From positions 1 to 59,189 of the forward strand of contig JAISBL010000082.1 in assembly GCA_031266215.1 (NCBI GenBank): a stretch of 59,189 nucleotides of DNA, read 5' to 3'. A model generated the notes under the pieces. The model saw only the letters and a list, made by a program, of their open reading frames with translations. It was not told where the DNA came from and searched no databases. Shown here one piece after another: positions 1-59,189 of the stretch. Made by a program: the position numbers and the translations under genes. The stretch is from Tannerellaceae bacterium (GTDB taxonomy: Bacteria > Bacteroidota > Bacteroidia > Bacteroidales > Tannerellaceae). Position 1 is the stretch's first letter, and each line of letters opens with the position of its first letter.

Positions 1-101
1 ACTTCCTCGCCGATAATGGCCGAAAGGAAGGCTTTTGCAACACGGTTGTCTTCTATCATAAACTTGAAGACTACATCGTATATTGGATTAGCTATATGCA
101 T
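1..101 (-). CDS. 5' part of Rpn/PD-(D/E)XK nuclease-transposase-like hypothetical protein (runs off the window)
   Basis: Hand translation from ATG at 101: MHIANPIYDVVFKFMIEDNRVAKAFLSAIIGEE; the NPxYDxVFK start is typical of this family. Confidence 0.6.
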   Translation of the reverse strand, partial: MHIANPIYDVVFKFMIEDNRVAKAFLSAIIGEE

Positions 102-198
102 GAACGTCTCGCTTTTTTAGTTATCGAACACAAAAATAGTACATTATATTGAGATTTTAGAATGTCTACATCTAACCTGACTGAAATATGACGGGAAT

Positions 199-260
199 AA
201 TACCCCCGGCAAAAAGAAAAGAAATGTATAAGTTTACTTTTTCTTTTTACCGGGGGTATT
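199..260. repeat. Long imperfect inverted repeat (~23-bp arms)
   Basis: AATACCCCCGGCAAAAAGAAAAG (199-221) pairs with CTTTTTCTTTTTACCGGGGGTATT (237-260); lies just downstream of the integrase remnant. Confidence 0.85.
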
Positions 261-276
261 TCCGCCCGTATTTGTC

Positions 277-540
277 TTATTCCGGCATTTTTACAGGTTC
301 CCTTTTCATATCTTCATCAATATCACGGTAGCGGGCAAAAGCCTGGCTTCCATCTTTGTGACCCGAAAGAGCGCCAACAAGGTTGGGATTTTTTACCTGC
401 TTATACAGATTGCCAACAAAACACCGGCGGGCAAGATGGGATGATGCTATTTCACTGATGGGACGCTTCTCCTCTTCCCGTGTTGCCGGATTGAGAACCG
501 TCACAATGCGTGTTATCCCTGACAGTTCGAATATCTCTTT
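277..540 (-). pseudogene. C-terminal remnant of a tyrosine recombinase/integrase
   Basis: KEIFELSGITRIVTVLNPATREEEKRPISEIASSHLARRCFVGNLY...LSGH...ARY retains HxxR, SGH and the catalytic Tyr; in-frame TAA at 541-543 upstream and no N-terminal part. Confidence 0.8.
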
Positions 541-578
541 TTACGCTCAACGTTAAGCATACATTGGAGCAGGCGCTT

Positions 579-930
579 GCTCCATATCGTTGCTAGTGTT
601 AGCACCACACTGTTGCTAGTATTAGCACCACACTGTTGCTAGTGTTAGCACCACACTGTTGCTAGCGTTAGCACCACACCGTTGCAAGCACTTGCACCAC
701 ATCGTTGCAAGCGTTAGCACCACACTGTTGCAAGCGTTAGCACCACATCGTTGCAAGCACTTGCACCACACCGTTGCAAGCGTTAGCACCACACCGTTGC
801 AAGCGCTTGCACCACACTGTTGCCAGCACTGGCACCACATCGTTGCCAGCGTTGGCTACACACCGGCGCAAGCGTTTGCTCCATACAAGAACAAGCGCCT
901 GCTGCACATCGTGCAGGCGTTGGCTCCACA
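579..930. repeat. Tandem array of ~15 23-bp units (GCACCACAYYGTTGCWAGCRYTW)
   Basis: Units start at 579, 602, 625 ... 901; perfect palindrome TGCAAGCGCTTGCA at 798-811 across a unit junction; last units degenerate. Confidence 0.95.
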
Positions 931-1131
931 TGTCTCCGAACTGAACTTTAAGCTTGTGATGGCTGAATGGACCGATGACGATATCGACGACCCACCTGCC
1001 TTTGAAGAGTGAAGCCCGCGGCAGGGTTTAACGCAAGCGACAGAGGCGCTCTGCCTTATGGGACAGAAGTGTTCATCACTATGCGACCGAACCGTTCACC
1101 CCTTCGCCTCGCCTATTTTTGCTGAAATTCG

Positions 1132-1254
1132 CTATGGAACATAACATCGATCTATCCATAGTATTTTTGCATAAGGAGTAAATAGAACTTTCATAGCTCT
1201 TTTGAAGTTAAATGCCGCCGCTGCCAACATAGCATTAATAGCATCTCCCTGCAA
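1132..1254 (-). pseudogene. C-terminal fragment of an IS5-family transposase
   Basis: Hand translation LQGDAINAMLAAAAFNFKRAMKV...; GDxxNxxLAAAAxNxKR is characteristic of IS5-type DDE transposase C-termini. Confidence 0.7.
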
Positions 1255-1269
1255 ATCAGCTCACCGACG

Positions 1270-2271
1270 TCATTGCAAACGTGTACGAAATCGGATTTTT
1301 GCTCTTATACCATGATACGCCCGGTGCAGAATGACAGGAATGACGAGCCCTGACGCGATAACGATGATCGCCTGAAGGATAAAGTAGAAGGTGTTATTCC
1401 AGTACAAACCAACTGATATTCCGGCGAGACAGGCTTTGGCCAGTCCTTCAAAGGTGGTATGCAGCAGATAAATTGTGTAGGAATACACAGATAAACCAAG
1501 GAACAGGCGTTTGAATAAACCCTCTTTCGATTCCAGACACCTGGATATATAAAGGATAAGGAAGATACCCGAAACGGCTAAACCCAGATGGATAAAGGGT
1601 GATATAAGCGCGCTCTGAGAACCGGGATACAGGTTTTCAATCATAAAGAGTACTGAAAAAACCATGAAAAGCAGTACGGGAGATATCTTTTCTGCTGCCG
1701 CCCTGGCATGTATCTCCTGAAACATAATGCATCCCAAAACGAAATAAACAAGATTTACTCTTAAGTATTCCATGCAAAACAGTCTGGTGAAAGATACCGG
1801 AAGTATAAAGAGAATGAGTGAGGCGACGAAAAGGAAAACAAGCTTTTTCCCCGTACTGAAAAAAGGTATAATCAGAAAGATAAAAAACAAGGTGTAGACA
1901 AACCAAAGGAAGGCGCCGGCGGAAGGGAGGTAGAATATTTCGTAGAAAGAGGATAGCGAAACCGGGTTTTCGACATGCAAGTCTCGTTCGGTAAGCAGTT
2001 TGATCGAGATAACGAATAATGATACCAAAAAATAGGGAATCATCAGGCGGTTGAATTTCTTACGGACAAATTCCTTATACCGGATTGTTTCACGGAACGA
2101 AAGTCGGTAGACATATCCGCTGACAAACATGAAAAGCGGCATGTGAAAGCTGTAAATGGCGTCGTGCAACGTAACGTACCACGCTGGCGAGTCTTCGGGG
2201 ATGTAGTGGCCCACGACAACCAGAATAATGCAAACAGCCCGCGCTATCTCTATGTATGTGATTCGTTTCAT
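1270..2271 (-). CDS. Acyltransferase family 3 (polysaccharide O-acyltransferase)
   Basis: 333 aa multi-TM protein; R..YIEIARAVCIILVVVGH and YSFHMPLFMFVSGY motifs. Confidence 0.9.
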   Translation of the reverse strand: MKRITYIEIARAVCIILVVVGHYIPEDSPAWYVTLHDAIYSFHMPLFMFVSGYVYRLSFRETIRYKEFVRKKFNRLMIPYFLVSLFVISIKLLTERDLHVENPVSLSSFYEIFYLPSAGAFLWFVYTLFFIFLIIPFFSTGKKLVFLFVASLILFILPVSFTRLFCMEYLRVNLVYFVLGCIMFQEIHARAAAEKISPVLLFMVFSVLFMIENLYPGSQSALISPFIHLGLAVSGIFLILYISRCLESKEGLFKRLFLGLSVYSYTIYLLHTTFEGLAKACLAGISVGLYWNNTFYFILQAIIVIASGLVIPVILHRAYHGIRAKIRFRTRLQ

Positions 2272-2273
2272 CC

Positions 2274-3362
2274 CTACGTTATCAGGTCATATACGCGGAT
2301 GGTTTCAGAGGCGATGGTATCCCAGTTATACGGAGACAGGTCGTAGCTCTGCTCCGGGTTTTTCTTCTTTAACTGCAAAAGCATCTTATCTCTAAAGTCG
2401 TTCCAGTCGTTAAGGCGGAAATAAGAATCGGCCTCCAGTTTCATGGCAAGGTTTGCCGGTATGTCGCTGACCAGGGCCTTACGTTTGTAACTCATCGCTT
2501 CGAGCAGCGTAATGGGAAGCCCTTCGTGCGAAGAGGGGAGGACGAACAGGGCGGCGTGCGAATACAGCTCGGCCAGCTTCCTGCCCTTGACCATGCCGGT
2601 CAGCACTACGTTCTTTGCCTTCGCCTTTGCTTTCAGTTCCCGCGAGTAGGCGGTCTCAATATCAGAATCTCCTGCGATGACCAGCCGCAGGGCGCTCCCT
2701 GATGCTGCAAAAACGTCAATCAGCCGGTCGAAGTTCTTCTCTTTCACAAACCGCCCTACCGCGAGCACATATTGCAGCGGAGCCAGGTTGAGGCTTTCAA
2801 GGTAATCGGTGTAAGTGACGAGCCCGGGCAGATTCACGCCGTTGTGTATCAGGTGAACATGACTGGTGCGGTTATACCTGCTTTTCAGTATATGGACTAT
2901 GATAGGGGAGATGGCGATGATCTCATCGGCAAAATGCGCTGCGAAACATTCCCCTGCCTTGATGATAATCCGGGCGAAGGCGCCCCACTTCTTTCGTTCG
3001 TAATCAGGCCCATGATGCGTTACAACCACTTTAAGTCCCATCAATCTGGCTACCGGGATTACTATGGAAGGCCCTACGCCGTGAATGTGCAACACATCGG
3101 CCTTCACCCGCCTGGCATAAAAGACGCTTAACAGGGAGTGGATGGCGCTTTCAACACCAACGATCTTGGGAGCGTTTATGTCTTTGAACTTCACCTTCCG
3201 GTACGACAGAGACGAGCGGTCGGTCACGTACCTGCTTCTCCTTACCACCGTCACGTCCATTCCCTCGTAAAGGGCCACCCTAGGGTACAGTTCCTCGCAA
3301 TGCGTTTCTATCCCGCCCTGTATATCAGGAAATCCTCTTGTTCCGGTAACTACTATTTTCAT
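2274..3362 (-). CDS. Glycosyltransferase family 4
   Basis: GTRGFP..GGIETH N-terminus; GRFVKEK; SHEGLPITLLEAMS. Confidence 0.92.
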   Translation of the reverse strand: MKIVVTGTRGFPDIQGGIETHCEELYPRVALYEGMDVTVVRRSRYVTDRSSLSYRKVKFKDINAPKIVGVESAIHSLLSVFYARRVKADVLHIHGVGPSIVIPVARLMGLKVVVTHHGPDYERKKWGAFARIIIKAGECFAAHFADEIIAISPIIVHILKSRYNRTSHVHLIHNGVNLPGLVTYTDYLESLNLAPLQYVLAVGRFVKEKNFDRLIDVFAASGSALRLVIAGDSDIETAYSRELKAKAKAKNVVLTGMVKGRKLAELYSHAALFVLPSSHEGLPITLLEAMSYKRKALVSDIPANLAMKLEADSYFRLNDWNDFRDKMLLQLKKKNPEQSYDLSPYNWDTIASETIRVYDLIT

Positions 3363-4582
3363 GCGTTATGATTATGAATGACGTTATTATAGAGTGACAT
3401 TAGTTTTTGGTAATAAGCCTCCCGACCGAAGTTGTCAGTTGCGAAAGACTGCGCCTCACGGCACATTGACGCGTATGCTTCGCCGGGCATAGAGAGGGCT
3501 TTCACGATCGTTTCCCTGAGCTGTTCCACCTGCCTGGGTTCAAACAGATAGCCGCTGACGCCTTCCTCTATGAGTTCGGGTATTCCTCCTATGCGGCTCC
3601 CGATTACGGGCGTTCCCAGGGTCATTGATTCTATTACAGACATGGGGTTGTTTTCGTACCATTCCGAAGGTACTACGACAAAGCGCGCCCTTCGGATATA
3701 GCCGTACAGATCGTCGCCCGACTTAAAGCCGGTAAACTCTACGTTACGGGGGCTTTGGCTTTTCAGGCTTTCCAGCAGAGGGCCTGTCCCCACGATCTTG
3801 AGATGCACATCCGGACATAGCCTCATGGCTGCCATCAGGGCAGGTATCCCTTTTTCTTCCGATATACGCCCTATATAGAGCAGGTAGTTGTCTTTAGCAG
3901 ATATTCCTGTCTGCTGAAGGGATGTGAAATTAGACAGGACAGTTGCTTTCTCCGCGTACTTCGCCGAGAACTCAATATGCTTATCGCTGGCAAACCTGCT
4001 GACGAATATAAAACGGTCTATATAGTCTGTGGGCGATATGACATACTTCCTGAAATAACTGTCCGCCGTAAGCATCAGGCTATTGAGAAAACGCCCCTTT
4101 GAGCATTGGTTAACAAGACAGTTATAGTAATGCCCCGTCCTGCAACGTTCGCAAACAGCCCCTTTGCCGTCTGTAAAAAGATATGCCGGGCAGATCAGCC
4201 GGTAATCATGCACCGTCATTACCACAGGGATGCGGTGTTTCTTCAGAACCGGCAGGATGGAGACCGACAGGCTGTTGAATAAAAGATGTATGTGTGCAAT
4301 GTCAGGCCGCTCGTCCCTGAGAAGCCTGTCAAGCTGTCGCGCCGCCGTGCGGTTGTATACAAAAGACGTTATATACCTCGCCTTATCCCACAGTCCGGAC
4401 TCTGACAGCTCCGGGTATGGCACAAAATAAGACTCATAGGGGCTGGGCCGGTTCTTTTTGTCCTTCAGACAGAATGGCGCTACCGTATGCCCGTGCTGCT
4501 CCAATAGCTGTATGGTGTTAAAAAATACCGTCTCGGCGCCTCCCTTGAGATAGAAATACTTATTGATCTGCAATACTTTCAT
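3359..4582 (-). CDS. Glycosyltransferase family 4
   Basis: MKVLQINKYFYLKGGAE start (ATG 4582 preferred over 4612); GRISEEKG; ENNPMSVIES. Confidence 0.92.
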   Translation of the reverse strand: MKVLQINKYFYLKGGAETVFFNTIQLLEQHGHTVAPFCLKDKKNRPSPYESYFVPYPELSESGLWDKARYITSFVYNRTAARQLDRLLRDERPDIAHIHLLFNSLSVSILPVLKKHRIPVVMTVHDYRLICPAYLFTDGKGAVCERCRTGHYYNCLVNQCSKGRFLNSLMLTADSYFRKYVISPTDYIDRFIFVSRFASDKHIEFSAKYAEKATVLSNFTSLQQTGISAKDNYLLYIGRISEEKGIPALMAAMRLCPDVHLKIVGTGPLLESLKSQSPRNVEFTGFKSGDDLYGYIRRARFVVVPSEWYENNPMSVIESMTLGTPVIGSRIGGIPELIEEGVSGYLFEPRQVEQLRETIVKALSMPGEAYASMCREAQSFATDNFGREAYYQKLMSLYNNVIHNHNA

Positions 4583-5861
4583 CAGCGAAGCTTTGTTTGT
4601 CGTTAAACGCATATAGTTCCTGTTTCATCCCGGCAAGCACCAGTCCCAGCAGCATCATTGAGAAAACGCCGTCATTGGCTATGAACGTAGGATTTGCAAT
4701 ACCCTCAATCGCCAGGAACCCTATGATCAGGGATACTATAATGAGGCAGTGAAGGTTCCGGGTCTTTATGTAGAAATGTAATGCCCTGCGCAGGATATAA
4801 AGCCAGAACAAAATGTACATGACGACACCGGCCACTCCGAACTGGGCGAGCGAAGGGTAGTAAGTATCGGCTACAAAGCTGTAATAGCTCCTTGAAATCC
4901 CCCATACGCCGTCTATACCGTACTTAACATAAATATCGGAGTAATACAGGCCTGAAGCGTACGTTGCATAACTGGCCAGTCCGCTGCCAAAGGGGAAATA
5001 ATCGCGAAATATCTCAGGAGAAGTGGCATAAAGGACATACCGCGCGACCATATCTTTTTCCACATCACCAGCCACCGCCTGATAGAAATATAAATATATC
5101 TTTTCCCAGGCCACGAGCGTAATAACCACAAGCATACAGACAATAACCAATACGTTGCGCACATTCCACCTGAACATTTTGGCATTCGAGAAGAATATGA
5201 CGATGAAAACCGCCATTGCGTAAAAGCCGTAAAACTTGGAACGCCCCGACAGTATACCGATAGATAGCATTATGAGGAAAACCAGCTTGTCCAGCGAAGT
5301 AAAGCGGCTGCAATAAAAATAGCATAGCGAGGTCAGTATCACAGCCGAGGCGTAATACGAGTCATGTGACATAGTCAGCTTTATCATGTCGGGATAGAAA
5401 AGGCTCGAAAGTCCTATTACAAGTAATACGCCCCAATATATAAAGGAGACCGATCTCAGGATCGATCTCTGATTCCTGTCGAGCGACGGCATCATGGAGT
5501 AAGCGCAGAAGAAAGCCAGATAAGGCTTTATCTGTATGAACAGGTCGCTCATGATCCCTCCCGCGCTGTTACTATGTATATATAATGAATAGAAGACGTA
5601 AAAAGCAAAAACGGCAAGCGTTGTCAGGAAAGCCTTGTTCATTTCCCAATCCTTTTTAGTAAACAGGAAGATGGCGAACAAAACGAAAATAAGCAGGGCG
5701 CAGATCTCATCGGTATAAGCAAACCCCAGTACGGCCAGGATGATATTATACAGTAAGACTCCGAAGGTTAACGTAAAAAGGAATACGATATAAAAATACT
5801 TGCTGATATATGTTTGTATCATTCGAGGTAGTTGCTTTAGTACTTTATTAAACGCAGCCAC
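4560..5861 (-). CDS. O-antigen ligase/polymerase (Wzy/WaaL-like) membrane protein
   Basis: Multi-TM; SGRSKF, PFGSGLASY and LAQFGVAG motifs; upstream of the GT genes; start could be 5822. Confidence 0.7.
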   Translation of the reverse strand: MAAFNKVLKQLPRMIQTYISKYFYIVFLFTLTFGVLLYNIILAVLGFAYTDEICALLIFVLFAIFLFTKKDWEMNKAFLTTLAVFAFYVFYSLYIHSNSAGGIMSDLFIQIKPYLAFFCAYSMMPSLDRNQRSILRSVSFIYWGVLLVIGLSSLFYPDMIKLTMSHDSYYASAVILTSLCYFYCSRFTSLDKLVFLIMLSIGILSGRSKFYGFYAMAVFIVIFFSNAKMFRWNVRNVLVIVCMLVVITLVAWEKIYLYFYQAVAGDVEKDMVARYVLYATSPEIFRDYFPFGSGLASYATYASGLYYSDIYVKYGIDGVWGISRSYYSFVADTYYPSLAQFGVAGVVMYILFWLYILRRALHFYIKTRNLHCLIIVSLIIGFLAIEGIANPTFIANDGVFSMMLLGLVLAGMKQELYAFNDKQSFADESIADQ

Positions 5862-6067
5862 CCGCTGTTTAGTATAGCGAGAGTTTCAGACATAAGAGAA
5901 AAGCCGGCCTCCCGCACTGACGTTTTAGGGATGCCTCTCACACGAATATGAGGTGTTTAGGGCATAAAACAAAACGTGTATAATCAGAAAAAACAGAAGG
6001 CATCGCCTGTTGATATTCTACCGAAAACACCCGGACCTCAATAAGGGCGCCATAACCTACCACCCCG

Positions 6068-6172
6068 GACTGTCCGAAAACTAAATTTAAGCTCCGGAGA
6101 GTCGCATATTTGCGTTTGTGCTCAGGCAGGCGCCCGAATAAAAAAGCCCTGCCGGCTAGTTCCCGTACAGCC
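6068..6172. mobile_element. MITE-like 105-bp module, copy 1
   Basis: Ends GACTGTCCGAAAACTA / TAGTTCCCGTACAGCC form imperfect TIRs; near-identical to 6714-6818 and 49881-49984. Confidence 0.7.
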
Positions 6173-6271
6173 TCTCCCGCGTCATAATCTTTCGGAGCGA
6201 AACGAATGCCACACGGGCGGATACCCTTCTCAGGGTGTTTTCTTCGTCGGCGCCGGCGGGGCGCTGACTGT

Positions 6272-6713
6272 CGGCCGTACACTGCAAAAGCCGGAGGTTA
6301 CTGTATTCCCGGCGCCCCTTTTCTGCGTCTGCTATGCGTACCTTTCCTCCTGAATTCATTATACACTACTTTATAAACCCTTCACACGCCCTGTGTGGAC
6401 AACCCACACGCTACTGTATTAGATTCTCACAGTTATGCCTGTTGGCTCCCCACAGTTATGCCTGTGGGCTATCCACAGTTATGCCTGTTGGCTATCCACA
6501 GTTATGCCTGTTTGCTCCCCACAGTTATGCCTGTTGGTTCTCCACAGTTATGCCTGTGGGCTATCCACAGTTATGCCTGTGGGCTATCCACAGTTATGCC
6601 TGTTGGCTCCACACAGTTATAACTGTGGATTCATCATGACCCGGGTTCGATGCAGGAGAATCAACGGCTCCTCCACGTCGTCATTGCTGCCTCCCTTACC
6701 GTCCTCCCCCCCA
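6272..6713 (+). repeat. Modular repeat element, locus 1 (A x1, linker, B x9)
   Basis: Leader 6272-6382; A unit 6383-6404; linker CACACGCTACTGTATTAGATTCT 6405-6427; nine 23-bp CACAGTTATGCCTGTKGGCTATC-type units 6428-6634; shared tail to 6713. Confidence 0.92.
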
Positions 6714-6818
6714 TACTGTCCAAAAACTAAATTTAAGCTCCGGAGAGTCGCATATTTGCGTTTGTGCTCAGGCAGGCGCCCGAATAAAAAAGCCCTGCCG
6801 GTTAGTTCCCTGACAGCC
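6714..6818. mobile_element. MITE-like 105-bp module, copy 2
   Basis: TACTGTCCAAAAACTAA ... TTAGTTCCCTGACAGCC; direct repeat of 6068-6172. Confidence 0.7.
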
Positions 6819-6966
6819 CCCTCCACTGCGGATTATGTTTATGCGGTACCGATTGCCTTTCATTAACCCGGATTAAGCAATAGGTTTTTCTAATGCTTAG
6901 CATTTCTTAATCCCGGACTCAGGGGATTATTTCCTGTGTAATTACTGTGACTTATCGATTTATTTC

Positions 6967-6974
6967 TATTTTTG
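6967..6974 (+). promoter_or_regulatory. Bacteroidota -7 promoter box for the efflux operon
   Basis: TATTTTTG matches TAnnTTTG, ~65 bp before the MFP gene. Confidence 0.55.
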
Positions 6975-7039
6975 CGAACCCACTGTAAATAATTATGTTA
7001 TACGGGGAAATGCGTAATTAATCCTTAAATGTAAAAAGC

Positions 7040-8104
7040 ATGCACACTTATACTATTATGCGAAGCCTGACGCTGCTGACGCTGCTGGCGGCCTGTTCGG
7101 GGGGTAAGCAGGAGAGCGGGGAAGGGAATGTGGAAACTATACTGCCCGAATCTTCAGGCGAAGTAAGCATCATGACCCTGGAACGAACGAATTTTCATCA
7201 CGAACTTGTAAGTAACGGCAAACTGACGGCTTTGCAGTATGCCGACCTTAGATTTGAGTCGGCTGAACCGGTGGCCGCTGTCTGGGTGAAGAATGGCGAC
7301 CGGGTGACGAAGGGGCAGAAGCTGGCCGAACTGGAAACCTTTCGCCTGAGTAACCGTACGGCTCAGGCTAAGGATGCTCTCGACAGGGCCAGGCTGGATA
7401 TGCAGGATGTGCTGATAGGTCAGGGATACGCTCCGGCCGATTCTGCTGCTACGCCTGCCGGGACCATGCAGTTGGCGCGCACCCGTAGCGGGTACGACCA
7501 GGCGCTGGCCCAGTACCAACTGGCCGCTCATGAGGAAGAACTGGCTGTGCTGAAGGCGCCTTTTGACGGCGTAGTGGCCAATCTCTTCGCCAAGCCTTAC
7601 AATATGGCGTCTACGCAGGAGACGTTTTGCACCATCATAGATGCCAGCCGTGCGGAGGCGTCTTTTACTGTCATGGAGGGCGAGTTGCCTCTTATCAGGA
7701 AGGGCGACAGGGTTGAGGTGGCCCCTTTCTTTGCCACGGCGGACGGCAGTGTGACTGGTACTATTACGGAGATCAACCCGCTGGTGGACGCCGGCGGTAT
7801 GGTGCGCGTCAAAGCGTCGGTGGATAACCGGGGGCAGTTGTTCGAAGGGATGAACATACGCGTAAGCGTGCAGCGCTCGGTACCGGGACAACTGGTGGTT
7901 CCCAAGACGGCGGTAGTCATACGGTCGGGCAAGCAGGTGGCTTTCACGCTTGTGGACGGGAAGGCTTATTGGAACTACGTGCAGACCGGACTGGAGAATG
8001 CTTTGCATTACACCATCACAGAAGGACTGGAGGAAGGCAGTACAGTGATCACGAGCGGTAATATCAACCTGGCGCACGAGTCTGCGGTGAGGGTCGCCAA
8101 CTGA
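7040..8104 (+). CDS. RND efflux periplasmic adaptor (MFP), lipoprotein
   Basis: LLAAC lipobox; VKNGDRVTKGQKLAEL and LKAPFDGVV lipoyl-like halves. Confidence 0.93.
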   Translation: MHTYTIMRSLTLLTLLAACSGGKQESGEGNVETILPESSGEVSIMTLERTNFHHELVSNGKLTALQYADLRFESAEPVAAVWVKNGDRVTKGQKLAELETFRLSNRTAQAKDALDRARLDMQDVLIGQGYAPADSAATPAGTMQLARTRSGYDQALAQYQLAAHEEELAVLKAPFDGVVANLFAKPYNMASTQETFCTIIDASRAEASFTVMEGELPLIRKGDRVEVAPFFATADGSVTGTITEINPLVDAGGMVRVKASVDNRGQLFEGMNIRVSVQRSVPGQLVVPKTAVVIRSGKQVAFTLVDGKAYWNYVQTGLENALHYTITEGLEEGSTVITSGNINLAHESAVRVAN

Positions 8105-8123
8105 AAAACCCAAAGACAGAGAG

Positions 8124-11100
8124 ATGATCAGATTCTTATTAAGTAAGCCCATTGCGGTGCTGATGGCCTGTACGGCTTTTTTCATCATGGGGCTGGTGAC
8201 ATATTTCACACTCCCGGTCTCCCTTTTGCCCGATATTGCCATACCTGAGATCACCGTGCAGGTTACGGGGGCGAACGCTTCGGCGCGGGAGTTGGAGAAT
8301 ACCGTTGTGAAGCCGGTGCGCCAGCAACTGATGCAGGTAAGCCGGCTGCGCGATATACGCAGCGAGACGCGCGACGGATCGGGGTTGCTCAGGCTGAGCT
8401 TCGACTTCGGTGTAAATACCGACCTGGCTTTTATAGAGGTGAACGAGAAGATAGATGCTGCGATGAATTACCTCCCCCGCGAGGTGGAGCGCCCGCGGGT
8501 GATCAAGGCCAACGCAACGGATATACCTGTCTTTTGCCTTAACCTGACGCTCGCCTCTGATAAGGGCAGGGCAGGAGAGGGGGAGACGGACTTCCTCGCC
8601 CTGTGCGAGTTTGCCGAGTCGGTGATCAGGCGCCGCATCGAGCAGTTGCCGGAGGTGGCGATGGTGGATGTCACAGGGACGGCTTCACGGCAGGTGCAGA
8701 TAATTCCCGACATGAGGATGATGGACGCCGCCGGCATAAGGCTTGAAGACCTCGAAGCAGCCATATCTTCAAACAACATCGAGCCGGGCAGCATGACCGT
8801 GCGCGATGGTTATTACGAATACAATATACGTTTCTCTTCTCTCCTCAGAACGGAGGAAGACGTCGAAAATATCTATATACGCAGGAACGGCCGCATCTTT
8901 CAGTTGAAAGACCTGGCCGAGGTGTCGGTTGTGCCTGTCAAAGAGACCGGCTATTCGCTTTCAAACGGTAAGCGGGCCGTCACGCTGGCTATCATCAAAC
9001 AGTCGGAAGAGAACATGGATAAGATGAAGGCTTCGCTGGAAGAGGCGCTAGACTACTTCTCGGAGTCCTACCCTGATATAGAATTCAGCATCTCACGCAA
9101 CCAGACGGATCTGCTGGACTATACGATCTCAAACCTGAAGCAGAACCTCACGCTTGGCTTTATCTTTATCTTCATCGTCGCCGTACTGTTCCTTGGCGAT
9201 GTCAAGAGTCCGGCTATAATCGGGATTAGCATGATAGCGAGCCTTGTGGTATGCTTCCTGTTCTTCTACCTTTTCCACCTCTCGCTGAACATCATTTCGC
9301 TGGCCGGACTGATCCTTGCCCTCGGTATGATGATAGACAGCTCTATCGTGGTGACGGAGAATATCGCCCAGTACCGGGCTATGGGACATTCGCTGGAGGA
9401 CGCCTGCGACAAGGGTACTGTCGAGGTGATCGGGCCTATGCTCAGTTCTACGCTCACGACGATCGTGGTATTTGTCCCCCTTGTATTCATGAGTGGTATA
9501 GCGGGCGCCATCTTCTATGACCAGGCGCTGGCTGTGGCTATCGGACTGATTATTTCCTACTTCACCGGGATCATGCTGCTGCCTGTACTGTATAAGATAG
9601 CTTCGCCCAGGGCCCCCTCCGCCACATCCCGTTCAGGGAAGGCAAGGGCGCGCGGAGAGTCTTTTTACACCTTAGGGGTAGACTTTGTCTTCCGCCATAA
9701 GGCTTCAAGCCTGGCCTGCCTCTTCCTGTCTGTCCCCCTTTGCGCCTACCTTTTCATGGAGATGCCCAAGAGCCGTATGCCAGCCATAGACCAGAACGAA
9801 TTACTGACTTTCATCGACTGGAACGAGAGTATCCATCTGGACGAAAACCGCAACAGGGTAGAAGCCCTGTTCCGCGAAACAAGAGACGAGGGTATGGAAT
9901 ACACCGCTTACGTGGGCAGGCAGCAATTCCTGCTGAACAGGGAGCAGGAGCTTTCGCAATCGGAGGCGGAGCTGTACTTCAAGACGCCTGTGACTTCCGC
10001 AATAGCTCCCTTGCAGCAGAAGGTGGCCCAATGGCTTGAGGAACATTACCCCTCGGCAGTATTCACCTTCCAGCCGCCGGAGACGGTGTTTGAGAAACTG
10101 TTTGTCACCGGCGAGGCCGACATTGTCGCAGAGCTCTCGCCCCGCAACAGGAGCGAAGCCCCCGCCCCGGGAAGCATCCATGCAATAGAGGGCATGATGA
10201 AGGATGCGGCGGGTAATACGCCGGCCGGTATCCCTTTTGATAACCAGCTTACCATCTCCATCGACCGCGAGAAACTGCTATTATATAATGTAGACTACAA
10301 TACCGTCTACCGCAGTCTGCGCACTGCCTTCAGGAAGAACGAGGCCGGCATGCTCCGCTCATACCAGCAATACCTTCCCATTGTAGTTGCCGCAGGCGAA
10401 GAGACAGTGGGCGAGATGGTGCGCAACACGCTTATACCCGACTCTGCCGGAAGGGTGGCTACGCCCCTCTCTGCTTTCCTGACGATCACGCCGGGCGAAG
10501 ACCTCAAGACTATTACGGCCGGCAGGAACGGTGAGTATATACCTTTCCGCTTCTATGACGTCAAAGACGCCGAACGCCTGATGCAGGACGCACGCCGGGG
10601 CGTAGACCGCTTCACGGCCGGCGGAAGCGTGAGTGAGGTATGGGATATGGACTTTTCGGGAAGCTTCTTCTCTAACCGCAGGATGCTGAACGAACTGGCC
10701 GTTATCCTCGCCGTATCCCTCCTGCTGATGTACTTTATCCTTGCGGCGCAGTTTGAGAGCTTTGTCCAGCCGCTGATAGTGCTGCTGGAAATACCCATTG
10801 ACGTGGCCGCCGCACTGCTCCTGCTCTGGGCCTGCGGACATACGCTCAACCTGATGAGCGCCATCGGCATTGTGGTTACATGTAGCGTCATAATAAACGA
10901 CTCTATCCTCAAGCTTGATGCCATTAATATCCTGCGCAAAGAAGGGAAGCCGTTACTTGAAGCCATCCATGAAGCAGGCCGCCGCCGTCTGCGCCCTATC
11001 GTGATGACCTCGCTTACAAGCATCTTCGCTATGGCTCCGCTGCTCTTTTCGTTCGACATGGGCAGCGAACTGCAGAAACCCCTCTCCATTGCCATGATTG

Positions 11101-11180
11101 CCGCCATGATTGTCGGCACGGCTGTCAGCCTCTTTATCATACCCCTTGTTTACTGGGGGATATATCGAAAGAAATTATAA
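8124..11180 (+). CDS. RND efflux permease subunit 1
   Basis: 1018 aa; LPVSLLPDI, LGMMIDSSIVVTEN, RRRLRPIVMTSLT. Confidence 0.95.
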   Translation: MIRFLLSKPIAVLMACTAFFIMGLVTYFTLPVSLLPDIAIPEITVQVTGANASARELENTVVKPVRQQLMQVSRLRDIRSETRDGSGLLRLSFDFGVNTDLAFIEVNEKIDAAMNYLPREVERPRVIKANATDIPVFCLNLTLASDKGRAGEGETDFLALCEFAESVIRRRIEQLPEVAMVDVTGTASRQVQIIPDMRMMDAAGIRLEDLEAAISSNNIEPGSMTVRDGYYEYNIRFSSLLRTEEDVENIYIRRNGRIFQLKDLAEVSVVPVKETGYSLSNGKRAVTLAIIKQSEENMDKMKASLEEALDYFSESYPDIEFSISRNQTDLLDYTISNLKQNLTLGFIFIFIVAVLFLGDVKSPAIIGISMIASLVVCFLFFYLFHLSLNIISLAGLILALGMMIDSSIVVTENIAQYRAMGHSLEDACDKGTVEVIGPMLSSTLTTIVVFVPLVFMSGIAGAIFYDQALAVAIGLIISYFTGIMLLPVLYKIASPRAPSATSRSGKARARGESFYTLGVDFVFRHKASSLACLFLSVPLCAYLFMEMPKSRMPAIDQNELLTFIDWNESIHLDENRNRVEALFRETRDEGMEYTAYVGRQQFLLNREQELSQSEAELYFKTPVTSAIAPLQQKVAQWLEEHYPSAVFTFQPPETVFEKLFVTGEADIVAELSPRNRSEAPAPGSIHAIEGMMKDAAGNTPAGIPFDNQLTISIDREKLLLYNVDYNTVYRSLRTAFRKNEAGMLRSYQQYLPIVVAAGEETVGEMVRNTLIPDSAGRVATPLSAFLTITPGEDLKTITAGRNGEYIPFRFYDVKDAERLMQDARRGVDRFTAGGSVSEVWDMDFSGSFFSNRRMLNELAVILAVSLLLMYFILAAQFESFVQPLIVLLEIPIDVAAALLLLWACGHTLNLMSAIGIVVTCSVIINDSILKLDAINILRKEGKPLLEAIHEAGRRRLRPIVMTSLTSIFAMAPLLFSFDMGSELQKPLSIAMIAAMIVGTAVSLFIIPLVYWGIYRKKL

Positions 11181-11183
11181 ACG

Positions 11184-12683
11184 ATGAACGATAAGATGAA
11201 CCTTCGACTTTTGATTTTAAACCTTCAGCTTTGCTTCCTCTTCATCCCCTCCGCCGCCAAAGCGCAGGGACAGGCTGAGCTGACGCTGACGCTGGAGCAG
11301 GCCATCACGCTGGCCGCCGACAGTTCGCTGGAAGCCTTCAGGAGCAAAAACATGTACCTGGCGGGTTACTGGCAATACCGCACATACAGGGCCGGAAGGC
11401 TGCCGGGTGTATCGCTTAACCTCACGCCGGTGCAGTATTACCGCGATATTACGCGGCGGTACGATTCAAACGAAGACATAGACGTGTACCGCAAACAGCA
11501 GTCTTACTACGCCTACGGCGGCTTGCAGGTGGAGCAGAATCTGGACTGGCTGGGCGGCAGTTTCTTCGTGAACAGCAGCCTGGGGTACATGCGCAATTTC
11601 GGAGACAACGCCTACACGCAGTATACCTCCGTCCCGGTGCGCATCGGCTATACGCAGGAACTGATAGGATATAACCCCTTCAAATGGGAGCGCAAAATAG
11701 AACCGCTGAAGTATGAGAAGGCTAAGAAGGAGTTCATCTACAATATGGAGCAGATAAGCGAGCAGGTCACCGGGTACTTCTTCGACCTCGCTATGGCGCA
11801 GGTCGAATATGATATGGCGACCGATAACGTTGCCAGCACCGACACCCTTTACCGCGTAGGCGAAGAGCGTCAGAAGATAGCCTCCATAACCCAGGCCGAC
11901 CTGCTCACCCTCCGCCTTGACGCCCTGAACGCCCGCAATAAGCTCCAGAACGCTACTATCGACCTCAAACGCGCCATGTTTGCACTGGCTTCGTATCTCA
12001 ACTTTGACAAGAACACCGTCATCCGCCTTCGCCTGCCGGCGCATCCGCTGAAGCAGAGCCTGTCGGTGGACGAAGCCCTGGCCCACGCCCGTGAGAACAA
12101 TCCCCGCTTCCTCGACCTCCGGCGTCAGATACTGGAAGCCGAACAGCAGGTAGACCGCACAAAGAGGGAGGCCATGTTTGACGCTTCCGTCTCAGCCAGC
12201 ATAGGGTTCAACCAGGTGGCCAATACGCTGTCCGACGCTTACCGCAAGCCCCTCCAGCAGGACGTCGTCTCCGTCTCCATCTCCATACCCCTTGTAGACT
12301 GGGGCGTGCGCAAAGGCAGATACAATATCGCCCGCAATACGCTGAACGTGACGCAGACCTCGGCGCGTCAGGAAGAGGTATCGCTTGAGGAAGACCTTTT
12401 GATGACGGTGGGCGACTTCAACGTCCAGCAGCAGCTTGTAGGCAGCGCCGAGGAAGCCCTCTCGCTGGCGCAGATGGCTTATGCCGAGACAAAGCAGCGT
12501 TTCATCATCGGCAAGGCGGACATCAACAGCCTCACCCTCTCGCTCAACCGCCAGCAGGAGGCCGAGCGCAGCTACATACACGCCTTGCGGAGCCATAAGC
12601 TCAGCTATTACAAGATACGCAAACTGACGCTTTACGACTTTGACCTGAAGATACCTCTGTCACGTAAGTTCGACTATGAGTAG
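11184..12683 (+). CDS. TolC-family outer membrane channel
   Basis: Signal peptide; LTLEQAITLA; SISIPLVDWG; position within the RND operon. Confidence 0.92.
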   Translation: MNDKMNLRLLILNLQLCFLFIPSAAKAQGQAELTLTLEQAITLAADSSLEAFRSKNMYLAGYWQYRTYRAGRLPGVSLNLTPVQYYRDITRRYDSNEDIDVYRKQQSYYAYGGLQVEQNLDWLGGSFFVNSSLGYMRNFGDNAYTQYTSVPVRIGYTQELIGYNPFKWERKIEPLKYEKAKKEFIYNMEQISEQVTGYFFDLAMAQVEYDMATDNVASTDTLYRVGEERQKIASITQADLLTLRLDALNARNKLQNATIDLKRAMFALASYLNFDKNTVIRLRLPAHPLKQSLSVDEALAHARENNPRFLDLRRQILEAEQQVDRTKREAMFDASVSASIGFNQVANTLSDAYRKPLQQDVVSVSISIPLVDWGVRKGRYNIARNTLNVTQTSARQEEVSLEEDLLMTVGDFNVQQQLVGSAEEALSLAQMAYAETKQRFIIGKADINSLTLSLNRQQEAERSYIHALRSHKLSYYKIRKLTLYDFDLKIPLSRKFDYE

Positions 12684-15600
12684 ATTCTCCGTCATACTGG
12701 CTTTCATATGCACCGCTCTGGCAGGCATCGCCTTCATACCGCTCCTGCCTGTCAAGCTGGAGCCTTCCTATACGCTGCCCCGGCTGAGCGTAAGCTACAA
12801 TATGCCAAACAACTCGTCGCGAGTCATAGAGATGGAAGTAACCTCGCGCCTCGAAGCCATGCTGTCGCGCATAAAAGGGATAAGGGAGATACGCTCTACG
12901 TCGGGTAACGGCTGGGGGCGTATATCTCTGGAGATAGACAAGCACGCCGATATCGATGTCGTGCGCTTCGAAGCCTCCACCATTATCCGCCAGAGCTGGC
13001 CGGCGATGCCGGATGGTATGACCTACCCCGTCCTCGAGATGAGCCGGCCCGACGATGAAGAGTCGCGCCCATTCATGAGCTACACCATCAACGCAGCTAC
13101 CACCCCGATACTGATACAACGCTTTGCCGAGAACAACGTCAAGCCCCGCCTGGCCGGCATCGCAGGTATTTACCGGGTGGATATAACAGGGGCCACTCCT
13201 ATGGAATGGCAGTTGGAGTACGACAGCCGCCAGATTGCCGCCCTGGGCATTACGATAGACGACATACGCAGGGCCATTGCCCTGAACTACAGCCGCGAGT
13301 TCCTCGGCATAGCGCAGGCCGACGAAGGGGGCGACTTCATACGCCTGGCGCTGGCGCCGGAGAGCGGGAGCGAAGGATTCGACCCTTCGCTTATCAGCGT
13401 CACAGCGGCCAATGGTACGGTGGTGCGCCTCGACCGCCTGCTGAAAGTCTCGCGACGTGAAGAGTCTCCTACCGGTTACTACCGTATCAACGGACTGAAC
13501 TCCATTTACCTCTCCATACGCGCAGAGGAGTCGGCCAACCAGTTGGATCTCGCTTCGCGCGTCAACGAAGAGATGGAAGTCATACGCGCCTCACTCCCCG
13601 CCGGATACGAGATGCACATCAGCTACGACGCCACCCGCTTCATACGCGAAGAGCTTGAAAAGATATTCATCCGCACCATCCTTACCGTCATCATCCTCCT
13701 GCTCTTCATCCTCGTAATGACGCGCAACCTGCGCTACCTGGCGCTTATCGTATCGAGCCTCGCCATCAACATCTGCATATCTTTCATCTTCTACTACATG
13801 CTTGGTCTGGAGATGCAACTGTATTCACTTGCCGGCATGACTATCTCGCTCAGCCTGATAATAGACAACACCATTGTCATGTCCGACCATATCCGCAAAC
13901 GCCATAACCGCGACGCATTCCTGCCCATACTTACGGCCACGCTCACCACCATCGGCGCCCTGTCGGTAGTCTTCTTCCTTGACGAACAGATACGCATCAA
14001 CCTGCGCGACTTTGCCGTCGTGGTGATAGTCAACCTCGCCGTCTCACTCGCTGTAGCCCTCTTCTTCATCCCGGCCATGCAGAGGCCTGTCGTTCCGGGG
14101 GCGTCATCCCGCAGGGGCAGGCGGCTGCCCGCTCAGGTGAGAAGGGCCATACGCCGGTTACCGGTCTATTCGGGCTACGCCTATATCAGTCAGATGCGTT
14201 TCTTCATCCGGTGGAGAAAATCACTCTGCTCCCTTCTCATCCTTGCCTTCGGGCTTCCGGTGTTTATGCTTCCCGAAAAGATAAATATGAAAGCCGACCA
14301 GACCTACTCTCATCTTGATTCGCTCCTTATCTCCCGCTATAACCAGACGCTGGGCAGCACGGCCTATAAGGAAAAGATCAGGCCGGTGGTCGATAAAGCC
14401 CTCGGCGGCGCGCTCCGCCTGTTCGTCCAGAAAGTATATGAAGGAAGTTACATGACCCGCCGTGAAGAAATGGCGCTTATCGTAACCGCTTCGATGCCCA
14501 ACGGCGTCACCCTGCCGCAGATGAATAACCTTATCGGGCGCATGGAGTCTTACCTTAGCGCGTATACGGGAGAGATACGGCAGTTTCAGACCAGCATCTT
14601 TAACGCCCGGCAGGCGCGTATAGATATTTTCTTCACCAAAGAGTCTGAGCGTAGCGCCTTCCCCTACACTCTCAAGAGCAACATCATCAGTAAGGCTCTT
14701 GAACTGGGCGGAGGCAGTTGGAGCGTCTACGGCCTGCCCGACCAGGGCTTCAACAACGACGTGCGCGAATCGGCGGGCAACTATCGTATCGAGGTTCTTG
14801 GTTACAATTACGACGAACTCTACCGTCATGCCGAAACGCTTCGCGACTCCCTCCTCAATTACCGCCGCATAAATGAGGTGCTTATCAGCTACGAGTTCTC
14901 TTACTACAAGGACGACTACCGCGAGTTTTCGTTCAACCTCGACAAGCGCCGGCTGGCTGAGAAAAACATCCTGCCCGTTGAACTGTTCGCCTCTCTCCGC
15001 CCGGTATTCGCCCGCGACGTCCCGGTCGGCAGCATCGTTGTGGATAATGAATCCGAACGCCTCCGGCTCGGTTCGCGGCAATCGTCCGAATACGATGTAT
15101 GGAGCCTGCTCTATGTCCCCGAACTGTCGGCCGCACCCTACAAGATCAGCGAACTGGCCGAAGTCGGCAAGGAGCTTATGCCTCAGAACGTCGCCAAGAT
15201 AGACCAGCAATACCGCCTCTGCCTCCAGTACGAATATATCGGGGCCTCCAATCAGGGGAACCGTATACAGGAGCGCGTGGTCGAGGCCTTCAACGCCTCG
15301 CTCCCGCCGGGGTACAGCGCAAGGGTCGACAACCGGGGTTTTTACTACTGGACGAGCAAAGACAACCGCCAGTACCTGTTGCTGCTCATCATCGTTGTCA
15401 TCATATACTTTACGGCCGGGATACTATTCAACTCACTGCGCCAGCCGCTTGCCATCATTTTCGTCATACCCATCTCCTACATAGGGGTCTTCCTCACGTT
15501 CTACTGGTTTAAGCTGAACTTCGACCAGGGGGGATTCGCCTCCTTCGTCATCCTGTGCGGCATCACCATCAACGCAAGTATTTACATACTTAACGAGTAC

Positions 15601-15858
15601 AACAAAGTGCGCGAACGCCGTCCGCTAATGCCGCCATACCGCGCCTACCTCAAGGCATGGAACGCCAAGATAGGCCCCATCTTTCTCACCATCGTCTCAT
15701 CCATACTGGGCTTCCTTCCCTTTATGGTTGGGGGAGGCCGCAGGGAAGCCTTCTGGTTTCCGCTGGCCGCCGGCGTCATAGGAGGCCTCCTGATGTCCCT
15801 TGCAGGCATCTTCCTTTACCTTCCGGTCTTCACTATCCGCCGACGCGAGGTCAGGTAA
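12676..15858 (+). CDS. RND efflux permease subunit 2
   Basis: 1060 aa; SLIIDNTIVMSDH; PIFLTIVSSILGFLP; overlaps the TolC stop. Confidence 0.93.
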   Translation: MSRFSVILAFICTALAGIAFIPLLPVKLEPSYTLPRLSVSYNMPNNSSRVIEMEVTSRLEAMLSRIKGIREIRSTSGNGWGRISLEIDKHADIDVVRFEASTIIRQSWPAMPDGMTYPVLEMSRPDDEESRPFMSYTINAATTPILIQRFAENNVKPRLAGIAGIYRVDITGATPMEWQLEYDSRQIAALGITIDDIRRAIALNYSREFLGIAQADEGGDFIRLALAPESGSEGFDPSLISVTAANGTVVRLDRLLKVSRREESPTGYYRINGLNSIYLSIRAEESANQLDLASRVNEEMEVIRASLPAGYEMHISYDATRFIREELEKIFIRTILTVIILLLFILVMTRNLRYLALIVSSLAINICISFIFYYMLGLEMQLYSLAGMTISLSLIIDNTIVMSDHIRKRHNRDAFLPILTATLTTIGALSVVFFLDEQIRINLRDFAVVVIVNLAVSLAVALFFIPAMQRPVVPGASSRRGRRLPAQVRRAIRRLPVYSGYAYISQMRFFIRWRKSLCSLLILAFGLPVFMLPEKINMKADQTYSHLDSLLISRYNQTLGSTAYKEKIRPVVDKALGGALRLFVQKVYEGSYMTRREEMALIVTASMPNGVTLPQMNNLIGRMESYLSAYTGEIRQFQTSIFNARQARIDIFFTKESERSAFPYTLKSNIISKALELGGGSWSVYGLPDQGFNNDVRESAGNYRIEVLGYNYDELYRHAETLRDSLLNYRRINEVLISYEFSYYKDDYREFSFNLDKRRLAEKNILPVELFASLRPVFARDVPVGSIVVDNESERLRLGSRQSSEYDVWSLLYVPELSAAPYKISELAEVGKELMPQNVAKIDQQYRLCLQYEYIGASNQGNRIQERVVEAFNASLPPGYSARVDNRGFYYWTSKDNRQYLLLLIIVVIIYFTAGILFNSLRQPLAIIFVIPISYIGVFLTFYWFKLNFDQGGFASFVILCGITINASIYILNEYNKVRERRPLMPPYRAYLKAWNAKIGPIFLTIVSSILGFLPFMVGGGRREAFWFPLAAGVIGGLLMSLAGIFLYLPVFTIRRREVR

Positions 15859-15876
15859 GGCTCTGCGTGAAGAGCT

Positions 15877-16313
15877 CACACTCTACTGTATTAGATTCTC
15901 ACAGTTATGCCTGTTAGCCGTTCACAGTTATGCCTGTTAGCCGTTCACAGTTATGCCTGTTAGCCGTTCACAGTTATGCCTGTTAGCCGTTCACAGCTAT
16001 GCCTGTTAGCCGTTCACAGCTATGCCTGTTAGCCGTTCACAGTTATGCCTGTTAGCCGTTCACAGCTATGCCTGTTAGCCGTTCACAGTTATACCTGTTA
16101 GCCGTTCACAGCTATGCCTGTTAGCCGTTCACAGCTATGCCTGTTAGTCGTTCACAGCTATGCCTGTTAGCCATTCACAGCTATGCCTGTTAGCCGTTCA
16201 CAGCTATGCTTGTTAGCTGTTCACAGTTATGCCTGTTAGCCGTTCACAGCTATGCTTGTTAGTACTTCACAAGTATGCTTGTTGATTCCCCACAAGGAAC
16301 CTTGTTGGCTCTC
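15877..16313 (+). repeat. Modular repeat element, locus 2 (linker, B x18; no leader, A array or tail)
   Basis: Linker CACACTCTACTGTATTAGATTCT 15877-15899; 16 units CACAG(T/C)TATGCCTGTTAGCCGTT plus 2 divergent units, exact 23-bp period from 15900. Confidence 0.95.
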
Positions 16314-16345
16314 CAACCTGAGTTTCCGGAGATAAGGCGGCGCTC

Positions 16346-16471
16346 CTGTAAAACGACCAATACGCTTGAGTGAGGGTTTCCGGTGTGTGCCGACGCCCCA
16401 GGCCTTATTGATATGGCGTAAGCACACACCGAAAACCCTCACCCGGACGGCGTCACGGGCGCGTTTTACAG
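16346..16471. repeat. Nested inverted-repeat element (possible second MITE/REP type)
   Basis: Outer CTGTAAAACG/CGTTTTACAG (perfect 10 bp); inner 21-bp arms GTGAGGGTTTCCGGTGTGTGC (16370-16390) / GCACACACCGAAAACCCTCAC (16422-16442). Confidence 0.75.
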
Positions 16472-16683
16472 AGGTGCATCAGGCTATGCAAAGAGCGATG
16501 CCGGTTTTTCTTACCTCGAATTCAGATTCTTAAATGCGTCTGCCCTGTTTGTAAAACGAGTCTGCGGCTCTCCGTAATAAATATCAACTATATTTGCATC
16601 CGTATTCAACGGAGCTTAGTCATTTAACTATTAGAATAAAGAGAATTATGAATGATCGTGTAAATCACTTAAAAACAGAGACC

Positions 16684-17475
16684 ATGAGAAAGTCAACCGG
16701 TTTATTTATCATCCTTTTGCTGCTGTCTGCCTGCGGCAGCGTCCCCCTGACCGGCAGGAAACAAGTCATGCTGGTATCCGATCAGGAAGTACTGTCGAGC
16801 AGCCTCACACAGTACAACAACTTCCTGAAAGAAGCGGCCATTTCAACCGACAAAGCCCAGACTGATAAAGTACTGAGGGTAGGCAGGAACATCGCCGCCG
16901 CAACCGAAGCCTACCTTCGCAACAACGGTCTGGAAGCCGAATTGAAAAACTTCGCCTGGGAGTTTAACTACGTCAAAAGCAACGAAGCCAACGCCTTCTG
17001 CATGCCGGGCGGGAAGATCGTGGTATACGAAGGCATCATGCCCTTTGCCCCTGCCGACGCAGAGCTTGCGGCTGTACTTGGGCACGAAGTGGCGCATGCC
17101 GTGGCCAGACATGCCAGCGAGCGCATGAGCCAGCAAATGCTGGCCCAGTATGGCGGACTTGTACTGGAGCAGGCCGTCAGCGGAACGTCATCATCCACGC
17201 AGACTATCGCAAATACGGTTTACGGACTGGGTGCGCAGTATGGCCTGATGCTCCCATACTCACGCAGGCATGAGTACGAGGCCGACCATATGGGACTTAT
17301 CTTCATGGCTATGGCCGGGTATGACCCTCGCGCCGCTATCAGCTTCTGGACTAAGATGTCGCAGGGCAAAACCGCCTCTGTCCCTGAGTTTATGAGCACG
17401 CATCCAAGCGATGCCAACCGGATTGCAGAATTGCAGAAATACCTGCCGGACGCCCTGAAATACTACAGGCGCTAA
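16684..17475 (+). CDS. M48-family zinc metallopeptidase lipoprotein
   Basis: LSAC lipobox, NAFCMPGG, HEVAH, EYEAD, STHP; the track's TTG start at 16594 lies inside promoter box TATATTTG (16589-16596). Confidence 0.92.
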   Translation: MRKSTGLFIILLLLSACGSVPLTGRKQVMLVSDQEVLSSSLTQYNNFLKEAAISTDKAQTDKVLRVGRNIAAATEAYLRNNGLEAELKNFAWEFNYVKSNEANAFCMPGGKIVVYEGIMPFAPADAELAAVLGHEVAHAVARHASERMSQQMLAQYGGLVLEQAVSGTSSSTQTIANTVYGLGAQYGLMLPYSRRHEYEADHMGLIFMAMAGYDPRAAISFWTKMSQGKTASVPEFMSTHPSDANRIAELQKYLPDALKYYRR

Positions 17476-17547
17476 ACCGCCCGGTGCGGTATAATAATTA
17501 CCTTTGCCACTTCAGAAATCTAAAAACAGAATAATTATCAATGCATT

Positions 17548-18822
17548 ATGTTGACTCTAAAAGTAATTACAGAGAACAGGGATGAAGTTGTAAGCCGGCT
17601 GGCTAAAAAACATTTCGACGCCGGCGAACTGATCGACCGGATCATAGAAACAGATAAGACAAGGCGTGAGTCGCAGCAACAGCTTGACGCCGGCCTGGCC
17701 GAAGTGAACCGTATATCTAAAAGCATCGGAGCGCTGATGAAAGAGACCGGGAAAGCAGGGGCCGACGCGGCACGCATGCAGGTGGCAGAGATAAAAGAGA
17801 CTATTAAAAAACTGGAGGAAGCAAAGGATGCGTCTGAAAAGCAAATACACGAGCTTCTGGTTATGATACCCAACCTGCCGCATGAGTCTGTGCCTGAGGG
17901 CGCCGGGGCCGCCGGGAACGTGGTCGAACGGCAGGGCGGCGTAATCCCGGTGCTTGATGCCGGCGCTATGCCGCATTGGGATCTGGCAAAGAAATATGAC
18001 CTGATAGACTTTGAGGTGGGAGTGAAGATAACCGGAGCCGGCTTCCCCGTTTATAAAGGATACGGCTGCCGCCTTCAGCGGGCCCTGGTCAATTTCTTCC
18101 TCGATAGCGCCCGCGAAGCCGGCTACATGGAGATACAGCCTCCGTACGTGGTAAACGCCGATTCGGGATACGGAACCGGAAATTTGCCCGATAAGGAGGG
18201 ACAGATGTATTACGCCGCCCAGGACAACCTTTACCTGATCCCGACGGCCGAAGTGCCGGTCACGAACATCTACCGCGATGTGATACTTAATGACCGGGAT
18301 CTGCCGGTCATGAACGTGGCTTACTCCGCCTGTTTCCGTCGCGAAGCCGGTTCCTACGGCAAGGATGTGCGCGGACTTAACCGCCTGCACCAGTTCGACA
18401 AGGTCGAGATTGTCCGGATCGACAAGCCCGAACATTCCTACCAGTCGCTAAAGGAGATGGTCGGCTACGTGCAGTCGCTGGTAGATAAACTGGAACTGCC
18501 CTGGCGCATACTCCGCCTGTGTGGCGGAGACATGAGTTTCACATCCGCCCTTACGTTTGATTTCGAAGTATATTCGGCTGCGCAGCAACGCTGGCTGGAA
18601 GTCAGCTCCGTCTCCAACTTCGAGAGTTTCCAGGCCAACCGGCTGAAATGCCGTTACCGTGATGAGAACAAAAAGACTTGTTTATGCCATACGCTGAACG
18701 GGAGTGCGCTGGCGCTTCCCCGCATCATGGCAGCCCTGCTTGAAAACAACCAGTCGCCCGAAGGCATACGTATTCCGAAGGCTTTAACGCCCTATACGGG
18801 GTTCGACCGCATTGGCGTGTGA
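17548..18822 (+). CDS. serS: Serine--tRNA ligase
   Basis: LIPTAEVP, FRREAGSYGKDVRGLNRLHQF, HTLNGSALALPR; TACCTTTG box at 17499-17506. Confidence 0.98.
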   Translation: MLTLKVITENRDEVVSRLAKKHFDAGELIDRIIETDKTRRESQQQLDAGLAEVNRISKSIGALMKETGKAGADAARMQVAEIKETIKKLEEAKDASEKQIHELLVMIPNLPHESVPEGAGAAGNVVERQGGVIPVLDAGAMPHWDLAKKYDLIDFEVGVKITGAGFPVYKGYGCRLQRALVNFFLDSAREAGYMEIQPPYVVNADSGYGTGNLPDKEGQMYYAAQDNLYLIPTAEVPVTNIYRDVILNDRDLPVMNVAYSACFRREAGSYGKDVRGLNRLHQFDKVEIVRIDKPEHSYQSLKEMVGYVQSLVDKLELPWRILRLCGGDMSFTSALTFDFEVYSAAQQRWLEVSSVSNFESFQANRLKCRYRDENKKTCLCHTLNGSALALPRIMAALLENNQSPEGIRIPKALTPYTGFDRIGV

Positions 18823-19824
18823 TGATGACAGCATTCCGCATGCTGCAGATATATCTTCGCCTCTCGAAAGGCGGATCGTACATACGATGCCGCGCATATT
18901 GAGGGCGTCGCGGAATGCTTCCATCTTTTTCATATCTACGCATGCCAGAGGAGTATCGGGTATGGCGTGGTATCGGATAAGGTTCACCCGGCAGGGTATC
19001 CCTTTCAGTAATGCGGCCAGCGCGGTGGCATGACTGGGACTGTCATTGAAATCTTTGAAAACGATGTATTCGAACGATAGCCGCCTCTGGTGACTGAAGT
19101 CGTATTGTTTGACCAGTTCGATAACTTTGTATACCGGGAAAGCCTTTTCGACAGGCATGATGGAAAAACGCTCCTTAGTATTTGATGCATGAAGGCTGAC
19201 TGCCAGATTGCAGGAGCTTTCGTCGAGGAAGCGCTTCAGCCCTTTGGCTCCTACCGTAGAAACAGTTATCCGCTTCGGGCTCCAGGCGTATCCGTACGAC
19301 CGGGTCAGTATATTGAGGGCCTTCAACACCTCGTTGGTGTTGTCAAACGGCTCGCCCATTCCCATAAACACAATATTGGTAATCGTTTCGGCTTCCGGGA
19401 TAGATTGTATCTGATTGATTATTTCGCCGGCTGTAAGGTTGGCCGTGAATCCCTGCCTCCCGGTCATACAGAACAGGCAACTCATTTTGCATCCGGCCTG
19501 TGAAGACACGCATAAGGTATTACGCTCGCCGGAAGGGATATAAACAGCTTCCACAAAAGAGCCGGAAGCGCGGAAAATGTATTTGATGGTTCCATCGGCC
19601 GATTTGACGGAATCGGCCGGAGGTGTAAGCCCCATTTCAAAATGCTCATCCAGGTAAGTGCGCCTGGCTGCGGGCAGGTTAGTCATATCGTGGACGGAGG
19701 TCACCTTTTTCTTATACAGCCAGTCGGCTATCTGTTGGGCGGAATAGGAGGGAAGTCCTGCTTCTCCGGCTACACTTCCAAGTTCTTCCAGCGTCATTCC
19801 CAGTAATTGTCTTTTTTTATTCAT
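18784..19824 (-). CDS. rlmN: 23S rRNA/tRNA m2A methyltransferase RlmN
   Basis: CVSSQAGCKMSCLFC radical SAM motif, MGMGEP, GEDISAACG; -7 box at 19852-19859. Confidence 0.96.
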   Translation of the reverse strand: MNKKRQLLGMTLEELGSVAGEAGLPSYSAQQIADWLYKKKVTSVHDMTNLPAARRTYLDEHFEMGLTPPADSVKSADGTIKYIFRASGSFVEAVYIPSGERNTLCVSSQAGCKMSCLFCMTGRQGFTANLTAGEIINQIQSIPEAETITNIVFMGMGEPFDNTNEVLKALNILTRSYGYAWSPKRITVSTVGAKGLKRFLDESSCNLAVSLHASNTKERFSIMPVEKAFPVYKVIELVKQYDFSHQRRLSFEYIVFKDFNDSPSHATALAALLKGIPCRVNLIRYHAIPDTPLACVDMKKMEAFRDALNMRGIVCTIRLSRGEDISAACGMLSSSHANAVEPRIGR

Positions 19825-19858
19825 GTGTATCAATCGCTATAATGTGTGGCGCAAAGGT

Positions 19859-19897
19859 AAAAAAAGAAGCTGTCCGAAATTTTGCTTCCGGACAGCT
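19859..19897 (-). terminator. Rho-independent terminator after the ppiD-like gene
   Basis: Stem AGCTGTCCG/CGGACAGCT followed by a U-run on the minus strand. Confidence 0.7.
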
Positions 19898-19934
19898 CCG
19901 CTATAATATTACAAATATCTGTTGATCGTGGGAA

Positions 19935-22070
19935 TTAATAGAAGCGAATACGGTTATCGGTTATTTTCGCATGGTTCACCAGCGACTGTACTGCCATATA
20001 TCCGTAGCGGTAGGGATAAGAAGATTCGATATCGCGTATTTCTACTGCTTCGTCGTATTCGCGGTCGTTCGTTTCCTTGTTAACGACCTGAAACACATAG
20101 ACGCCATTGTTGCCAATTACGGGTTCGCTCAGACTGCCTGTTCCTGTCAGTGAAATCATGGCGTTCAGCTTTGGTTCCAGACCAATGCCTGTGATCCGCG
20201 CGGTATTGAAACTTACAAACCTGACCGAGTCTACCGTAGCTCCCATTGCCTGGGCATAAGCGTCAAGCGATGTCAGATTCCTGGCTTTCAGGTCTTCTGC
20301 GATTTGTTTGCCTTTCTTTTCAGCCACAAGTTCAGATTTCAAAACCGGCTCTACGGATGCCAGCGACCGATAACCTTCGCGGACGGTTCCCTGATGGGCG
20401 GCTATCACGAAATGTTTGTTGTCGCAGTCGAATATCTCTGATATATCGCCTCTGCTGTGTTCAAACGCCCAGCGTATCACCTGACGCGACTGAGGTATTG
20501 AACCAAGTATCTGGTCGGAAGCCGTTACCGATACATTAGACAGTAAGTTGTAACCGGCTTCCTGAGCTGTGGCATCTAATTTGTCTACATCCTGATTGTT
20601 GGATATATACTGGTTGAGCGCATTATAAAGGTTGCTGTAAGTCTTTGAGCTTGGGGTTACGGTAATGTCTATATCGGCGATCTTGTATTTGTTGACGCTG
20701 GCTGTTTTTTCTGTGACTTTGAACAGCATGACGACCTGTGTGGATTTGAATATGCTCACCTCATTCAGGCGGGCGGCGAAGAGTTCTGTCTTAAAATCCT
20801 CGTCCAGAGCGCTCAATGCAGCAGCTTCCGTAATCCATCCTACCTCGCCGCCGTTCGCTGATGAAGACTGATCTACGGAATGGGTCAATGCAAGTTCGGC
20901 AAAGTCGCCGCCTTTACTCAGCACATCCATCAGGCTGTCAGCCTTGGCTGTTTCCGTTGGTTGCAGCATGATGATATGCAGTCTCACTGAATCGGGCGCA
21001 CTGGTTTTGTCCACCAGTTTAAACATCCTGTACTTATTGTTTACGTTTTCAAAGATAGGTCCGTATACATCTCCTACGGCAGCAGTTGTGACAAACTGCT
21101 TCTGTTCGGGATCCAGTCCCGCTTCGGAGAAGAAAGCGTTTATATATGGCACTTCCGAATTATCATTAACCAGGTCTCTCACATCGTCAGACGCCGCCAG
21201 TTCTTCTCTCAACTGCTCTATCTGGCTGCTTGCCATGTCAAAATCTTCCTGGCTGGGAACTATGTCAACATCAATATATTTTATCACTTTTGCTTCCGGT
21301 TGTTTGTAAAGTTCTTTCCGTTGGTTGTATAGTTTTTCTACTTCAGCTTTTCCAACATTGATCACAGAGTCGGGTATCGTTGAATATGATTGCATGGCAT
21401 ATACTATATCTGCGCTTTCGGCGGCAGCATTGAAGGCATCTTTTGCGTCCAGCGTGTTTGCAGCGATAGTCTTTCCCAGCAGGGCGGTATATTTTTGTTC
21501 CATGCGCTGCATCTTAATGTTCTTCTCCCAGAAAATCCAGAGTTTCTTATACTGTAGTAGCTGGGCCTGATATTCCTGAGGGGATGTGGCTATAAAATCA
21601 TCGTCGATCTGCTTCAGGAAATTAAGGAAGAATGTTTTATCAAACGCGCCGGTTTCGGGATTGTGAAACATTTGGTTTTGTAAAAGTGCGGTAGAGATGT
21701 TCTCGCCCTGTACCATATCAAACAACTCTTCGGGACTTACCGACATCCCCAATTCATCTAATTCGCCATTTAGCACAATTTCATGTACCATGCTGTCGAA
21801 AATGGACTGGCGTATACGGGTCATATCTTCTTCCTGCAGGTTGTTCAGGCCGGTTTGCATTTTATACACATCGGTCATATCTTCTATCCGTTTCTGATAC
21901 TCCTGTATAGTGATTGTAGTACCATTGACATCTGCAATCTTTTCCTGATGTTGTTTGAAATACGTAGAACCTGAGTTCAAAAAGTCACCAATGATAAAAG
22001 CGAACAAAGCCAAACCCACCACGATTACTAATAATCCTGCTTTGCTCCTGATCTTTTCAAGCGTAGCCAT
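19935..22070 (-). CDS. ppiD: PpiD/SurA-type membrane-anchored peptidyl-prolyl isomerase chaperone
   Basis: MATLEKIRSK + TM anchor, SurA N-domain, rotamase motif FAELALTHSVD..NGGEVGW. Confidence 0.85.
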   Translation of the reverse strand: MATLEKIRSKAGLLVIVVGLALFAFIIGDFLNSGSTYFKQHQEKIADVNGTTITIQEYQKRIEDMTDVYKMQTGLNNLQEEDMTRIRQSIFDSMVHEIVLNGELDELGMSVSPEELFDMVQGENISTALLQNQMFHNPETGAFDKTFFLNFLKQIDDDFIATSPQEYQAQLLQYKKLWIFWEKNIKMQRMEQKYTALLGKTIAANTLDAKDAFNAAAESADIVYAMQSYSTIPDSVINVGKAEVEKLYNQRKELYKQPEAKVIKYIDVDIVPSQEDFDMASSQIEQLREELAASDDVRDLVNDNSEVPYINAFFSEAGLDPEQKQFVTTAAVGDVYGPIFENVNNKYRMFKLVDKTSAPDSVRLHIIMLQPTETAKADSLMDVLSKGGDFAELALTHSVDQSSSANGGEVGWITEAAALSALDEDFKTELFAARLNEVSIFKSTQVVMLFKVTEKTASVNKYKIADIDITVTPSSKTYSNLYNALNQYISNNQDVDKLDATAQEAGYNLLSNVSVTASDQILGSIPQSRQVIRWAFEHSRGDISEIFDCDNKHFVIAAHQGTVREGYRSLASVEPVLKSELVAEKKGKQIAEDLKARNLTSLDAYAQAMGATVDSVRFVSFNTARITGIGLEPKLNAMISLTGTGSLSEPVIGNNGVYVFQVVNKETNDREYDEAVEIRDIESSYPYRYGYMAVQSLVNHAKITDNRIRFY

Positions 22071-22168
22071 GTATCTTTTCTGTTTATAAATTTATATTGT
22101 TGTTTTTAAGCGCACGAAGATAAGAAAAAAAGGACGTACCGCATCTTTTCCTATTTCTTTTTCACAGA

Positions 22169-22759
22169 TCACGCATCTTGTCCAGCTTCTTTTTCCACAT
22201 TCGTGGTGTCGGCCGGCATTTCATTCATGGGAAATATACCAGTGGTATTGAATATTTTATATTCCGTCATGGATTGATTCGATTCGAAGCCTACTCCGGT
22301 TATTACCTTATCCTGTTGCTCTATGCGTATATATTGGTCTGAGTATATCCTTTGTGATTTCTGGTCCCAGAAAATCAGAGACGTAGTGAAATATTCGTTA
22401 TCTAAACTTTGCATTTCCACGTTCCCTACCCCTTTCCATAGTTCCTGTTTTTCGTAATAATAGGCAGTATCTGCTTTTATGCTTGCTTTTACCTGAAAGA
22501 GTGTGTCGAATTGTTCCAGGTAAATGCCTTCCGGGAAATACCAGTATGGGTCATTCGCTTTTCCAAATACTAACCATTCTTTGGCGTTAGCCCGGTAGCG
22601 CGTGATACCCGAGTCAGACACTAAGGTTGACACATTTGTTGTTTTCATGGTATAGGTTTGTTCCGGGTCGAATGCAACTTCGACGGTTTCCTGCCGGCCT
22701 CCGGAACAAGAGCCGGAAAGTAGAAGAGACATGACAACTATCGCACGGATAGTTGTCAT
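22169..22759 (-). CDS. lptC: LPS export protein LptC
   Basis: SDSGITRY, YFPEGI, IKADTAYY, ITGVGFESNQ; usual Bacteroidales context; start uncertain (22759/22771). Confidence 0.8.
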   Translation of the reverse strand: MTTIRAIVVMSLLLSGSCSGGRQETVEVAFDPEQTYTMKTTNVSTLVSDSGITRYRANAKEWLVFGKANDPYWYFPEGIYLEQFDTLFQVKASIKADTAYYYEKQELWKGVGNVEMQSLDNEYFTTSLIFWDQKSQRIYSDQYIRIEQQDKVITGVGFESNQSMTEYKIFNTTGIFPMNEMPADTTNVEKEAGQDA

Positions 22760-22802
22760 GTCTCTATTCATTATTTTATTTCCAGTGACTTCTTTCATCT
22801 GT

Positions 22803-24155
22803 TTACCGGATGGTTGTACGCTCGCCAATCCACCCGCCAATGGTGATCGACTTGCCTTTTTCCAGGTCGGGGTGCATGAAAATCTCTTCGGTTGATGGAT
22901 AATAAGAACGGTACGTATTGATCAGCCTGGCTGCTTCTTCCGCCGCATTGGGGTCTATCTGCCTGGCTCTTTCAAATTTATCGGTAGCAGCATAGAAAAC
23001 AGTCTTCCTCAATACCGGATCGTCGGGATAAATGCTGTTGGCCGTAGCTGCATACATTTTTCCTATGAGCAGATAAGGGCTCCCGTAGTTGGGATTGGTC
23101 TCAATAGCCTTCAGACAATATTGCCTTGCCCGGGAATTGTTATTTTGTTCAAATGACAAAACACCAATCAGATAGTAATCTTCTGCCTTTACGGTATTAT
23201 CTGTTTCCATATTTGCTGCCTCTTCAAATAAAGATATAGCTCTACTGTAATCTTTGTCACGGACGGCTTTTTTTGCAAGTCCCATAGCCGATTCAGAGGT
23301 CGGTTCAAGTTTGTGTGCATATTCGGCGGCAGCGAAATAAGCGTTAATTTCGTTGCAACGCATTCTTCTAAGCAGAGTTATTGATTCTTTCAGGTAAGCG
23401 AGATTGTCTTTGTTCTGTTCCACCTTGTCGGCATATAGACTTTGAAGTGTTTCACAGTCAGCAGCACCACTATTGGCAAAGCCATTGTCTAATCCACTTT
23501 TAATGGCTTGGAGGTTTGCCAGATCTCTATCGGTTGCCATCCCTATTTGAGCGTCCAGTGCGGCTGATGATTTAAGATAATCTTGGATATAAGTTTCCTT
23601 GTGGGAAGGATCGGTCAACAACAATTGGTTGGAAGCAAACATATAATATGAGATTGCTGTTATGTCTGTGTTGTCTCCATATTCGTCAATTACCTCTTTC
23701 AACCAGCCGTATAAGAGTTTGTTGTCGGCGTTTTCACCCATTCGCTGAACGTAATCCTGTGCCTTACGACCGATAATCCAGTCCTTTTCATACCTGGGTT
23801 CTTTTCCGAAATATTTGACACGCTTATCGTAAACGCCCATAAGGTCATTGATCAGAGCGGCTTTTTTTGCAGGATCAGTTTCGTTATCAATCTGCCAGCC
23901 AACAATACGAACTCCATAGAGATAGATGTCCTTTGTAGCTCCCGGGCATTCATTATATGCTATTTCCCAAAACTCAAGAGCATCTTTGAAATTTCCATTT
24001 TTTGCATAAGGTGTAAAAAGACTGATATTCGTAATACAGCGGAGACTATCCTCGCCTGAACCAAATGGGGTGCCATTATCTACCCCTTTTTGTGCGTATA
24101 CGCCGGATGTTCCTATTATGCATCCAGCGGCAAGTAAAAACACTTTGATTTTCAT
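22803..24155 (-). CDS. Secreted tetratricopeptide-repeat protein
   Basis: Signal peptide, helical TPR-like repeats, C-terminal GGWIGERTTIR. Confidence 0.8.
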   Translation of the reverse strand: MKIKVFLLAAGCIIGTSGVYAQKGVDNGTPFGSGEDSLRCITNISLFTPYAKNGNFKDALEFWEIAYNECPGATKDIYLYGVRIVGWQIDNETDPAKKAALINDLMGVYDKRVKYFGKEPRYEKDWIIGRKAQDYVQRMGENADNKLLYGWLKEVIDEYGDNTDITAISYYMFASNQLLLTDPSHKETYIQDYLKSSAALDAQIGMATDRDLANLQAIKSGLDNGFANSGAADCETLQSLYADKVEQNKDNLAYLKESITLLRRMRCNEINAYFAAAEYAHKLEPTSESAMGLAKKAVRDKDYSRAISLFEEAANMETDNTVKAEDYYLIGVLSFEQNNNSRARQYCLKAIETNPNYGSPYLLIGKMYAATANSIYPDDPVLRKTVFYAATDKFERARQIDPNAAEEAARLINTYRSYYPSTEEIFMHPDLEKGKSITIGGWIGERTTIR

Positions 24156-24192
24156 AATTTATTATTCTTTTTAATTTACAACCAAGATAAAT

Positions 24193-25434
24193 TTATTCAA
24201 CCTTGAACTTGAAGAACCATCGTTCATTAAATGTGTAGTTTACTGTAAAGCGGAAGTATTGTTCATCAATCAACGTGCTTACTTCCGGTTTTATCTTTAC
24301 ATATTCAAATGACAAATTCAAAAACGAACGGTTGTCAATCAATGGCAGGCCAAATCCAACACTCGCGCCGTATTCGTTATAGCTTTTGTTATTTATCTGC
24401 AGATAGGAGTTACTATAATGAAGTCCTGCACGGTATCTTACTCTGCTGAGAAAGGCTCTTTCCTGATAATCAGGAATAAATTCCGCACCGGCTGCTATAC
24501 GTATCCTGTTTTTAAATTGACCCTTTTCGTCAATGTACTTAACCTGCGCCCATGTCTCATACAACAAGTCAGCGGCCAAAGTTAGTTTATTTTGCTTAAC
24601 ATATGAAACGCCCAGTCCAAAAGAGTGAGGTAGTCCGAATACCTGATTCGACACTTGTATCGTATCAAGTGTATTTCCATTCATGATTATGTCTGAAGAC
24701 GTAGCATTTAACTCTTTTGCCGGCGAAAACGCCAAACCTGAAACGATATACTCGCTTGCACTTATCTGGTGCATGTATTGGGCACCGAAATCAAGTTTTA
24801 TGTCATTTACCCGAAGTTCTTGGTTTCTGCCGGATTGGCTGGTCGTCGTCGTACCTAATGTCAATATTTGATTATGTAAAATGCGCCCGAACAAATATCC
24901 CGCATTTAAGCCAACCGAAAGACGTTTTTTCCATACATCCACAGACAATCCGGCATATACTTCGTTTAATCCTCCTTTGCCCGTAAAACGTTCTATATAG
25001 TAAACACCTTCGGGGGAAGTCTGTGCTGAGCCGAAATCATAACCTACGTATGAATATGGTAAAACTCCGGCGCTGACAGCTATCCTGCGACTGATAGGAA
25101 ACTGCATGGCGGCATACTCCAGATTACCGTTCCAATGTTTCTCATTGTTTATTCCATCATTAAACCACGACATTTGTCCGGCTATTCCAAAATCAAAAAT
25201 GAATGTAAGTGAATCTATGCTAGTATAAGAAGCCGGATTCATTGGATTTATCTGCTTGTCGGAACGTATTCCAAAACCAAGGCCACCCATAGCCCGCCCT
25301 GCCCCGAAAGAACGATCGGCTAATTCGCCATAGCCATATCGTGTATAAGGTGAATTTGTATTGTTCTGCGCCAGCATTGTCAACGGGATAATGATGAGAA
25401 TACTAACAGCTACTACTCTTTTAATTTTCAACAT
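24193..25434 (-). CDS. Outer membrane beta-barrel protein (FadL/PorV-like)
   Basis: NTNSPYTRYGYG..AMGG..NPAS N-terminus; aromatic C-terminal strand ERWFFK. Confidence 0.7.
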   Translation of the reverse strand: MLKIKRVVAVSILIIIPLTMLAQNNTNSPYTRYGYGELADRSFGAGRAMGGLGFGIRSDKQINPMNPASYTSIDSLTFIFDFGIAGQMSWFNDGINNEKHWNGNLEYAAMQFPISRRIAVSAGVLPYSYVGYDFGSAQTSPEGVYYIERFTGKGGLNEVYAGLSVDVWKKRLSVGLNAGYLFGRILHNQILTLGTTTTSQSGRNQELRVNDIKLDFGAQYMHQISASEYIVSGLAFSPAKELNATSSDIIMNGNTLDTIQVSNQVFGLPHSFGLGVSYVKQNKLTLAADLLYETWAQVKYIDEKGQFKNRIRIAAGAEFIPDYQERAFLSRVRYRAGLHYSNSYLQINNKSYNEYGASVGFGLPLIDNRSFLNLSFEYVKIKPEVSTLIDEQYFRFTVNYTFNERWFFKFKVE

Positions 25435-26152
25435 TGTACTCTAATATTCTATTTAATCCAGTTAACACTAAATTAATGTCTGCAAAGATGGTATTTTTTA
25501 GTCGTCTTTCAAAATAAAACGAATGACCCCCAGTTAAAAAAACCAAAAGGTTAGAGTACTTTTGGCGCAAATCCTCTATACAGCCATCCATTTCATACAC
25601 AATGCCGTTTACAACTCCCGCCTGAATAGCTGTTTTCGTGCTGTATCCTATTTGCGGAATGTCTTCTTCTTCCTGTATAAGCGGAAGTTCTGAGGTGTAG
25701 TTGTTAAGTGCTCTGAAACGTGTAGTCATGCCTGGAGAGATATTACCTCCTATATAGACGCCCGTCGCTTCTATCAATTCGTATGTTATGGCCGTACCTA
25801 CGTCTATTACTAATATATTTTCCCGGGGTTTGAGATAGTTGGCGCCGACGACGGCTGCTAAACGATCTTTCCCAAGTGTCTGAGGCGTTTGGTAATTTAT
25901 GTCAACTGGCACGGGCGTTGTTTCATCGAAAAATATAAAATACGGTAACAGACTATTAAGAAAAGCAAACATTTCGACATCATGTTTGATGACCGTTGAC
26001 ATGATACCCTGGCACAAATTGTATTTCTCGAAAAAAGGCTTCACAATACAAGGGTTGAAATCTTTGTATACCTGCGAAGTTTCCATACACCCTTTATTAT
26101 TGTATATAGCAACTTTAGTAGCCGTATTACCCTGTTCGATAATAAGATTCAC
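25421..26152 (-). CDS. coaX: Type III pantothenate kinase
   Basis: QGNTATK, TLGKDR, VIDVGTAIT, GGNISPG, LTGG. Confidence 0.95.
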   Translation of the reverse strand: MNLIIEQGNTATKVAIYNNKGCMETSQVYKDFNPCIVKPFFEKYNLCQGIMSTVIKHDVEMFAFLNSLLPYFIFFDETTPVPVDINYQTPQTLGKDRLAAVVGANYLKPRENILVIDVGTAITYELIEATGVYIGGNISPGMTTRFRALNNYTSELPLIQEEEDIPQIGYSTKTAIQAGVVNGIVYEMDGCIEDLRQKYSNLLVFLTGGHSFYFERRLKNTIFADINLVLTGLNRILEYNVEN

Positions 26153-26188
26153 CTCATTATGATGTTAGACTTTATGTGTCTGGCCGAA

Positions 26189-27736
26189 TTATTTTGCATA
26201 ACTGACGGCACGTGTTTCACGTATAACTGTGATTTTTACCTGTCCGGGATAAGTCATCTCGTCCTGAATTTTTTTTGCTATTTCATTTGACAGGTTTTCG
26301 GTAGCTTTGTCGTCTATCTTATCGGCTCCTACAATAACCCTAAGCTCTCTCCCGGCCTGGATGGCATATGTCTTCAATACTCCAGGATATGCCAATGCAA
26401 GTTGCTCAAGGTCGTTCAGTCGTTTTATATAGGCCTCCACGATTTCGCGACGTGCGCCGGGACGCGCGCCCGATATGGCGTCACAGACCTGAACAATCGG
26501 AGCGAGAAGTGTTTGCATTTCCGTTTCGTCGTGATGAGCGCCTACTGCGTTGCAAATATCCGGCTTTTCCTTATATTTCTCGCATAGCTTCATCCCCAGG
26601 ATGGCGTGGGGCAGTTCCGGTTCGTCATCAGGTACTTTGCCGATGTCATGCAGTAGGCCGGCACGTTTGGCTTTCTTGGGATTCAATCCTAATTCCGAAG
26701 CCATTACTGCGCATAGGTTGGCCGTTTCGCGAGCATGTTGAAGGAGGTTTTGTCCATAAGAAGACCGATACTTCATTTTCCCAATAAGTCGAATCAATTC
26801 AGGATGCAATCCATGCACGCCCAGATCAATAACCGTGCGCTTGCCGGTTTCTATCACTTCTTCTTCCACTTGTTTGCGTACTTTAGCAACAATTTCTTCG
26901 ATACGCGCAGGGTGGATACGTCCGTCTTGTACTAATTGATGCAGGGCTAAGCGGGCGACTTCCCTGCGTACCGGATCGAATCCTGATAAAACGATAGCTT
27001 CAGGCGTATCGTCAACTACAATTTCTATGCCGGTAGCGGCCTCCAGTGCGCGGATATTACGCCCTTCACGTCCGATGATGCGACCTTTTATCTCATCAGA
27101 TTCGATATGGAATACGGTAATGGAGTTCTCGATAGCTGTCTCTGTTGCCACTCGTTGAATCGACTGTATAACGATCTTCTTGGCTTCCTTACCGGCGGTC
27201 ATCTTTGCTTCTTCCACGATTTCATTCACGTAGGAAGTTGCTTGTGATTTGGCCTCTTCTTTTAGAGATTCGATCAAGCGTTCCTTCGCTTCTTCTGCCG
27301 ACAGCCCGGATAGTATTTCGAGCTGTTCTACCTCTTTCAGGTGAAGCTTGTCTAGTTCCTGTTTCTTTTTTTCCAGCAATTCAAACTGTGTTGCGAGGTT
27401 TTCCTTCACTGCGTCTAATTCGCTGTTTTTTCGTTGAAGCTCTTCTTGCCGTTGGGAGATAGACAGTTCTTTCTGTTTCAGTTTGGCTTCTACCGATTGT
27501 ATTTTTGAGTTACGAGCCGAGACTTGTTTTTCTAAATCTGATTTCAGATGAAGGAATTTTTCTTTTACTTCGAGCAGTTTGTTCTTTTTGATCACTTCCG
27601 CTTCTTTTTCCGCCCCTTTGAGGATGTTTTCATACTTTGTCTTGAAAACGAAGCGTATTAAAATCCACGTTGCCGTCCCTCCAACAAGGAAGGTTGCGGC
27701 TGATATGCTTATATACACTATTTCCATATTTAACAT
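26189..27736 (-). CDS. rny: Ribonuclease Y
   Basis: N-terminal TM, coiled coil, KH ([11 protein letters not shown]), HD (LLHDIGK). Confidence 0.97.
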
Positions 27737-27838
27737 CAATTTTTATTTGTTCGTTATTTACGCAAAAAAACACTCACTTTACACCCTGGGAACAGAGTAT
27801 AATAGTAGTGCGGAATCTCCTTTTATAGAATCAAACGG

Positions 27839-28162
27839 CTACTTGTTGTATTCCATATATGTTTCCAACAGGTTGGTCATTTGCTGTATCTTTTCTATAA
27901 AAGGCATGGTGTCATTTCTTTCTTCCCATTGTAAATTTTCCATTGACAACTGAAGAGCTACCATAGCTAACCAATCAATACTCCCTTCTGCGTATTTAGG
28001 GTCATTATTCGCAGATTTCGGATATTTTTTCTGGTATCTTCCTAATGCGGCTTTTATTTGTTTGGCCGCCTTACGCGCCAACTCTTCCTGATCCCGATTA
28101 ATCTGAAGACCATACATCTTGTCAGCTATTTCTATATGTATGAGAAACTTGTTATCGCCCAT
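27839..28162 (-). CDS. zapA: Cell division protein ZapA
   Basis: IHIEIADKMYGL..EELARKAAK..LAMVAL; ATG 28162 preferred. Confidence 0.8.
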   Translation of the reverse strand: MGDNKFLIHIEIADKMYGLQINRDQEELARKAAKQIKAALGRYQKKYPKSANNDPKYAEGSIDWLAMVALQLSMENLQWEERNDTMPFIEKIQQMTNLLETYMEYNK

Positions 28163-28167
28163 CACGT

Positions 28168-28461
28168 TTATTTGCTTAATAAGGCAATGCACGAATCTAC
28201 TTCCCGCACTAATTTCGACAGCCTCTTCTTTGCGCTCTTTACTTCCTGTTCGCTTGCGGAAACAATCCGCGCAGTGAGCATGCTGTCGCATTTGGCATTC
28301 AATTCGTTAATCGTTTGCGTTGCCTGCCCCAGTTCTTTGTCTTTTGACTCCAAAGAGCATGTGAGTTCGTTTATTTTCTGTTTCTGCCGATTACAAATAT
28401 CCAGTAAGTCGCGAACCCTAACTTCAAAAACAGCTAACAATCTTTTCTGATCATCGGTCAT
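28168..28461 (-). CDS. Coiled-coil ZapB-like protein
   Basis: Short coiled coil ending LVREVDSCIALL upstream of zapA; -7 box TACTTTTG at 28480-28487. Confidence 0.7.
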   Translation of the reverse strand: MTDDQKRLLAVFEVRVRDLLDICNRQKQKINELTCSLESKDKELGQATQTINELNAKCDSMLTARIVSASEQEVKSAKKRLSKLVREVDSCIALLSK

Positions 28462-28755
28462 TTCATGCCAAATTCTCCGCAAAAGTAGCTTTTTGATTCG
28501 AATACAACAACTCTGGTCTTAAATTATTTAATATTGAATTAATCATATATTCTTGCGGCAAGACTTAATCATAATTGTTAGCGCCGCTTTAGATGCTACG
28601 GGTAATTTCTGCTGATTATATGACAAATATGCTGATCATTTCAAAATTTGACCTACTTTTGCTTCCTAGCAAACGATAGGTTTTATATTCCGACTCATTA
28701 CTATCCGTTTGTTTTTTTAATAATAACCAGTATAAAGTTCAAAAAAGAAAAGAAG

Positions 28756-29085
28756 ATGAAAAAGTTCATTTTATTGTTTGCCGTCTCTTTGTTTCTGGTG
28801 GCAGGCAGCGCTATCGCAGAAGAGGGACATGGAAACCTGAAAGTAGGAGGTGTATGTGAGATGTGTAAAACGCGCATCGAAAAAGCAGCCAAAAGCGTTG
28901 AAGGCGTCGCCACGGCTGTCTGGAATACAGAAAGCCAACAACTGCATATCCATTTTGACACAGGAAAGACAAACCTTGAAACCATCAGCAAAGCCATAGC
29001 CAAATCAGGTCATGACACAGACAAAGACAAGGCCGACGCGAAAACCTACAACGCTTTGCCCAATTGCTGCAAGTACAGGAAATGA
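28756..29085 (+). CDS. Secreted heavy-metal-associated (HMA) domain protein
   Basis: Signal peptide, GVCEMCK (CxxC), C-terminal LPNCCKYR; -7 box at 28654-28661. Confidence 0.88.
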   Translation: MKKFILLFAVSLFLVAGSAIAEEGHGNLKVGGVCEMCKTRIEKAAKSVEGVATAVWNTESQQLHIHFDTGKTNLETISKAIAKSGHDTDKDKADAKTYNALPNCCKYRK

Positions 29086-29768
29086 TGGAACAATTACCCT
29101 TGCTTATTCTTTTACTATATGCGCTGTACGAAGGACTTATCCATGCTTTTGAGGCAGATCATATACTGGCCGTAACCAATATCGTCTCGCAGCGCAGCCG
29201 GATTTCACCCGCACTTAAAGACGGTGTTTTCTGGGGACTTGGACATACTTCTACGATTTTCCTGATAGGGGTCATCATGATATTATTTAAGGTAGGTATT
29301 CCTGAAGGCTCATTTTCATACTTCGAAGCGGCTGTCGGACTGATGCTGATTCTGGTAGCCTCTTACCGCCTATACATTTTTATCAGGGATGAGAGAATCG
29401 TGGTTCATACGCACAAACACGAGCATGAAGGGGCCAACGAACAGCCTCATATTCATGTGCGTATAAAGGGAGAAAATCTGCACAAAACCTCTTACGGCAT
29501 CGGCATAGTACATGGACTGGCAGGTAGCGGAGCTCTGGTGGTGCTGGTTATGACGCAGATCGACACGGTATGGAACAGCCTCCTGTATCTGTTGATTTTC
29601 GGTATCGGATCAATAGCCGGGATGACCCTTGTGGCAGGCGTATTCAGCATACCCTTTTCAAAAAAGCTGATTAACTCGAAAGCCTTGCGAACGTCGCTCG
29701 TTCTGCTATCCTCTGTGCTATGCTTTGCTTACGGATGTTACGTGATATACAAGAACCTGTTTGCCTGA
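29082..29768 (+). CDS. UreH/NiCoT-like nickel transporter
   Basis: HAFEADH, WGLGHT, His-rich loop HTHKHEH, HGLAGS; ATGA overlap with the HMA gene. Confidence 0.82.
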   Translation: MMEQLPLLILLLYALYEGLIHAFEADHILAVTNIVSQRSRISPALKDGVFWGLGHTSTIFLIGVIMILFKVGIPEGSFSYFEAAVGLMLILVASYRLYIFIRDERIVVHTHKHEHEGANEQPHIHVRIKGENLHKTSYGIGIVHGLAGSGALVVLVMTQIDTVWNSLLYLLIFGIGSIAGMTLVAGVFSIPFSKKLINSKALRTSLVLLSSVLCFAYGCYVIYKNLFA

Positions 29769-29769
29769 T

Positions 29770-30549
29770 ATGAATAAGCTGGAGGAACTTAGGACTAAAA
29801 TAGCCGCTTACGAAAGTCTGTGCGTAGCATATTCCGGCGGGGTGGATTCGTCCTTTTTAATGCATGTAGCGCATGAAACGCTTCAGGATAAAGCTCTGGC
29901 CGTGCTGATAGATTCGCCCGTGCTGGCACGCCGCGACAAAGATGCTGCCATAGAGATGCTGACGCGCCTCGGCGCGAGGTATGAGGTGGTGGCTGAAGAC
30001 CCCTTCGCCTCGGCTGACTTTGCGGCTAACAGCAAGATGCGCTGTTATTTTTGCAAGAAGAATAATTACACGCTGATAATGGATGTATCCAGGCGAAACG
30101 GGATACGCTACGTGGCCGACGGACAGAACGCCGATGACGCTCTGTCGGAGCACCGCCCCGGCATGAAAGCCGGAAAAGAGATGGGAGTGCTTAGTCCGCT
30201 TGCCGAATGCGGCCTGACAAAGGACGATATCCGCAAGTACAGCAAACTCCTGGGCGTAGCCACATGGGATAAGCCAGCCAACGCCTGCTTATCGTCAAGA
30301 ATCCCCTACGGCTCGGCCATTACGGCTGAGAAACTAGCCGTAGTGGAAGCTGCCGAAGAAGTTTTGCGTGAAAGAGGCATCGAGGGCTGCCGGGTGCGCT
30401 GGCATGGGCCGGTTGCGCGTATCGAAGCCCCCCGCGAACACTTTGACGCGATAGTACGCACACAGGAAATTACGGAGAAGATCAAATCGTTAGGATTCAA
30501 ATACATTACTCTCGACCTGGAAGGGTTCCGTAGCGGGAGCATGAACTGA
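29770..30549 (+). CDS. larE: LarE ATP-dependent sulfur transferase (NPN cofactor synthesis)
   Basis: PP-loop YSGGVDS, RCYFCK, ACLSSRIPYG, LEGFRSGSMN. Confidence 0.93.
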   Translation: MNKLEELRTKIAAYESLCVAYSGGVDSSFLMHVAHETLQDKALAVLIDSPVLARRDKDAAIEMLTRLGARYEVVAEDPFASADFAANSKMRCYFCKKNNYTLIMDVSRRNGIRYVADGQNADDALSEHRPGMKAGKEMGVLSPLAECGLTKDDIRKYSKLLGVATWDKPANACLSSRIPYGSAITAEKLAVVEAAEEVLRERGIEGCRVRWHGPVARIEAPREHFDAIVRTQEITEKIKSLGFKYITLDLEGFRSGSMN

Positions 30550-30557
30550 CAAGTATT

Positions 30558-31331
30558 ATGGATGTTAGAAAACTGCTGGAAGACGTGAAAACGGGAGCCG
30601 TGACTGTTGACGATGCGGCTGGTAAACTCAAGACAATGCCTTTCGACGACCTCGGCTACGCGGTGATAGACCACCACCGCCGATTACGTAACGGGTGCCC
30701 TGAAGTGATCTATTGCGCCGGGAAGACAATTGCGCAGGTTGAAGGTATCGTAAAAAACATGTTGGAGACAGGACAAAGCAACGTGCTTGCCACACGGGCT
30801 ACTGAAGAGATGGCGCAGGCTGTGAGCAGGCTGTATCCTGAGACCGAATGGAACCCGTCGGCCCGCACCATCGTTGTTCGCAGACAGTTGGCAGAGATAA
30901 GCGGATCAGGAACTATCCTTGTCGTAACGGCCGGGACGTCAGACCTCCCCGTTGCCGACGAGGCGGTGGTGACGGCCGAATTCCTCGGCAACAAAGTCGC
31001 ACGCCTCTCAGACGTGGGCGTAGCCGGCCTCCACCGCCTTCTGGCGCGGCTCGACGTAATCACCTCGGCAAACGTTATCATTGTCATTGCAGGAATGGAG
31101 GGCGCCCTGGCGAGCGTCGTGGGCGGACTGACCGACAGACCCGTTATAGCCGTGCCCACAAGCGTGGGCTATGGCGCCAGTTTCGGCGGAGTGTCGGCCC
31201 TGCTGGCCATGCTCAATTCCTGCGCAAACGGCGTGTCGGTGGTCAATATCGACAACGGCTTCGGAGCCGCCTATATAGCCAGCAGCATTAACAGGATAAA
31301 GCAGGAAAACAAGCCATCGGGAGAAGAATGA
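30558..31331 (+). CDS. larB: LarB NaAD carboxylase/hydrolase (NPN cofactor synthesis)
   Basis: IDHHRRLRNG.PEVIY, AGTSDLPVA, AGMEGAL, VPTSVGYG, VNIDNGFGA. Confidence 0.95.
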   Translation: MDVRKLLEDVKTGAVTVDDAAGKLKTMPFDDLGYAVIDHHRRLRNGCPEVIYCAGKTIAQVEGIVKNMLETGQSNVLATRATEEMAQAVSRLYPETEWNPSARTIVVRRQLAEISGSGTILVVTAGTSDLPVADEAVVTAEFLGNKVARLSDVGVAGLHRLLARLDVITSANVIIVIAGMEGALASVVGGLTDRPVIAVPTSVGYGASFGGVSALLAMLNSCANGVSVVNIDNGFGAAYIASSINRIKQENKPSGEE

Positions 31332-32791
31332 AAAACGACAATTGTTTCAACAGGCTGTTTGTATTATTACTGATCACGCTAACCTTCTGCGCCGGGCTAT
31401 ACGGATTGCCGGGAACGATATTCGAACACAAGATAAAGTCTGTGGATATATTCGCAGATATTCGCACCAGAGACAACGCCACACCCACAACCCTGGATTC
31501 ACTGCGTATACAGCTGGAAAGCAACGAGGCGCCGGAACTGTCCCTCACGGAGGGAGTTCCGGAAGCGCCGTCGTCAACAGCTATCGACTCGATGGCCCTT
31601 TCTGCCTCGCTACGCGATTCTATCAGCCGGGTCATGAACGCCGCCAGAGGCATATCCGACCACACGGGGGCCAGTATAGAAGATTATTCGCCGGGAGGAC
31701 GGCATACGGGGTTGAAACGCTTCTTCTCCGCCCTGAGCCGTAGCCGTACACGACCGGTCAGGATCGCCTTTATGGGAGACTCCTTTATAGAAGGCGATAT
31801 TATGGTGGCCGACTTCCGAAGCGCGATGCAGCAGGAATTTGGAGGGCATGGAGTGGGATTCGTACCCATCATAACGGCCTCCCCGCAATACCGTCCGACT
31901 GTCGACCAGCAGGCCGACGGATGGAAGCTATATTCCATAGTGAACAGCAAAAACCCTGCTTACACTATGTCGGGTATGATGTTTGAACCCAGGTACGACC
32001 AGGCCGGGCTGTCTTTTACCACCACCAGCCGGTATGCTGCACTCAGGAAAGTCAACACCCTGAAACTCCTGTACGATCGGAATGAAAGAACAACTATCCG
32101 GTTTGTATATAATGACATCATGGACACGCTCGTACACACCCTGCCTCCAACCTACTCTATAGCACAGTATGAGATAAACGACACCATATCCGGGGGCAGC
32201 TTCACTTTCACCTCCGCGCAGGGATTCCGCGCCATAGGTATTGCTTTGGAAGACCGTACGGGCGTCGTTGTAGACAACTACTCTCTGAGGGGTAATTCCG
32301 GACTGGTGTTCGAGCAACTGGACCCTGCTGTCAGCGCATCCTTCCGCGAAATACGTCCCTACGACCTTATTATACTGCAATATGGACTGAATGCTATGGA
32401 TGAAGATATGCTGGACTACGGATGGTACGGCGCCCGGATGACCAAAGTCGTCAGACGCTTTCAGTCATGCTTCCCCGAAAGCGACGTATTGATGCTAAGC
32501 GTCCCGGACAGGGCCAACCAGTACAGCGGAACCTTCAGCACCATGCCCGCCGTGCTTGCCCTGCTGCACACCCAGCGCCAGACGGCCCGTACAGCAGGTG
32601 TGCCCTTCTGGAACATGTTCGGAGCTATGGGGGGCGAAAACAGCATGGTACAGTTCGTAGACAAAGGATGGGCCGGAAAAGACTATACACACCTCACCTT
32701 TAACGGCGGCCGGGAGATTGCCCGCAGCCTGATGAAAGCGTTGATGAAGGAAAAAGAATATTATGAAGGTTCGCGGGAAGAGGCTGACTAG
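31328..32791 (+). CDS. SGNH/GDSL-family protein (PatB/AlgJ-like O-acetyltransferase)
   Basis: GDSF, YGLN and DYTH motifs; N-terminal TM. Confidence 0.8.
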   Translation: MKNDNCFNRLFVLLLITLTFCAGLYGLPGTIFEHKIKSVDIFADIRTRDNATPTTLDSLRIQLESNEAPELSLTEGVPEAPSSTAIDSMALSASLRDSISRVMNAARGISDHTGASIEDYSPGGRHTGLKRFFSALSRSRTRPVRIAFMGDSFIEGDIMVADFRSAMQQEFGGHGVGFVPIITASPQYRPTVDQQADGWKLYSIVNSKNPAYTMSGMMFEPRYDQAGLSFTTTSRYAALRKVNTLKLLYDRNERTTIRFVYNDIMDTLVHTLPPTYSIAQYEINDTISGGSFTFTSAQGFRAIGIALEDRTGVVVDNYSLRGNSGLVFEQLDPAVSASFREIRPYDLIILQYGLNAMDEDMLDYGWYGARMTKVVRRFQSCFPESDVLMLSVPDRANQYSGTFSTMPAVLALLHTQRQTARTAGVPFWNMFGAMGGENSMVQFVDKGWAGKDYTHLTFNGGREIARSLMKALMKEKEYYEGSREEAD

Positions 32792-34118
32792 TATCGCGTT
32801 TGTTGCCGGTATAGCCGTTTTGTTCATATGCGCCCGCGATGGCAGGCCGGTCGCTCCGCCGGCCCGTGACATAACCCCGGCGCCCCTTTACGCTGACACT
32901 GTACGGTCAGGGCTGCCTTTCGCCATTGACTCCCTGTGCATTGTTTCCGACCCCGCCCATTCGCTCGATCCGTTCTTCGACGCTCTCGACAGGCTGAGCA
33001 ACGGGACGGATACGGTGATCTCTATCGTACACCTCGGCGATTCACACATACAGGCCGGCCATTACAGCGGCCGTACGATGCGTCTGCTCCAGCAACGCTA
33101 CGGCAATGCCGGCCGCGGATGGATAGCTCCCTTCAAGATCACCCGCACCAACGAACCTGACGATTACTTTATCACAACGCTTATCAGGGAATGGACTTCC
33201 GGCCGGTGTACCCAGAGCACGCCGCGCTGCCCCGTAGGGCCTGGCGGAATAGGGATAAGGACGCCGGCCACGTTTGTCAACTTCGACATATACATCGCCC
33301 CCAACAACGGGGCCGGATACGCCTTCGACCAGGTCGTGGTATACCGCGGAGAACGGTCGATGCCCATACGCCCGGCCGGGCGGTCGCGTGATCTGGCCGA
33401 TGTTTATGACGGTGAAGAGATGCCTCCGGCCCTAAAAATGATTACCGACACGATCCGCATGACATCCCCTGCCGACACGCTCTGCCTGCAAAGCACACGC
33501 CGCAGGGAGGGTACCGATCTGTTGCTGCCCGCCGACTCGTTTGATAACCTGTATTATGGTTTCAACCTTACCAACGGGCAACCCGGACTGCTGTATCATT
33601 CTATCGGGGTCAACGGCTCCATGTTTGTCAACTACACCAATCCCCGCTACATCCGCATGCTGGAAGCGACTTTTCACCCATCGCTGCTGATCGTCTCGCT
33701 CGGAACCAACGAAAGCTTCGGGAGGCGATTCAGAGCTAACGAGTTTGAGAAGCAGGTACGCGACTTCCTCTCCCTCGTAAGAAAATACATGCCCAACACT
33801 GCGATACTTTTTACCACGCCGCCGGAGTGTTACAAAAGGGTAGTAGTAAACAGGCAACGCCGGTACGTACGCAACGAGAACACCGAACATGTGTCTGAAA
33901 CCATCCTCCGGGTAGCCGGCGACGAAGGTCTTGCCTGCTGGGACCTGTTCGCCGCTACGGGCGGAAGGAAGTCGGCTGAAAACTGGTTCCAGGGTAAATG
34001 GATGGGCCGCGACCGTATTCACTTCACCCGCGAGGGATACGAGGAACAGGGCGTTCTGCTCTTCAAAGCCATCTCAAATCTTAAACAGGCAAGGACGAAT
34101 GAACGAGTTGTGGACTGA
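32763..34118 (+). CDS. SGNH/GDSL-family protein
   Basis: HLGDSH, GVNG, LGTNE and DRIH motifs. Confidence 0.82.
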   Translation: MKVRGKRLTSIAFVAGIAVLFICARDGRPVAPPARDITPAPLYADTVRSGLPFAIDSLCIVSDPAHSLDPFFDALDRLSNGTDTVISIVHLGDSHIQAGHYSGRTMRLLQQRYGNAGRGWIAPFKITRTNEPDDYFITTLIREWTSGRCTQSTPRCPVGPGGIGIRTPATFVNFDIYIAPNNGAGYAFDQVVVYRGERSMPIRPAGRSRDLADVYDGEEMPPALKMITDTIRMTSPADTLCLQSTRRREGTDLLLPADSFDNLYYGFNLTNGQPGLLYHSIGVNGSMFVNYTNPRYIRMLEATFHPSLLIVSLGTNESFGRRFRANEFEKQVRDFLSLVRKYMPNTAILFTTPPECYKRVVVNRQRRYVRNENTEHVSETILRVAGDEGLACWDLFAATGGRKSAENWFQGKWMGRDRIHFTREGYEEQGVLLFKAISNLKQARTNERVVD

Positions 34119-35679
34119 CATCGCCGGTCGCTTTGGCGGCCTTTTCTCAAACCTGTCCTTACAGGAACTGGGCGCCGGGTTCCTTTACCGCCCCGACGCC
34201 CCGATGCTGTTCAGCAGCGGACTGTTCCTGTTTCTTTTCATCGGTTTCCTCGCCATCTACATTCCCTTGCGCAAGCGTCTGACGGCCCGCGTGATATACG
34301 TCATCATCTTCTCTCTCTTCTTCTATTACAAAAGCAGCGGACTGTGGTTTATACTCCTCCTCGGCACGGCAACGTCAGACTTCATTATAGGCAGACGGCT
34401 GCCGCTCATCGTCTCCCGCAGGTTGCGCAAACTCATGGTGGCCCTCAGCCTGTGTATAAATCTGGGTGTGCTGGCATATTTCAAGTACTTCAACTTACTT
34501 ACAGACATCTTCGTCAGGATAGCCGGCGAAACAGGTCGCTGGCTGGGCATTGCAGAGTGGCAGATGCCCGGCATAGAACCGGCAGACATCTTCCTGCCTG
34601 TAGGCATCTCTTTCTTCACCTTCCAGTCGCTCAGCTACGTAATTGAGGTCTACCGGCGCAGGATAGAGCCGGTCTACCGCTGGATTGACTACGTGTTTTA
34701 CGTCTCCTTCTTCCCCCAACTGGTGGCCGGGCCGATCGTACGCGCCCGTGAGTTCATACCCCAGATATACCGCCAGCCCGCCCTCAGCCGCGCACATCTT
34801 GGCGAAGGCCTTTTCCTCATACTCTCAGGGCTTATCAAGAAGGCTGTCATATCAGACTATATCAGTCTGAACTTCGTAGACCGCATCTTTGACGCACCCC
34901 TTTTATACACCGGCCTTGAGAACCTGCTGGGCGTATACGGCTACGCCCTTCAGATATACTGCGACTTCTCAGGCTATTCCGACATGGCCATCGGGATAGC
35001 TCTTTTGCTGGGTTTCCGTTTCAGCCTTAACTTCGACTCGCCCTACCGGTCGGCCAGCATCACAGAGTTCTGGCGCCGGTGGCATATCTCCCTCTCTTCA
35101 TGGCTTAAAGACTATCTCTACATCTCACTCGGCGGCAACAGAAAGGGAAAGTTGCGCACCTACATCAACCTCATGCTCACAATGCTTCTTGGCGGACTAT
35201 GGCACGGCGCCTCGCTGAGGTTCATACTTTGGGGAGCAATACACGGCCTGGCCCTGGTAGTGCATAAGTTTGTGACGAACTTCCGCAGAACGCCCGCGGG
35301 AGGCTCCCGTAAGACGGGCAGGCAGCGCCCCTTGTCCCGTGCGGTTGGCGTTTTGTTCACCTTCCACGTAGTATGTTTCGGGTGGATATTCTTCCGCGCC
35401 GACACCATGCAGACAGCCGGTGATATTATGCGGCAGATAGCGACCGACTTCCACCCTGAGATATTCCTGCAATTCATCCGGGGATATAAGACCGTCTGCA
35501 TACTGATGCTTGCCGGATACATTTCACACTTCATGCCCAGGTGCATCGAACGGTTAGCCCGGGACGCCGTCACCCGCTCGCCCCTCGTACTACAAGCCGC
35601 CATACTCGCCGCAGTCATCTTCCTGATAGTACAGATGAAGAGCGCCGGCGTGCAACCATTCATCTACTTCCGGTTTTAA
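34099..35679 (+). CDS. MBOAT O-acyltransferase (PatA/AlgI-like)
   Basis: LPVGISFFTFQ, DFSGYSDMAIG, FWRRWHISLS, GLWHGA; ATG 34099 preferred. Confidence 0.93.
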   Translation: MNELWTDIAGRFGGLFSNLSLQELGAGFLYRPDAPMLFSSGLFLFLFIGFLAIYIPLRKRLTARVIYVIIFSLFFYYKSSGLWFILLLGTATSDFIIGRRLPLIVSRRLRKLMVALSLCINLGVLAYFKYFNLLTDIFVRIAGETGRWLGIAEWQMPGIEPADIFLPVGISFFTFQSLSYVIEVYRRRIEPVYRWIDYVFYVSFFPQLVAGPIVRAREFIPQIYRQPALSRAHLGEGLFLILSGLIKKAVISDYISLNFVDRIFDAPLLYTGLENLLGVYGYALQIYCDFSGYSDMAIGIALLLGFRFSLNFDSPYRSASITEFWRRWHISLSSWLKDYLYISLGGNRKGKLRTYINLMLTMLLGGLWHGASLRFILWGAIHGLALVVHKFVTNFRRTPAGGSRKTGRQRPLSRAVGVLFTFHVVCFGWIFFRADTMQTAGDIMRQIATDFHPEIFLQFIRGYKTVCILMLAGYISHFMPRCIERLARDAVTRSPLVLQAAILAAVIFLIVQMKSAGVQPFIYFRF

Positions 35680-35739
35680 TACTAACCTCCCGGATAAGGG
35701 AAAACCGGCCTGCTCAGTAAGGCAAACTGTTCCCTCTGA

Positions 35740-36404
35740 GGGGGAACGGTAAGGGAGGTAGCAATGACGACGTGGGTGAGCCGTTGATTTTCCTGCATCG
35801 AACCCATGTCACGATGAATCCACAAGCATACCTGTGGGAAGTCCACAAGCATACCTGTGGGAAGTCCACAAGCATACCTGTGGGAAGTCCACAAGCATAC
35901 CTGTGGGAAGTCCACAAGCATACCTGTGGGTAATCCACAAGCATACCTGTGGGTAATCCACAAGCATACCTGTGGGAAGTCCACAAGCATACCTGTGGGA
36001 AGTCCACAAGCATACCTGTGGGTAATCCACAAGCATACCTGTGGGTAGTCCACAAGCATACTTGTGGGGAATCAACAAGGTACCTTGTGAGAATCTAATA
36101 CAGTAGCGTGTGGAACTATCCACACAGGGCGTGTGAACGCTTAACACAGTAGTGTGTGAACATCTAACACAGTAGTGTGTGAGCGCTTAACACAGGGCGT
36201 GTGAACACTTAACACAGTAGCGTGTGAACACCTAACACAGTAGTGTGTGAACGCCTCACACAGGGCGTGTGAACACTTAACACGGGGCGTGTGAAGCGTT
36301 TATAAAGTAGTGTATAAGGAATTCAGGAGGAAAGGTATGCATAGCAGACGCAGAGAAGGGGCGCCGGGAATACAGTAACCTCCGGCTTTTACAGTGTACG
36401 GCCG
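35740..36404 (-). repeat. Modular repeat element, locus 3 (inverted; A x8, linker, B x12)
   Basis: Tail 35740-35820; B units CACAAGCATACCTGTGGGAAGTC at 23-bp period from 35821 to ~36096; linker ~36091-36113; A units 36121-36300; leader to 36404. Confidence 0.93.
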
Positions 36405-36518
36405 CCTGTTGAATGAGTAACCATTTTAACTGAAGATTTGCGCTTTTCAGGGAGAGAGTGCATGCCACACCGGACTTTTCTTACATTGAACCTGTGTTCC
36501 GTGCGCCGGCAGGTACGC

Positions 36519-39500
36519 CTACGAAGGGATATACCACAGGTGGCCTTCTACCGAATCGTATCCCATACGGCGGATAAGGCTGATGTAACCTTCCAACTGT
36601 GTATCATGATGCCTGGAAGGTTTGCCGAATTTATAGTCTACAACTACTACGCGATCGCCGGGGTATATCATGACACGGTCGGGACGGCGGCTCTGACCGT
36701 TGTCAAAGAGTATCTCCACTTCGTTCATTATGCGCGCCGAGCCGTCGTACCATGACCTGACGCCGGGCGCATCGAGCAATTCGTTCAGCGTGGCGGCCAG
36801 TGTGGCGGCCTCCTCCCTGTCTATGATGCCCTGCAGCAGGAACCCGTCCAGAGACCGGCCTATGTCATGCCGGGTGTGTATGGAGCACAGCACTTCGTGC
36901 ATAAGGGTGCCGTGGCGGCGTTGAGGATTGTCTGAGAAGTACCTCCGGCCGTCGAGGCGCAGACCCATGCGCCGGTCGGGCGAGGTGGAGAAGATGCGCC
37001 CGATAGCTATCTCTTCCGTTTTTTCAGCCCCCGGCGTCCCGGGCCTGGGAGGGTGGGAATCTCCAATGACGAGTGTCCCCGATTTGGTGTCGAAGGATGG
37101 GAAAGCGGCGTTTACCGAGGCCCAGAGCAGGTCGGCGACAGAAGATATTTTCTCTGCTTCACCGGTTTTGGCATTCACCTTTGTGGGGCGCGGGGCGAAG
37201 ACGGTCAGCTCTTCTTTCGCCCTTGTGAAGGCCACGTATAACGTATTGATGTTGTCGATAGATGCGTCGAGGCGCTCTTCGCGATACTCTTTTGCAAATA
37301 TGGTGCGCTCCAGCGCCTGCCCGTAGCGCAGGGGAAGGAGGTAAAGCCTGTTGAACGGCGGGGTTTCAGGATGACACCAGAGGGTGACCTGCTGTGTGGG
37401 CTTATGGTCGATCCCCCACTGGCAGAAAGGTATTATGACGGCTTTGAACCCGAGGCCTTTCGACTTATGGATAGTCATTATACGTATGGCATCCTGATCT
37501 TCGGGAGTGGCTATGGTTTTGCGTGATCCCTGCTCGTTCCACCATTCGAGGAAGCGGTCAAGACCGGCGTTTTCTTCCTGCGAGAACTCCAGCGCCATGT
37601 CCATAAAGGCCTGTACAAAGACCTGTTCGCTGTCGGGGAAGCAATCGGGGAAGAGGCGCAATATACCTTCGACCATCTCATAAACTGCGCCGCGTGATAG
37701 GGCGTCAAGAGCAGGCTCAACGTCCTGTGGGAGATCGGGCGACCATGCCCCGCCGCCTGAAGCCATGCAGAAGGAGAGGGCCGCCAGTTGCCTGTTGGTC
37801 GTACTGCCGGGATCTTTCAGGCGGTTCATCAGCGCTACGATGAAGCGCACGGAGGTCGAACGGCTCACGAACAGGGCGTCGTCTGATATGATGTCATAGC
37901 GGTATGCACCCTGCCGGGCGGCGCAGGCCAGCAGCGTATCGGCCACAAGCGCAGCTTCGTGGTTGGTACGCACCAGGATGGCGATGTCTTTAAGAGGGTA
38001 TCCGGCATCCTGCAGGCGTTCCACCTCCCGCGGCAGGCGCGACATGGCCTCTTCTTTCCAGCCGGCTTCCTCGTCCGTCTGGCTGAGGAAGCTGACGCCG
38101 ACACGCCCCCCGGTATGTTCAAATGACGGCGGCACCAGTTGTGCGCATCCGGCGTATGCTTTGACTATGCCTGGGAGATCAAACGAAGATTGCAGCAGGT
38201 CAGGGGCGACGTTGAAGAGTGCATTGTTAAAGTCTACTATCCGGCGGAAACTGCGCCAGTTTTCCGTCAGGCTCTCTTCTTTCACCTGAGCGGGGAGGAA
38301 GTCCTCTTTCACCCGGTCGTCAAGCAGCTTCCAGTTTGAATTGCGAAAGCGGTATATGCTCTGCTTCACGTCGCCTACGATAAGGTTATAGTTTCCGTGC
38401 GACAGGCTCTCGCTGACCAGCGGCCGGAAATTATGCCACTGCATATCACTGGTATCCTGAAACTCATCAATCATGTAATTGTTGATGCGCGTACCCGTCC
38501 TCTCGTAAACGAACGGCGTGTCGCTCCCGTCTATTATCCTGTTCAGCAGTTCGGTTGTATCGGCGAGCAACATTATATTCTTCTCCCTGCGGTAAGCGGC
38601 GATCTGGCCCGCCACGTCATTGAGGATGCCAAGGGTGTAATAGTTACGTACGATCTCTTTGGCCGAATAATAATTCGTCATTCCGGCGAACCGCTCCACG
38701 ATGTTGTTTATACATTCGTTCAGGCCATCGTCGAAGGCGCATAGGATAATCTGTACGACGCCGGGGGGCGTTGTCTTTGTATACCATGCATCGGGGTTAT
38801 CTTCCATCGCCACGAACGCAGCCGAAGGCTCCTTTATGTCTCCACGGGCCAGCTTGTCAAAATAAAACATTGTCGATCGGCTCCCGCCCCTGAAGTCCGA
38901 AGGTTGCAGGGCGTACCGGCTCATAATCTCCATCCCCCTTTTCCCCAGCTCCCTAAGCTCGGCCTCCGTCGTGCTGATGATGGAGTAAAGTTCGTTCTTA
39001 TAGCTCTCCAGCGTCTGCTTATCTGCTATGTCATGATGTATCTTTTCGCTGAAAGCCTTATACCGTTCTTTAAATATCTCGCGGCTGAGCGACATTATTT
39101 CGCGTCTCAGGTTCCACTCGCCGCCGCTCTCCACCTTGTCTTCGGCAAAGCGCAGAAGCCATCCCAGCAGCTCCCGGCTTTCGGGCCTGTCCAACTCTCC
39201 AAGCATATTGTCGATGGCGACCGAAAGCGCCATATCCTGGTCTGTTTCTATACCGTACCCGCCCTGAAGGCCCGCTTCGCGCGAAAAAGCCCTCATTATT
39301 TGCTGGAAGAAACGGTCGATAGTACTTATGTTGAAAGAAGCATAGTCATGCAGTATGGTAATCAGCGTCTTCTTCGCTTTCAGGCGCACCTGCTCCCCTG
39401 ACAGTCCATACTCACAGCGCAACATATCCATATAGCCGGATGGACGTCCTGTGGCCAGGTTGTATAACTCCTCCACTATACGGCTTTTCATCTCGGCGGT

Positions 39501-39632
39501 AGCCTTGTTGGTGAACGTCACGGCCAGTACATGCCGGTAGGAGCGATCTCCGGCGAAGATCAGTTTAATATATTCTCCGGTAAGCCTGTAAGTCTTACCC
39601 GCTCCTGCGGAAGCCCTGTATATAGTCAGCAT
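36519..39632 (-). CDS. addA: AddA/RecB-like UvrD helicase with C-terminal PD-(D/E)XK nuclease
   Basis: ASAGAGKT, TFTNKAT, IDEFQD, VGDVKQSIYRFR, TIHKSKGL; C-terminal RPDRV..VVDYK. Confidence 0.85.
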   Translation of the reverse strand: MLTIYRASAGAGKTYRLTGEYIKLIFAGDRSYRHVLAVTFTNKATAEMKSRIVEELYNLATGRPSGYMDMLRCEYGLSGEQVRLKAKKTLITILHDYASFNISTIDRFFQQIMRAFSREAGLQGGYGIETDQDMALSVAIDNMLGELDRPESRELLGWLLRFAEDKVESGGEWNLRREIMSLSREIFKERYKAFSEKIHHDIADKQTLESYKNELYSIISTTEAELRELGKRGMEIMSRYALQPSDFRGGSRSTMFYFDKLARGDIKEPSAAFVAMEDNPDAWYTKTTPPGVVQIILCAFDDGLNECINNIVERFAGMTNYYSAKEIVRNYYTLGILNDVAGQIAAYRREKNIMLLADTTELLNRIIDGSDTPFVYERTGTRINNYMIDEFQDTSDMQWHNFRPLVSESLSHGNYNLIVGDVKQSIYRFRNSNWKLLDDRVKEDFLPAQVKEESLTENWRSFRRIVDFNNALFNVAPDLLQSSFDLPGIVKAYAGCAQLVPPSFEHTGGRVGVSFLSQTDEEAGWKEEAMSRLPREVERLQDAGYPLKDIAILVRTNHEAALVADTLLACAARQGAYRYDIISDDALFVSRSTSVRFIVALMNRLKDPGSTTNRQLAALSFCMASGGGAWSPDLPQDVEPALDALSRGAVYEMVEGILRLFPDCFPDSEQVFVQAFMDMALEFSQEENAGLDRFLEWWNEQGSRKTIATPEDQDAIRIMTIHKSKGLGFKAVIIPFCQWGIDHKPTQQVTLWCHPETPPFNRLYLLPLRYGQALERTIFAKEYREERLDASIDNINTLYVAFTRAKEELTVFAPRPTKVNAKTGEAEKISSVADLLWASVNAAFPSFDTKSGTLVIGDSHPPRPGTPGAEKTEEIAIGRIFSTSPDRRMGLRLDGRRYFSDNPQRRHGTLMHEVLCSIHTRHDIGRSLDGFLLQGIIDREEAATLAATLNELLDAPGVRSWYDGSARIMNEVEILFDNGQSRRPDRVMIYPGDRVVVVDYKFGKPSRHHDTQLEGYISLIRRMGYDSVEGHLWYIPS

Positions 39633-39641
39633 ATTCTTCGT

Positions 39642-39986
39642 TCAGATTATACGGCTTTTTGAATATCCGTCTTTCAGGAGAAGATCGAGGGCCTTGTTGC
39701 GCACATCGCCCTGCAGGATAATCTCTCCGTCCTTCGCCGAGCCGCCAACTCCGCACTTAACCCTGAGCCACTTGCCGAGCGTTTCCACATCGGCCGCCGT
39801 TCCCCTGAACCCGGTGACCAGCGTGGCGGTTTTCCCTCCGCGCGAACGTTTGTCAAGCGATATACGCAACAGTTGTCCGCCTTTGGGGAGCGTCTCTTCT
39901 TCTGTTATTTCTCCGGTGTTGTAATTGTAATCAGGATTGGTAGAATACAGAACCCCTGAACGTTCTTTCCATTCATTCTTTTTCAT
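39642..39986 (-). CDS. SUI1/YciH translation initiation factor
   Basis: RGGKTAT, KCGVGGSAKDGEIILQGD. Confidence 0.92.
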   Translation of the reverse strand: MKKNEWKERSGVLYSTNPDYNYNTGEITEEETLPKGGQLLRISLDKRSRGGKTATLVTGFRGTAADVETLGKWLRVKCGVGGSAKDGEIILQGDVRNKALDLLLKDGYSKSRII

Positions 39987-40096
39987 GCCGTAAAATTATA
40001 ATAAAAACACTCCGGCACAAACAGAGGCTGGTATATCGAAACTCAGGTACGGATTGGTAAAGGTAAGGACAGAAAGAGGGGGCGCTTATACGTATA

Positions 40097-41626
40097 TTAA
40101 TGGAGGGGTGACTGCTGCATGCAGATTATGAGTTCTTCTATGATCCGGCGGTCGTTACTCAGGCGGGGGATCTTGTGCTGGCCTCCGAGTTTTCCTTTTA
40201 TCCTGAGCCAGTCGCAGAAAAGTCCTTCGCGCGCTACAGTGATCTTTAAGGGCAGGAGGGTTATGTCTTTGTAACGTTTGGCTTCGTAGTCGGAGTTGAG
40301 TTCCTTGAGGTGTTTGTCCAGTATAGAGGCAAATCCGGTGACGGACGGGGGAGGTTTCTCAAATTCGATAAGCCATTGGTGCAGGCCCTTGGCGTTGTTA
40401 AGCATGAACAGGGGAGCGGCGGTGTATTCCTTTACTTTGGCGCCTGTTTCGCGACAGGTAAGGCTGATGGCTTTGTCGGCGTTGTCTACTATCAGTTCTT
40501 CTCCGAAGGCGTTGATGTAGTGTTTTATGCGTCCTGATATGACAAACTTGTGCGGGAATACGGAGGTAAAGCGTATGGTGTCGCCTATCACGTACCTCCA
40601 GAGGCCTCCGCAGGTGGTGATTGCCAGGGCGTAGTTGCGGCTTGGCTCCACGGCTTCCCAGGGAATGGCAGCCGGACCGGCGTCGGGCCGGTGCAGATCG
40701 CTGACAGGTATAAATTCGTAGAATATGCCATAGTCGGGCATCAGTAGCATGGCCGTGTCTGATGGGTCGTCCTGTATGCCGAAGAATCCTTCGGAGGCGT
40801 TGTATATCTCCATATAGCGCATGCTGTCTGACGGTATCAGGCTCTTATACTGGTCGCGATATGGCTCGAAACTGATTCCGCCGTGAAAGAAGACTTCCAG
40901 ATTGGGCCATACGTCGGTGAGGTGGCTGCGGCCGGTTTTCTCCAGTACGGCTTTTATGATCACCAGCATCCACGAGGGTACGCCCGACAGGCTGCCGATG
41001 TCTCTGTTTGAGACGTTTTCTACTATGAGGCGTATCTTTTCTTCCCATTCGTCCATCAGTACGATATGCTTTCCGGGCACGCGCATGAGGTTGACCAGCG
41101 GGTTGATGTGCTGTATAAGTATACCCGACAGGTCGCCGCAGTGCGCCCTCCGGTTCAGTGGCGAAGGGCTGTGGCATCCTCCCAGGATGAGTCCCTTGTG
41201 GGAAAAGAAAGCGCTGTCCGGATGGTTGCGCAGGTAAATGGCTACACTGTCGAAACCGCCTTTGTAATGCGACCTGCGTATCTCCGGCGTAAAGGGTATG
41301 AACTTGCTCTTGTCGTTCGTCGTGCCGCTGCTTTTGGCATACCACCTGACGTCTCCGGGCCAGAGTACGTCTCTTTTCCCGTTGATCATACGTATGACGC
41401 TGGGCTTGATGTCGTCGTAGGTTTGCAGAGGCAGTCGCTGCGAAAAGTCTTCGTAGGTGCGTATGCTTCTGAAGTCGAATTTACGTCCCCATTCCGTATT
41501 ACCTGCCTTATGTAAAAGAGATTTTAACTGTTTGTGCTGTATGTAGCCCGTATGCCGGGCAAACTGTTCTATTTCCCGCTGACGGGGGAGTAATAGCTGT
41601 GATATAGTCTTTGTCAGTATGTCCAT
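40097..41626 (-). CDS. GH3 (auxin-responsive promoter family) acyl-adenylate ligase-like protein
   Basis: AKSSGTT..KFIP, YNASEG, WRYVIGD, GGQHKIPRL; -7 box at 41646-41653. Confidence 0.88.
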   Translation of the reverse strand: MDILTKTISQLLLPRQREIEQFARHTGYIQHKQLKSLLHKAGNTEWGRKFDFRSIRTYEDFSQRLPLQTYDDIKPSVIRMINGKRDVLWPGDVRWYAKSSGTTNDKSKFIPFTPEIRRSHYKGGFDSVAIYLRNHPDSAFFSHKGLILGGCHSPSPLNRRAHCGDLSGILIQHINPLVNLMRVPGKHIVLMDEWEEKIRLIVENVSNRDIGSLSGVPSWMLVIIKAVLEKTGRSHLTDVWPNLEVFFHGGISFEPYRDQYKSLIPSDSMRYMEIYNASEGFFGIQDDPSDTAMLLMPDYGIFYEFIPVSDLHRPDAGPAAIPWEAVEPSRNYALAITTCGGLWRYVIGDTIRFTSVFPHKFVISGRIKHYINAFGEELIVDNADKAISLTCRETGAKVKEYTAAPLFMLNNAKGLHQWLIEFEKPPPSVTGFASILDKHLKELNSDYEAKRYKDITLLPLKITVAREGLFCDWLRIKGKLGGQHKIPRLSNDRRIIEELIICMQQSPLH

Positions 41627-41701
41627 ACTTTCATTTAATCGCCTGCAAACATAGACATTCTACACTTTATTTCCATACCTTTGCCTATAATCTTTTTTGG
41701 T

Positions 41702-42715
41702 ATGAGGATAGGTATTCTTTCTTCCGGAGGCGATTGCCCCGGCATCAATGCAACAATTCGGGGGATAGGTAAAACGGCCATAATGCACTACAATATGGAC
41801 GTTATAGGTATACACAACGGCTTTTCGGGTATTTTGCAAAAAGACATCCGGGAGCTTGACGAGCGCAGCCTGTCGGGAATACTTAACCTGGGAGGGACCA
41901 TACTTGGAACTTCACGCGAGAAGGCGTTCCGCAAGCTGATAATACCCGACGACAGCCATTCGTCGGTTATCAAGCAAAGGTGCGCCGAACTGGCTCTGGA
42001 TTGCATAGTTTGTATAGGCGGGAACGGTACGCAAAAGACATCGGGCCTGCTGTCGGGCATCGGACTGAACGTTATCGGCATACCCAAGACCATCGACAAT
42101 GACGTATGGGGCACTGATATTACGTTCGGCTTTGACACGGCGGTCAACATTGCCACCGAAGCCATCGACAGGCTTCACTCTACCGCAAACGCCCATAAGC
42201 GCGTAATGGTGGTGGAGGTCATGGGCCATCATGCCGGCTGGATTGCTCTGTACGCAGGTATGGCCGGAGGGGCTGACGTCATCCTGCTGCCCGAACTGGG
42301 CTTCGATATTAATAAGGTGAACGATGCCGTAATGGATCGGGCGCACAAGGGAAAACCTTATTCCATCGTGGTAGTGGCCGAAGGCTTGCGAACCGCCGGC
42401 GGGGAAACACGCCCCACCGGCTATATCGCCGGGAAGATAGAGAAGGAGACCGGGATAGAAACACGCGAAACCGTACTGGGGTACATCCAGCGGGGCGGTA
42501 ACCCTTCACCCTTCGACCGTAACCTGGCTACCCGGCTGGGCGGGCATGCTTCGGAGCTTATCGCCCGTAAGGAGTTCGGACGTATGGTATGCATGAACGG
42601 GAACGAGGTGGGTTCTATCCCGCTGTCAGAGGTGGCCGGAAAGCTGAAGCTGGTTCCTCCCCGTCATGACCTCATCGTCCAGGGCGAACGTATGGGTATC
42701 TCTTTCGGGATATGA
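41702..42715 (+). CDS. pfkA: 6-phosphofructokinase (probably ATP-dependent)
   Basis: GGDCPG, GGNGT, PKTIDND, MGHHAG; -7 box TACCTTTG at 41676-41683. Confidence 0.92.
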   Translation: MRIGILSSGGDCPGINATIRGIGKTAIMHYNMDVIGIHNGFSGILQKDIRELDERSLSGILNLGGTILGTSREKAFRKLIIPDDSHSSVIKQRCAELALDCIVCIGGNGTQKTSGLLSGIGLNVIGIPKTIDNDVWGTDITFGFDTAVNIATEAIDRLHSTANAHKRVMVVEVMGHHAGWIALYAGMAGGADVILLPELGFDINKVNDAVMDRAHKGKPYSIVVVAEGLRTAGGETRPTGYIAGKIEKETGIETRETVLGYIQRGGNPSPFDRNLATRLGGHASELIARKEFGRMVCMNGNEVGSIPLSEVAGKLKLVPPRHDLIVQGERMGISFGI

Positions 42716-42787
42716 CCGTATGGGAGGGTACGGTATAAATGCGTACTTTAGCGCGTATTAATCAGATAAAACTAAATAAGAGTAATT

Positions 42788-43843
42788 ATGGATGCTATTT
42801 TGTACTTGTTGATAGGAGCCTATACGGCCGGTTTAAGTGAAGGTGTTTATTTATACAAGTTTGACGCTGCCAACGGCGACGCCCGGTACGTTCACATGGC
42901 GGCCGTGGAAAATCCCTCCTACATAGACACAGGAGACGGAGAACATATATATGCTGTGACTGAAAATGCAGACGCCCCGTCTTATGCCAACACTCTGCTT
43001 TTTGACAGGGAACATGAACGGCTGACTCTCGTCAACCGCCAGGAGACATTCGCTTCTTCTCCCTGCTATATTGTGACCGACAAGGATCGCAAATACGCTG
43101 TGACGGCCAACTACGGCGGAGGCAGCATCTCGGTATTTCCCATAAACCAGGACACGCTCATGCCATCCTGTCAACTGATCATACTCGAAGGATCGGGGGC
43201 CGATACTACACGTCAGCAGGCGCCTCACCTGCACTGCGTAAAGTTTTCCCCGGACGGGAAATACCTGTTTGCCACCGACCTGGGAACCGACAACATCTAC
43301 CGCTTCGATACCGATTATGCGGCAGGCGGAGAGGGTGGAGCTTTCCTGAAGGAAGAAACCATGAAATCGTTCAGACTTCCTGCCGGATCGGGCCCGCGCC
43401 ACATGACGTTCCATCCTTCCGATAAATATATGTATGTGATCAATGAACTATCAGGCGCGGTAGAATGTTTCCTTTACAATGACGGCGACCTGACGTCGTT
43501 CCAGACCATACAGGCCGACACCGCCGGCGGCCGGGCAAGCGCCGATATAGGTATCACCCCGAACGGTAAGTTCCTGTACGCCTCCAACCGCAATAAAAAC
43601 GACGGCATAGCCATCTTCTCTATCAATGAAGCGGACGGCACGCTGGTAAAGGCAGGCTATCAGCTTACGGGCAAACATCCCCGTAACTTCGTCATCACAC
43701 CCAACGGGAAATACCTGCTTGCGGCCAGTATGGACAGCAGCCTGATCGAGGTGTTTGAGATAGACGAAGTTACCGGTATGCTGCGTAACGCAGGAAAAGA
43801 TATAACGGACGTAGACACGCCTGTTTTCCTGAAGTTCCTCTGA
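42788..43843 (+). CDS. Lactonase, 7-bladed propeller (6-phosphogluconolactonase-like)
   Basis: ANYGGGS, PHLH, DLGTD, GSGPRH, ASNR, HPRNF. Confidence 0.88.
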   Translation: MDAILYLLIGAYTAGLSEGVYLYKFDAANGDARYVHMAAVENPSYIDTGDGEHIYAVTENADAPSYANTLLFDREHERLTLVNRQETFASSPCYIVTDKDRKYAVTANYGGGSISVFPINQDTLMPSCQLIILEGSGADTTRQQAPHLHCVKFSPDGKYLFATDLGTDNIYRFDTDYAAGGEGGAFLKEETMKSFRLPAGSGPRHMTFHPSDKYMYVINELSGAVECFLYNDGDLTSFQTIQADTAGGRASADIGITPNGKFLYASNRNKNDGIAIFSINEADGTLVKAGYQLTGKHPRNFVITPNGKYLLAASMDSSLIEVFEIDEVTGMLRNAGKDITDVDTPVFLKFL

Positions 43844-43845
43844 AC

Positions 43846-45120
43846 CTATTTCTTACATTGTTCTTTCAGCCACTGGGATGTTGCCGCCTGTTGTTCAGGA
43901 TATATCCAGTGCCCCGAATCGGTATACAGCGTCAATTCCTTTGGCGCTGTGATTGTGTTATATGCCGCATACATGGACGTGGGAGGGCAGGTGACGTCAT
44001 TAAGTCCCCAACTGTATAATCCGGGAGCTTCTACCCGGCGGGCAAAGTTTGCAACGTCGTAGTACGAAAGCGTCTCCACCTCGCCCGATTCGGGCTTGGC
44101 ATACCTGAAGTAGTGAGGCCATCCGCCGGCGCGGTTTTTCAGGAATCCCCCAAGGTCGCACATGGCAGGGTGAATGGGTGCAAGGAACCTGATACGCTTG
44201 TCGAGGGCGGCCGTTGCGATAGACAAGGCTCCACCCTGGCTGCTGCCCGACACTCCAACCGTTTTGCCGTCAAACTCCGGCAGTGAGAAAATATAATCCA
44301 CCGCACGTACGCATCCCAGGTATACCCGTTTGTAATAAAACTGGTCTTTGTTATTCCTGCTGCTCTCCCAGTAACCGTTAAGCGCGCCGCCATAGAGCGT
44401 GAAGTAGACAGACTGGGCCATTGTGACGGATATGCCGTGGACGCCTATCTCAAGAGAAATGACGTCGTCGCCGTAATTCATTCCGTTGTAAGGACGCACG
44501 CCGGCTCCGGGCACCTGCAGTATGGCGGGATATTTGCCGGGCTTCTTCGGCACCATCAGTATCCCGTAAACGCGGGAAAAGCCGGTGTTGCGGAAGCTGA
44601 CTTCATACGCATCCTGGGTGGCTGTAGACTTTTCGGGCAGCAGGACTTTTGTGGCGTCCAGCGGCATCCTCCGGGCTGTTTCGATGGCATTGGCCCAGAA
44701 GGTATCAAAGTCCTTCGGTTCGTCCGACACGGGAAGTATCTTCTCGTTATCATACAGCGCAGCCGCCATGCCTTCGTAGTTCCTGCCGCCGACCCTGGCC
44801 ACTACCCGGCAGCGGAGAAGTCCCGGCTCTTTCAGCGTTCCTTTAAGCGTGATCTTTCCATCCTTCAGCACCTTGTCCTTTTGTTCCACCGTGGGGAAGA
44901 ACTCCTTACCCAGCTCATAATCTACGGTCACATCTTTCATAAGATTCCCAAACTGATACACCTGGACGGTGAAGGTCGCCTCTTCGCCCGTTTTGTACTT
45001 CCAGTCCTGATGGTCGGGAGACACAATAACGTTAACCAGTCTCTGCGCGGGCTGCGCCTGCGCATACTGCACTGCTCCCGCAATTCCCAGGAGGCAGAAT
45101 AATAGCAGATACTTTTTCAT
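43846..45120 (-). CDS. Acetylxylan esterase / cephalosporin-C deacetylase (CE7-like)
   Basis: Signal peptide, PKDFDTFW, GSSQGG nucleophile, DVTCPP, terminal GH. Confidence 0.88.
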   Translation of the reverse strand: MKKYLLLFCLLGIAGAVQYAQAQPAQRLVNVIVSPDHQDWKYKTGEEATFTVQVYQFGNLMKDVTVDYELGKEFFPTVEQKDKVLKDGKITLKGTLKEPGLLRCRVVARVGGRNYEGMAAALYDNEKILPVSDEPKDFDTFWANAIETARRMPLDATKVLLPEKSTATQDAYEVSFRNTGFSRVYGILMVPKKPGKYPAILQVPGAGVRPYNGMNYGDDVISLEIGVHGISVTMAQSVYFTLYGGALNGYWESSRNNKDQFYYKRVYLGCVRAVDYIFSLPEFDGKTVGVSGSSQGGALSIATAALDKRIRFLAPIHPAMCDLGGFLKNRAGGWPHYFRYAKPESGEVETLSYYDVANFARRVEAPGLYSWGLNDVTCPPTSMYAAYNTITAPKELTLYTDSGHWIYPEQQAATSQWLKEQCKK

Positions 45121-45343
45121 AAATAGTAGTTTAAAATTTCCCGTAAATGTAGTCATTTAACATGAGTTGGACACAAGGCGGCTCCACGTGGGGCGACAGT
45201 CCGGTTCCAGAGCCGCCTGCCGATAACAGTAACAGGGAAAAACAGCAGGGTTAACCAAAACATCTCCCCTTCCTTTTATCGTTTATTTAATATATCTTTG
45301 GCGCACCAAATAATCAGCAACTAAACACCATGTAACGTACGAT

Positions 45344-47689
45344 ATGAGAAACCCGTTTATTGTCTGCGCCCTATGCGCGCTTGTTGTTTTATCATCCTGC
45401 CATTGCGGAACGGCGGAGGAAAAAGTCTACAATCAGGGAATCAACATCATTCCCGCTCCCCTTAGCCTTGTAAATAATGAAGGAGTGTTTACGGTGAACA
45501 AAAACACAACCTTCTACGCTTCTTCGCCCGAAGGGCGGACGGTTGCCGAGTTCTTTGCAGCCAGACTGAATCTCTCTACCGGTTACCGGCTGGGTGTTTC
45601 GGGCAAAGGGGCTGACGCCGGGAATACGATAGCTCTTATTACAGACCCTTCTGCAGACGTCGGCGACGAGGGCTATACGCTTGACGTCGCCCCACATAAT
45701 GTGGCGGTGAGGGCCAGGACGGCACAGGGGCTGTTCTATGGCATGCAGACGTTCATGCAACTGCTCCCCGCCGAGGTTGAAAGTCCGACTCCAGTGAAAG
45801 GCGTCCGGTGGACGGCGCCGGCTGTAGCCGTAAGGGATGAGCCGCGGTTTGCCTACCGGGGGGTGATGCTCGACGCCAGCCGGCATTTCATCCCTGTGGA
45901 TAATATAAAGAAGCAGTTGGACGTCTTCGCCCTGTTCAAGATCAACCGCATGCACTGGCACCTTACCGATGACCAGGGCTGGCGTATCGAGATCAGGCAA
46001 TACCCGCGGCTAACAGAGGCAGGCTCCAAAAGTCCGAACAGCGAAGGCTTTTACACCCAGGAGGAGGTGAGGGAGATAGTGGCCTACGCCGCCGAGCGCT
46101 TCATCACCGTTATACCCGAAATAGAACTGCCGGGGCACGAACTGGCCGCCATCTCGGCCTACCCCGAACTCTCGTGCAAGGGCGAGCCCGTTTCTATACG
46201 CTCAGTCTGGGGAGTTGAAGACGTCGTTCTTTGTGCAGGTAAGGAAAGCGTCTTTGAGTTCCTCGAAAACGTGATAGGGGAGGTGACCGCCCTTTTCCCC
46301 TCGGAATACTTCCACATAGGAGGCGACGAATGCCCAAAGACCAGTTGGAAAGAATGCCCGCTCTGCCGTGAGCGCATCCGCAGTGAGGGAATAGCGGCCG
46401 ACGCCCACCATAGCGCCGAAGAGCGCCTCCAGAGCTACTTTGTACAGCGTATAGAGAAGATACTCGCACGGTACGGCAGGAAGATGACAGGCTGGGACGA
46501 GATACTCGAAGGCGGACTTGCTCCCACGGCTACCGTCATGTCGTGGCGGGGCGAACAGGGTGGTATAGCAGCGGCAAACATGGATCACGACGTCATAATG
46601 ACGCCTGGCTCCGGCGGGATGTACATCGACGCCTATCAGGGGGATGCCAGGATTGAGCCTGTGACTATCGGAGGGTATACACCTCTGGAGAAAACATACG
46701 CCTACAATCCCATCCCCGACACGCTGGCGGCTACCGGGAAGGGCGGCTTCATCCGTGGCGTGCAGGCCAACCTGTGGTCTGAATACATGTACACCACGGA
46801 CCTGATGGAATACCGCGCTTATCCGCGCGTACTGGCCCTGTCCGAAATAGCATGGTCGGCGCTCGACAGGAAAGACTACAAGGACTTTGAACGCCGGGTA
46901 GACAACGCCCTGGTGCGGCTTGACGGACATTCGGTGAACTACCACATCCCCCAGCCCGAACAGCCCGGCGGCTCGTGCAACTTCGTAGCCTTTACAGATA
47001 AAGCGACGCTGGAGTTTAAGACCACACGCCCCGTCACGATGGTATATACTACCGACGGATCGGAGCCTTCGCCGGGGTCGGCCGTTTACAGTTCGCCGAT
47101 AGAATACACACGGTCGGGCACGCTGAAGATACGCTCCGTACTGCCTTCGGGCAGGATGAGCGTGACGCGCGTGATAACGGTTGAAAAGCAGGAACCTTCG
47201 CCAGCCGCCCGTCCTTCCCCAGAGGGTTTGACCCCCGGCCTGCAACTGAAGGTGGCTTACGGCGAATACAGGGACGTGGCTTCGCTTAAGGCCGCGGGCG
47301 AATGGAAAGACGTTGCGCCCCTGGCCGACCTGCGCGGAATAACGAGGGTAGAACCCGCTAACGATGCAATGCGCGACGTGAAGCAGTACGCCGCCGTTGC
47401 CTCCGGATACGTAGACATCCCGGAAGACGGAGTGTATTACTTCTCGAGCGATAACGAAGAGGTATGGATTGACGGCCGTTTGCTGATTGATAACGGCGGC
47501 GAGGTGAAACGCTTCTCCCGCCACGACAGGTCGGTAGCGCTTGACAGGGGTCTGCACGAACTGAAAGTGGTCTTCCTTGGGCATATCATCGGCGGGTGGC
47601 CTTCGAACTGGAACAACGGGAGCGTACAGGTCCGCAGGTCCGACGCCGACAGGTTCGCCCGCCTCACACCCGGAATGCTATTTCACTAA
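45344..47689 (+). CDS. GH20 beta-N-acetylhexosaminidase lipoprotein with C-terminal accessory (PA14-like) domains
   Basis: DEPRFAYRGVMLD.SRH, HWHLTDDQGWR, HIGGDE; -7 box at 45293-45300. Confidence 0.93.
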   Translation: MRNPFIVCALCALVVLSSCHCGTAEEKVYNQGINIIPAPLSLVNNEGVFTVNKNTTFYASSPEGRTVAEFFAARLNLSTGYRLGVSGKGADAGNTIALITDPSADVGDEGYTLDVAPHNVAVRARTAQGLFYGMQTFMQLLPAEVESPTPVKGVRWTAPAVAVRDEPRFAYRGVMLDASRHFIPVDNIKKQLDVFALFKINRMHWHLTDDQGWRIEIRQYPRLTEAGSKSPNSEGFYTQEEVREIVAYAAERFITVIPEIELPGHELAAISAYPELSCKGEPVSIRSVWGVEDVVLCAGKESVFEFLENVIGEVTALFPSEYFHIGGDECPKTSWKECPLCRERIRSEGIAADAHHSAEERLQSYFVQRIEKILARYGRKMTGWDEILEGGLAPTATVMSWRGEQGGIAAANMDHDVIMTPGSGGMYIDAYQGDARIEPVTIGGYTPLEKTYAYNPIPDTLAATGKGGFIRGVQANLWSEYMYTTDLMEYRAYPRVLALSEIAWSALDRKDYKDFERRVDNALVRLDGHSVNYHIPQPEQPGGSCNFVAFTDKATLEFKTTRPVTMVYTTDGSEPSPGSAVYSSPIEYTRSGTLKIRSVLPSGRMSVTRVITVEKQEPSPAARPSPEGLTPGLQLKVAYGEYRDVASLKAAGEWKDVAPLADLRGITRVEPANDAMRDVKQYAAVASGYVDIPEDGVYYFSSDNEEVWIDGRLLIDNGGEVKRFSRHDRSVALDRGLHELKVVFLGHIIGGWPSNWNNGSVQVRRSDADRFARLTPGMLFH

Positions 47690-47765
47690 ACCTCCTTTAT
47701 AAACACTATCACGCCCCCTCTTTTCAAACCGTGAGAGGGGGAACAAACCACACTGACTGTATCGT

Positions 47766-48641
47766 ATGAAACATATTCCGCAATATAACCATTACAGGAA
47801 AAAAACCGTAGATGAACTCAGGGTCAACGTCGTAGAACTCCATTATATAAAACCGTACCTCTCTACCACATCAATACATTCGCTGACCTATTACGATATC
47901 TCTTTCATAACCGAAGGTTCCGGCTTTTTTACCGTAGGCGACCAGACCCACATCGTAAAGCCGTATGACGTTATCTTCACCAAACCGGGTGAAGCGCGTA
48001 ACTGGGACAAAAAGAACATAAGGGATGGCTTTGCCCTGATCTTTGAAGAAGAGTTCATCATGTCCTTCTTCAACGACCGCGACTTCCTTCAGAACCTCTC
48101 CTTTTTTTCTATGGGCAGGTACTCGGTGAAAACAACGCTTGACGTTGATGCGTTCATCCGTCTGCATAATGTGATAATGAAACTGAAAGACGAGATAGCC
48201 GAAGCAAAAGACCGGCACACCGTCAGAGCCCTGCTGTATGAAGTCATGACGCAGCTCAACCGGGCTTACCTCTACGAACACAACGTCCTGCCCGTGTTGC
48301 CGGAGGAAAACAAGAAGGTAAAGAATAAGTACGTTAATGACTTCCTCAGCCTCGTAAATACGCATTATGCGCAGCAACACTCCATAAGGTATTACGCCGA
48401 CAGGTTATCGATAACACCCAATTACCTGAATGAGGTGATAAAGAAATCTATCGGCGTGAATGCCAAACTTTACATCCAGAACCGGATACTGCAGGAAGCA
48501 AAGCGTATGCTGACCTACACCGATATGCCGGTATCGGCCATAGCGGAAGCCCTGTGCTTTGAGAACTCTTCTTATTTCACAGTCTTCTTCCGCACCCAGA
48601 CCCGGCATACTCCCCTGCAATACAGAAATCTTTCCAAATGA
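47766..48641 (+). CDS. AraC-family transcriptional regulator
   Basis: C-terminal YYADRLSITPNYL ... IAEALCFENSSYF..FF. Confidence 0.92.
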   Translation: MKHIPQYNHYRKKTVDELRVNVVELHYIKPYLSTTSIHSLTYYDISFITEGSGFFTVGDQTHIVKPYDVIFTKPGEARNWDKKNIRDGFALIFEEEFIMSFFNDRDFLQNLSFFSMGRYSVKTTLDVDAFIRLHNVIMKLKDEIAEAKDRHTVRALLYEVMTQLNRAYLYEHNVLPVLPEENKKVKNKYVNDFLSLVNTHYAQQHSIRYYADRLSITPNYLNEVIKKSIGVNAKLYIQNRILQEAKRMLTYTDMPVSAIAEALCFENSSYFTVFFRTQTRHTPLQYRNLSK

Positions 48642-48705
48642 ACAGAACCCTCCTGTAGCAAAACACCAGGTAAATAATGGCGGAATTGTTTAATTTTGCA
48701 ACACA

Positions 48706-49254
48706 GTGGAAACAAGCGATAACATAGCAAACCTGAACGAACTGTATAAAAACTATAATGATAGATTTGTACGTCTCGCAAAAAGCTACGTCATGTCAAA
48801 GGAAATAGCCGAAGATATAGTGATGGAGAGCTTCATGTGCTACTGGGAGAACCGGCTGCAACTGGCTCCCGGATCAAACGCGCCGGCCTATATCACAACG
48901 CTGATAAAAAACAAATGCCTTAACCACCTTAACCGCCTTCATACGCAGGATGAGATAAAGAGACAGCTTACCAATCTGGAAGTCTGGGAAGCGAAACTTC
49001 AGATAGCCACCCTTGAAGCCTGTAATCCGAAGAAACTATTCTCCGATGAAGTGCACCAGATTGTAAACAGAACGCTGGAATCCCTGCCTCCAAAGACGTG
49101 CGAAGTATTCGTCCGCAGCCGCTACCTTGAGCAGAGTCACAAGGAGATTGCCGAATGCCTGGGGCTATCCACAAAAAGCATAGAGTATCATATAACCAAG
49201 ACCCTGAAAATACTGCGGATAGCGTTGAAAGACTACTTCCTCCCGACCCACTGA
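48706..49254 (+). CDS. ECF RNA polymerase sigma-70 factor
   Basis: AEDIVMESF, KNKCLNHL, SHKEIAECLGLSTKSIEYHI; TAATTTTG box at 48691-48698. Confidence 0.92.
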   Translation: METSDNIANLNELYKNYNDRFVRLAKSYVMSKEIAEDIVMESFMCYWENRLQLAPGSNAPAYITTLIKNKCLNHLNRLHTQDEIKRQLTNLEVWEAKLQIATLEACNPKKLFSDEVHQIVNRTLESLPPKTCEVFVRSRYLEQSHKEIAECLGLSTKSIEYHITKTLKILRIALKDYFLPTH

Positions 49255-49268
49255 CCCCTCTGACAATC

Positions 49269-49880
49269 TCCCGGCGCCCCTTCTCTGCTTACCCTTCCTC
49301 CTGAATTCCTTATACACTACTTTATAAACTCTCCACACGCCCTGTGTGGACATCCCACACGCTACTGTGTGGACAACCCACACGCCCTGTGTGGACAACC
49401 CACACGCCCTGTATGGACAACCCACACGCCCTGTGTGGACACCCCACACGCCCTGTGTGGACACCCCACACGCCCTGTGTGGACAACCCACACGCTACTG
49501 TGTGGACACCCCACACGCCCTGTGTGGACATCCCACACGCCCTGTGTGGACAACCCACACGCCCTGTGTGGACAATCCACACGCCCTGTGTGGACACCCC
49601 ACACGCCCTGTGTGGACAATCCACACGCCCTGTGTGGACACCACACACGCTACTGTGTGGACAACCCACACACCCTGTGTGGATAGTTCCACACGCTACT
49701 GTATTAGATTTTCACAAGGCGCCTTGTTAGCTCTTCACAAGGAACCCTGTTAACTCTTCACAAGGAACCTTGTTGACTCCCCACAGGGATACTTGTGGAT
49801 TCATCGTGACCTGGGTTCGATGCAGGAGAATCAACGGCTCCCCCACGTCGTCATTGCTACCTCCCTTACCGTTCCCCCCA
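49269..49880 (+). repeat. Modular repeat element, locus 4 (A x16, linker, B x4)
   Basis: Truncated leader from 49269; 16 units CACACGCCCTGTGTGGACAACC (22/23 bp) 49334-49689; linker 49690-49712; four B units 49713-49804; tail to 49880. Confidence 0.95.
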
Positions 49881-49984
49881 GACTGTCCGAAAACTAAATT
49901 TAAGCTCCGGAGAGTCGCATATTTGCGTTTGTGCCCGGACAGGCGCCCGAATAAAAAGCCCTGCCGGTTAGTTACCGGACAGCC
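49881..49984. mobile_element. MITE-like module, copy 3
   Basis: GACTGTCCGAAAACTAA / TTAGTTACCGGACAGCC TIRs (14 of 17 complementary). Confidence 0.72.
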
Positions 49985-50097
49985 CTCCCACGGGTTGAGG
50001 CCGGAGGTAAGCGCGAGCTTCAGTCCATACTCTGTCACGCTGAGGGCTTCGGGTTGAAAAAAGAGTATGGCGCACTGTGGCGTTTGGATAAATATTA

Positions 50098-50105
50098 TAA
50101 CTTTG
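50098..50105 (+). promoter_or_regulatory. -7 promoter box of the his operon
   Basis: TAACTTTG, 26 bp before the leader ATG. Confidence 0.65.
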
Positions 50106-50131
50106 CGCGTAATCTAAAGTAAGGTAACAAA

Positions 50132-50191
50132 ATGATAACCGACAGACATCATCATCTCCACCACAGTAACGACCGCGGTAACGTACAGTAG
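50132..50191 (+). CDS. hisL: his operon leader peptide
   Basis: MITDRHHHLHHSNDRGNVQ*; five His codons among six consecutive codons, upstream of hisG. Confidence 0.85.
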   Translation: MITDRHHHLHHSNDRGNVQ

Positions 50192-50238
50192 CCGGCGGCA
50201 GGCTAAGGGGTGTGATGTGTCGCAAATCATATTTTAAG

Positions 50239-50271
50239 AAGGCTTGCCGTATAAAACCGGCAGGCCTTTTT
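50239..50271 (+). terminator. Attenuator terminator of the his leader
   Basis: AAGGCTTGCCG-loop-CGGCAGGCCTT followed by T residues; upstream CGGCAGGCT (50196-50204) can pair with the 5' arm instead. Confidence 0.82.
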
Positions 50272-50304
50272 CCTTGTTTGCTAATTAACTTAAAAGAATA
50301 GGTA

Positions 50305-51156
50305 ATGTTACGAATTGCTGTACAATCTAAAGGACGTCTGTACGATGAGACTATGACGCTGCTCGAAGAGGCCGGCATACGGCTTAACCGCGGGAAGCGC
50401 ACCCTGCTGCTCTCGGCCAGGGGCTTCCCCGTAGAGGTGCTTTTCCTGCGCGATGACGATATTCCGCAGTCTGTGGCTAACGGGGTGGCCGATATAGGTA
50501 TTGTGGGTGAAAATGAATATGTGGAGAAGGGCGGAGGCGCCCTGCTGGTTAAAAGGCTGGGATTTAGCCGCTGCCGCCTGTCGCTCGCTATTCCCAAAGA
50601 CGAGGTTTACGACGGGGTCGGGTGGTTCGAGGGTAAAACCATCGCCACCTCGTATCCTGAAATACTTGCCGGGTACCTTGAGCGGAACCATGTGAAAGCA
50701 GAGCCCCACGTCATCAGCGGCTCTGTCGAGATTGCTCCCGGCATAGGGCTGGCGGACGCGATATTTGACATCGTAAGCTCCGGCAGTACGCTGGTGAGCA
50801 ACCAGCTAAAGGAGGTGGAAACGGTGATGCAAAGCGAGGCCCTTCTGATCTCCAGCCCTTCCCTGAGCGCAGAGAAGCAGGCTATACTGGCGGAATTGCT
50901 TTTCCGCTTTGAAGCCATCCTGGCGGCGGAGGGTAAGAAATATGTATTACTGAACGCTCCCAAAGAGCGCCTTGACGAGATAATCGAAATACTGCCCGGC
51001 ATGAGAAGCCCCACCGTCACCCCGCTGGCAGACGAAAAATGGGTGTCGGTACAATCGGTGATAGCAGAGAACCGTTTCTGGGAAATCATCGGCAGGCTGA
51101 AAGCCCTGGGCGCCGAAGGTATCCTGATAATCCCGATAGAAAAGATGATTGTATGA
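50305..51156 (+). CDS. hisG: ATP phosphoribosyltransferase (long form)
   Basis: IAVQSKGRL, IATSYP, SGSVEIAP, DIVSSGSTL, PGMRSPT. Confidence 0.97.
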   Translation: MLRIAVQSKGRLYDETMTLLEEAGIRLNRGKRTLLLSARGFPVEVLFLRDDDIPQSVANGVADIGIVGENEYVEKGGGALLVKRLGFSRCRLSLAIPKDEVYDGVGWFEGKTIATSYPEILAGYLERNHVKAEPHVISGSVEIAPGIGLADAIFDIVSSGSTLVSNQLKEVETVMQSEALLISSPSLSAEKQAILAELLFRFEAILAAEGKKYVLLNAPKERLDEIIEILPGMRSPTVTPLADEKWVSVQSVIAENRFWEIIGRLKALGAEGILIIPIEKMIV

Positions 51157-52436
51157 TACGAGTTGCAATACACCCGATGAGGCCGGAATGGGAGGAGCTG
51201 GTAAAGCGTCCCGCACTGGATGTATCGGCGCTGTCCGACACGGTCAGCCGGGTACTCGAAGAAGTGAAGCGGCATGGAGACGCCGCCGTTATACGGTACG
51301 AAAAGCTGTTTGACAACGTATCCCTCAATACCCTTGAGGTCTCCGGGAAGGAAAAGACGGAGGCGGAGTCATTGCTGCCCCATGTTCTCAGACAAGCCAT
51401 ACGTACGGCGGCAGGGCATATCGAGGCGTTTCACTCGGCCCAGCGGTTTGCCGGCGTCGAAGTGGAGACAAGTCCCGGCGTCATCTGCCGGCAAAAGGCC
51501 GTGCCGATAGAAAAGGTAGGCCTTTACATCCCCGGAGGCACGGCGCCTTTATTCTCTACCGTATTGATGCTGGCCATTCCGGCGCGTATAGCCGGATGCC
51601 GTGAGGTTGTGCTGTTCACCCCGCCCCGCAAAGACGGCAGTGTGCACCCGGCCATACTCTTTGCCGCCGCTACAGCAGGGGTGGAGCGTATCTTCAGGGC
51701 CGGAGGCGTACAGGCTATCGCCGCTATGGCGTATGGAACTGAGACTGTGCCTAAGGTTTATAAGATATTCGGCCCCGGTAACCAGTATGTGACGGCCGCC
51801 AAGCAGATGGTGAGCCTCAGGGATGTGGCTATCGATATGCCCGCCGGCCCTTCTGAGGTGGAAGTGATTGCCGACGGGAACGCCAGCCCGGCTTTTATAG
51901 CCGCCGACCTTCTTTCGCAGGCGGAGCACGGGGCCGACAGCCAGTCGGTTCTCATCACCACCTCCGAAGCCATTGTGCCGCCTGTGCTCCGCGCCGTGGA
52001 AGAGCAACTGGAAGCGCTTCCGCGTAAGGAAGTCACAGCGAAGGCCCTGCTGAACAGCCGTATCATAGTGCTTAAAGACCGCAGGGAGGTGATAGACTTC
52101 ACCAACCTTTACGCACCTGAGCATCTCATTATCCAGACCGGCGACTATGCCTGCATAGCAGAAGAGATAGTGAACGCCGGCAGTGTCTTCCTGGGGGCCT
52201 ATACGCCGGAAAGCGCCGGCGATTACGCCTCTGGCACTAACCATACCCTGCCCACTAACGGCCATGCCCGCGCATGCAGCGGGGTCAACCTGGACAGCTT
52301 TATACGCAAGATAACCTTTCAGGAGATCACTCCCGAAGGGATCAGACAATTAGGTGAAACCATCCGCGTCATGGCAGCCGGAGAGCAGTTGGACGCCCAC
52401 CGCAACGCCGTGACCGTAAGATTAGAAACGATATGA
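51153..52436 (+). CDS. hisD: Histidinol dehydrogenase
   Basis: GLYIPGG, GPGNQYV, IDMPAGPSE, SQAEH, GTNHTLPT; ATGA-coupled to hisG. Confidence 0.97.
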   Translation: MIRVAIHPMRPEWEELVKRPALDVSALSDTVSRVLEEVKRHGDAAVIRYEKLFDNVSLNTLEVSGKEKTEAESLLPHVLRQAIRTAAGHIEAFHSAQRFAGVEVETSPGVICRQKAVPIEKVGLYIPGGTAPLFSTVLMLAIPARIAGCREVVLFTPPRKDGSVHPAILFAAATAGVERIFRAGGVQAIAAMAYGTETVPKVYKIFGPGNQYVTAAKQMVSLRDVAIDMPAGPSEVEVIADGNASPAFIAADLLSQAEHGADSQSVLITTSEAIVPPVLRAVEEQLEALPRKEVTAKALLNSRIIVLKDRREVIDFTNLYAPEHLIIQTGDYACIAEEIVNAGSVFLGAYTPESAGDYASGTNHTLPTNGHARACSGVNLDSFIRKITFQEITPEGIRQLGETIRVMAAGEQLDAHRNAVTVRLETI

Positions 52437-53470
52437 AGAACCTGCAAGACCTTCTCAGGCCCAATATCCGCAGCCTGAAGCCTTATTCCTCCGCACGCGA
52501 CGAGTTTCACGGCGAAGCCTCCGTCTTCCTCGACGCCAATGAGAACCCCTACAACGAGCCTTACAACCGCTATCCCGATCCGATGCAGCGGGCGCTCAAA
52601 GAACGTATATCCGTACTGAAGGACATCGCCCCTGAGCATATCTTTACAGGTAATGGGAGCGACGAGGCTATCGATCTGGTGATCCGCGCCTTTTGTGAAC
52701 CGGGTATTGACAATATGGTGACCATCACCCCCTCATACGGTATGTACGAGGTGGCGGCTGACATAAACAACGTGAAGTGCGTCAGGGTTCCCCTGTCGGC
52801 TGATTTCCGTCTGGACGCCGGCGCAGTGCTGGATGCCGCCGACAGCCATACCAAACTCATCTGCCTGTGTTCTCCCAACAACCCGACAGGGAACCTGCTC
52901 GACAGGGAAGAGATATACCGCATACTGAAATACTTCAACGGCATCGTTGTGGCAGATGAAGCCTACATCGACTTCGCTCCTTCCCTTTCGCTCATAAGAG
53001 GGCTGGTCAGCTATCCCAACCTCATTGTCCTCCAGACTCTGTCGAAGGCCTGGGGAGGGGCGGGCATACGGCTTGGCATGGCATTCGCTTCGCCCTGGAT
53101 CATTGACGTACTGAACAAAATAAAGTATCCGTACAACGTGAGCCTCGTAGCGCAGGAACATGCCCTGGCTCTGCTGAAACGTGAAAACCGGATGGAAGAT
53201 CAGCTTGCCGTTATTCTCAACGAGCGTGCACGGCTGGGTGAGGCCCTCGGTAAACTGCCTTTCGTCAGGCGGATATATCCCTCTGACGCCAACTTCATAC
53301 TGGTAAGGGTTAACGATGCGGATTATACGTATAACTATCTGGTCGGCCGCAAGGTGATAGTGCGTAACCGTCACAGGGTGTCTTTGTGCGAGAACTGCCT
53401 GCGCATTACCGTAGGCGCCCCTGAAGAAAACAACATGCTGATAAAGGCATTAAACGAGATGACGCTATGA
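52433..53470 (+). CDS. hisC: Histidinol-phosphate aminotransferase
   Basis: LDANEN, NRYPD, GNGSDE, SPNNPTG, DEAY, TLSKAWG. Confidence 0.97.
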
Positions 53471-54597
53471 AGAAACGGGCCCTGTTTATAGACCGCGACG
53501 GCACGCTGGTTGCAGAGCCGCCGGGAGACTGCCAGTTGGACAGCCTTGAGAAACTGTCGTTCTACCCCAGGGTGTTCCGCAACCTGCATTTCATCAGGAC
53601 GCGGCTCGACTTTGAGCTTGTCATGGTCACCAACCAGGACGGACTGGGAACGGCTTCCTTCCCTGAAGACACCTTCTGGCCGGCGCACAACAAGCTGATG
53701 GAAGCCCTCGAAGGCGAGGGTATCAGGTTTGACGACGTGCTGATAGACCGCTCCTTCCCTGAAGACAATTCGCCCGGCCGTAAGCCTCGTACAGGGATGC
53801 TCGGCAGGTATACGGGCGGAGATTACGACCTTTCCGGGAGTTTTGTGATAGGCGACCGCCTTACCGACCTGGAGCTCGCCGCCAACCTTGGCGCCCGGAG
53901 CATATGGCTACGCCCGCTCGGGGGGGCCGGGCAGGAGCCTGAAGCCTGCGGCCGGGGACTGTCTCCATCGTTAATAACCGACGACTGGGATAAGATAACA
54001 GAGTATCTCTTCGCCGGCGAACGCCGCGCCGTGGTGCACCGCAGGACAAAGGAGACCGACGTCATGGTGGAGGTGAACCTTGGCGGCAGCGGACGTACGG
54101 ATATTGATACCGGTCTGGGATTCTTCAACCACATGCTCGATCAGATAGGCAGGCATGCCGGCATAGACCTGCGCATTGAGGTAAAAGGCGATCTGGAGGT
54201 TGACGAGCATCACACCATAGAAGACACCGCCCTTGCCCTGGGGGAGGCCCTTCTCAGGGCCTTGGGCGACAAGCGCGGAATAGAGCGGTACGGGTATACG
54301 CTTCCGATGGACGACTGCCTGTGCAGTGTGGCCCTCGACTTCGGAGGACGACCCTGGCTGGTATGGGATGCTGATTTCAGGCGTGAGAAGGTGGGCGACA
54401 TGCCTGCTGAGATGTTCCTTCATTTCTTCAAAAGCCTGAGCGACGCCGCCCGCATGAATCTCAACATAAAAGCCCGGGGCGAGAACGAGCACCACAAGAT
54501 AGAGGGCATTTTCAAAGCCTTCGCCCGCAGCATCCGCATGGCCATACGCCGTGACGTATACGCCTACGAGCTTCCAAGCACCAAAGGCGTCATATAA
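53467..54597 (+). CDS. hisB: Bifunctional histidinol-phosphatase / IGP dehydratase
   Basis: [11 protein letters not shown] domain followed by RRTKET, HHTIED and ENEHHKIE. Confidence 0.97.
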
Positions 54598-54737
54598 TAT
54601 ACCCGTACCACCGTCGCCGGCGTTTGCTCTCTCCTTCCCGTAGCGCGGCGGAGGGCATGCAGAACGCGCCTGCGGGGCGCCTCCTGATGTTTATTTATTA
54701 TATTTGCCGCTTAACTGACATAAATCAATTAAATACC

Positions 54738-56186
54738 ATGCATACACTGAAAAAGCCTGAAAGCCCCATGAGTTCGTACCGGTGGGTTATATGCGGAATG
54801 CTTTTCTTCGCCACAACGATCAATTACTTAGACCGTCAGGTGTTATCGCTCACATGGAAGGACTTTATAGTCCCGGAGTTTCACTGGACAAATAATGACT
54901 ACGGGAATATCACGGCTTTATTCTCTGTCTTCTACGCCATAAGTATGCTGTTTGCCGGCCGGCTGGTGGACTGGATGGATACGAAAAAAGGATACCTGCT
55001 GGCTATCGGCGTGTGGTCGGCAGGCGCCTGTATGCACGCTTTCTGCGGTATAGCCACTTCGGGTATAACGGCGGGTGAGTGGTTCGTCGGGTTCGAAGAG
55101 GCGAGGGCCGTTATCGGTACGATAGGCGACATCGGGATGGTGGTCAACGTCAGCGTGCTGTTATTCATCTTCGCCCGGCTGATACTTGCCGTTGGCGAAG
55201 CGGGTAACTTCCCTGCCGCCATCAAGGCTACCGCCGAATATTTCCCCAAGAAAGACCGGGCGTTCTCTACCAGTATCTTTAATGCCGGGGCGACGGTAGG
55301 AGCATTGGCGGCTCCCGTGTCCATACCATTTATCGCCAGGTTGTGGGGGTGGGAGGCTTCTTTCCTTATAATCGGGGCGCTGGGCTTTGTATGGATGGGC
55401 TTCTGGGTGTTTATTTACAGGAAGCCGGGCGAACATCCCCGTGTGAACGCCGGAGAACTGGCTTATATACGGCAGGATGCCGGCGACCAGAAGGAGGAGG
55501 ATGGGCCGGGGCGCAGACTTTCTTTTATGGAATGCCTGGGATATAAACAGACCTGGGCTTTTGCGCTTGGCAAATTCATGACCGACGGGGTGTGGTGGTT
55601 TTTCCTCTTCTGGACGCCGGCCTACCTGAGTTCTGTATATGATATGAAATCTTCGGACTTGTCCAGCCAGGTGGCTATTTTCACTTTATATGCCATCACC
55701 CTGCTTTCCATTATCGGGGGGTGGCTGCCTACTTACTTTGTGGATAAAAAAGGAATGAACCCGTATGCCGGACGAATGAAGGCGATGCTGATATTCGCCT
55801 TTTTCCCCCTGCTGGCCCTGCTGGCGCAACCGCTGGGGAGCGTTTCTTACTGGTTCCCGGTTGTCATTATCGGCATTGCCGGGGCAGCCCACCAGGCCTG
55901 GTCGGCAAACATTTTTTCTACTGTGGGGGATATGTTCCCGCGAAGCGCTATCGCCACGGTCACAGGTATAGGCGGTATGGCGGGCGGCATGAGTTCGTTC
56001 ATCATTAATAAAAGCTCCGGCGTTTTGTTTGATTATGCCGGACAGACAGAAATGGTCTTTATGGGCTTCAGGGGAGAGGAAGCGGGTTACTTCATCATCT
56101 TCTCCGTTTGCGCCGTGGCCTACCTTATCGGATGGTGTATCATGAAGAGCCTGGTTCCGCGGTACGCTCCTATCGTTGTCAGTTAA
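54738..56186 (+). CDS. MFS hexuronate transporter (ExuT-like)
   Basis: RWVIC.MLFFATTINYLDRQ, EAGNFPAAIK, AHQAWSAN; -7 box at 54699-54706 supports ATG 54738. Confidence 0.85.
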   Translation: MHTLKKPESPMSSYRWVICGMLFFATTINYLDRQVLSLTWKDFIVPEFHWTNNDYGNITALFSVFYAISMLFAGRLVDWMDTKKGYLLAIGVWSAGACMHAFCGIATSGITAGEWFVGFEEARAVIGTIGDIGMVVNVSVLLFIFARLILAVGEAGNFPAAIKATAEYFPKKDRAFSTSIFNAGATVGALAAPVSIPFIARLWGWEASFLIIGALGFVWMGFWVFIYRKPGEHPRVNAGELAYIRQDAGDQKEEDGPGRRLSFMECLGYKQTWAFALGKFMTDGVWWFFLFWTPAYLSSVYDMKSSDLSSQVAIFTLYAITLLSIIGGWLPTYFVDKKGMNPYAGRMKAMLIFAFFPLLALLAQPLGSVSYWFPVVIIGIAGAAHQAWSANIFSTVGDMFPRSAIATVTGIGGMAGGMSSFIINKSSGVLFDYAGQTEMVFMGFRGEEAGYFIIFSVCAVAYLIGWCIMKSLVPRYAPIVVS

Positions 56187-56214
56187 CGGATGTTCAATTT
56201 ATAAAATATCGAAT

Positions 56215-57030
56215 ATGAAGACTATTGCATTAGTATCTCTATTGTTGATCGGGATGCTTGGCGCCTGCCAGTCGCGTAGCGCCCGCACCCAGACAGAAAA
56301 CACGGAAGCCGCAGGTACGGCTCCTGAAGTAAACCTGGCCCCCAATACGCTGAGCGAACAGGAAGAGGCCGACGGATGGCGGTTATTGTTCGACGGACAG
56401 ACTACCGCCGGATGGCGTGGCGCTCATAAGGAGGCTTTTCCTGATTTCGGATGGAAGGTGGAAGACGGGCAGTTGATCGTTATGAGCGCCGACGGCAGGG
56501 AATCTACAAACGGCGGGGATATAGTGTATGCCCCGGAGGAGTTCTCCGCCTTTGAGCTGAGCCTGGAGTTTAAGATCACCGAGGGAGCCAACAGTGGTAT
56601 CAAGTACTTCGTAACCGAAGAGGAACAGCCTTCGGGCTCGGCTTTCGGACTGGAGTTCCAGATACTCGACGACAACGTTCACCCCGATGCCGAACTCTAC
56701 ACCACGGCGCCCGGTTCGCGCCGGCTGGCCGGCCTGTACGACCTGATAAAGCCGGAAAACGTAAGCTTCAATGGCGTGGGAAGCTGGAACCAGGCTGTAA
56801 TAAAGGTTTTCCCCAACAACCATGTGGAGCATTGGATGAACGGGTTTAAGACCGTTGAATACGACCGTGGCGCGGAAGCGTTCCGCGCACTGGTAAAAGG
56901 TAGTAAATACGCCGCTACCGTGTATAATGAGCATGGCTTGTTCGGCGAAGCTCCCAGAGGGCGCATCCTGCTGCAGGACCACGGGAATGAGGTGGCCTTC
57001 CGGAGCATAAAGATCCGCCCGCTTCAATAA
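56215..57030 (+). CDS. DUF1080 (3-keto-disaccharide hydrolase-like) lipoprotein
   Basis: LGAC lipobox; GWRLLFDG, GANSGI, EFQILD, LQDHG..V.FRSIKI. Confidence 0.88.
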   Translation: MKTIALVSLLLIGMLGACQSRSARTQTENTEAAGTAPEVNLAPNTLSEQEEADGWRLLFDGQTTAGWRGAHKEAFPDFGWKVEDGQLIVMSADGRESTNGGDIVYAPEEFSAFELSLEFKITEGANSGIKYFVTEEEQPSGSAFGLEFQILDDNVHPDAELYTTAPGSRRLAGLYDLIKPENVSFNGVGSWNQAVIKVFPNNHVEHWMNGFKTVEYDRGAEAFRALVKGSKYAATVYNEHGLFGEAPRGRILLQDHGNEVAFRSIKIRPLQ

Positions 57031-57035
57031 GCATT

Positions 57036-57070
57036 AAAAAAACCCGTGACGGTGGTGCGTCACGGGTTTT
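57036..57070. terminator. Bidirectional Rho-independent terminator
   Basis: A-run, stem AACCCGTGACG/CGTCACGGGTT, T-run, between convergent genes. Confidence 0.9.
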
Positions 57071-57074
57071 CTTC

Positions 57075-58226
57075 TTATTTCTTATGCTTTATCAGCATGA
57101 TCACCGGGTTTGATTCCTCGTCCAGTCCGGCGGCGACTTCTTTCAGCCGGCCTTTCAGCTCTCCGTTACCGTAAGCCTCTACAAGATCAGGAGCTTCTAA
57201 AGGCTGACAGGTTGCGATTTCGTTATTTACAGGTCTTGAATTCATATATACCTGTTTCTTGTCTGAATAATCGCCGTTGTACACTATGGATTCAAATATG
57301 GCCTTCGCCTGCCTGTCATACAATAAACCGGTGGCCGGAAACTCATTCTCTTTTTTTACTGTTTCCATGAAATAATAACGGTCGGTAATAATACTCATAA
57401 AAAGAAATACTTCCGGGTCCATGGAGTGCACAGATGGAGTCCTGGCCAAAATGGGAACAATACTGCGGTCGGACAAGTACCGGTATACTGTATCAGACGA
57501 AGGCTCTATAAATATCCAACCGCCCGGGCAGGGAATTACCGGATAATTGGAAGTAGGATTTGAAACAGAAACCGATTTATCTTCAATTATTACTATCGAT
57601 GTCTGTATCCTCTCTTTAAATGTGAGCGGAATGCTTTCGGCAATGCTTCCGTCATGTTTGGACCGGATCGTGAATGGCTGCGAGTTTTCCGTACCGTCGC
57701 CGCTATTACCGGAAACAATGCTATAACAAATCAGGTTATCACGGTCGAAATTGTATGTACTATTGAATCTGAAAGAACCTTCATTATTATCAAATTTCCG
57801 TTTGAATTTCCCAAACAGGTCATACACCAACGTTCCATAAAAGGTGCCGACAAACATCTCGGCGTTATCTTCGTCAAGAGTAAGATTTGTAATAAACGTG
57901 TATTCTTCACTGCCCTGCCCGAAGCGGTTTATCTTCCTAAGGCCTTTGCCGTTCCTGTCAAAGATGAAGATATTGCCGTCGTTGACACTGTTTGTCACCA
58001 ATATAATGTCTTTTCCAATGGCTCGCACATAACCCTGGGTGATAAACTCGTCGGATGTTTCCAGCGGGATGTATTCCACGTCCATAAAGTCCTGAAGGAC
58101 CAGTTCCTTTGCAGGGTAACCTGCCGTGACATCGACTGTGATAAAGTCGTCAGCCGGCTGTCTGCTCTCTCCGCATCCCGACGCTACGAACAGGATAACT
58201 GCCGGAATTGTAATTAGCCTTTTCAT
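57075..58226 (-). CDS. 6-bladed beta-propeller lipoprotein
   Basis: ASGC lipobox; EYIPLET, IFIFDRNGK..RKI...GQG.EEY, C-terminal EESNPVIM. Confidence 0.82.
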   Translation of the reverse strand: MKRLITIPAVILFVASGCGESRQPADDFITVDVTAGYPAKELVLQDFMDVEYIPLETSDEFITQGYVRAIGKDIILVTNSVNDGNIFIFDRNGKGLRKINRFGQGSEEYTFITNLTLDEDNAEMFVGTFYGTLVYDLFGKFKRKFDNNEGSFRFNSTYNFDRDNLICYSIVSGNSGDGTENSQPFTIRSKHDGSIAESIPLTFKERIQTSIVIIEDKSVSVSNPTSNYPVIPCPGGWIFIEPSSDTVYRYLSDRSIVPILARTPSVHSMDPEVFLFMSIITDRYYFMETVKKENEFPATGLLYDRQAKAIFESIVYNGDYSDKKQVYMNSRPVNNEIATCQPLEAPDLVEAYGNGELKGRLKEVAAGLDEESNPVIMLIKHKK

Positions 58227-58239
58227 TTGGACAGTATTC

Positions 58240-59189
58240 TTATTTCCTATGTTTTATCAGCATGATAACCGGGTTTGACTCTTCATCCAGTCCGGCGGCT
58301 ATTTCCGCCAGTTGGCCTTTCAACTGCCCGTTACCGTAAGCCTCGACAAGGTCAGGAGCTTCCAGAGACTGCAATATCGCGATTTCGCTGTTTACAGGCT
58401 CCGAATTCATATGTACCTGTTTCTTATCTGAATAATCCCCGTTGTACACCGTGGATTCGAATATGGCCTTTTCCTGCCTGTCGTACACCAGATTAATCTG
58501 CGGGGATCCTTTCATCCTTTCAATGTCAAATTCTTTCTTCAGTATTTGCATGAAATAATAACGATCGGCGAGAACGCCCGGAAAAAGAAATACTTCAGGA
58601 TCCATTGAGTGTACGGAAGGAGTTCTTACAATAAAAGGGATTATATGACCGTCAGGCAAATAGCGGTACACAGTATCCGACGATGTATGCGTAAGCACCC
58701 AGTTACCCTCATGCAGGACTGTCAGGTAAAACTCAAATGTTATATGCAACTCATTCCCTTCTACATTCACTATCATAATCGGTGTTTTAACCTCTTTAAA
58801 AGGTATCTTAATTTCACGGGTTACACTTCCGTCCTTTTTGGAAATAATCAAATGACATGCCTGTTCAGTATCTATCGGCGAATAACTCTTGTAGCAAATC
58901 AAATTATCACGGTCGTAATTGTATATAAATCTATAATAACCGGTGTCTTCGAATTTAAAACTCCTTTTAAAGCTCCCGTATAAGTCATATACCAGTATTT
59001 CCCTTGCAGGAGCGTCTGCGACAAACATTTCGCCGTTATCCTCATCCAGTATAATCTCTGTCGAATACGAATATTCCTCGCCGCCCTGCCCAAAGCGGTT
59101 TATCTTTCTAAGAGCTTTACCGTTACGGTCAAAGATGAAGATATTGCCGTCGTTGATGCGGTTTGTAACCACTATGATGTCTTTGCCGA
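58240..59189 (-). CDS. 6-bladed beta-propeller paralog (5' end outside the window)
   Basis: Frame open to the window edge (..GKDIIVVTN..); shares long blocks with 57075-58226. Confidence 0.82.
   Translation of the reverse strand, partial: GKDIIVVTNRINDGNIFIFDRNGKALRKINRFGQGGEEYSYSTEIILDEDNGEMFVADAPAREILVYDLYGSFKRSFKFEDTGYYRFIYNYDRDNLICYKSYSPIDTEQACHLIISKKDGSVTREIKIPFKEVKTPIMIVNVEGNELHITFEFYLTVLHEGNWVLTHTSSDTVYRYLPDGHIIPFIVRTPSVHSMDPEVFLFPGVLADRYYFMQILKKEFDIERMKGSPQINLVYDRQEKAIFESTVYNGDYSDKKQVHMNSEPVNSEIAILQSLEAPDLVEAYGNGQLKGQLAEIAAGLDEESNPVIMLIKHRK

Follow-up and report, generated by a model that had tools for sequence, protein, structure and literature searches.

A repeat-array element family in a Tannerellaceae genome that probably derives from the end of an HU-Ig gene and the array behind it

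The four array elements of the window (the whole 59,189-nucleotide stretch analysed here) go back, with a probability of about 70%, to an HU-Ig gene: they would be decaying copies of its 3' end and of the array that lies behind it, likely spread by transposases of insertion sequences. An earlier note made from the sequence had described a high-copy non-coding family; its interpretation is supported in part. The four elements themselves are probably inert.

Architecture of the window elements

Each of the four loci occurs where the earlier note placed it, on the strand given there. TRF scores of 103-637 and BLAST matches among the leaders (E down to 1e-45) lie far above chance. The A:B copy numbers reported there (1:9, 0:18, 8:12 and 16:4) are borne out by pattern counts of units, which gave 2/1/9/17 A and 9/18/12/4 B for loci 1-4, each A count including the A-like linker. 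The limits first drawn were too short, as the elements run beyond them: locus 1 spans 6067-6818, locus 2 15860-16547, locus 3 35737-36437 and locus 4 49269-49985. These copies are 690-750 bp long, every one intergenic and without a transposase, and their placement relative to genes is not constant (divergent, co-oriented twice, convergent).

Locus 1 (forward strand) begins with a previously overlooked mini-element of ~105 bp, modC, which has its own terminal inverted repeats (6067-6172). The leader (6214-6381; protein match E 4e-9) contains HU-Ig gene sequence from the 3' end, with its stop codon, and a short gene-to-array spacer, and joins nt 482-527 of the parent gene to nt 648-726, the 120 nt between being deleted. 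TRF and pattern counts resolve the array (6383-6628) into one A unit, an A-like linker (6405-6427) and nine B units of 23 bp. By sequence comparison, the tail (6625-6712) starts with a degenerate IS982-type end motif and is also found in elements with other arrays, and a right modC (6713-6818), a direct repeat of 6067-6172, is likely the outer end of the composite. Locus 2 (forward) begins directly past the stop of an AcrB-type gene and is left-truncated, with the linker (15877-15898) and 18 B units within 15860-16307 (TRF, pattern count). It is not confined to linker and array B, however, since it has a second type of tail (16308-16547), which differs from that of the other loci and closes with a terminal inverted repeat of ISAs1 type (16530-16547; end comparison); the left repeat is absent.

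Locus 3 (reverse strand) has a leader with the HU-Ig gene 3' end (36298-36437; parent nt 614-726 plus spacer, by alignment to the parent gene), arrays of eight A units (22-23 bp), linker and 12 B units (35822-36295; TRF, pattern count), and a tail (35737-35823) that ends in a shortened hairpin without modC (sequence comparison). Likewise, locus 4 (forward) carries the final ~45 nt of the gene plus spacer when aligned to the parent (49269-49333), then 16 A units, mostly of 22 bp, linker (49690-49709) and four B units (49334-49797; TRF, pattern count), followed, by sequence comparison, by a tail (49795-49879) and modC (49880-49985). A fifth array found by TRF (588-883) belongs to a different 23-bp family, with 13 arrays genome-wide, the same as that behind the HU-Ig gene of C30.

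At loci 1, 3 and 4, unitigs of the public run X1, possibly the source sample of the assembly, lead from unique flank across the outer ends into the element. These junctions are no assembly artefact. Depth in this run is high across repeats and is not usable as copy number. An empty-site joint was not found in its unitigs, and the relatives compared include no genome of the same species.

Genome-wide we count 22 A/B-type loci in 2.70 Mb (assembly 87% complete), against ~180 expected from the density of the window, and "high-copy" was thus an overstatement. They are among 258 arrays of 21-23 bp. The order leader, A, linker, B, tail holds in the window and is not universal: the A/linker/B core is joined to either of two leaders and to several tails in a mosaic, and the window-type tail also adjoins other arrays. 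Nor do A and B look like two unrelated arrays. They appear to be variants of one unit type: behind the same HU-Ig gene end C17 has A only and C38 has B only. A and B would be diverged forms of this unit, with slippage altering their counts and the linker a worn junction A unit. Units within arrays are 78-95% alike, without variable spacers. When the whole element was searched in 40 relatives, leader, array and tail had no match and only modC matched, in two; modC occurs as a solitary element at C122 and C67 and in relatives G020 and G012.

The HU-Ig gene end and its private array

At C17:12533-13258 stands an intact HU-Ig gene, and array A begins 29 bp behind it. Its protein carries the domains PF14848 and PF14734 of the Ig-fused HU-HIG clade and matches PDB 4FMR in sequence (E 8e-58) and fold (E 2e-18); the modified HU domain, C-terminal Ig domain and 4FMR-like fold place it in the Ig-fused subclade, a family with 14 matches in the study genome (G000). 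Eight dispersed remnants are 79-86% identical to this gene, with 5' ends at nt 482-648 and A/B arrays after each, and 11 of the 21 non-parent loci align with the end of this gene at E<=1e-16. The longest remnants (locus 1, C93 and C38) have a common 5' junction near nt 482-493. A second HU-Ig gene, at C84, has four such remnants bearing its own array. The statement that no gene belongs to the element was therefore wrong, although the copies do lack a transposase, as claimed. Variable columns of the remnants, which are 84-96% alike, fall evenly across codon positions (12/11/10 of 44/44/45), indicating drift without coding constraint. A search of viral contigs found no close HU-Ig relatives.

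The pairing of gene and array extends beyond this genome. A palindromic 22-23-bp array of its own lies directly downstream of 38 of 52 HU-Ig genes in other Bacteroidales genomes compared with 3 of 54 control ORF ends, and within G000 behind 8 of 11 HU-Ig genes compared with 66 of 1654 other ORF ends. The native period is 23 in 38 of 46 arrays and 22 in the remaining 8, and the array sequences are unrelated. Many native downstream arrays lie, by eye, past a terminator-like hairpin. Four of the 14 HU-Ig genes without a downstream array have one upstream, and in other HU-HIG subclades the array is upstream at 16 of 28 loci. Our literature search found no paper on the HU-HIG/array pairing and none on DUF4469. 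An array acting as operator of the next gene was rejected on mixed orientations (judged by eye, ~20 cases are co-oriented and 13 convergent), as was DUF6261 as a source of 21-bp arrays, its two genes having no array in the flanks examined.

We suspect, at somewhat less than even odds, that the native array offers dimers of the HU-Ig protein encoded next to it a series of dyad sites. Such sites would account for a fixed period with free sequence, and the scattered copies would then be stray sites without a selected role. Several observations count against binding. Across 28 close relatives the HU domain averages -3.25, a net acidic value, and the arm has one K/R; unit sequence hardly tracks protein identity (rho 0.08, with background-level likeness at 55-68% identity); and 14 of 52 genes are without the downstream array. 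Differences between close paralogs are not clustered in the HU arm. A competing view, to which we give about one chance in three, is that native arrays are not binding sites but either RNA hairpins in a row, bound by the Ig-capped protein, or a trace left by the movement of these genes; dispersal would be the same. The acidic domain speaks for it, as do array sequences that turn over faster than the protein and the occluded clasp of 4FMR, deemed an unlikely DNA binder in the passages of PMC5499826 consulted. The operator-like place of the upstream arrays in other subclades and the frequent position of downstream arrays beyond a hairpin stand against it.

Insertion-sequence ends and the spread of the copies

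The elements are short, multicopy, intergenic and transposase-free, as MITEs are, and the suggestion of a non-autonomous mobile element is upheld by sister copies with ISAs1 ends and target duplications. Inverted ends at both sides are present on C39 and C119 (ISAs1) and on locus 1, C93 and C104 (outer modC), and absent from loci 2, 3 and 4. Among 11 ISAs1 end pairs, three have perfect 10-bp duplications and two, the A/B copies C39 and C119, have 11-bp duplications with one mismatch, while five have none and one has a 4-bp match only. A degenerate ISAs1 element (C95:8546-9724, NF033564) has the same end type; no intact ISAs1 was found in G000. The IS982-type motif at the tail start has 82 matches forming seven pairs, six of them around other arrays, and in relative G009 it delimits a complete IS982 (L123). 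IS1380 was dismissed as parent of this motif, its sole copy (C110) having no link to it. By eye, modC appears linked to IS1182. Neither the four window copies nor C104 show a convincing target duplication, and C93 has only a 7-bp C-rich match that overlaps the element end.

The proposed route would start from an HU-Ig gene with a private array directly behind it, as seen at C17. IS ends lie beside the array: the IS982-type at the tail start, modC around locus 1, C93 and C104, and ISAs1 around C39 and C119. The unit between the outer ends moved by transposition at C39 and C119, as their duplications show, and would have done so at the window copies; the elements are likely non-autonomous composite MITEs spread by transposases in trans. 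The copies were then eroded from the ends and internally and drifted without coding constraint, as the remnants attest.

Spread by recombination or gene conversion among shared repeat modules, with IS ends and arrays accumulating in the same intergenic spaces rather than transposing on their own, is improbable, at roughly one chance in eight. Mosaic leaders and tails, ragged element ends, window copies without duplications and the 410 kb of the assembly in dispersed repeats (paralogous genes included) would fit it. Against it, C39 and C119 combine both ends and a duplication with unrelated flanks, and at locus 1, C93 and C104, which are unrelated sites, the outer modC ends agree.

The earlier note offered a functional ncRNA or a tunable platform for regulation, with processing into ~23-nt hairpins or selection at each site; this reading is very unlikely. 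In its favour are the palindromic units, a folding better than that of shuffles in two of four arrays (z -2.6), and the promoter activity of BrickBuilt segments (PMC4596501). Against this, two of four arrays and the tail (z +1.7) do not fold, the leader, arrays and tail have no match in the 40 relatives, position relative to genes is not fixed, the units lack variable spacers and the leader drifts neutrally. Rfam gave no match in the window at gathering threshold and, at E<=1, two sub-threshold chance matches only on five loci, and a look-up of locus 1 gave no RNA holder, which counts neither way; the ncRNA reading found no support.

Also very unlikely, at about one in twenty, is that reverse transcriptase made 5'-truncated retro-copies of an HU-Ig transcript with gene end and array in its 3' UTR. 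It would agree with staggered 5' ends while the gene end stays fixed, seen in two gene families independent of each other, and with the genome's one RT locus (C55, where one of two PF00078 matches has two stops). Against it, 3' ends show no less raggedness than 5' ends, internal deletions occur, the longest copies have one 5' junction, many native arrays sit, by eye, behind the terminator-like hairpin, and BrickBuilt is likewise eroded from both ends (PMC4596501).

Comparison with known systems

The parent gene has the domains, fold and lineage-specific expansion of the Ig-fused HU-HIG subclade (PF14848 + PF14734; PDB 4FMR; PMC5499826). The consulted passages of that paper give these proteins no known ligand or neighbour, report almost no conserved gene neighbours and do not mention DNA arrays, whereas here a private 22-23-bp array is a conserved neighbour. 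Among the constant-length, variable-sequence bacterial satellites of Subirana and Messeguer, a genome holds many families that share one period, 20-21 nt (PMC8161180, PMC8625621), and the parts of PMC8161180 consulted give such repeats no known origin or role. Our arrays resemble them in their many families and unrelated sequences, with a period of 21-23, and differ in that 22-23-bp families are traced in part to a single gene family and to carriers with IS ends. The chain from HU-Ig gene and array to scattered copies provides a source for fixed-period repeats, as well as a candidate ligand for HU-HIG proteins; private arrays of HU-Ig genes likely explain the origin of fixed-length bacterial minisatellites. 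More speculatively, and rather doubtfully, HU-HIG could be a large array-binding family whose private 22-23-bp dyad arrays are measured by geometry and coated as a filament, these arrays being the nursery of Bacteroidales fixed-period minisatellites, BrickBuilt included, with IS ends capturing and scattering decoy sites.

The earlier note saw no known match. Variable spacers of the CRISPR kind are absent; the architecture of Porphyromonas gingivalis's BrickBuilt MITE had been overlooked. As described in the consulted parts of PMC4596501, BrickBuilt is likewise from Bacteroidales, intergenic and present in ~20 copies; it has a leader, a spacer-less 23-nt array of varying length and a tail, is end-eroded with few copies retaining both ends and a duplication, and has no Rfam match. 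Its ends are IS5-type, those of the present elements ISAs1, IS982-type and modC, and unlike in that description the leader of our elements can be traced to a gene end and their units come in two variants placed in tandem. Four P. gulae BrickBuilt arrays with near flanks gave no BLAST match in G000. One BrickBuilt array lies directly upstream of an HU-HIG gene; the idea that its leader or tail is an HU-Ig remnant was rejected, the entire neighbouring gene in L077 being the only match.

ISAs1- and IS982-derived MITEs have terminal repeats in common with the transposons of their family, with 10-11-bp duplications on the ISAs1 type; the window copies are instead composite or truncated and, apart from the two modC copies at locus 1, do not have both ends from one family. 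CRISPR, TIGR and REP/BIME are short palindromic repeats in tandem. Unlike these, the present elements have no variable spacers and no effector gene beside the copies, and their units are specific to species and paralog.

The four loci and their family in the source genome

Direct inspection of the sequence confirmed the positions that the earlier note gave for four repeat loci; the elements reach beyond the limits given there and span 6067-6818 (+), 15860-16547 (+), 35737-36437 (-) and 49269-49985 (+) of the window. Their arrays have periods of 22-23 bp (TRF). Pattern counts give 2, 1, 9 and 17 A units at loci 1 to 4, an A-like linker being counted in each, and 9, 18, 12 and 4 B units, reproducing the A:B ratios of 1:9, 0:18, 8:12 and 16:4. 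All four loci are intergenic, and their neighbors are ordinary Bacteroidales-type genes in divergent, co-oriented, convergent and co-oriented arrangement, indicating no fixed orientation. Unitigs of X1, a public sequencing run that is possibly the source sample, join unique flanks to the element at loci 1, 3 and 4, at the junctions only. Ahead of hisG, 150 bp downstream of locus 4 (50132-50260), a His-codon-rich short frame and a terminator-like hairpin resemble, by eye, a histidine attenuator. The window opens (1-541) with the 5' end and upstream region of an Rpn-like multicopy gene, which adjoins a fifth array, has up to 13 self-hits and is present in full copies elsewhere in the genome; positions 57073-59189 hold multicopy coding stretches with 5-6 self-hits.

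At least three A/B units occur at each of 22 loci in the source assembly, which spans 2.70 Mb on 134 contigs and is 87% complete. Homologue names, together with the label of the sequencing run, suggest a member of the Bacteroidales from the termite gut. The 22 loci belong to a wider set of 258 merged arrays with periods of 21-23 (126 of 21, 13 of 22 and 119 of 23), which form 49 sequence families and total 49.9 kb. Among 40 relatives searched the A/B family was not found beyond the source species, since the only element piece matched, in 2 genomes, was modC, the mini-element flanking locus 1. At least two of the 21-bp families are coding repeats within Rpn-like genes. Several 21-bp families also lie 30-200 bp upstream of unannotated ORFs of 185-300 aa that look alike by eye (C65:32824, C38:36553, C56:13695, C65:9137 and C108:1076; loci L139-L143), possibly a second gene-array system.

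The leader and the HU-Ig gene

On contig C17 the leader extends upstream into an intact 242-codon gene (C17:12533-13258), whose stop lies 29 bp ahead of array A. The product carries PF14848 and PF14734 and matches PDB 4FMR in a profile search (E 8e-58) and in the fold of its predicted model (E 2e-18, pLDDT 92); it is a member of the Ig-fused HU-HIG subclade (PMC5499826, section 10). Eight dispersed remnants of this gene (79-86% identity, starts at nt 482-648) are each followed by an A/B array. When the spacer is added to the gene end, 11 of the remaining 21 A/B loci align to it at E<=1e-16, and a twelfth aligns weakly. The leader of locus 1 comprises nt 482-527 and 648-726. In seven remnant copies the variable columns number 12, 11 and 10 of 44, 44 and 45 at the three codon positions, and any two copies are 84-96% identical, showing neither coding constraint nor a recent burst. 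Likewise, a second HU-Ig gene, on C84, has four truncated remnants carrying its own array, and two more at contig ends. Behind the same gene end stands A alone at C17 and B alone at C38, and the best interpretation is that the two arrays are built from variants of a single unit.

The pairing of gene and array is general for HU-Ig genes. In the source genome a 22-23-bp array lies downstream of 8 of 11 near-intact HU-Ig genes, compared with 66 of 1654 long ORFs. In other genomes (the loci fetched were 26 of 30 matches in the genus and 27 of 46 in an order-wide sample covering 15 of 200 genomes, one locus lacking a flank) such an array follows within 400 bp in 38 of 52 HU-Ig genes versus 3 of 54 other ORF ends taken from fetched loci, for which the Fisher P of 1e-13 is overstated because kin among the loci are not independent. 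Fourteen of the 52 have no downstream array, and four of these carry a 22-bp array upstream. Close metagenome relatives have the array at 4 of 5 HU-Ig loci, two of which are probably one. Across 46 gene-array pairs the period is 23 in 38 and 22 in 8, unit palindromy is 0.64 against 0.51 +/- 0.08 in shuffles, and unit likeness barely tracks protein identity (rho 0.08). PF18291 genes of the genus (L087-L116; 30 fetched, 28 analysed after leaving out two duplicates of earlier genes) have an upstream 22-bp array in 16 of 28 cases, against a background of 1 in 136 mostly coding windows; one has a 21-bp array downstream. Upstream arrays thus counted have period 22, downstream arrays mostly 23. In L079, a close HU-Ig relative, a short 23-bp-like repeat falls under the TRF threshold, and the next gene resembles a conjugative-element protein by eye.

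Insertion sequence ends and dispersal

A second leader type opens with an ISAs1-type repeat at four loci (C39, C91, C119 and C121), and this repeat closes five, including window locus 2. A degenerate element with the same end type (C95:8546-9724) encodes ISAs1 pieces. Eleven ISAs1-type end pairs include three with a perfect 10-bp target duplication, two (C39 and C119, both A/B) with an 11-bp duplication bearing one mismatch, one with a 4-bp match and five with no duplication. What the earlier note called the tail opens with a worn copy of an end motif that has 82 hits in the genome. This motif forms seven pairs, six of which enclose other arrays; on C82 the tail continues into a motif-bounded element, and in the related genome G009 (L123) the motif flanks a complete IS982. 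modC is a separate element of ~105 bp with its own inverted ends, standing alone in the source genome and two relatives; its outer ends are common to locus 1, C93 and C104, and by eye it resembles the left end of an IS1182-like element at C121. Any of the three end motifs lies within 500 bp of 94 of the 258 arrays versus 6.6% of random sites, an enrichment overstated because random sites are mostly coding. Broken ISAs1, IS1380-family, IS1182-like and reverse-transcriptase remnants occur at C95:8546-9724, C20:6079-6894, C110:15065-16021, C55:4390-5009 and on C29, C45 and C121, with no intact transposase among those inspected.

The best reading, to which we give a probability of roughly 70%, is that a native HU-Ig array and gene end would have been trapped between IS ends and multiplied by transposases in trans, that the copies would later have eroded, and that slippage would set the A:B counts. 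The duplications establish transposition of the two sister copies on C39 and C119. The flanks of window loci 1-4 have no convincing target duplication, and we infer that these copies transposed too. A non-coding RNA, as the earlier note had also proposed, found no support in Rfam or folding tests.

Native role and relation to BrickBuilt

The native role is less certain than the dispersal. The native array may be a row of putative dyad sites for the neighboring HU-Ig dimer, a tentative reading with slightly less than even odds, favored because period and symmetry are retained across proteins merely 20-30% alike and because sister HU-HIG subclades have an array in operator position. Counting against dyad sites are the acidic HU domain, the occluded clasp described in PMC5499826, and the fast turnover of the arrays.

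BrickBuilt, a Porphyromonas gingivalis MITE with a 23-nt tandem array, is matched by the window elements in architecture (PMC4596501), yet they are not members of it. One of four BrickBuilt-type arrays in P. gulae sits upstream of an HU-HIG gene, at a distance of ~100 bp (L077:1152-1347 and 1446-1904; PF18291 E 8e-23, TIGR01201), and P. gingivalis BrickBuilt_14, without ends, adjoins the DNA-binding gene PGN_0872. This setting is possibly the native locus of BrickBuilt; a chance insertion of the array next to an HU-HIG gene is also possible. Fixed-period satellites are described as unexplained in PMC8161180, and the accessible portions of the open-access literature yielded no link of HU-HIG genes to arrays. 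What this analysis adds are the downstream arrays in the Ig-fused subclade, their escape into dispersed elements and, in the form of a lead, the connection to BrickBuilt.
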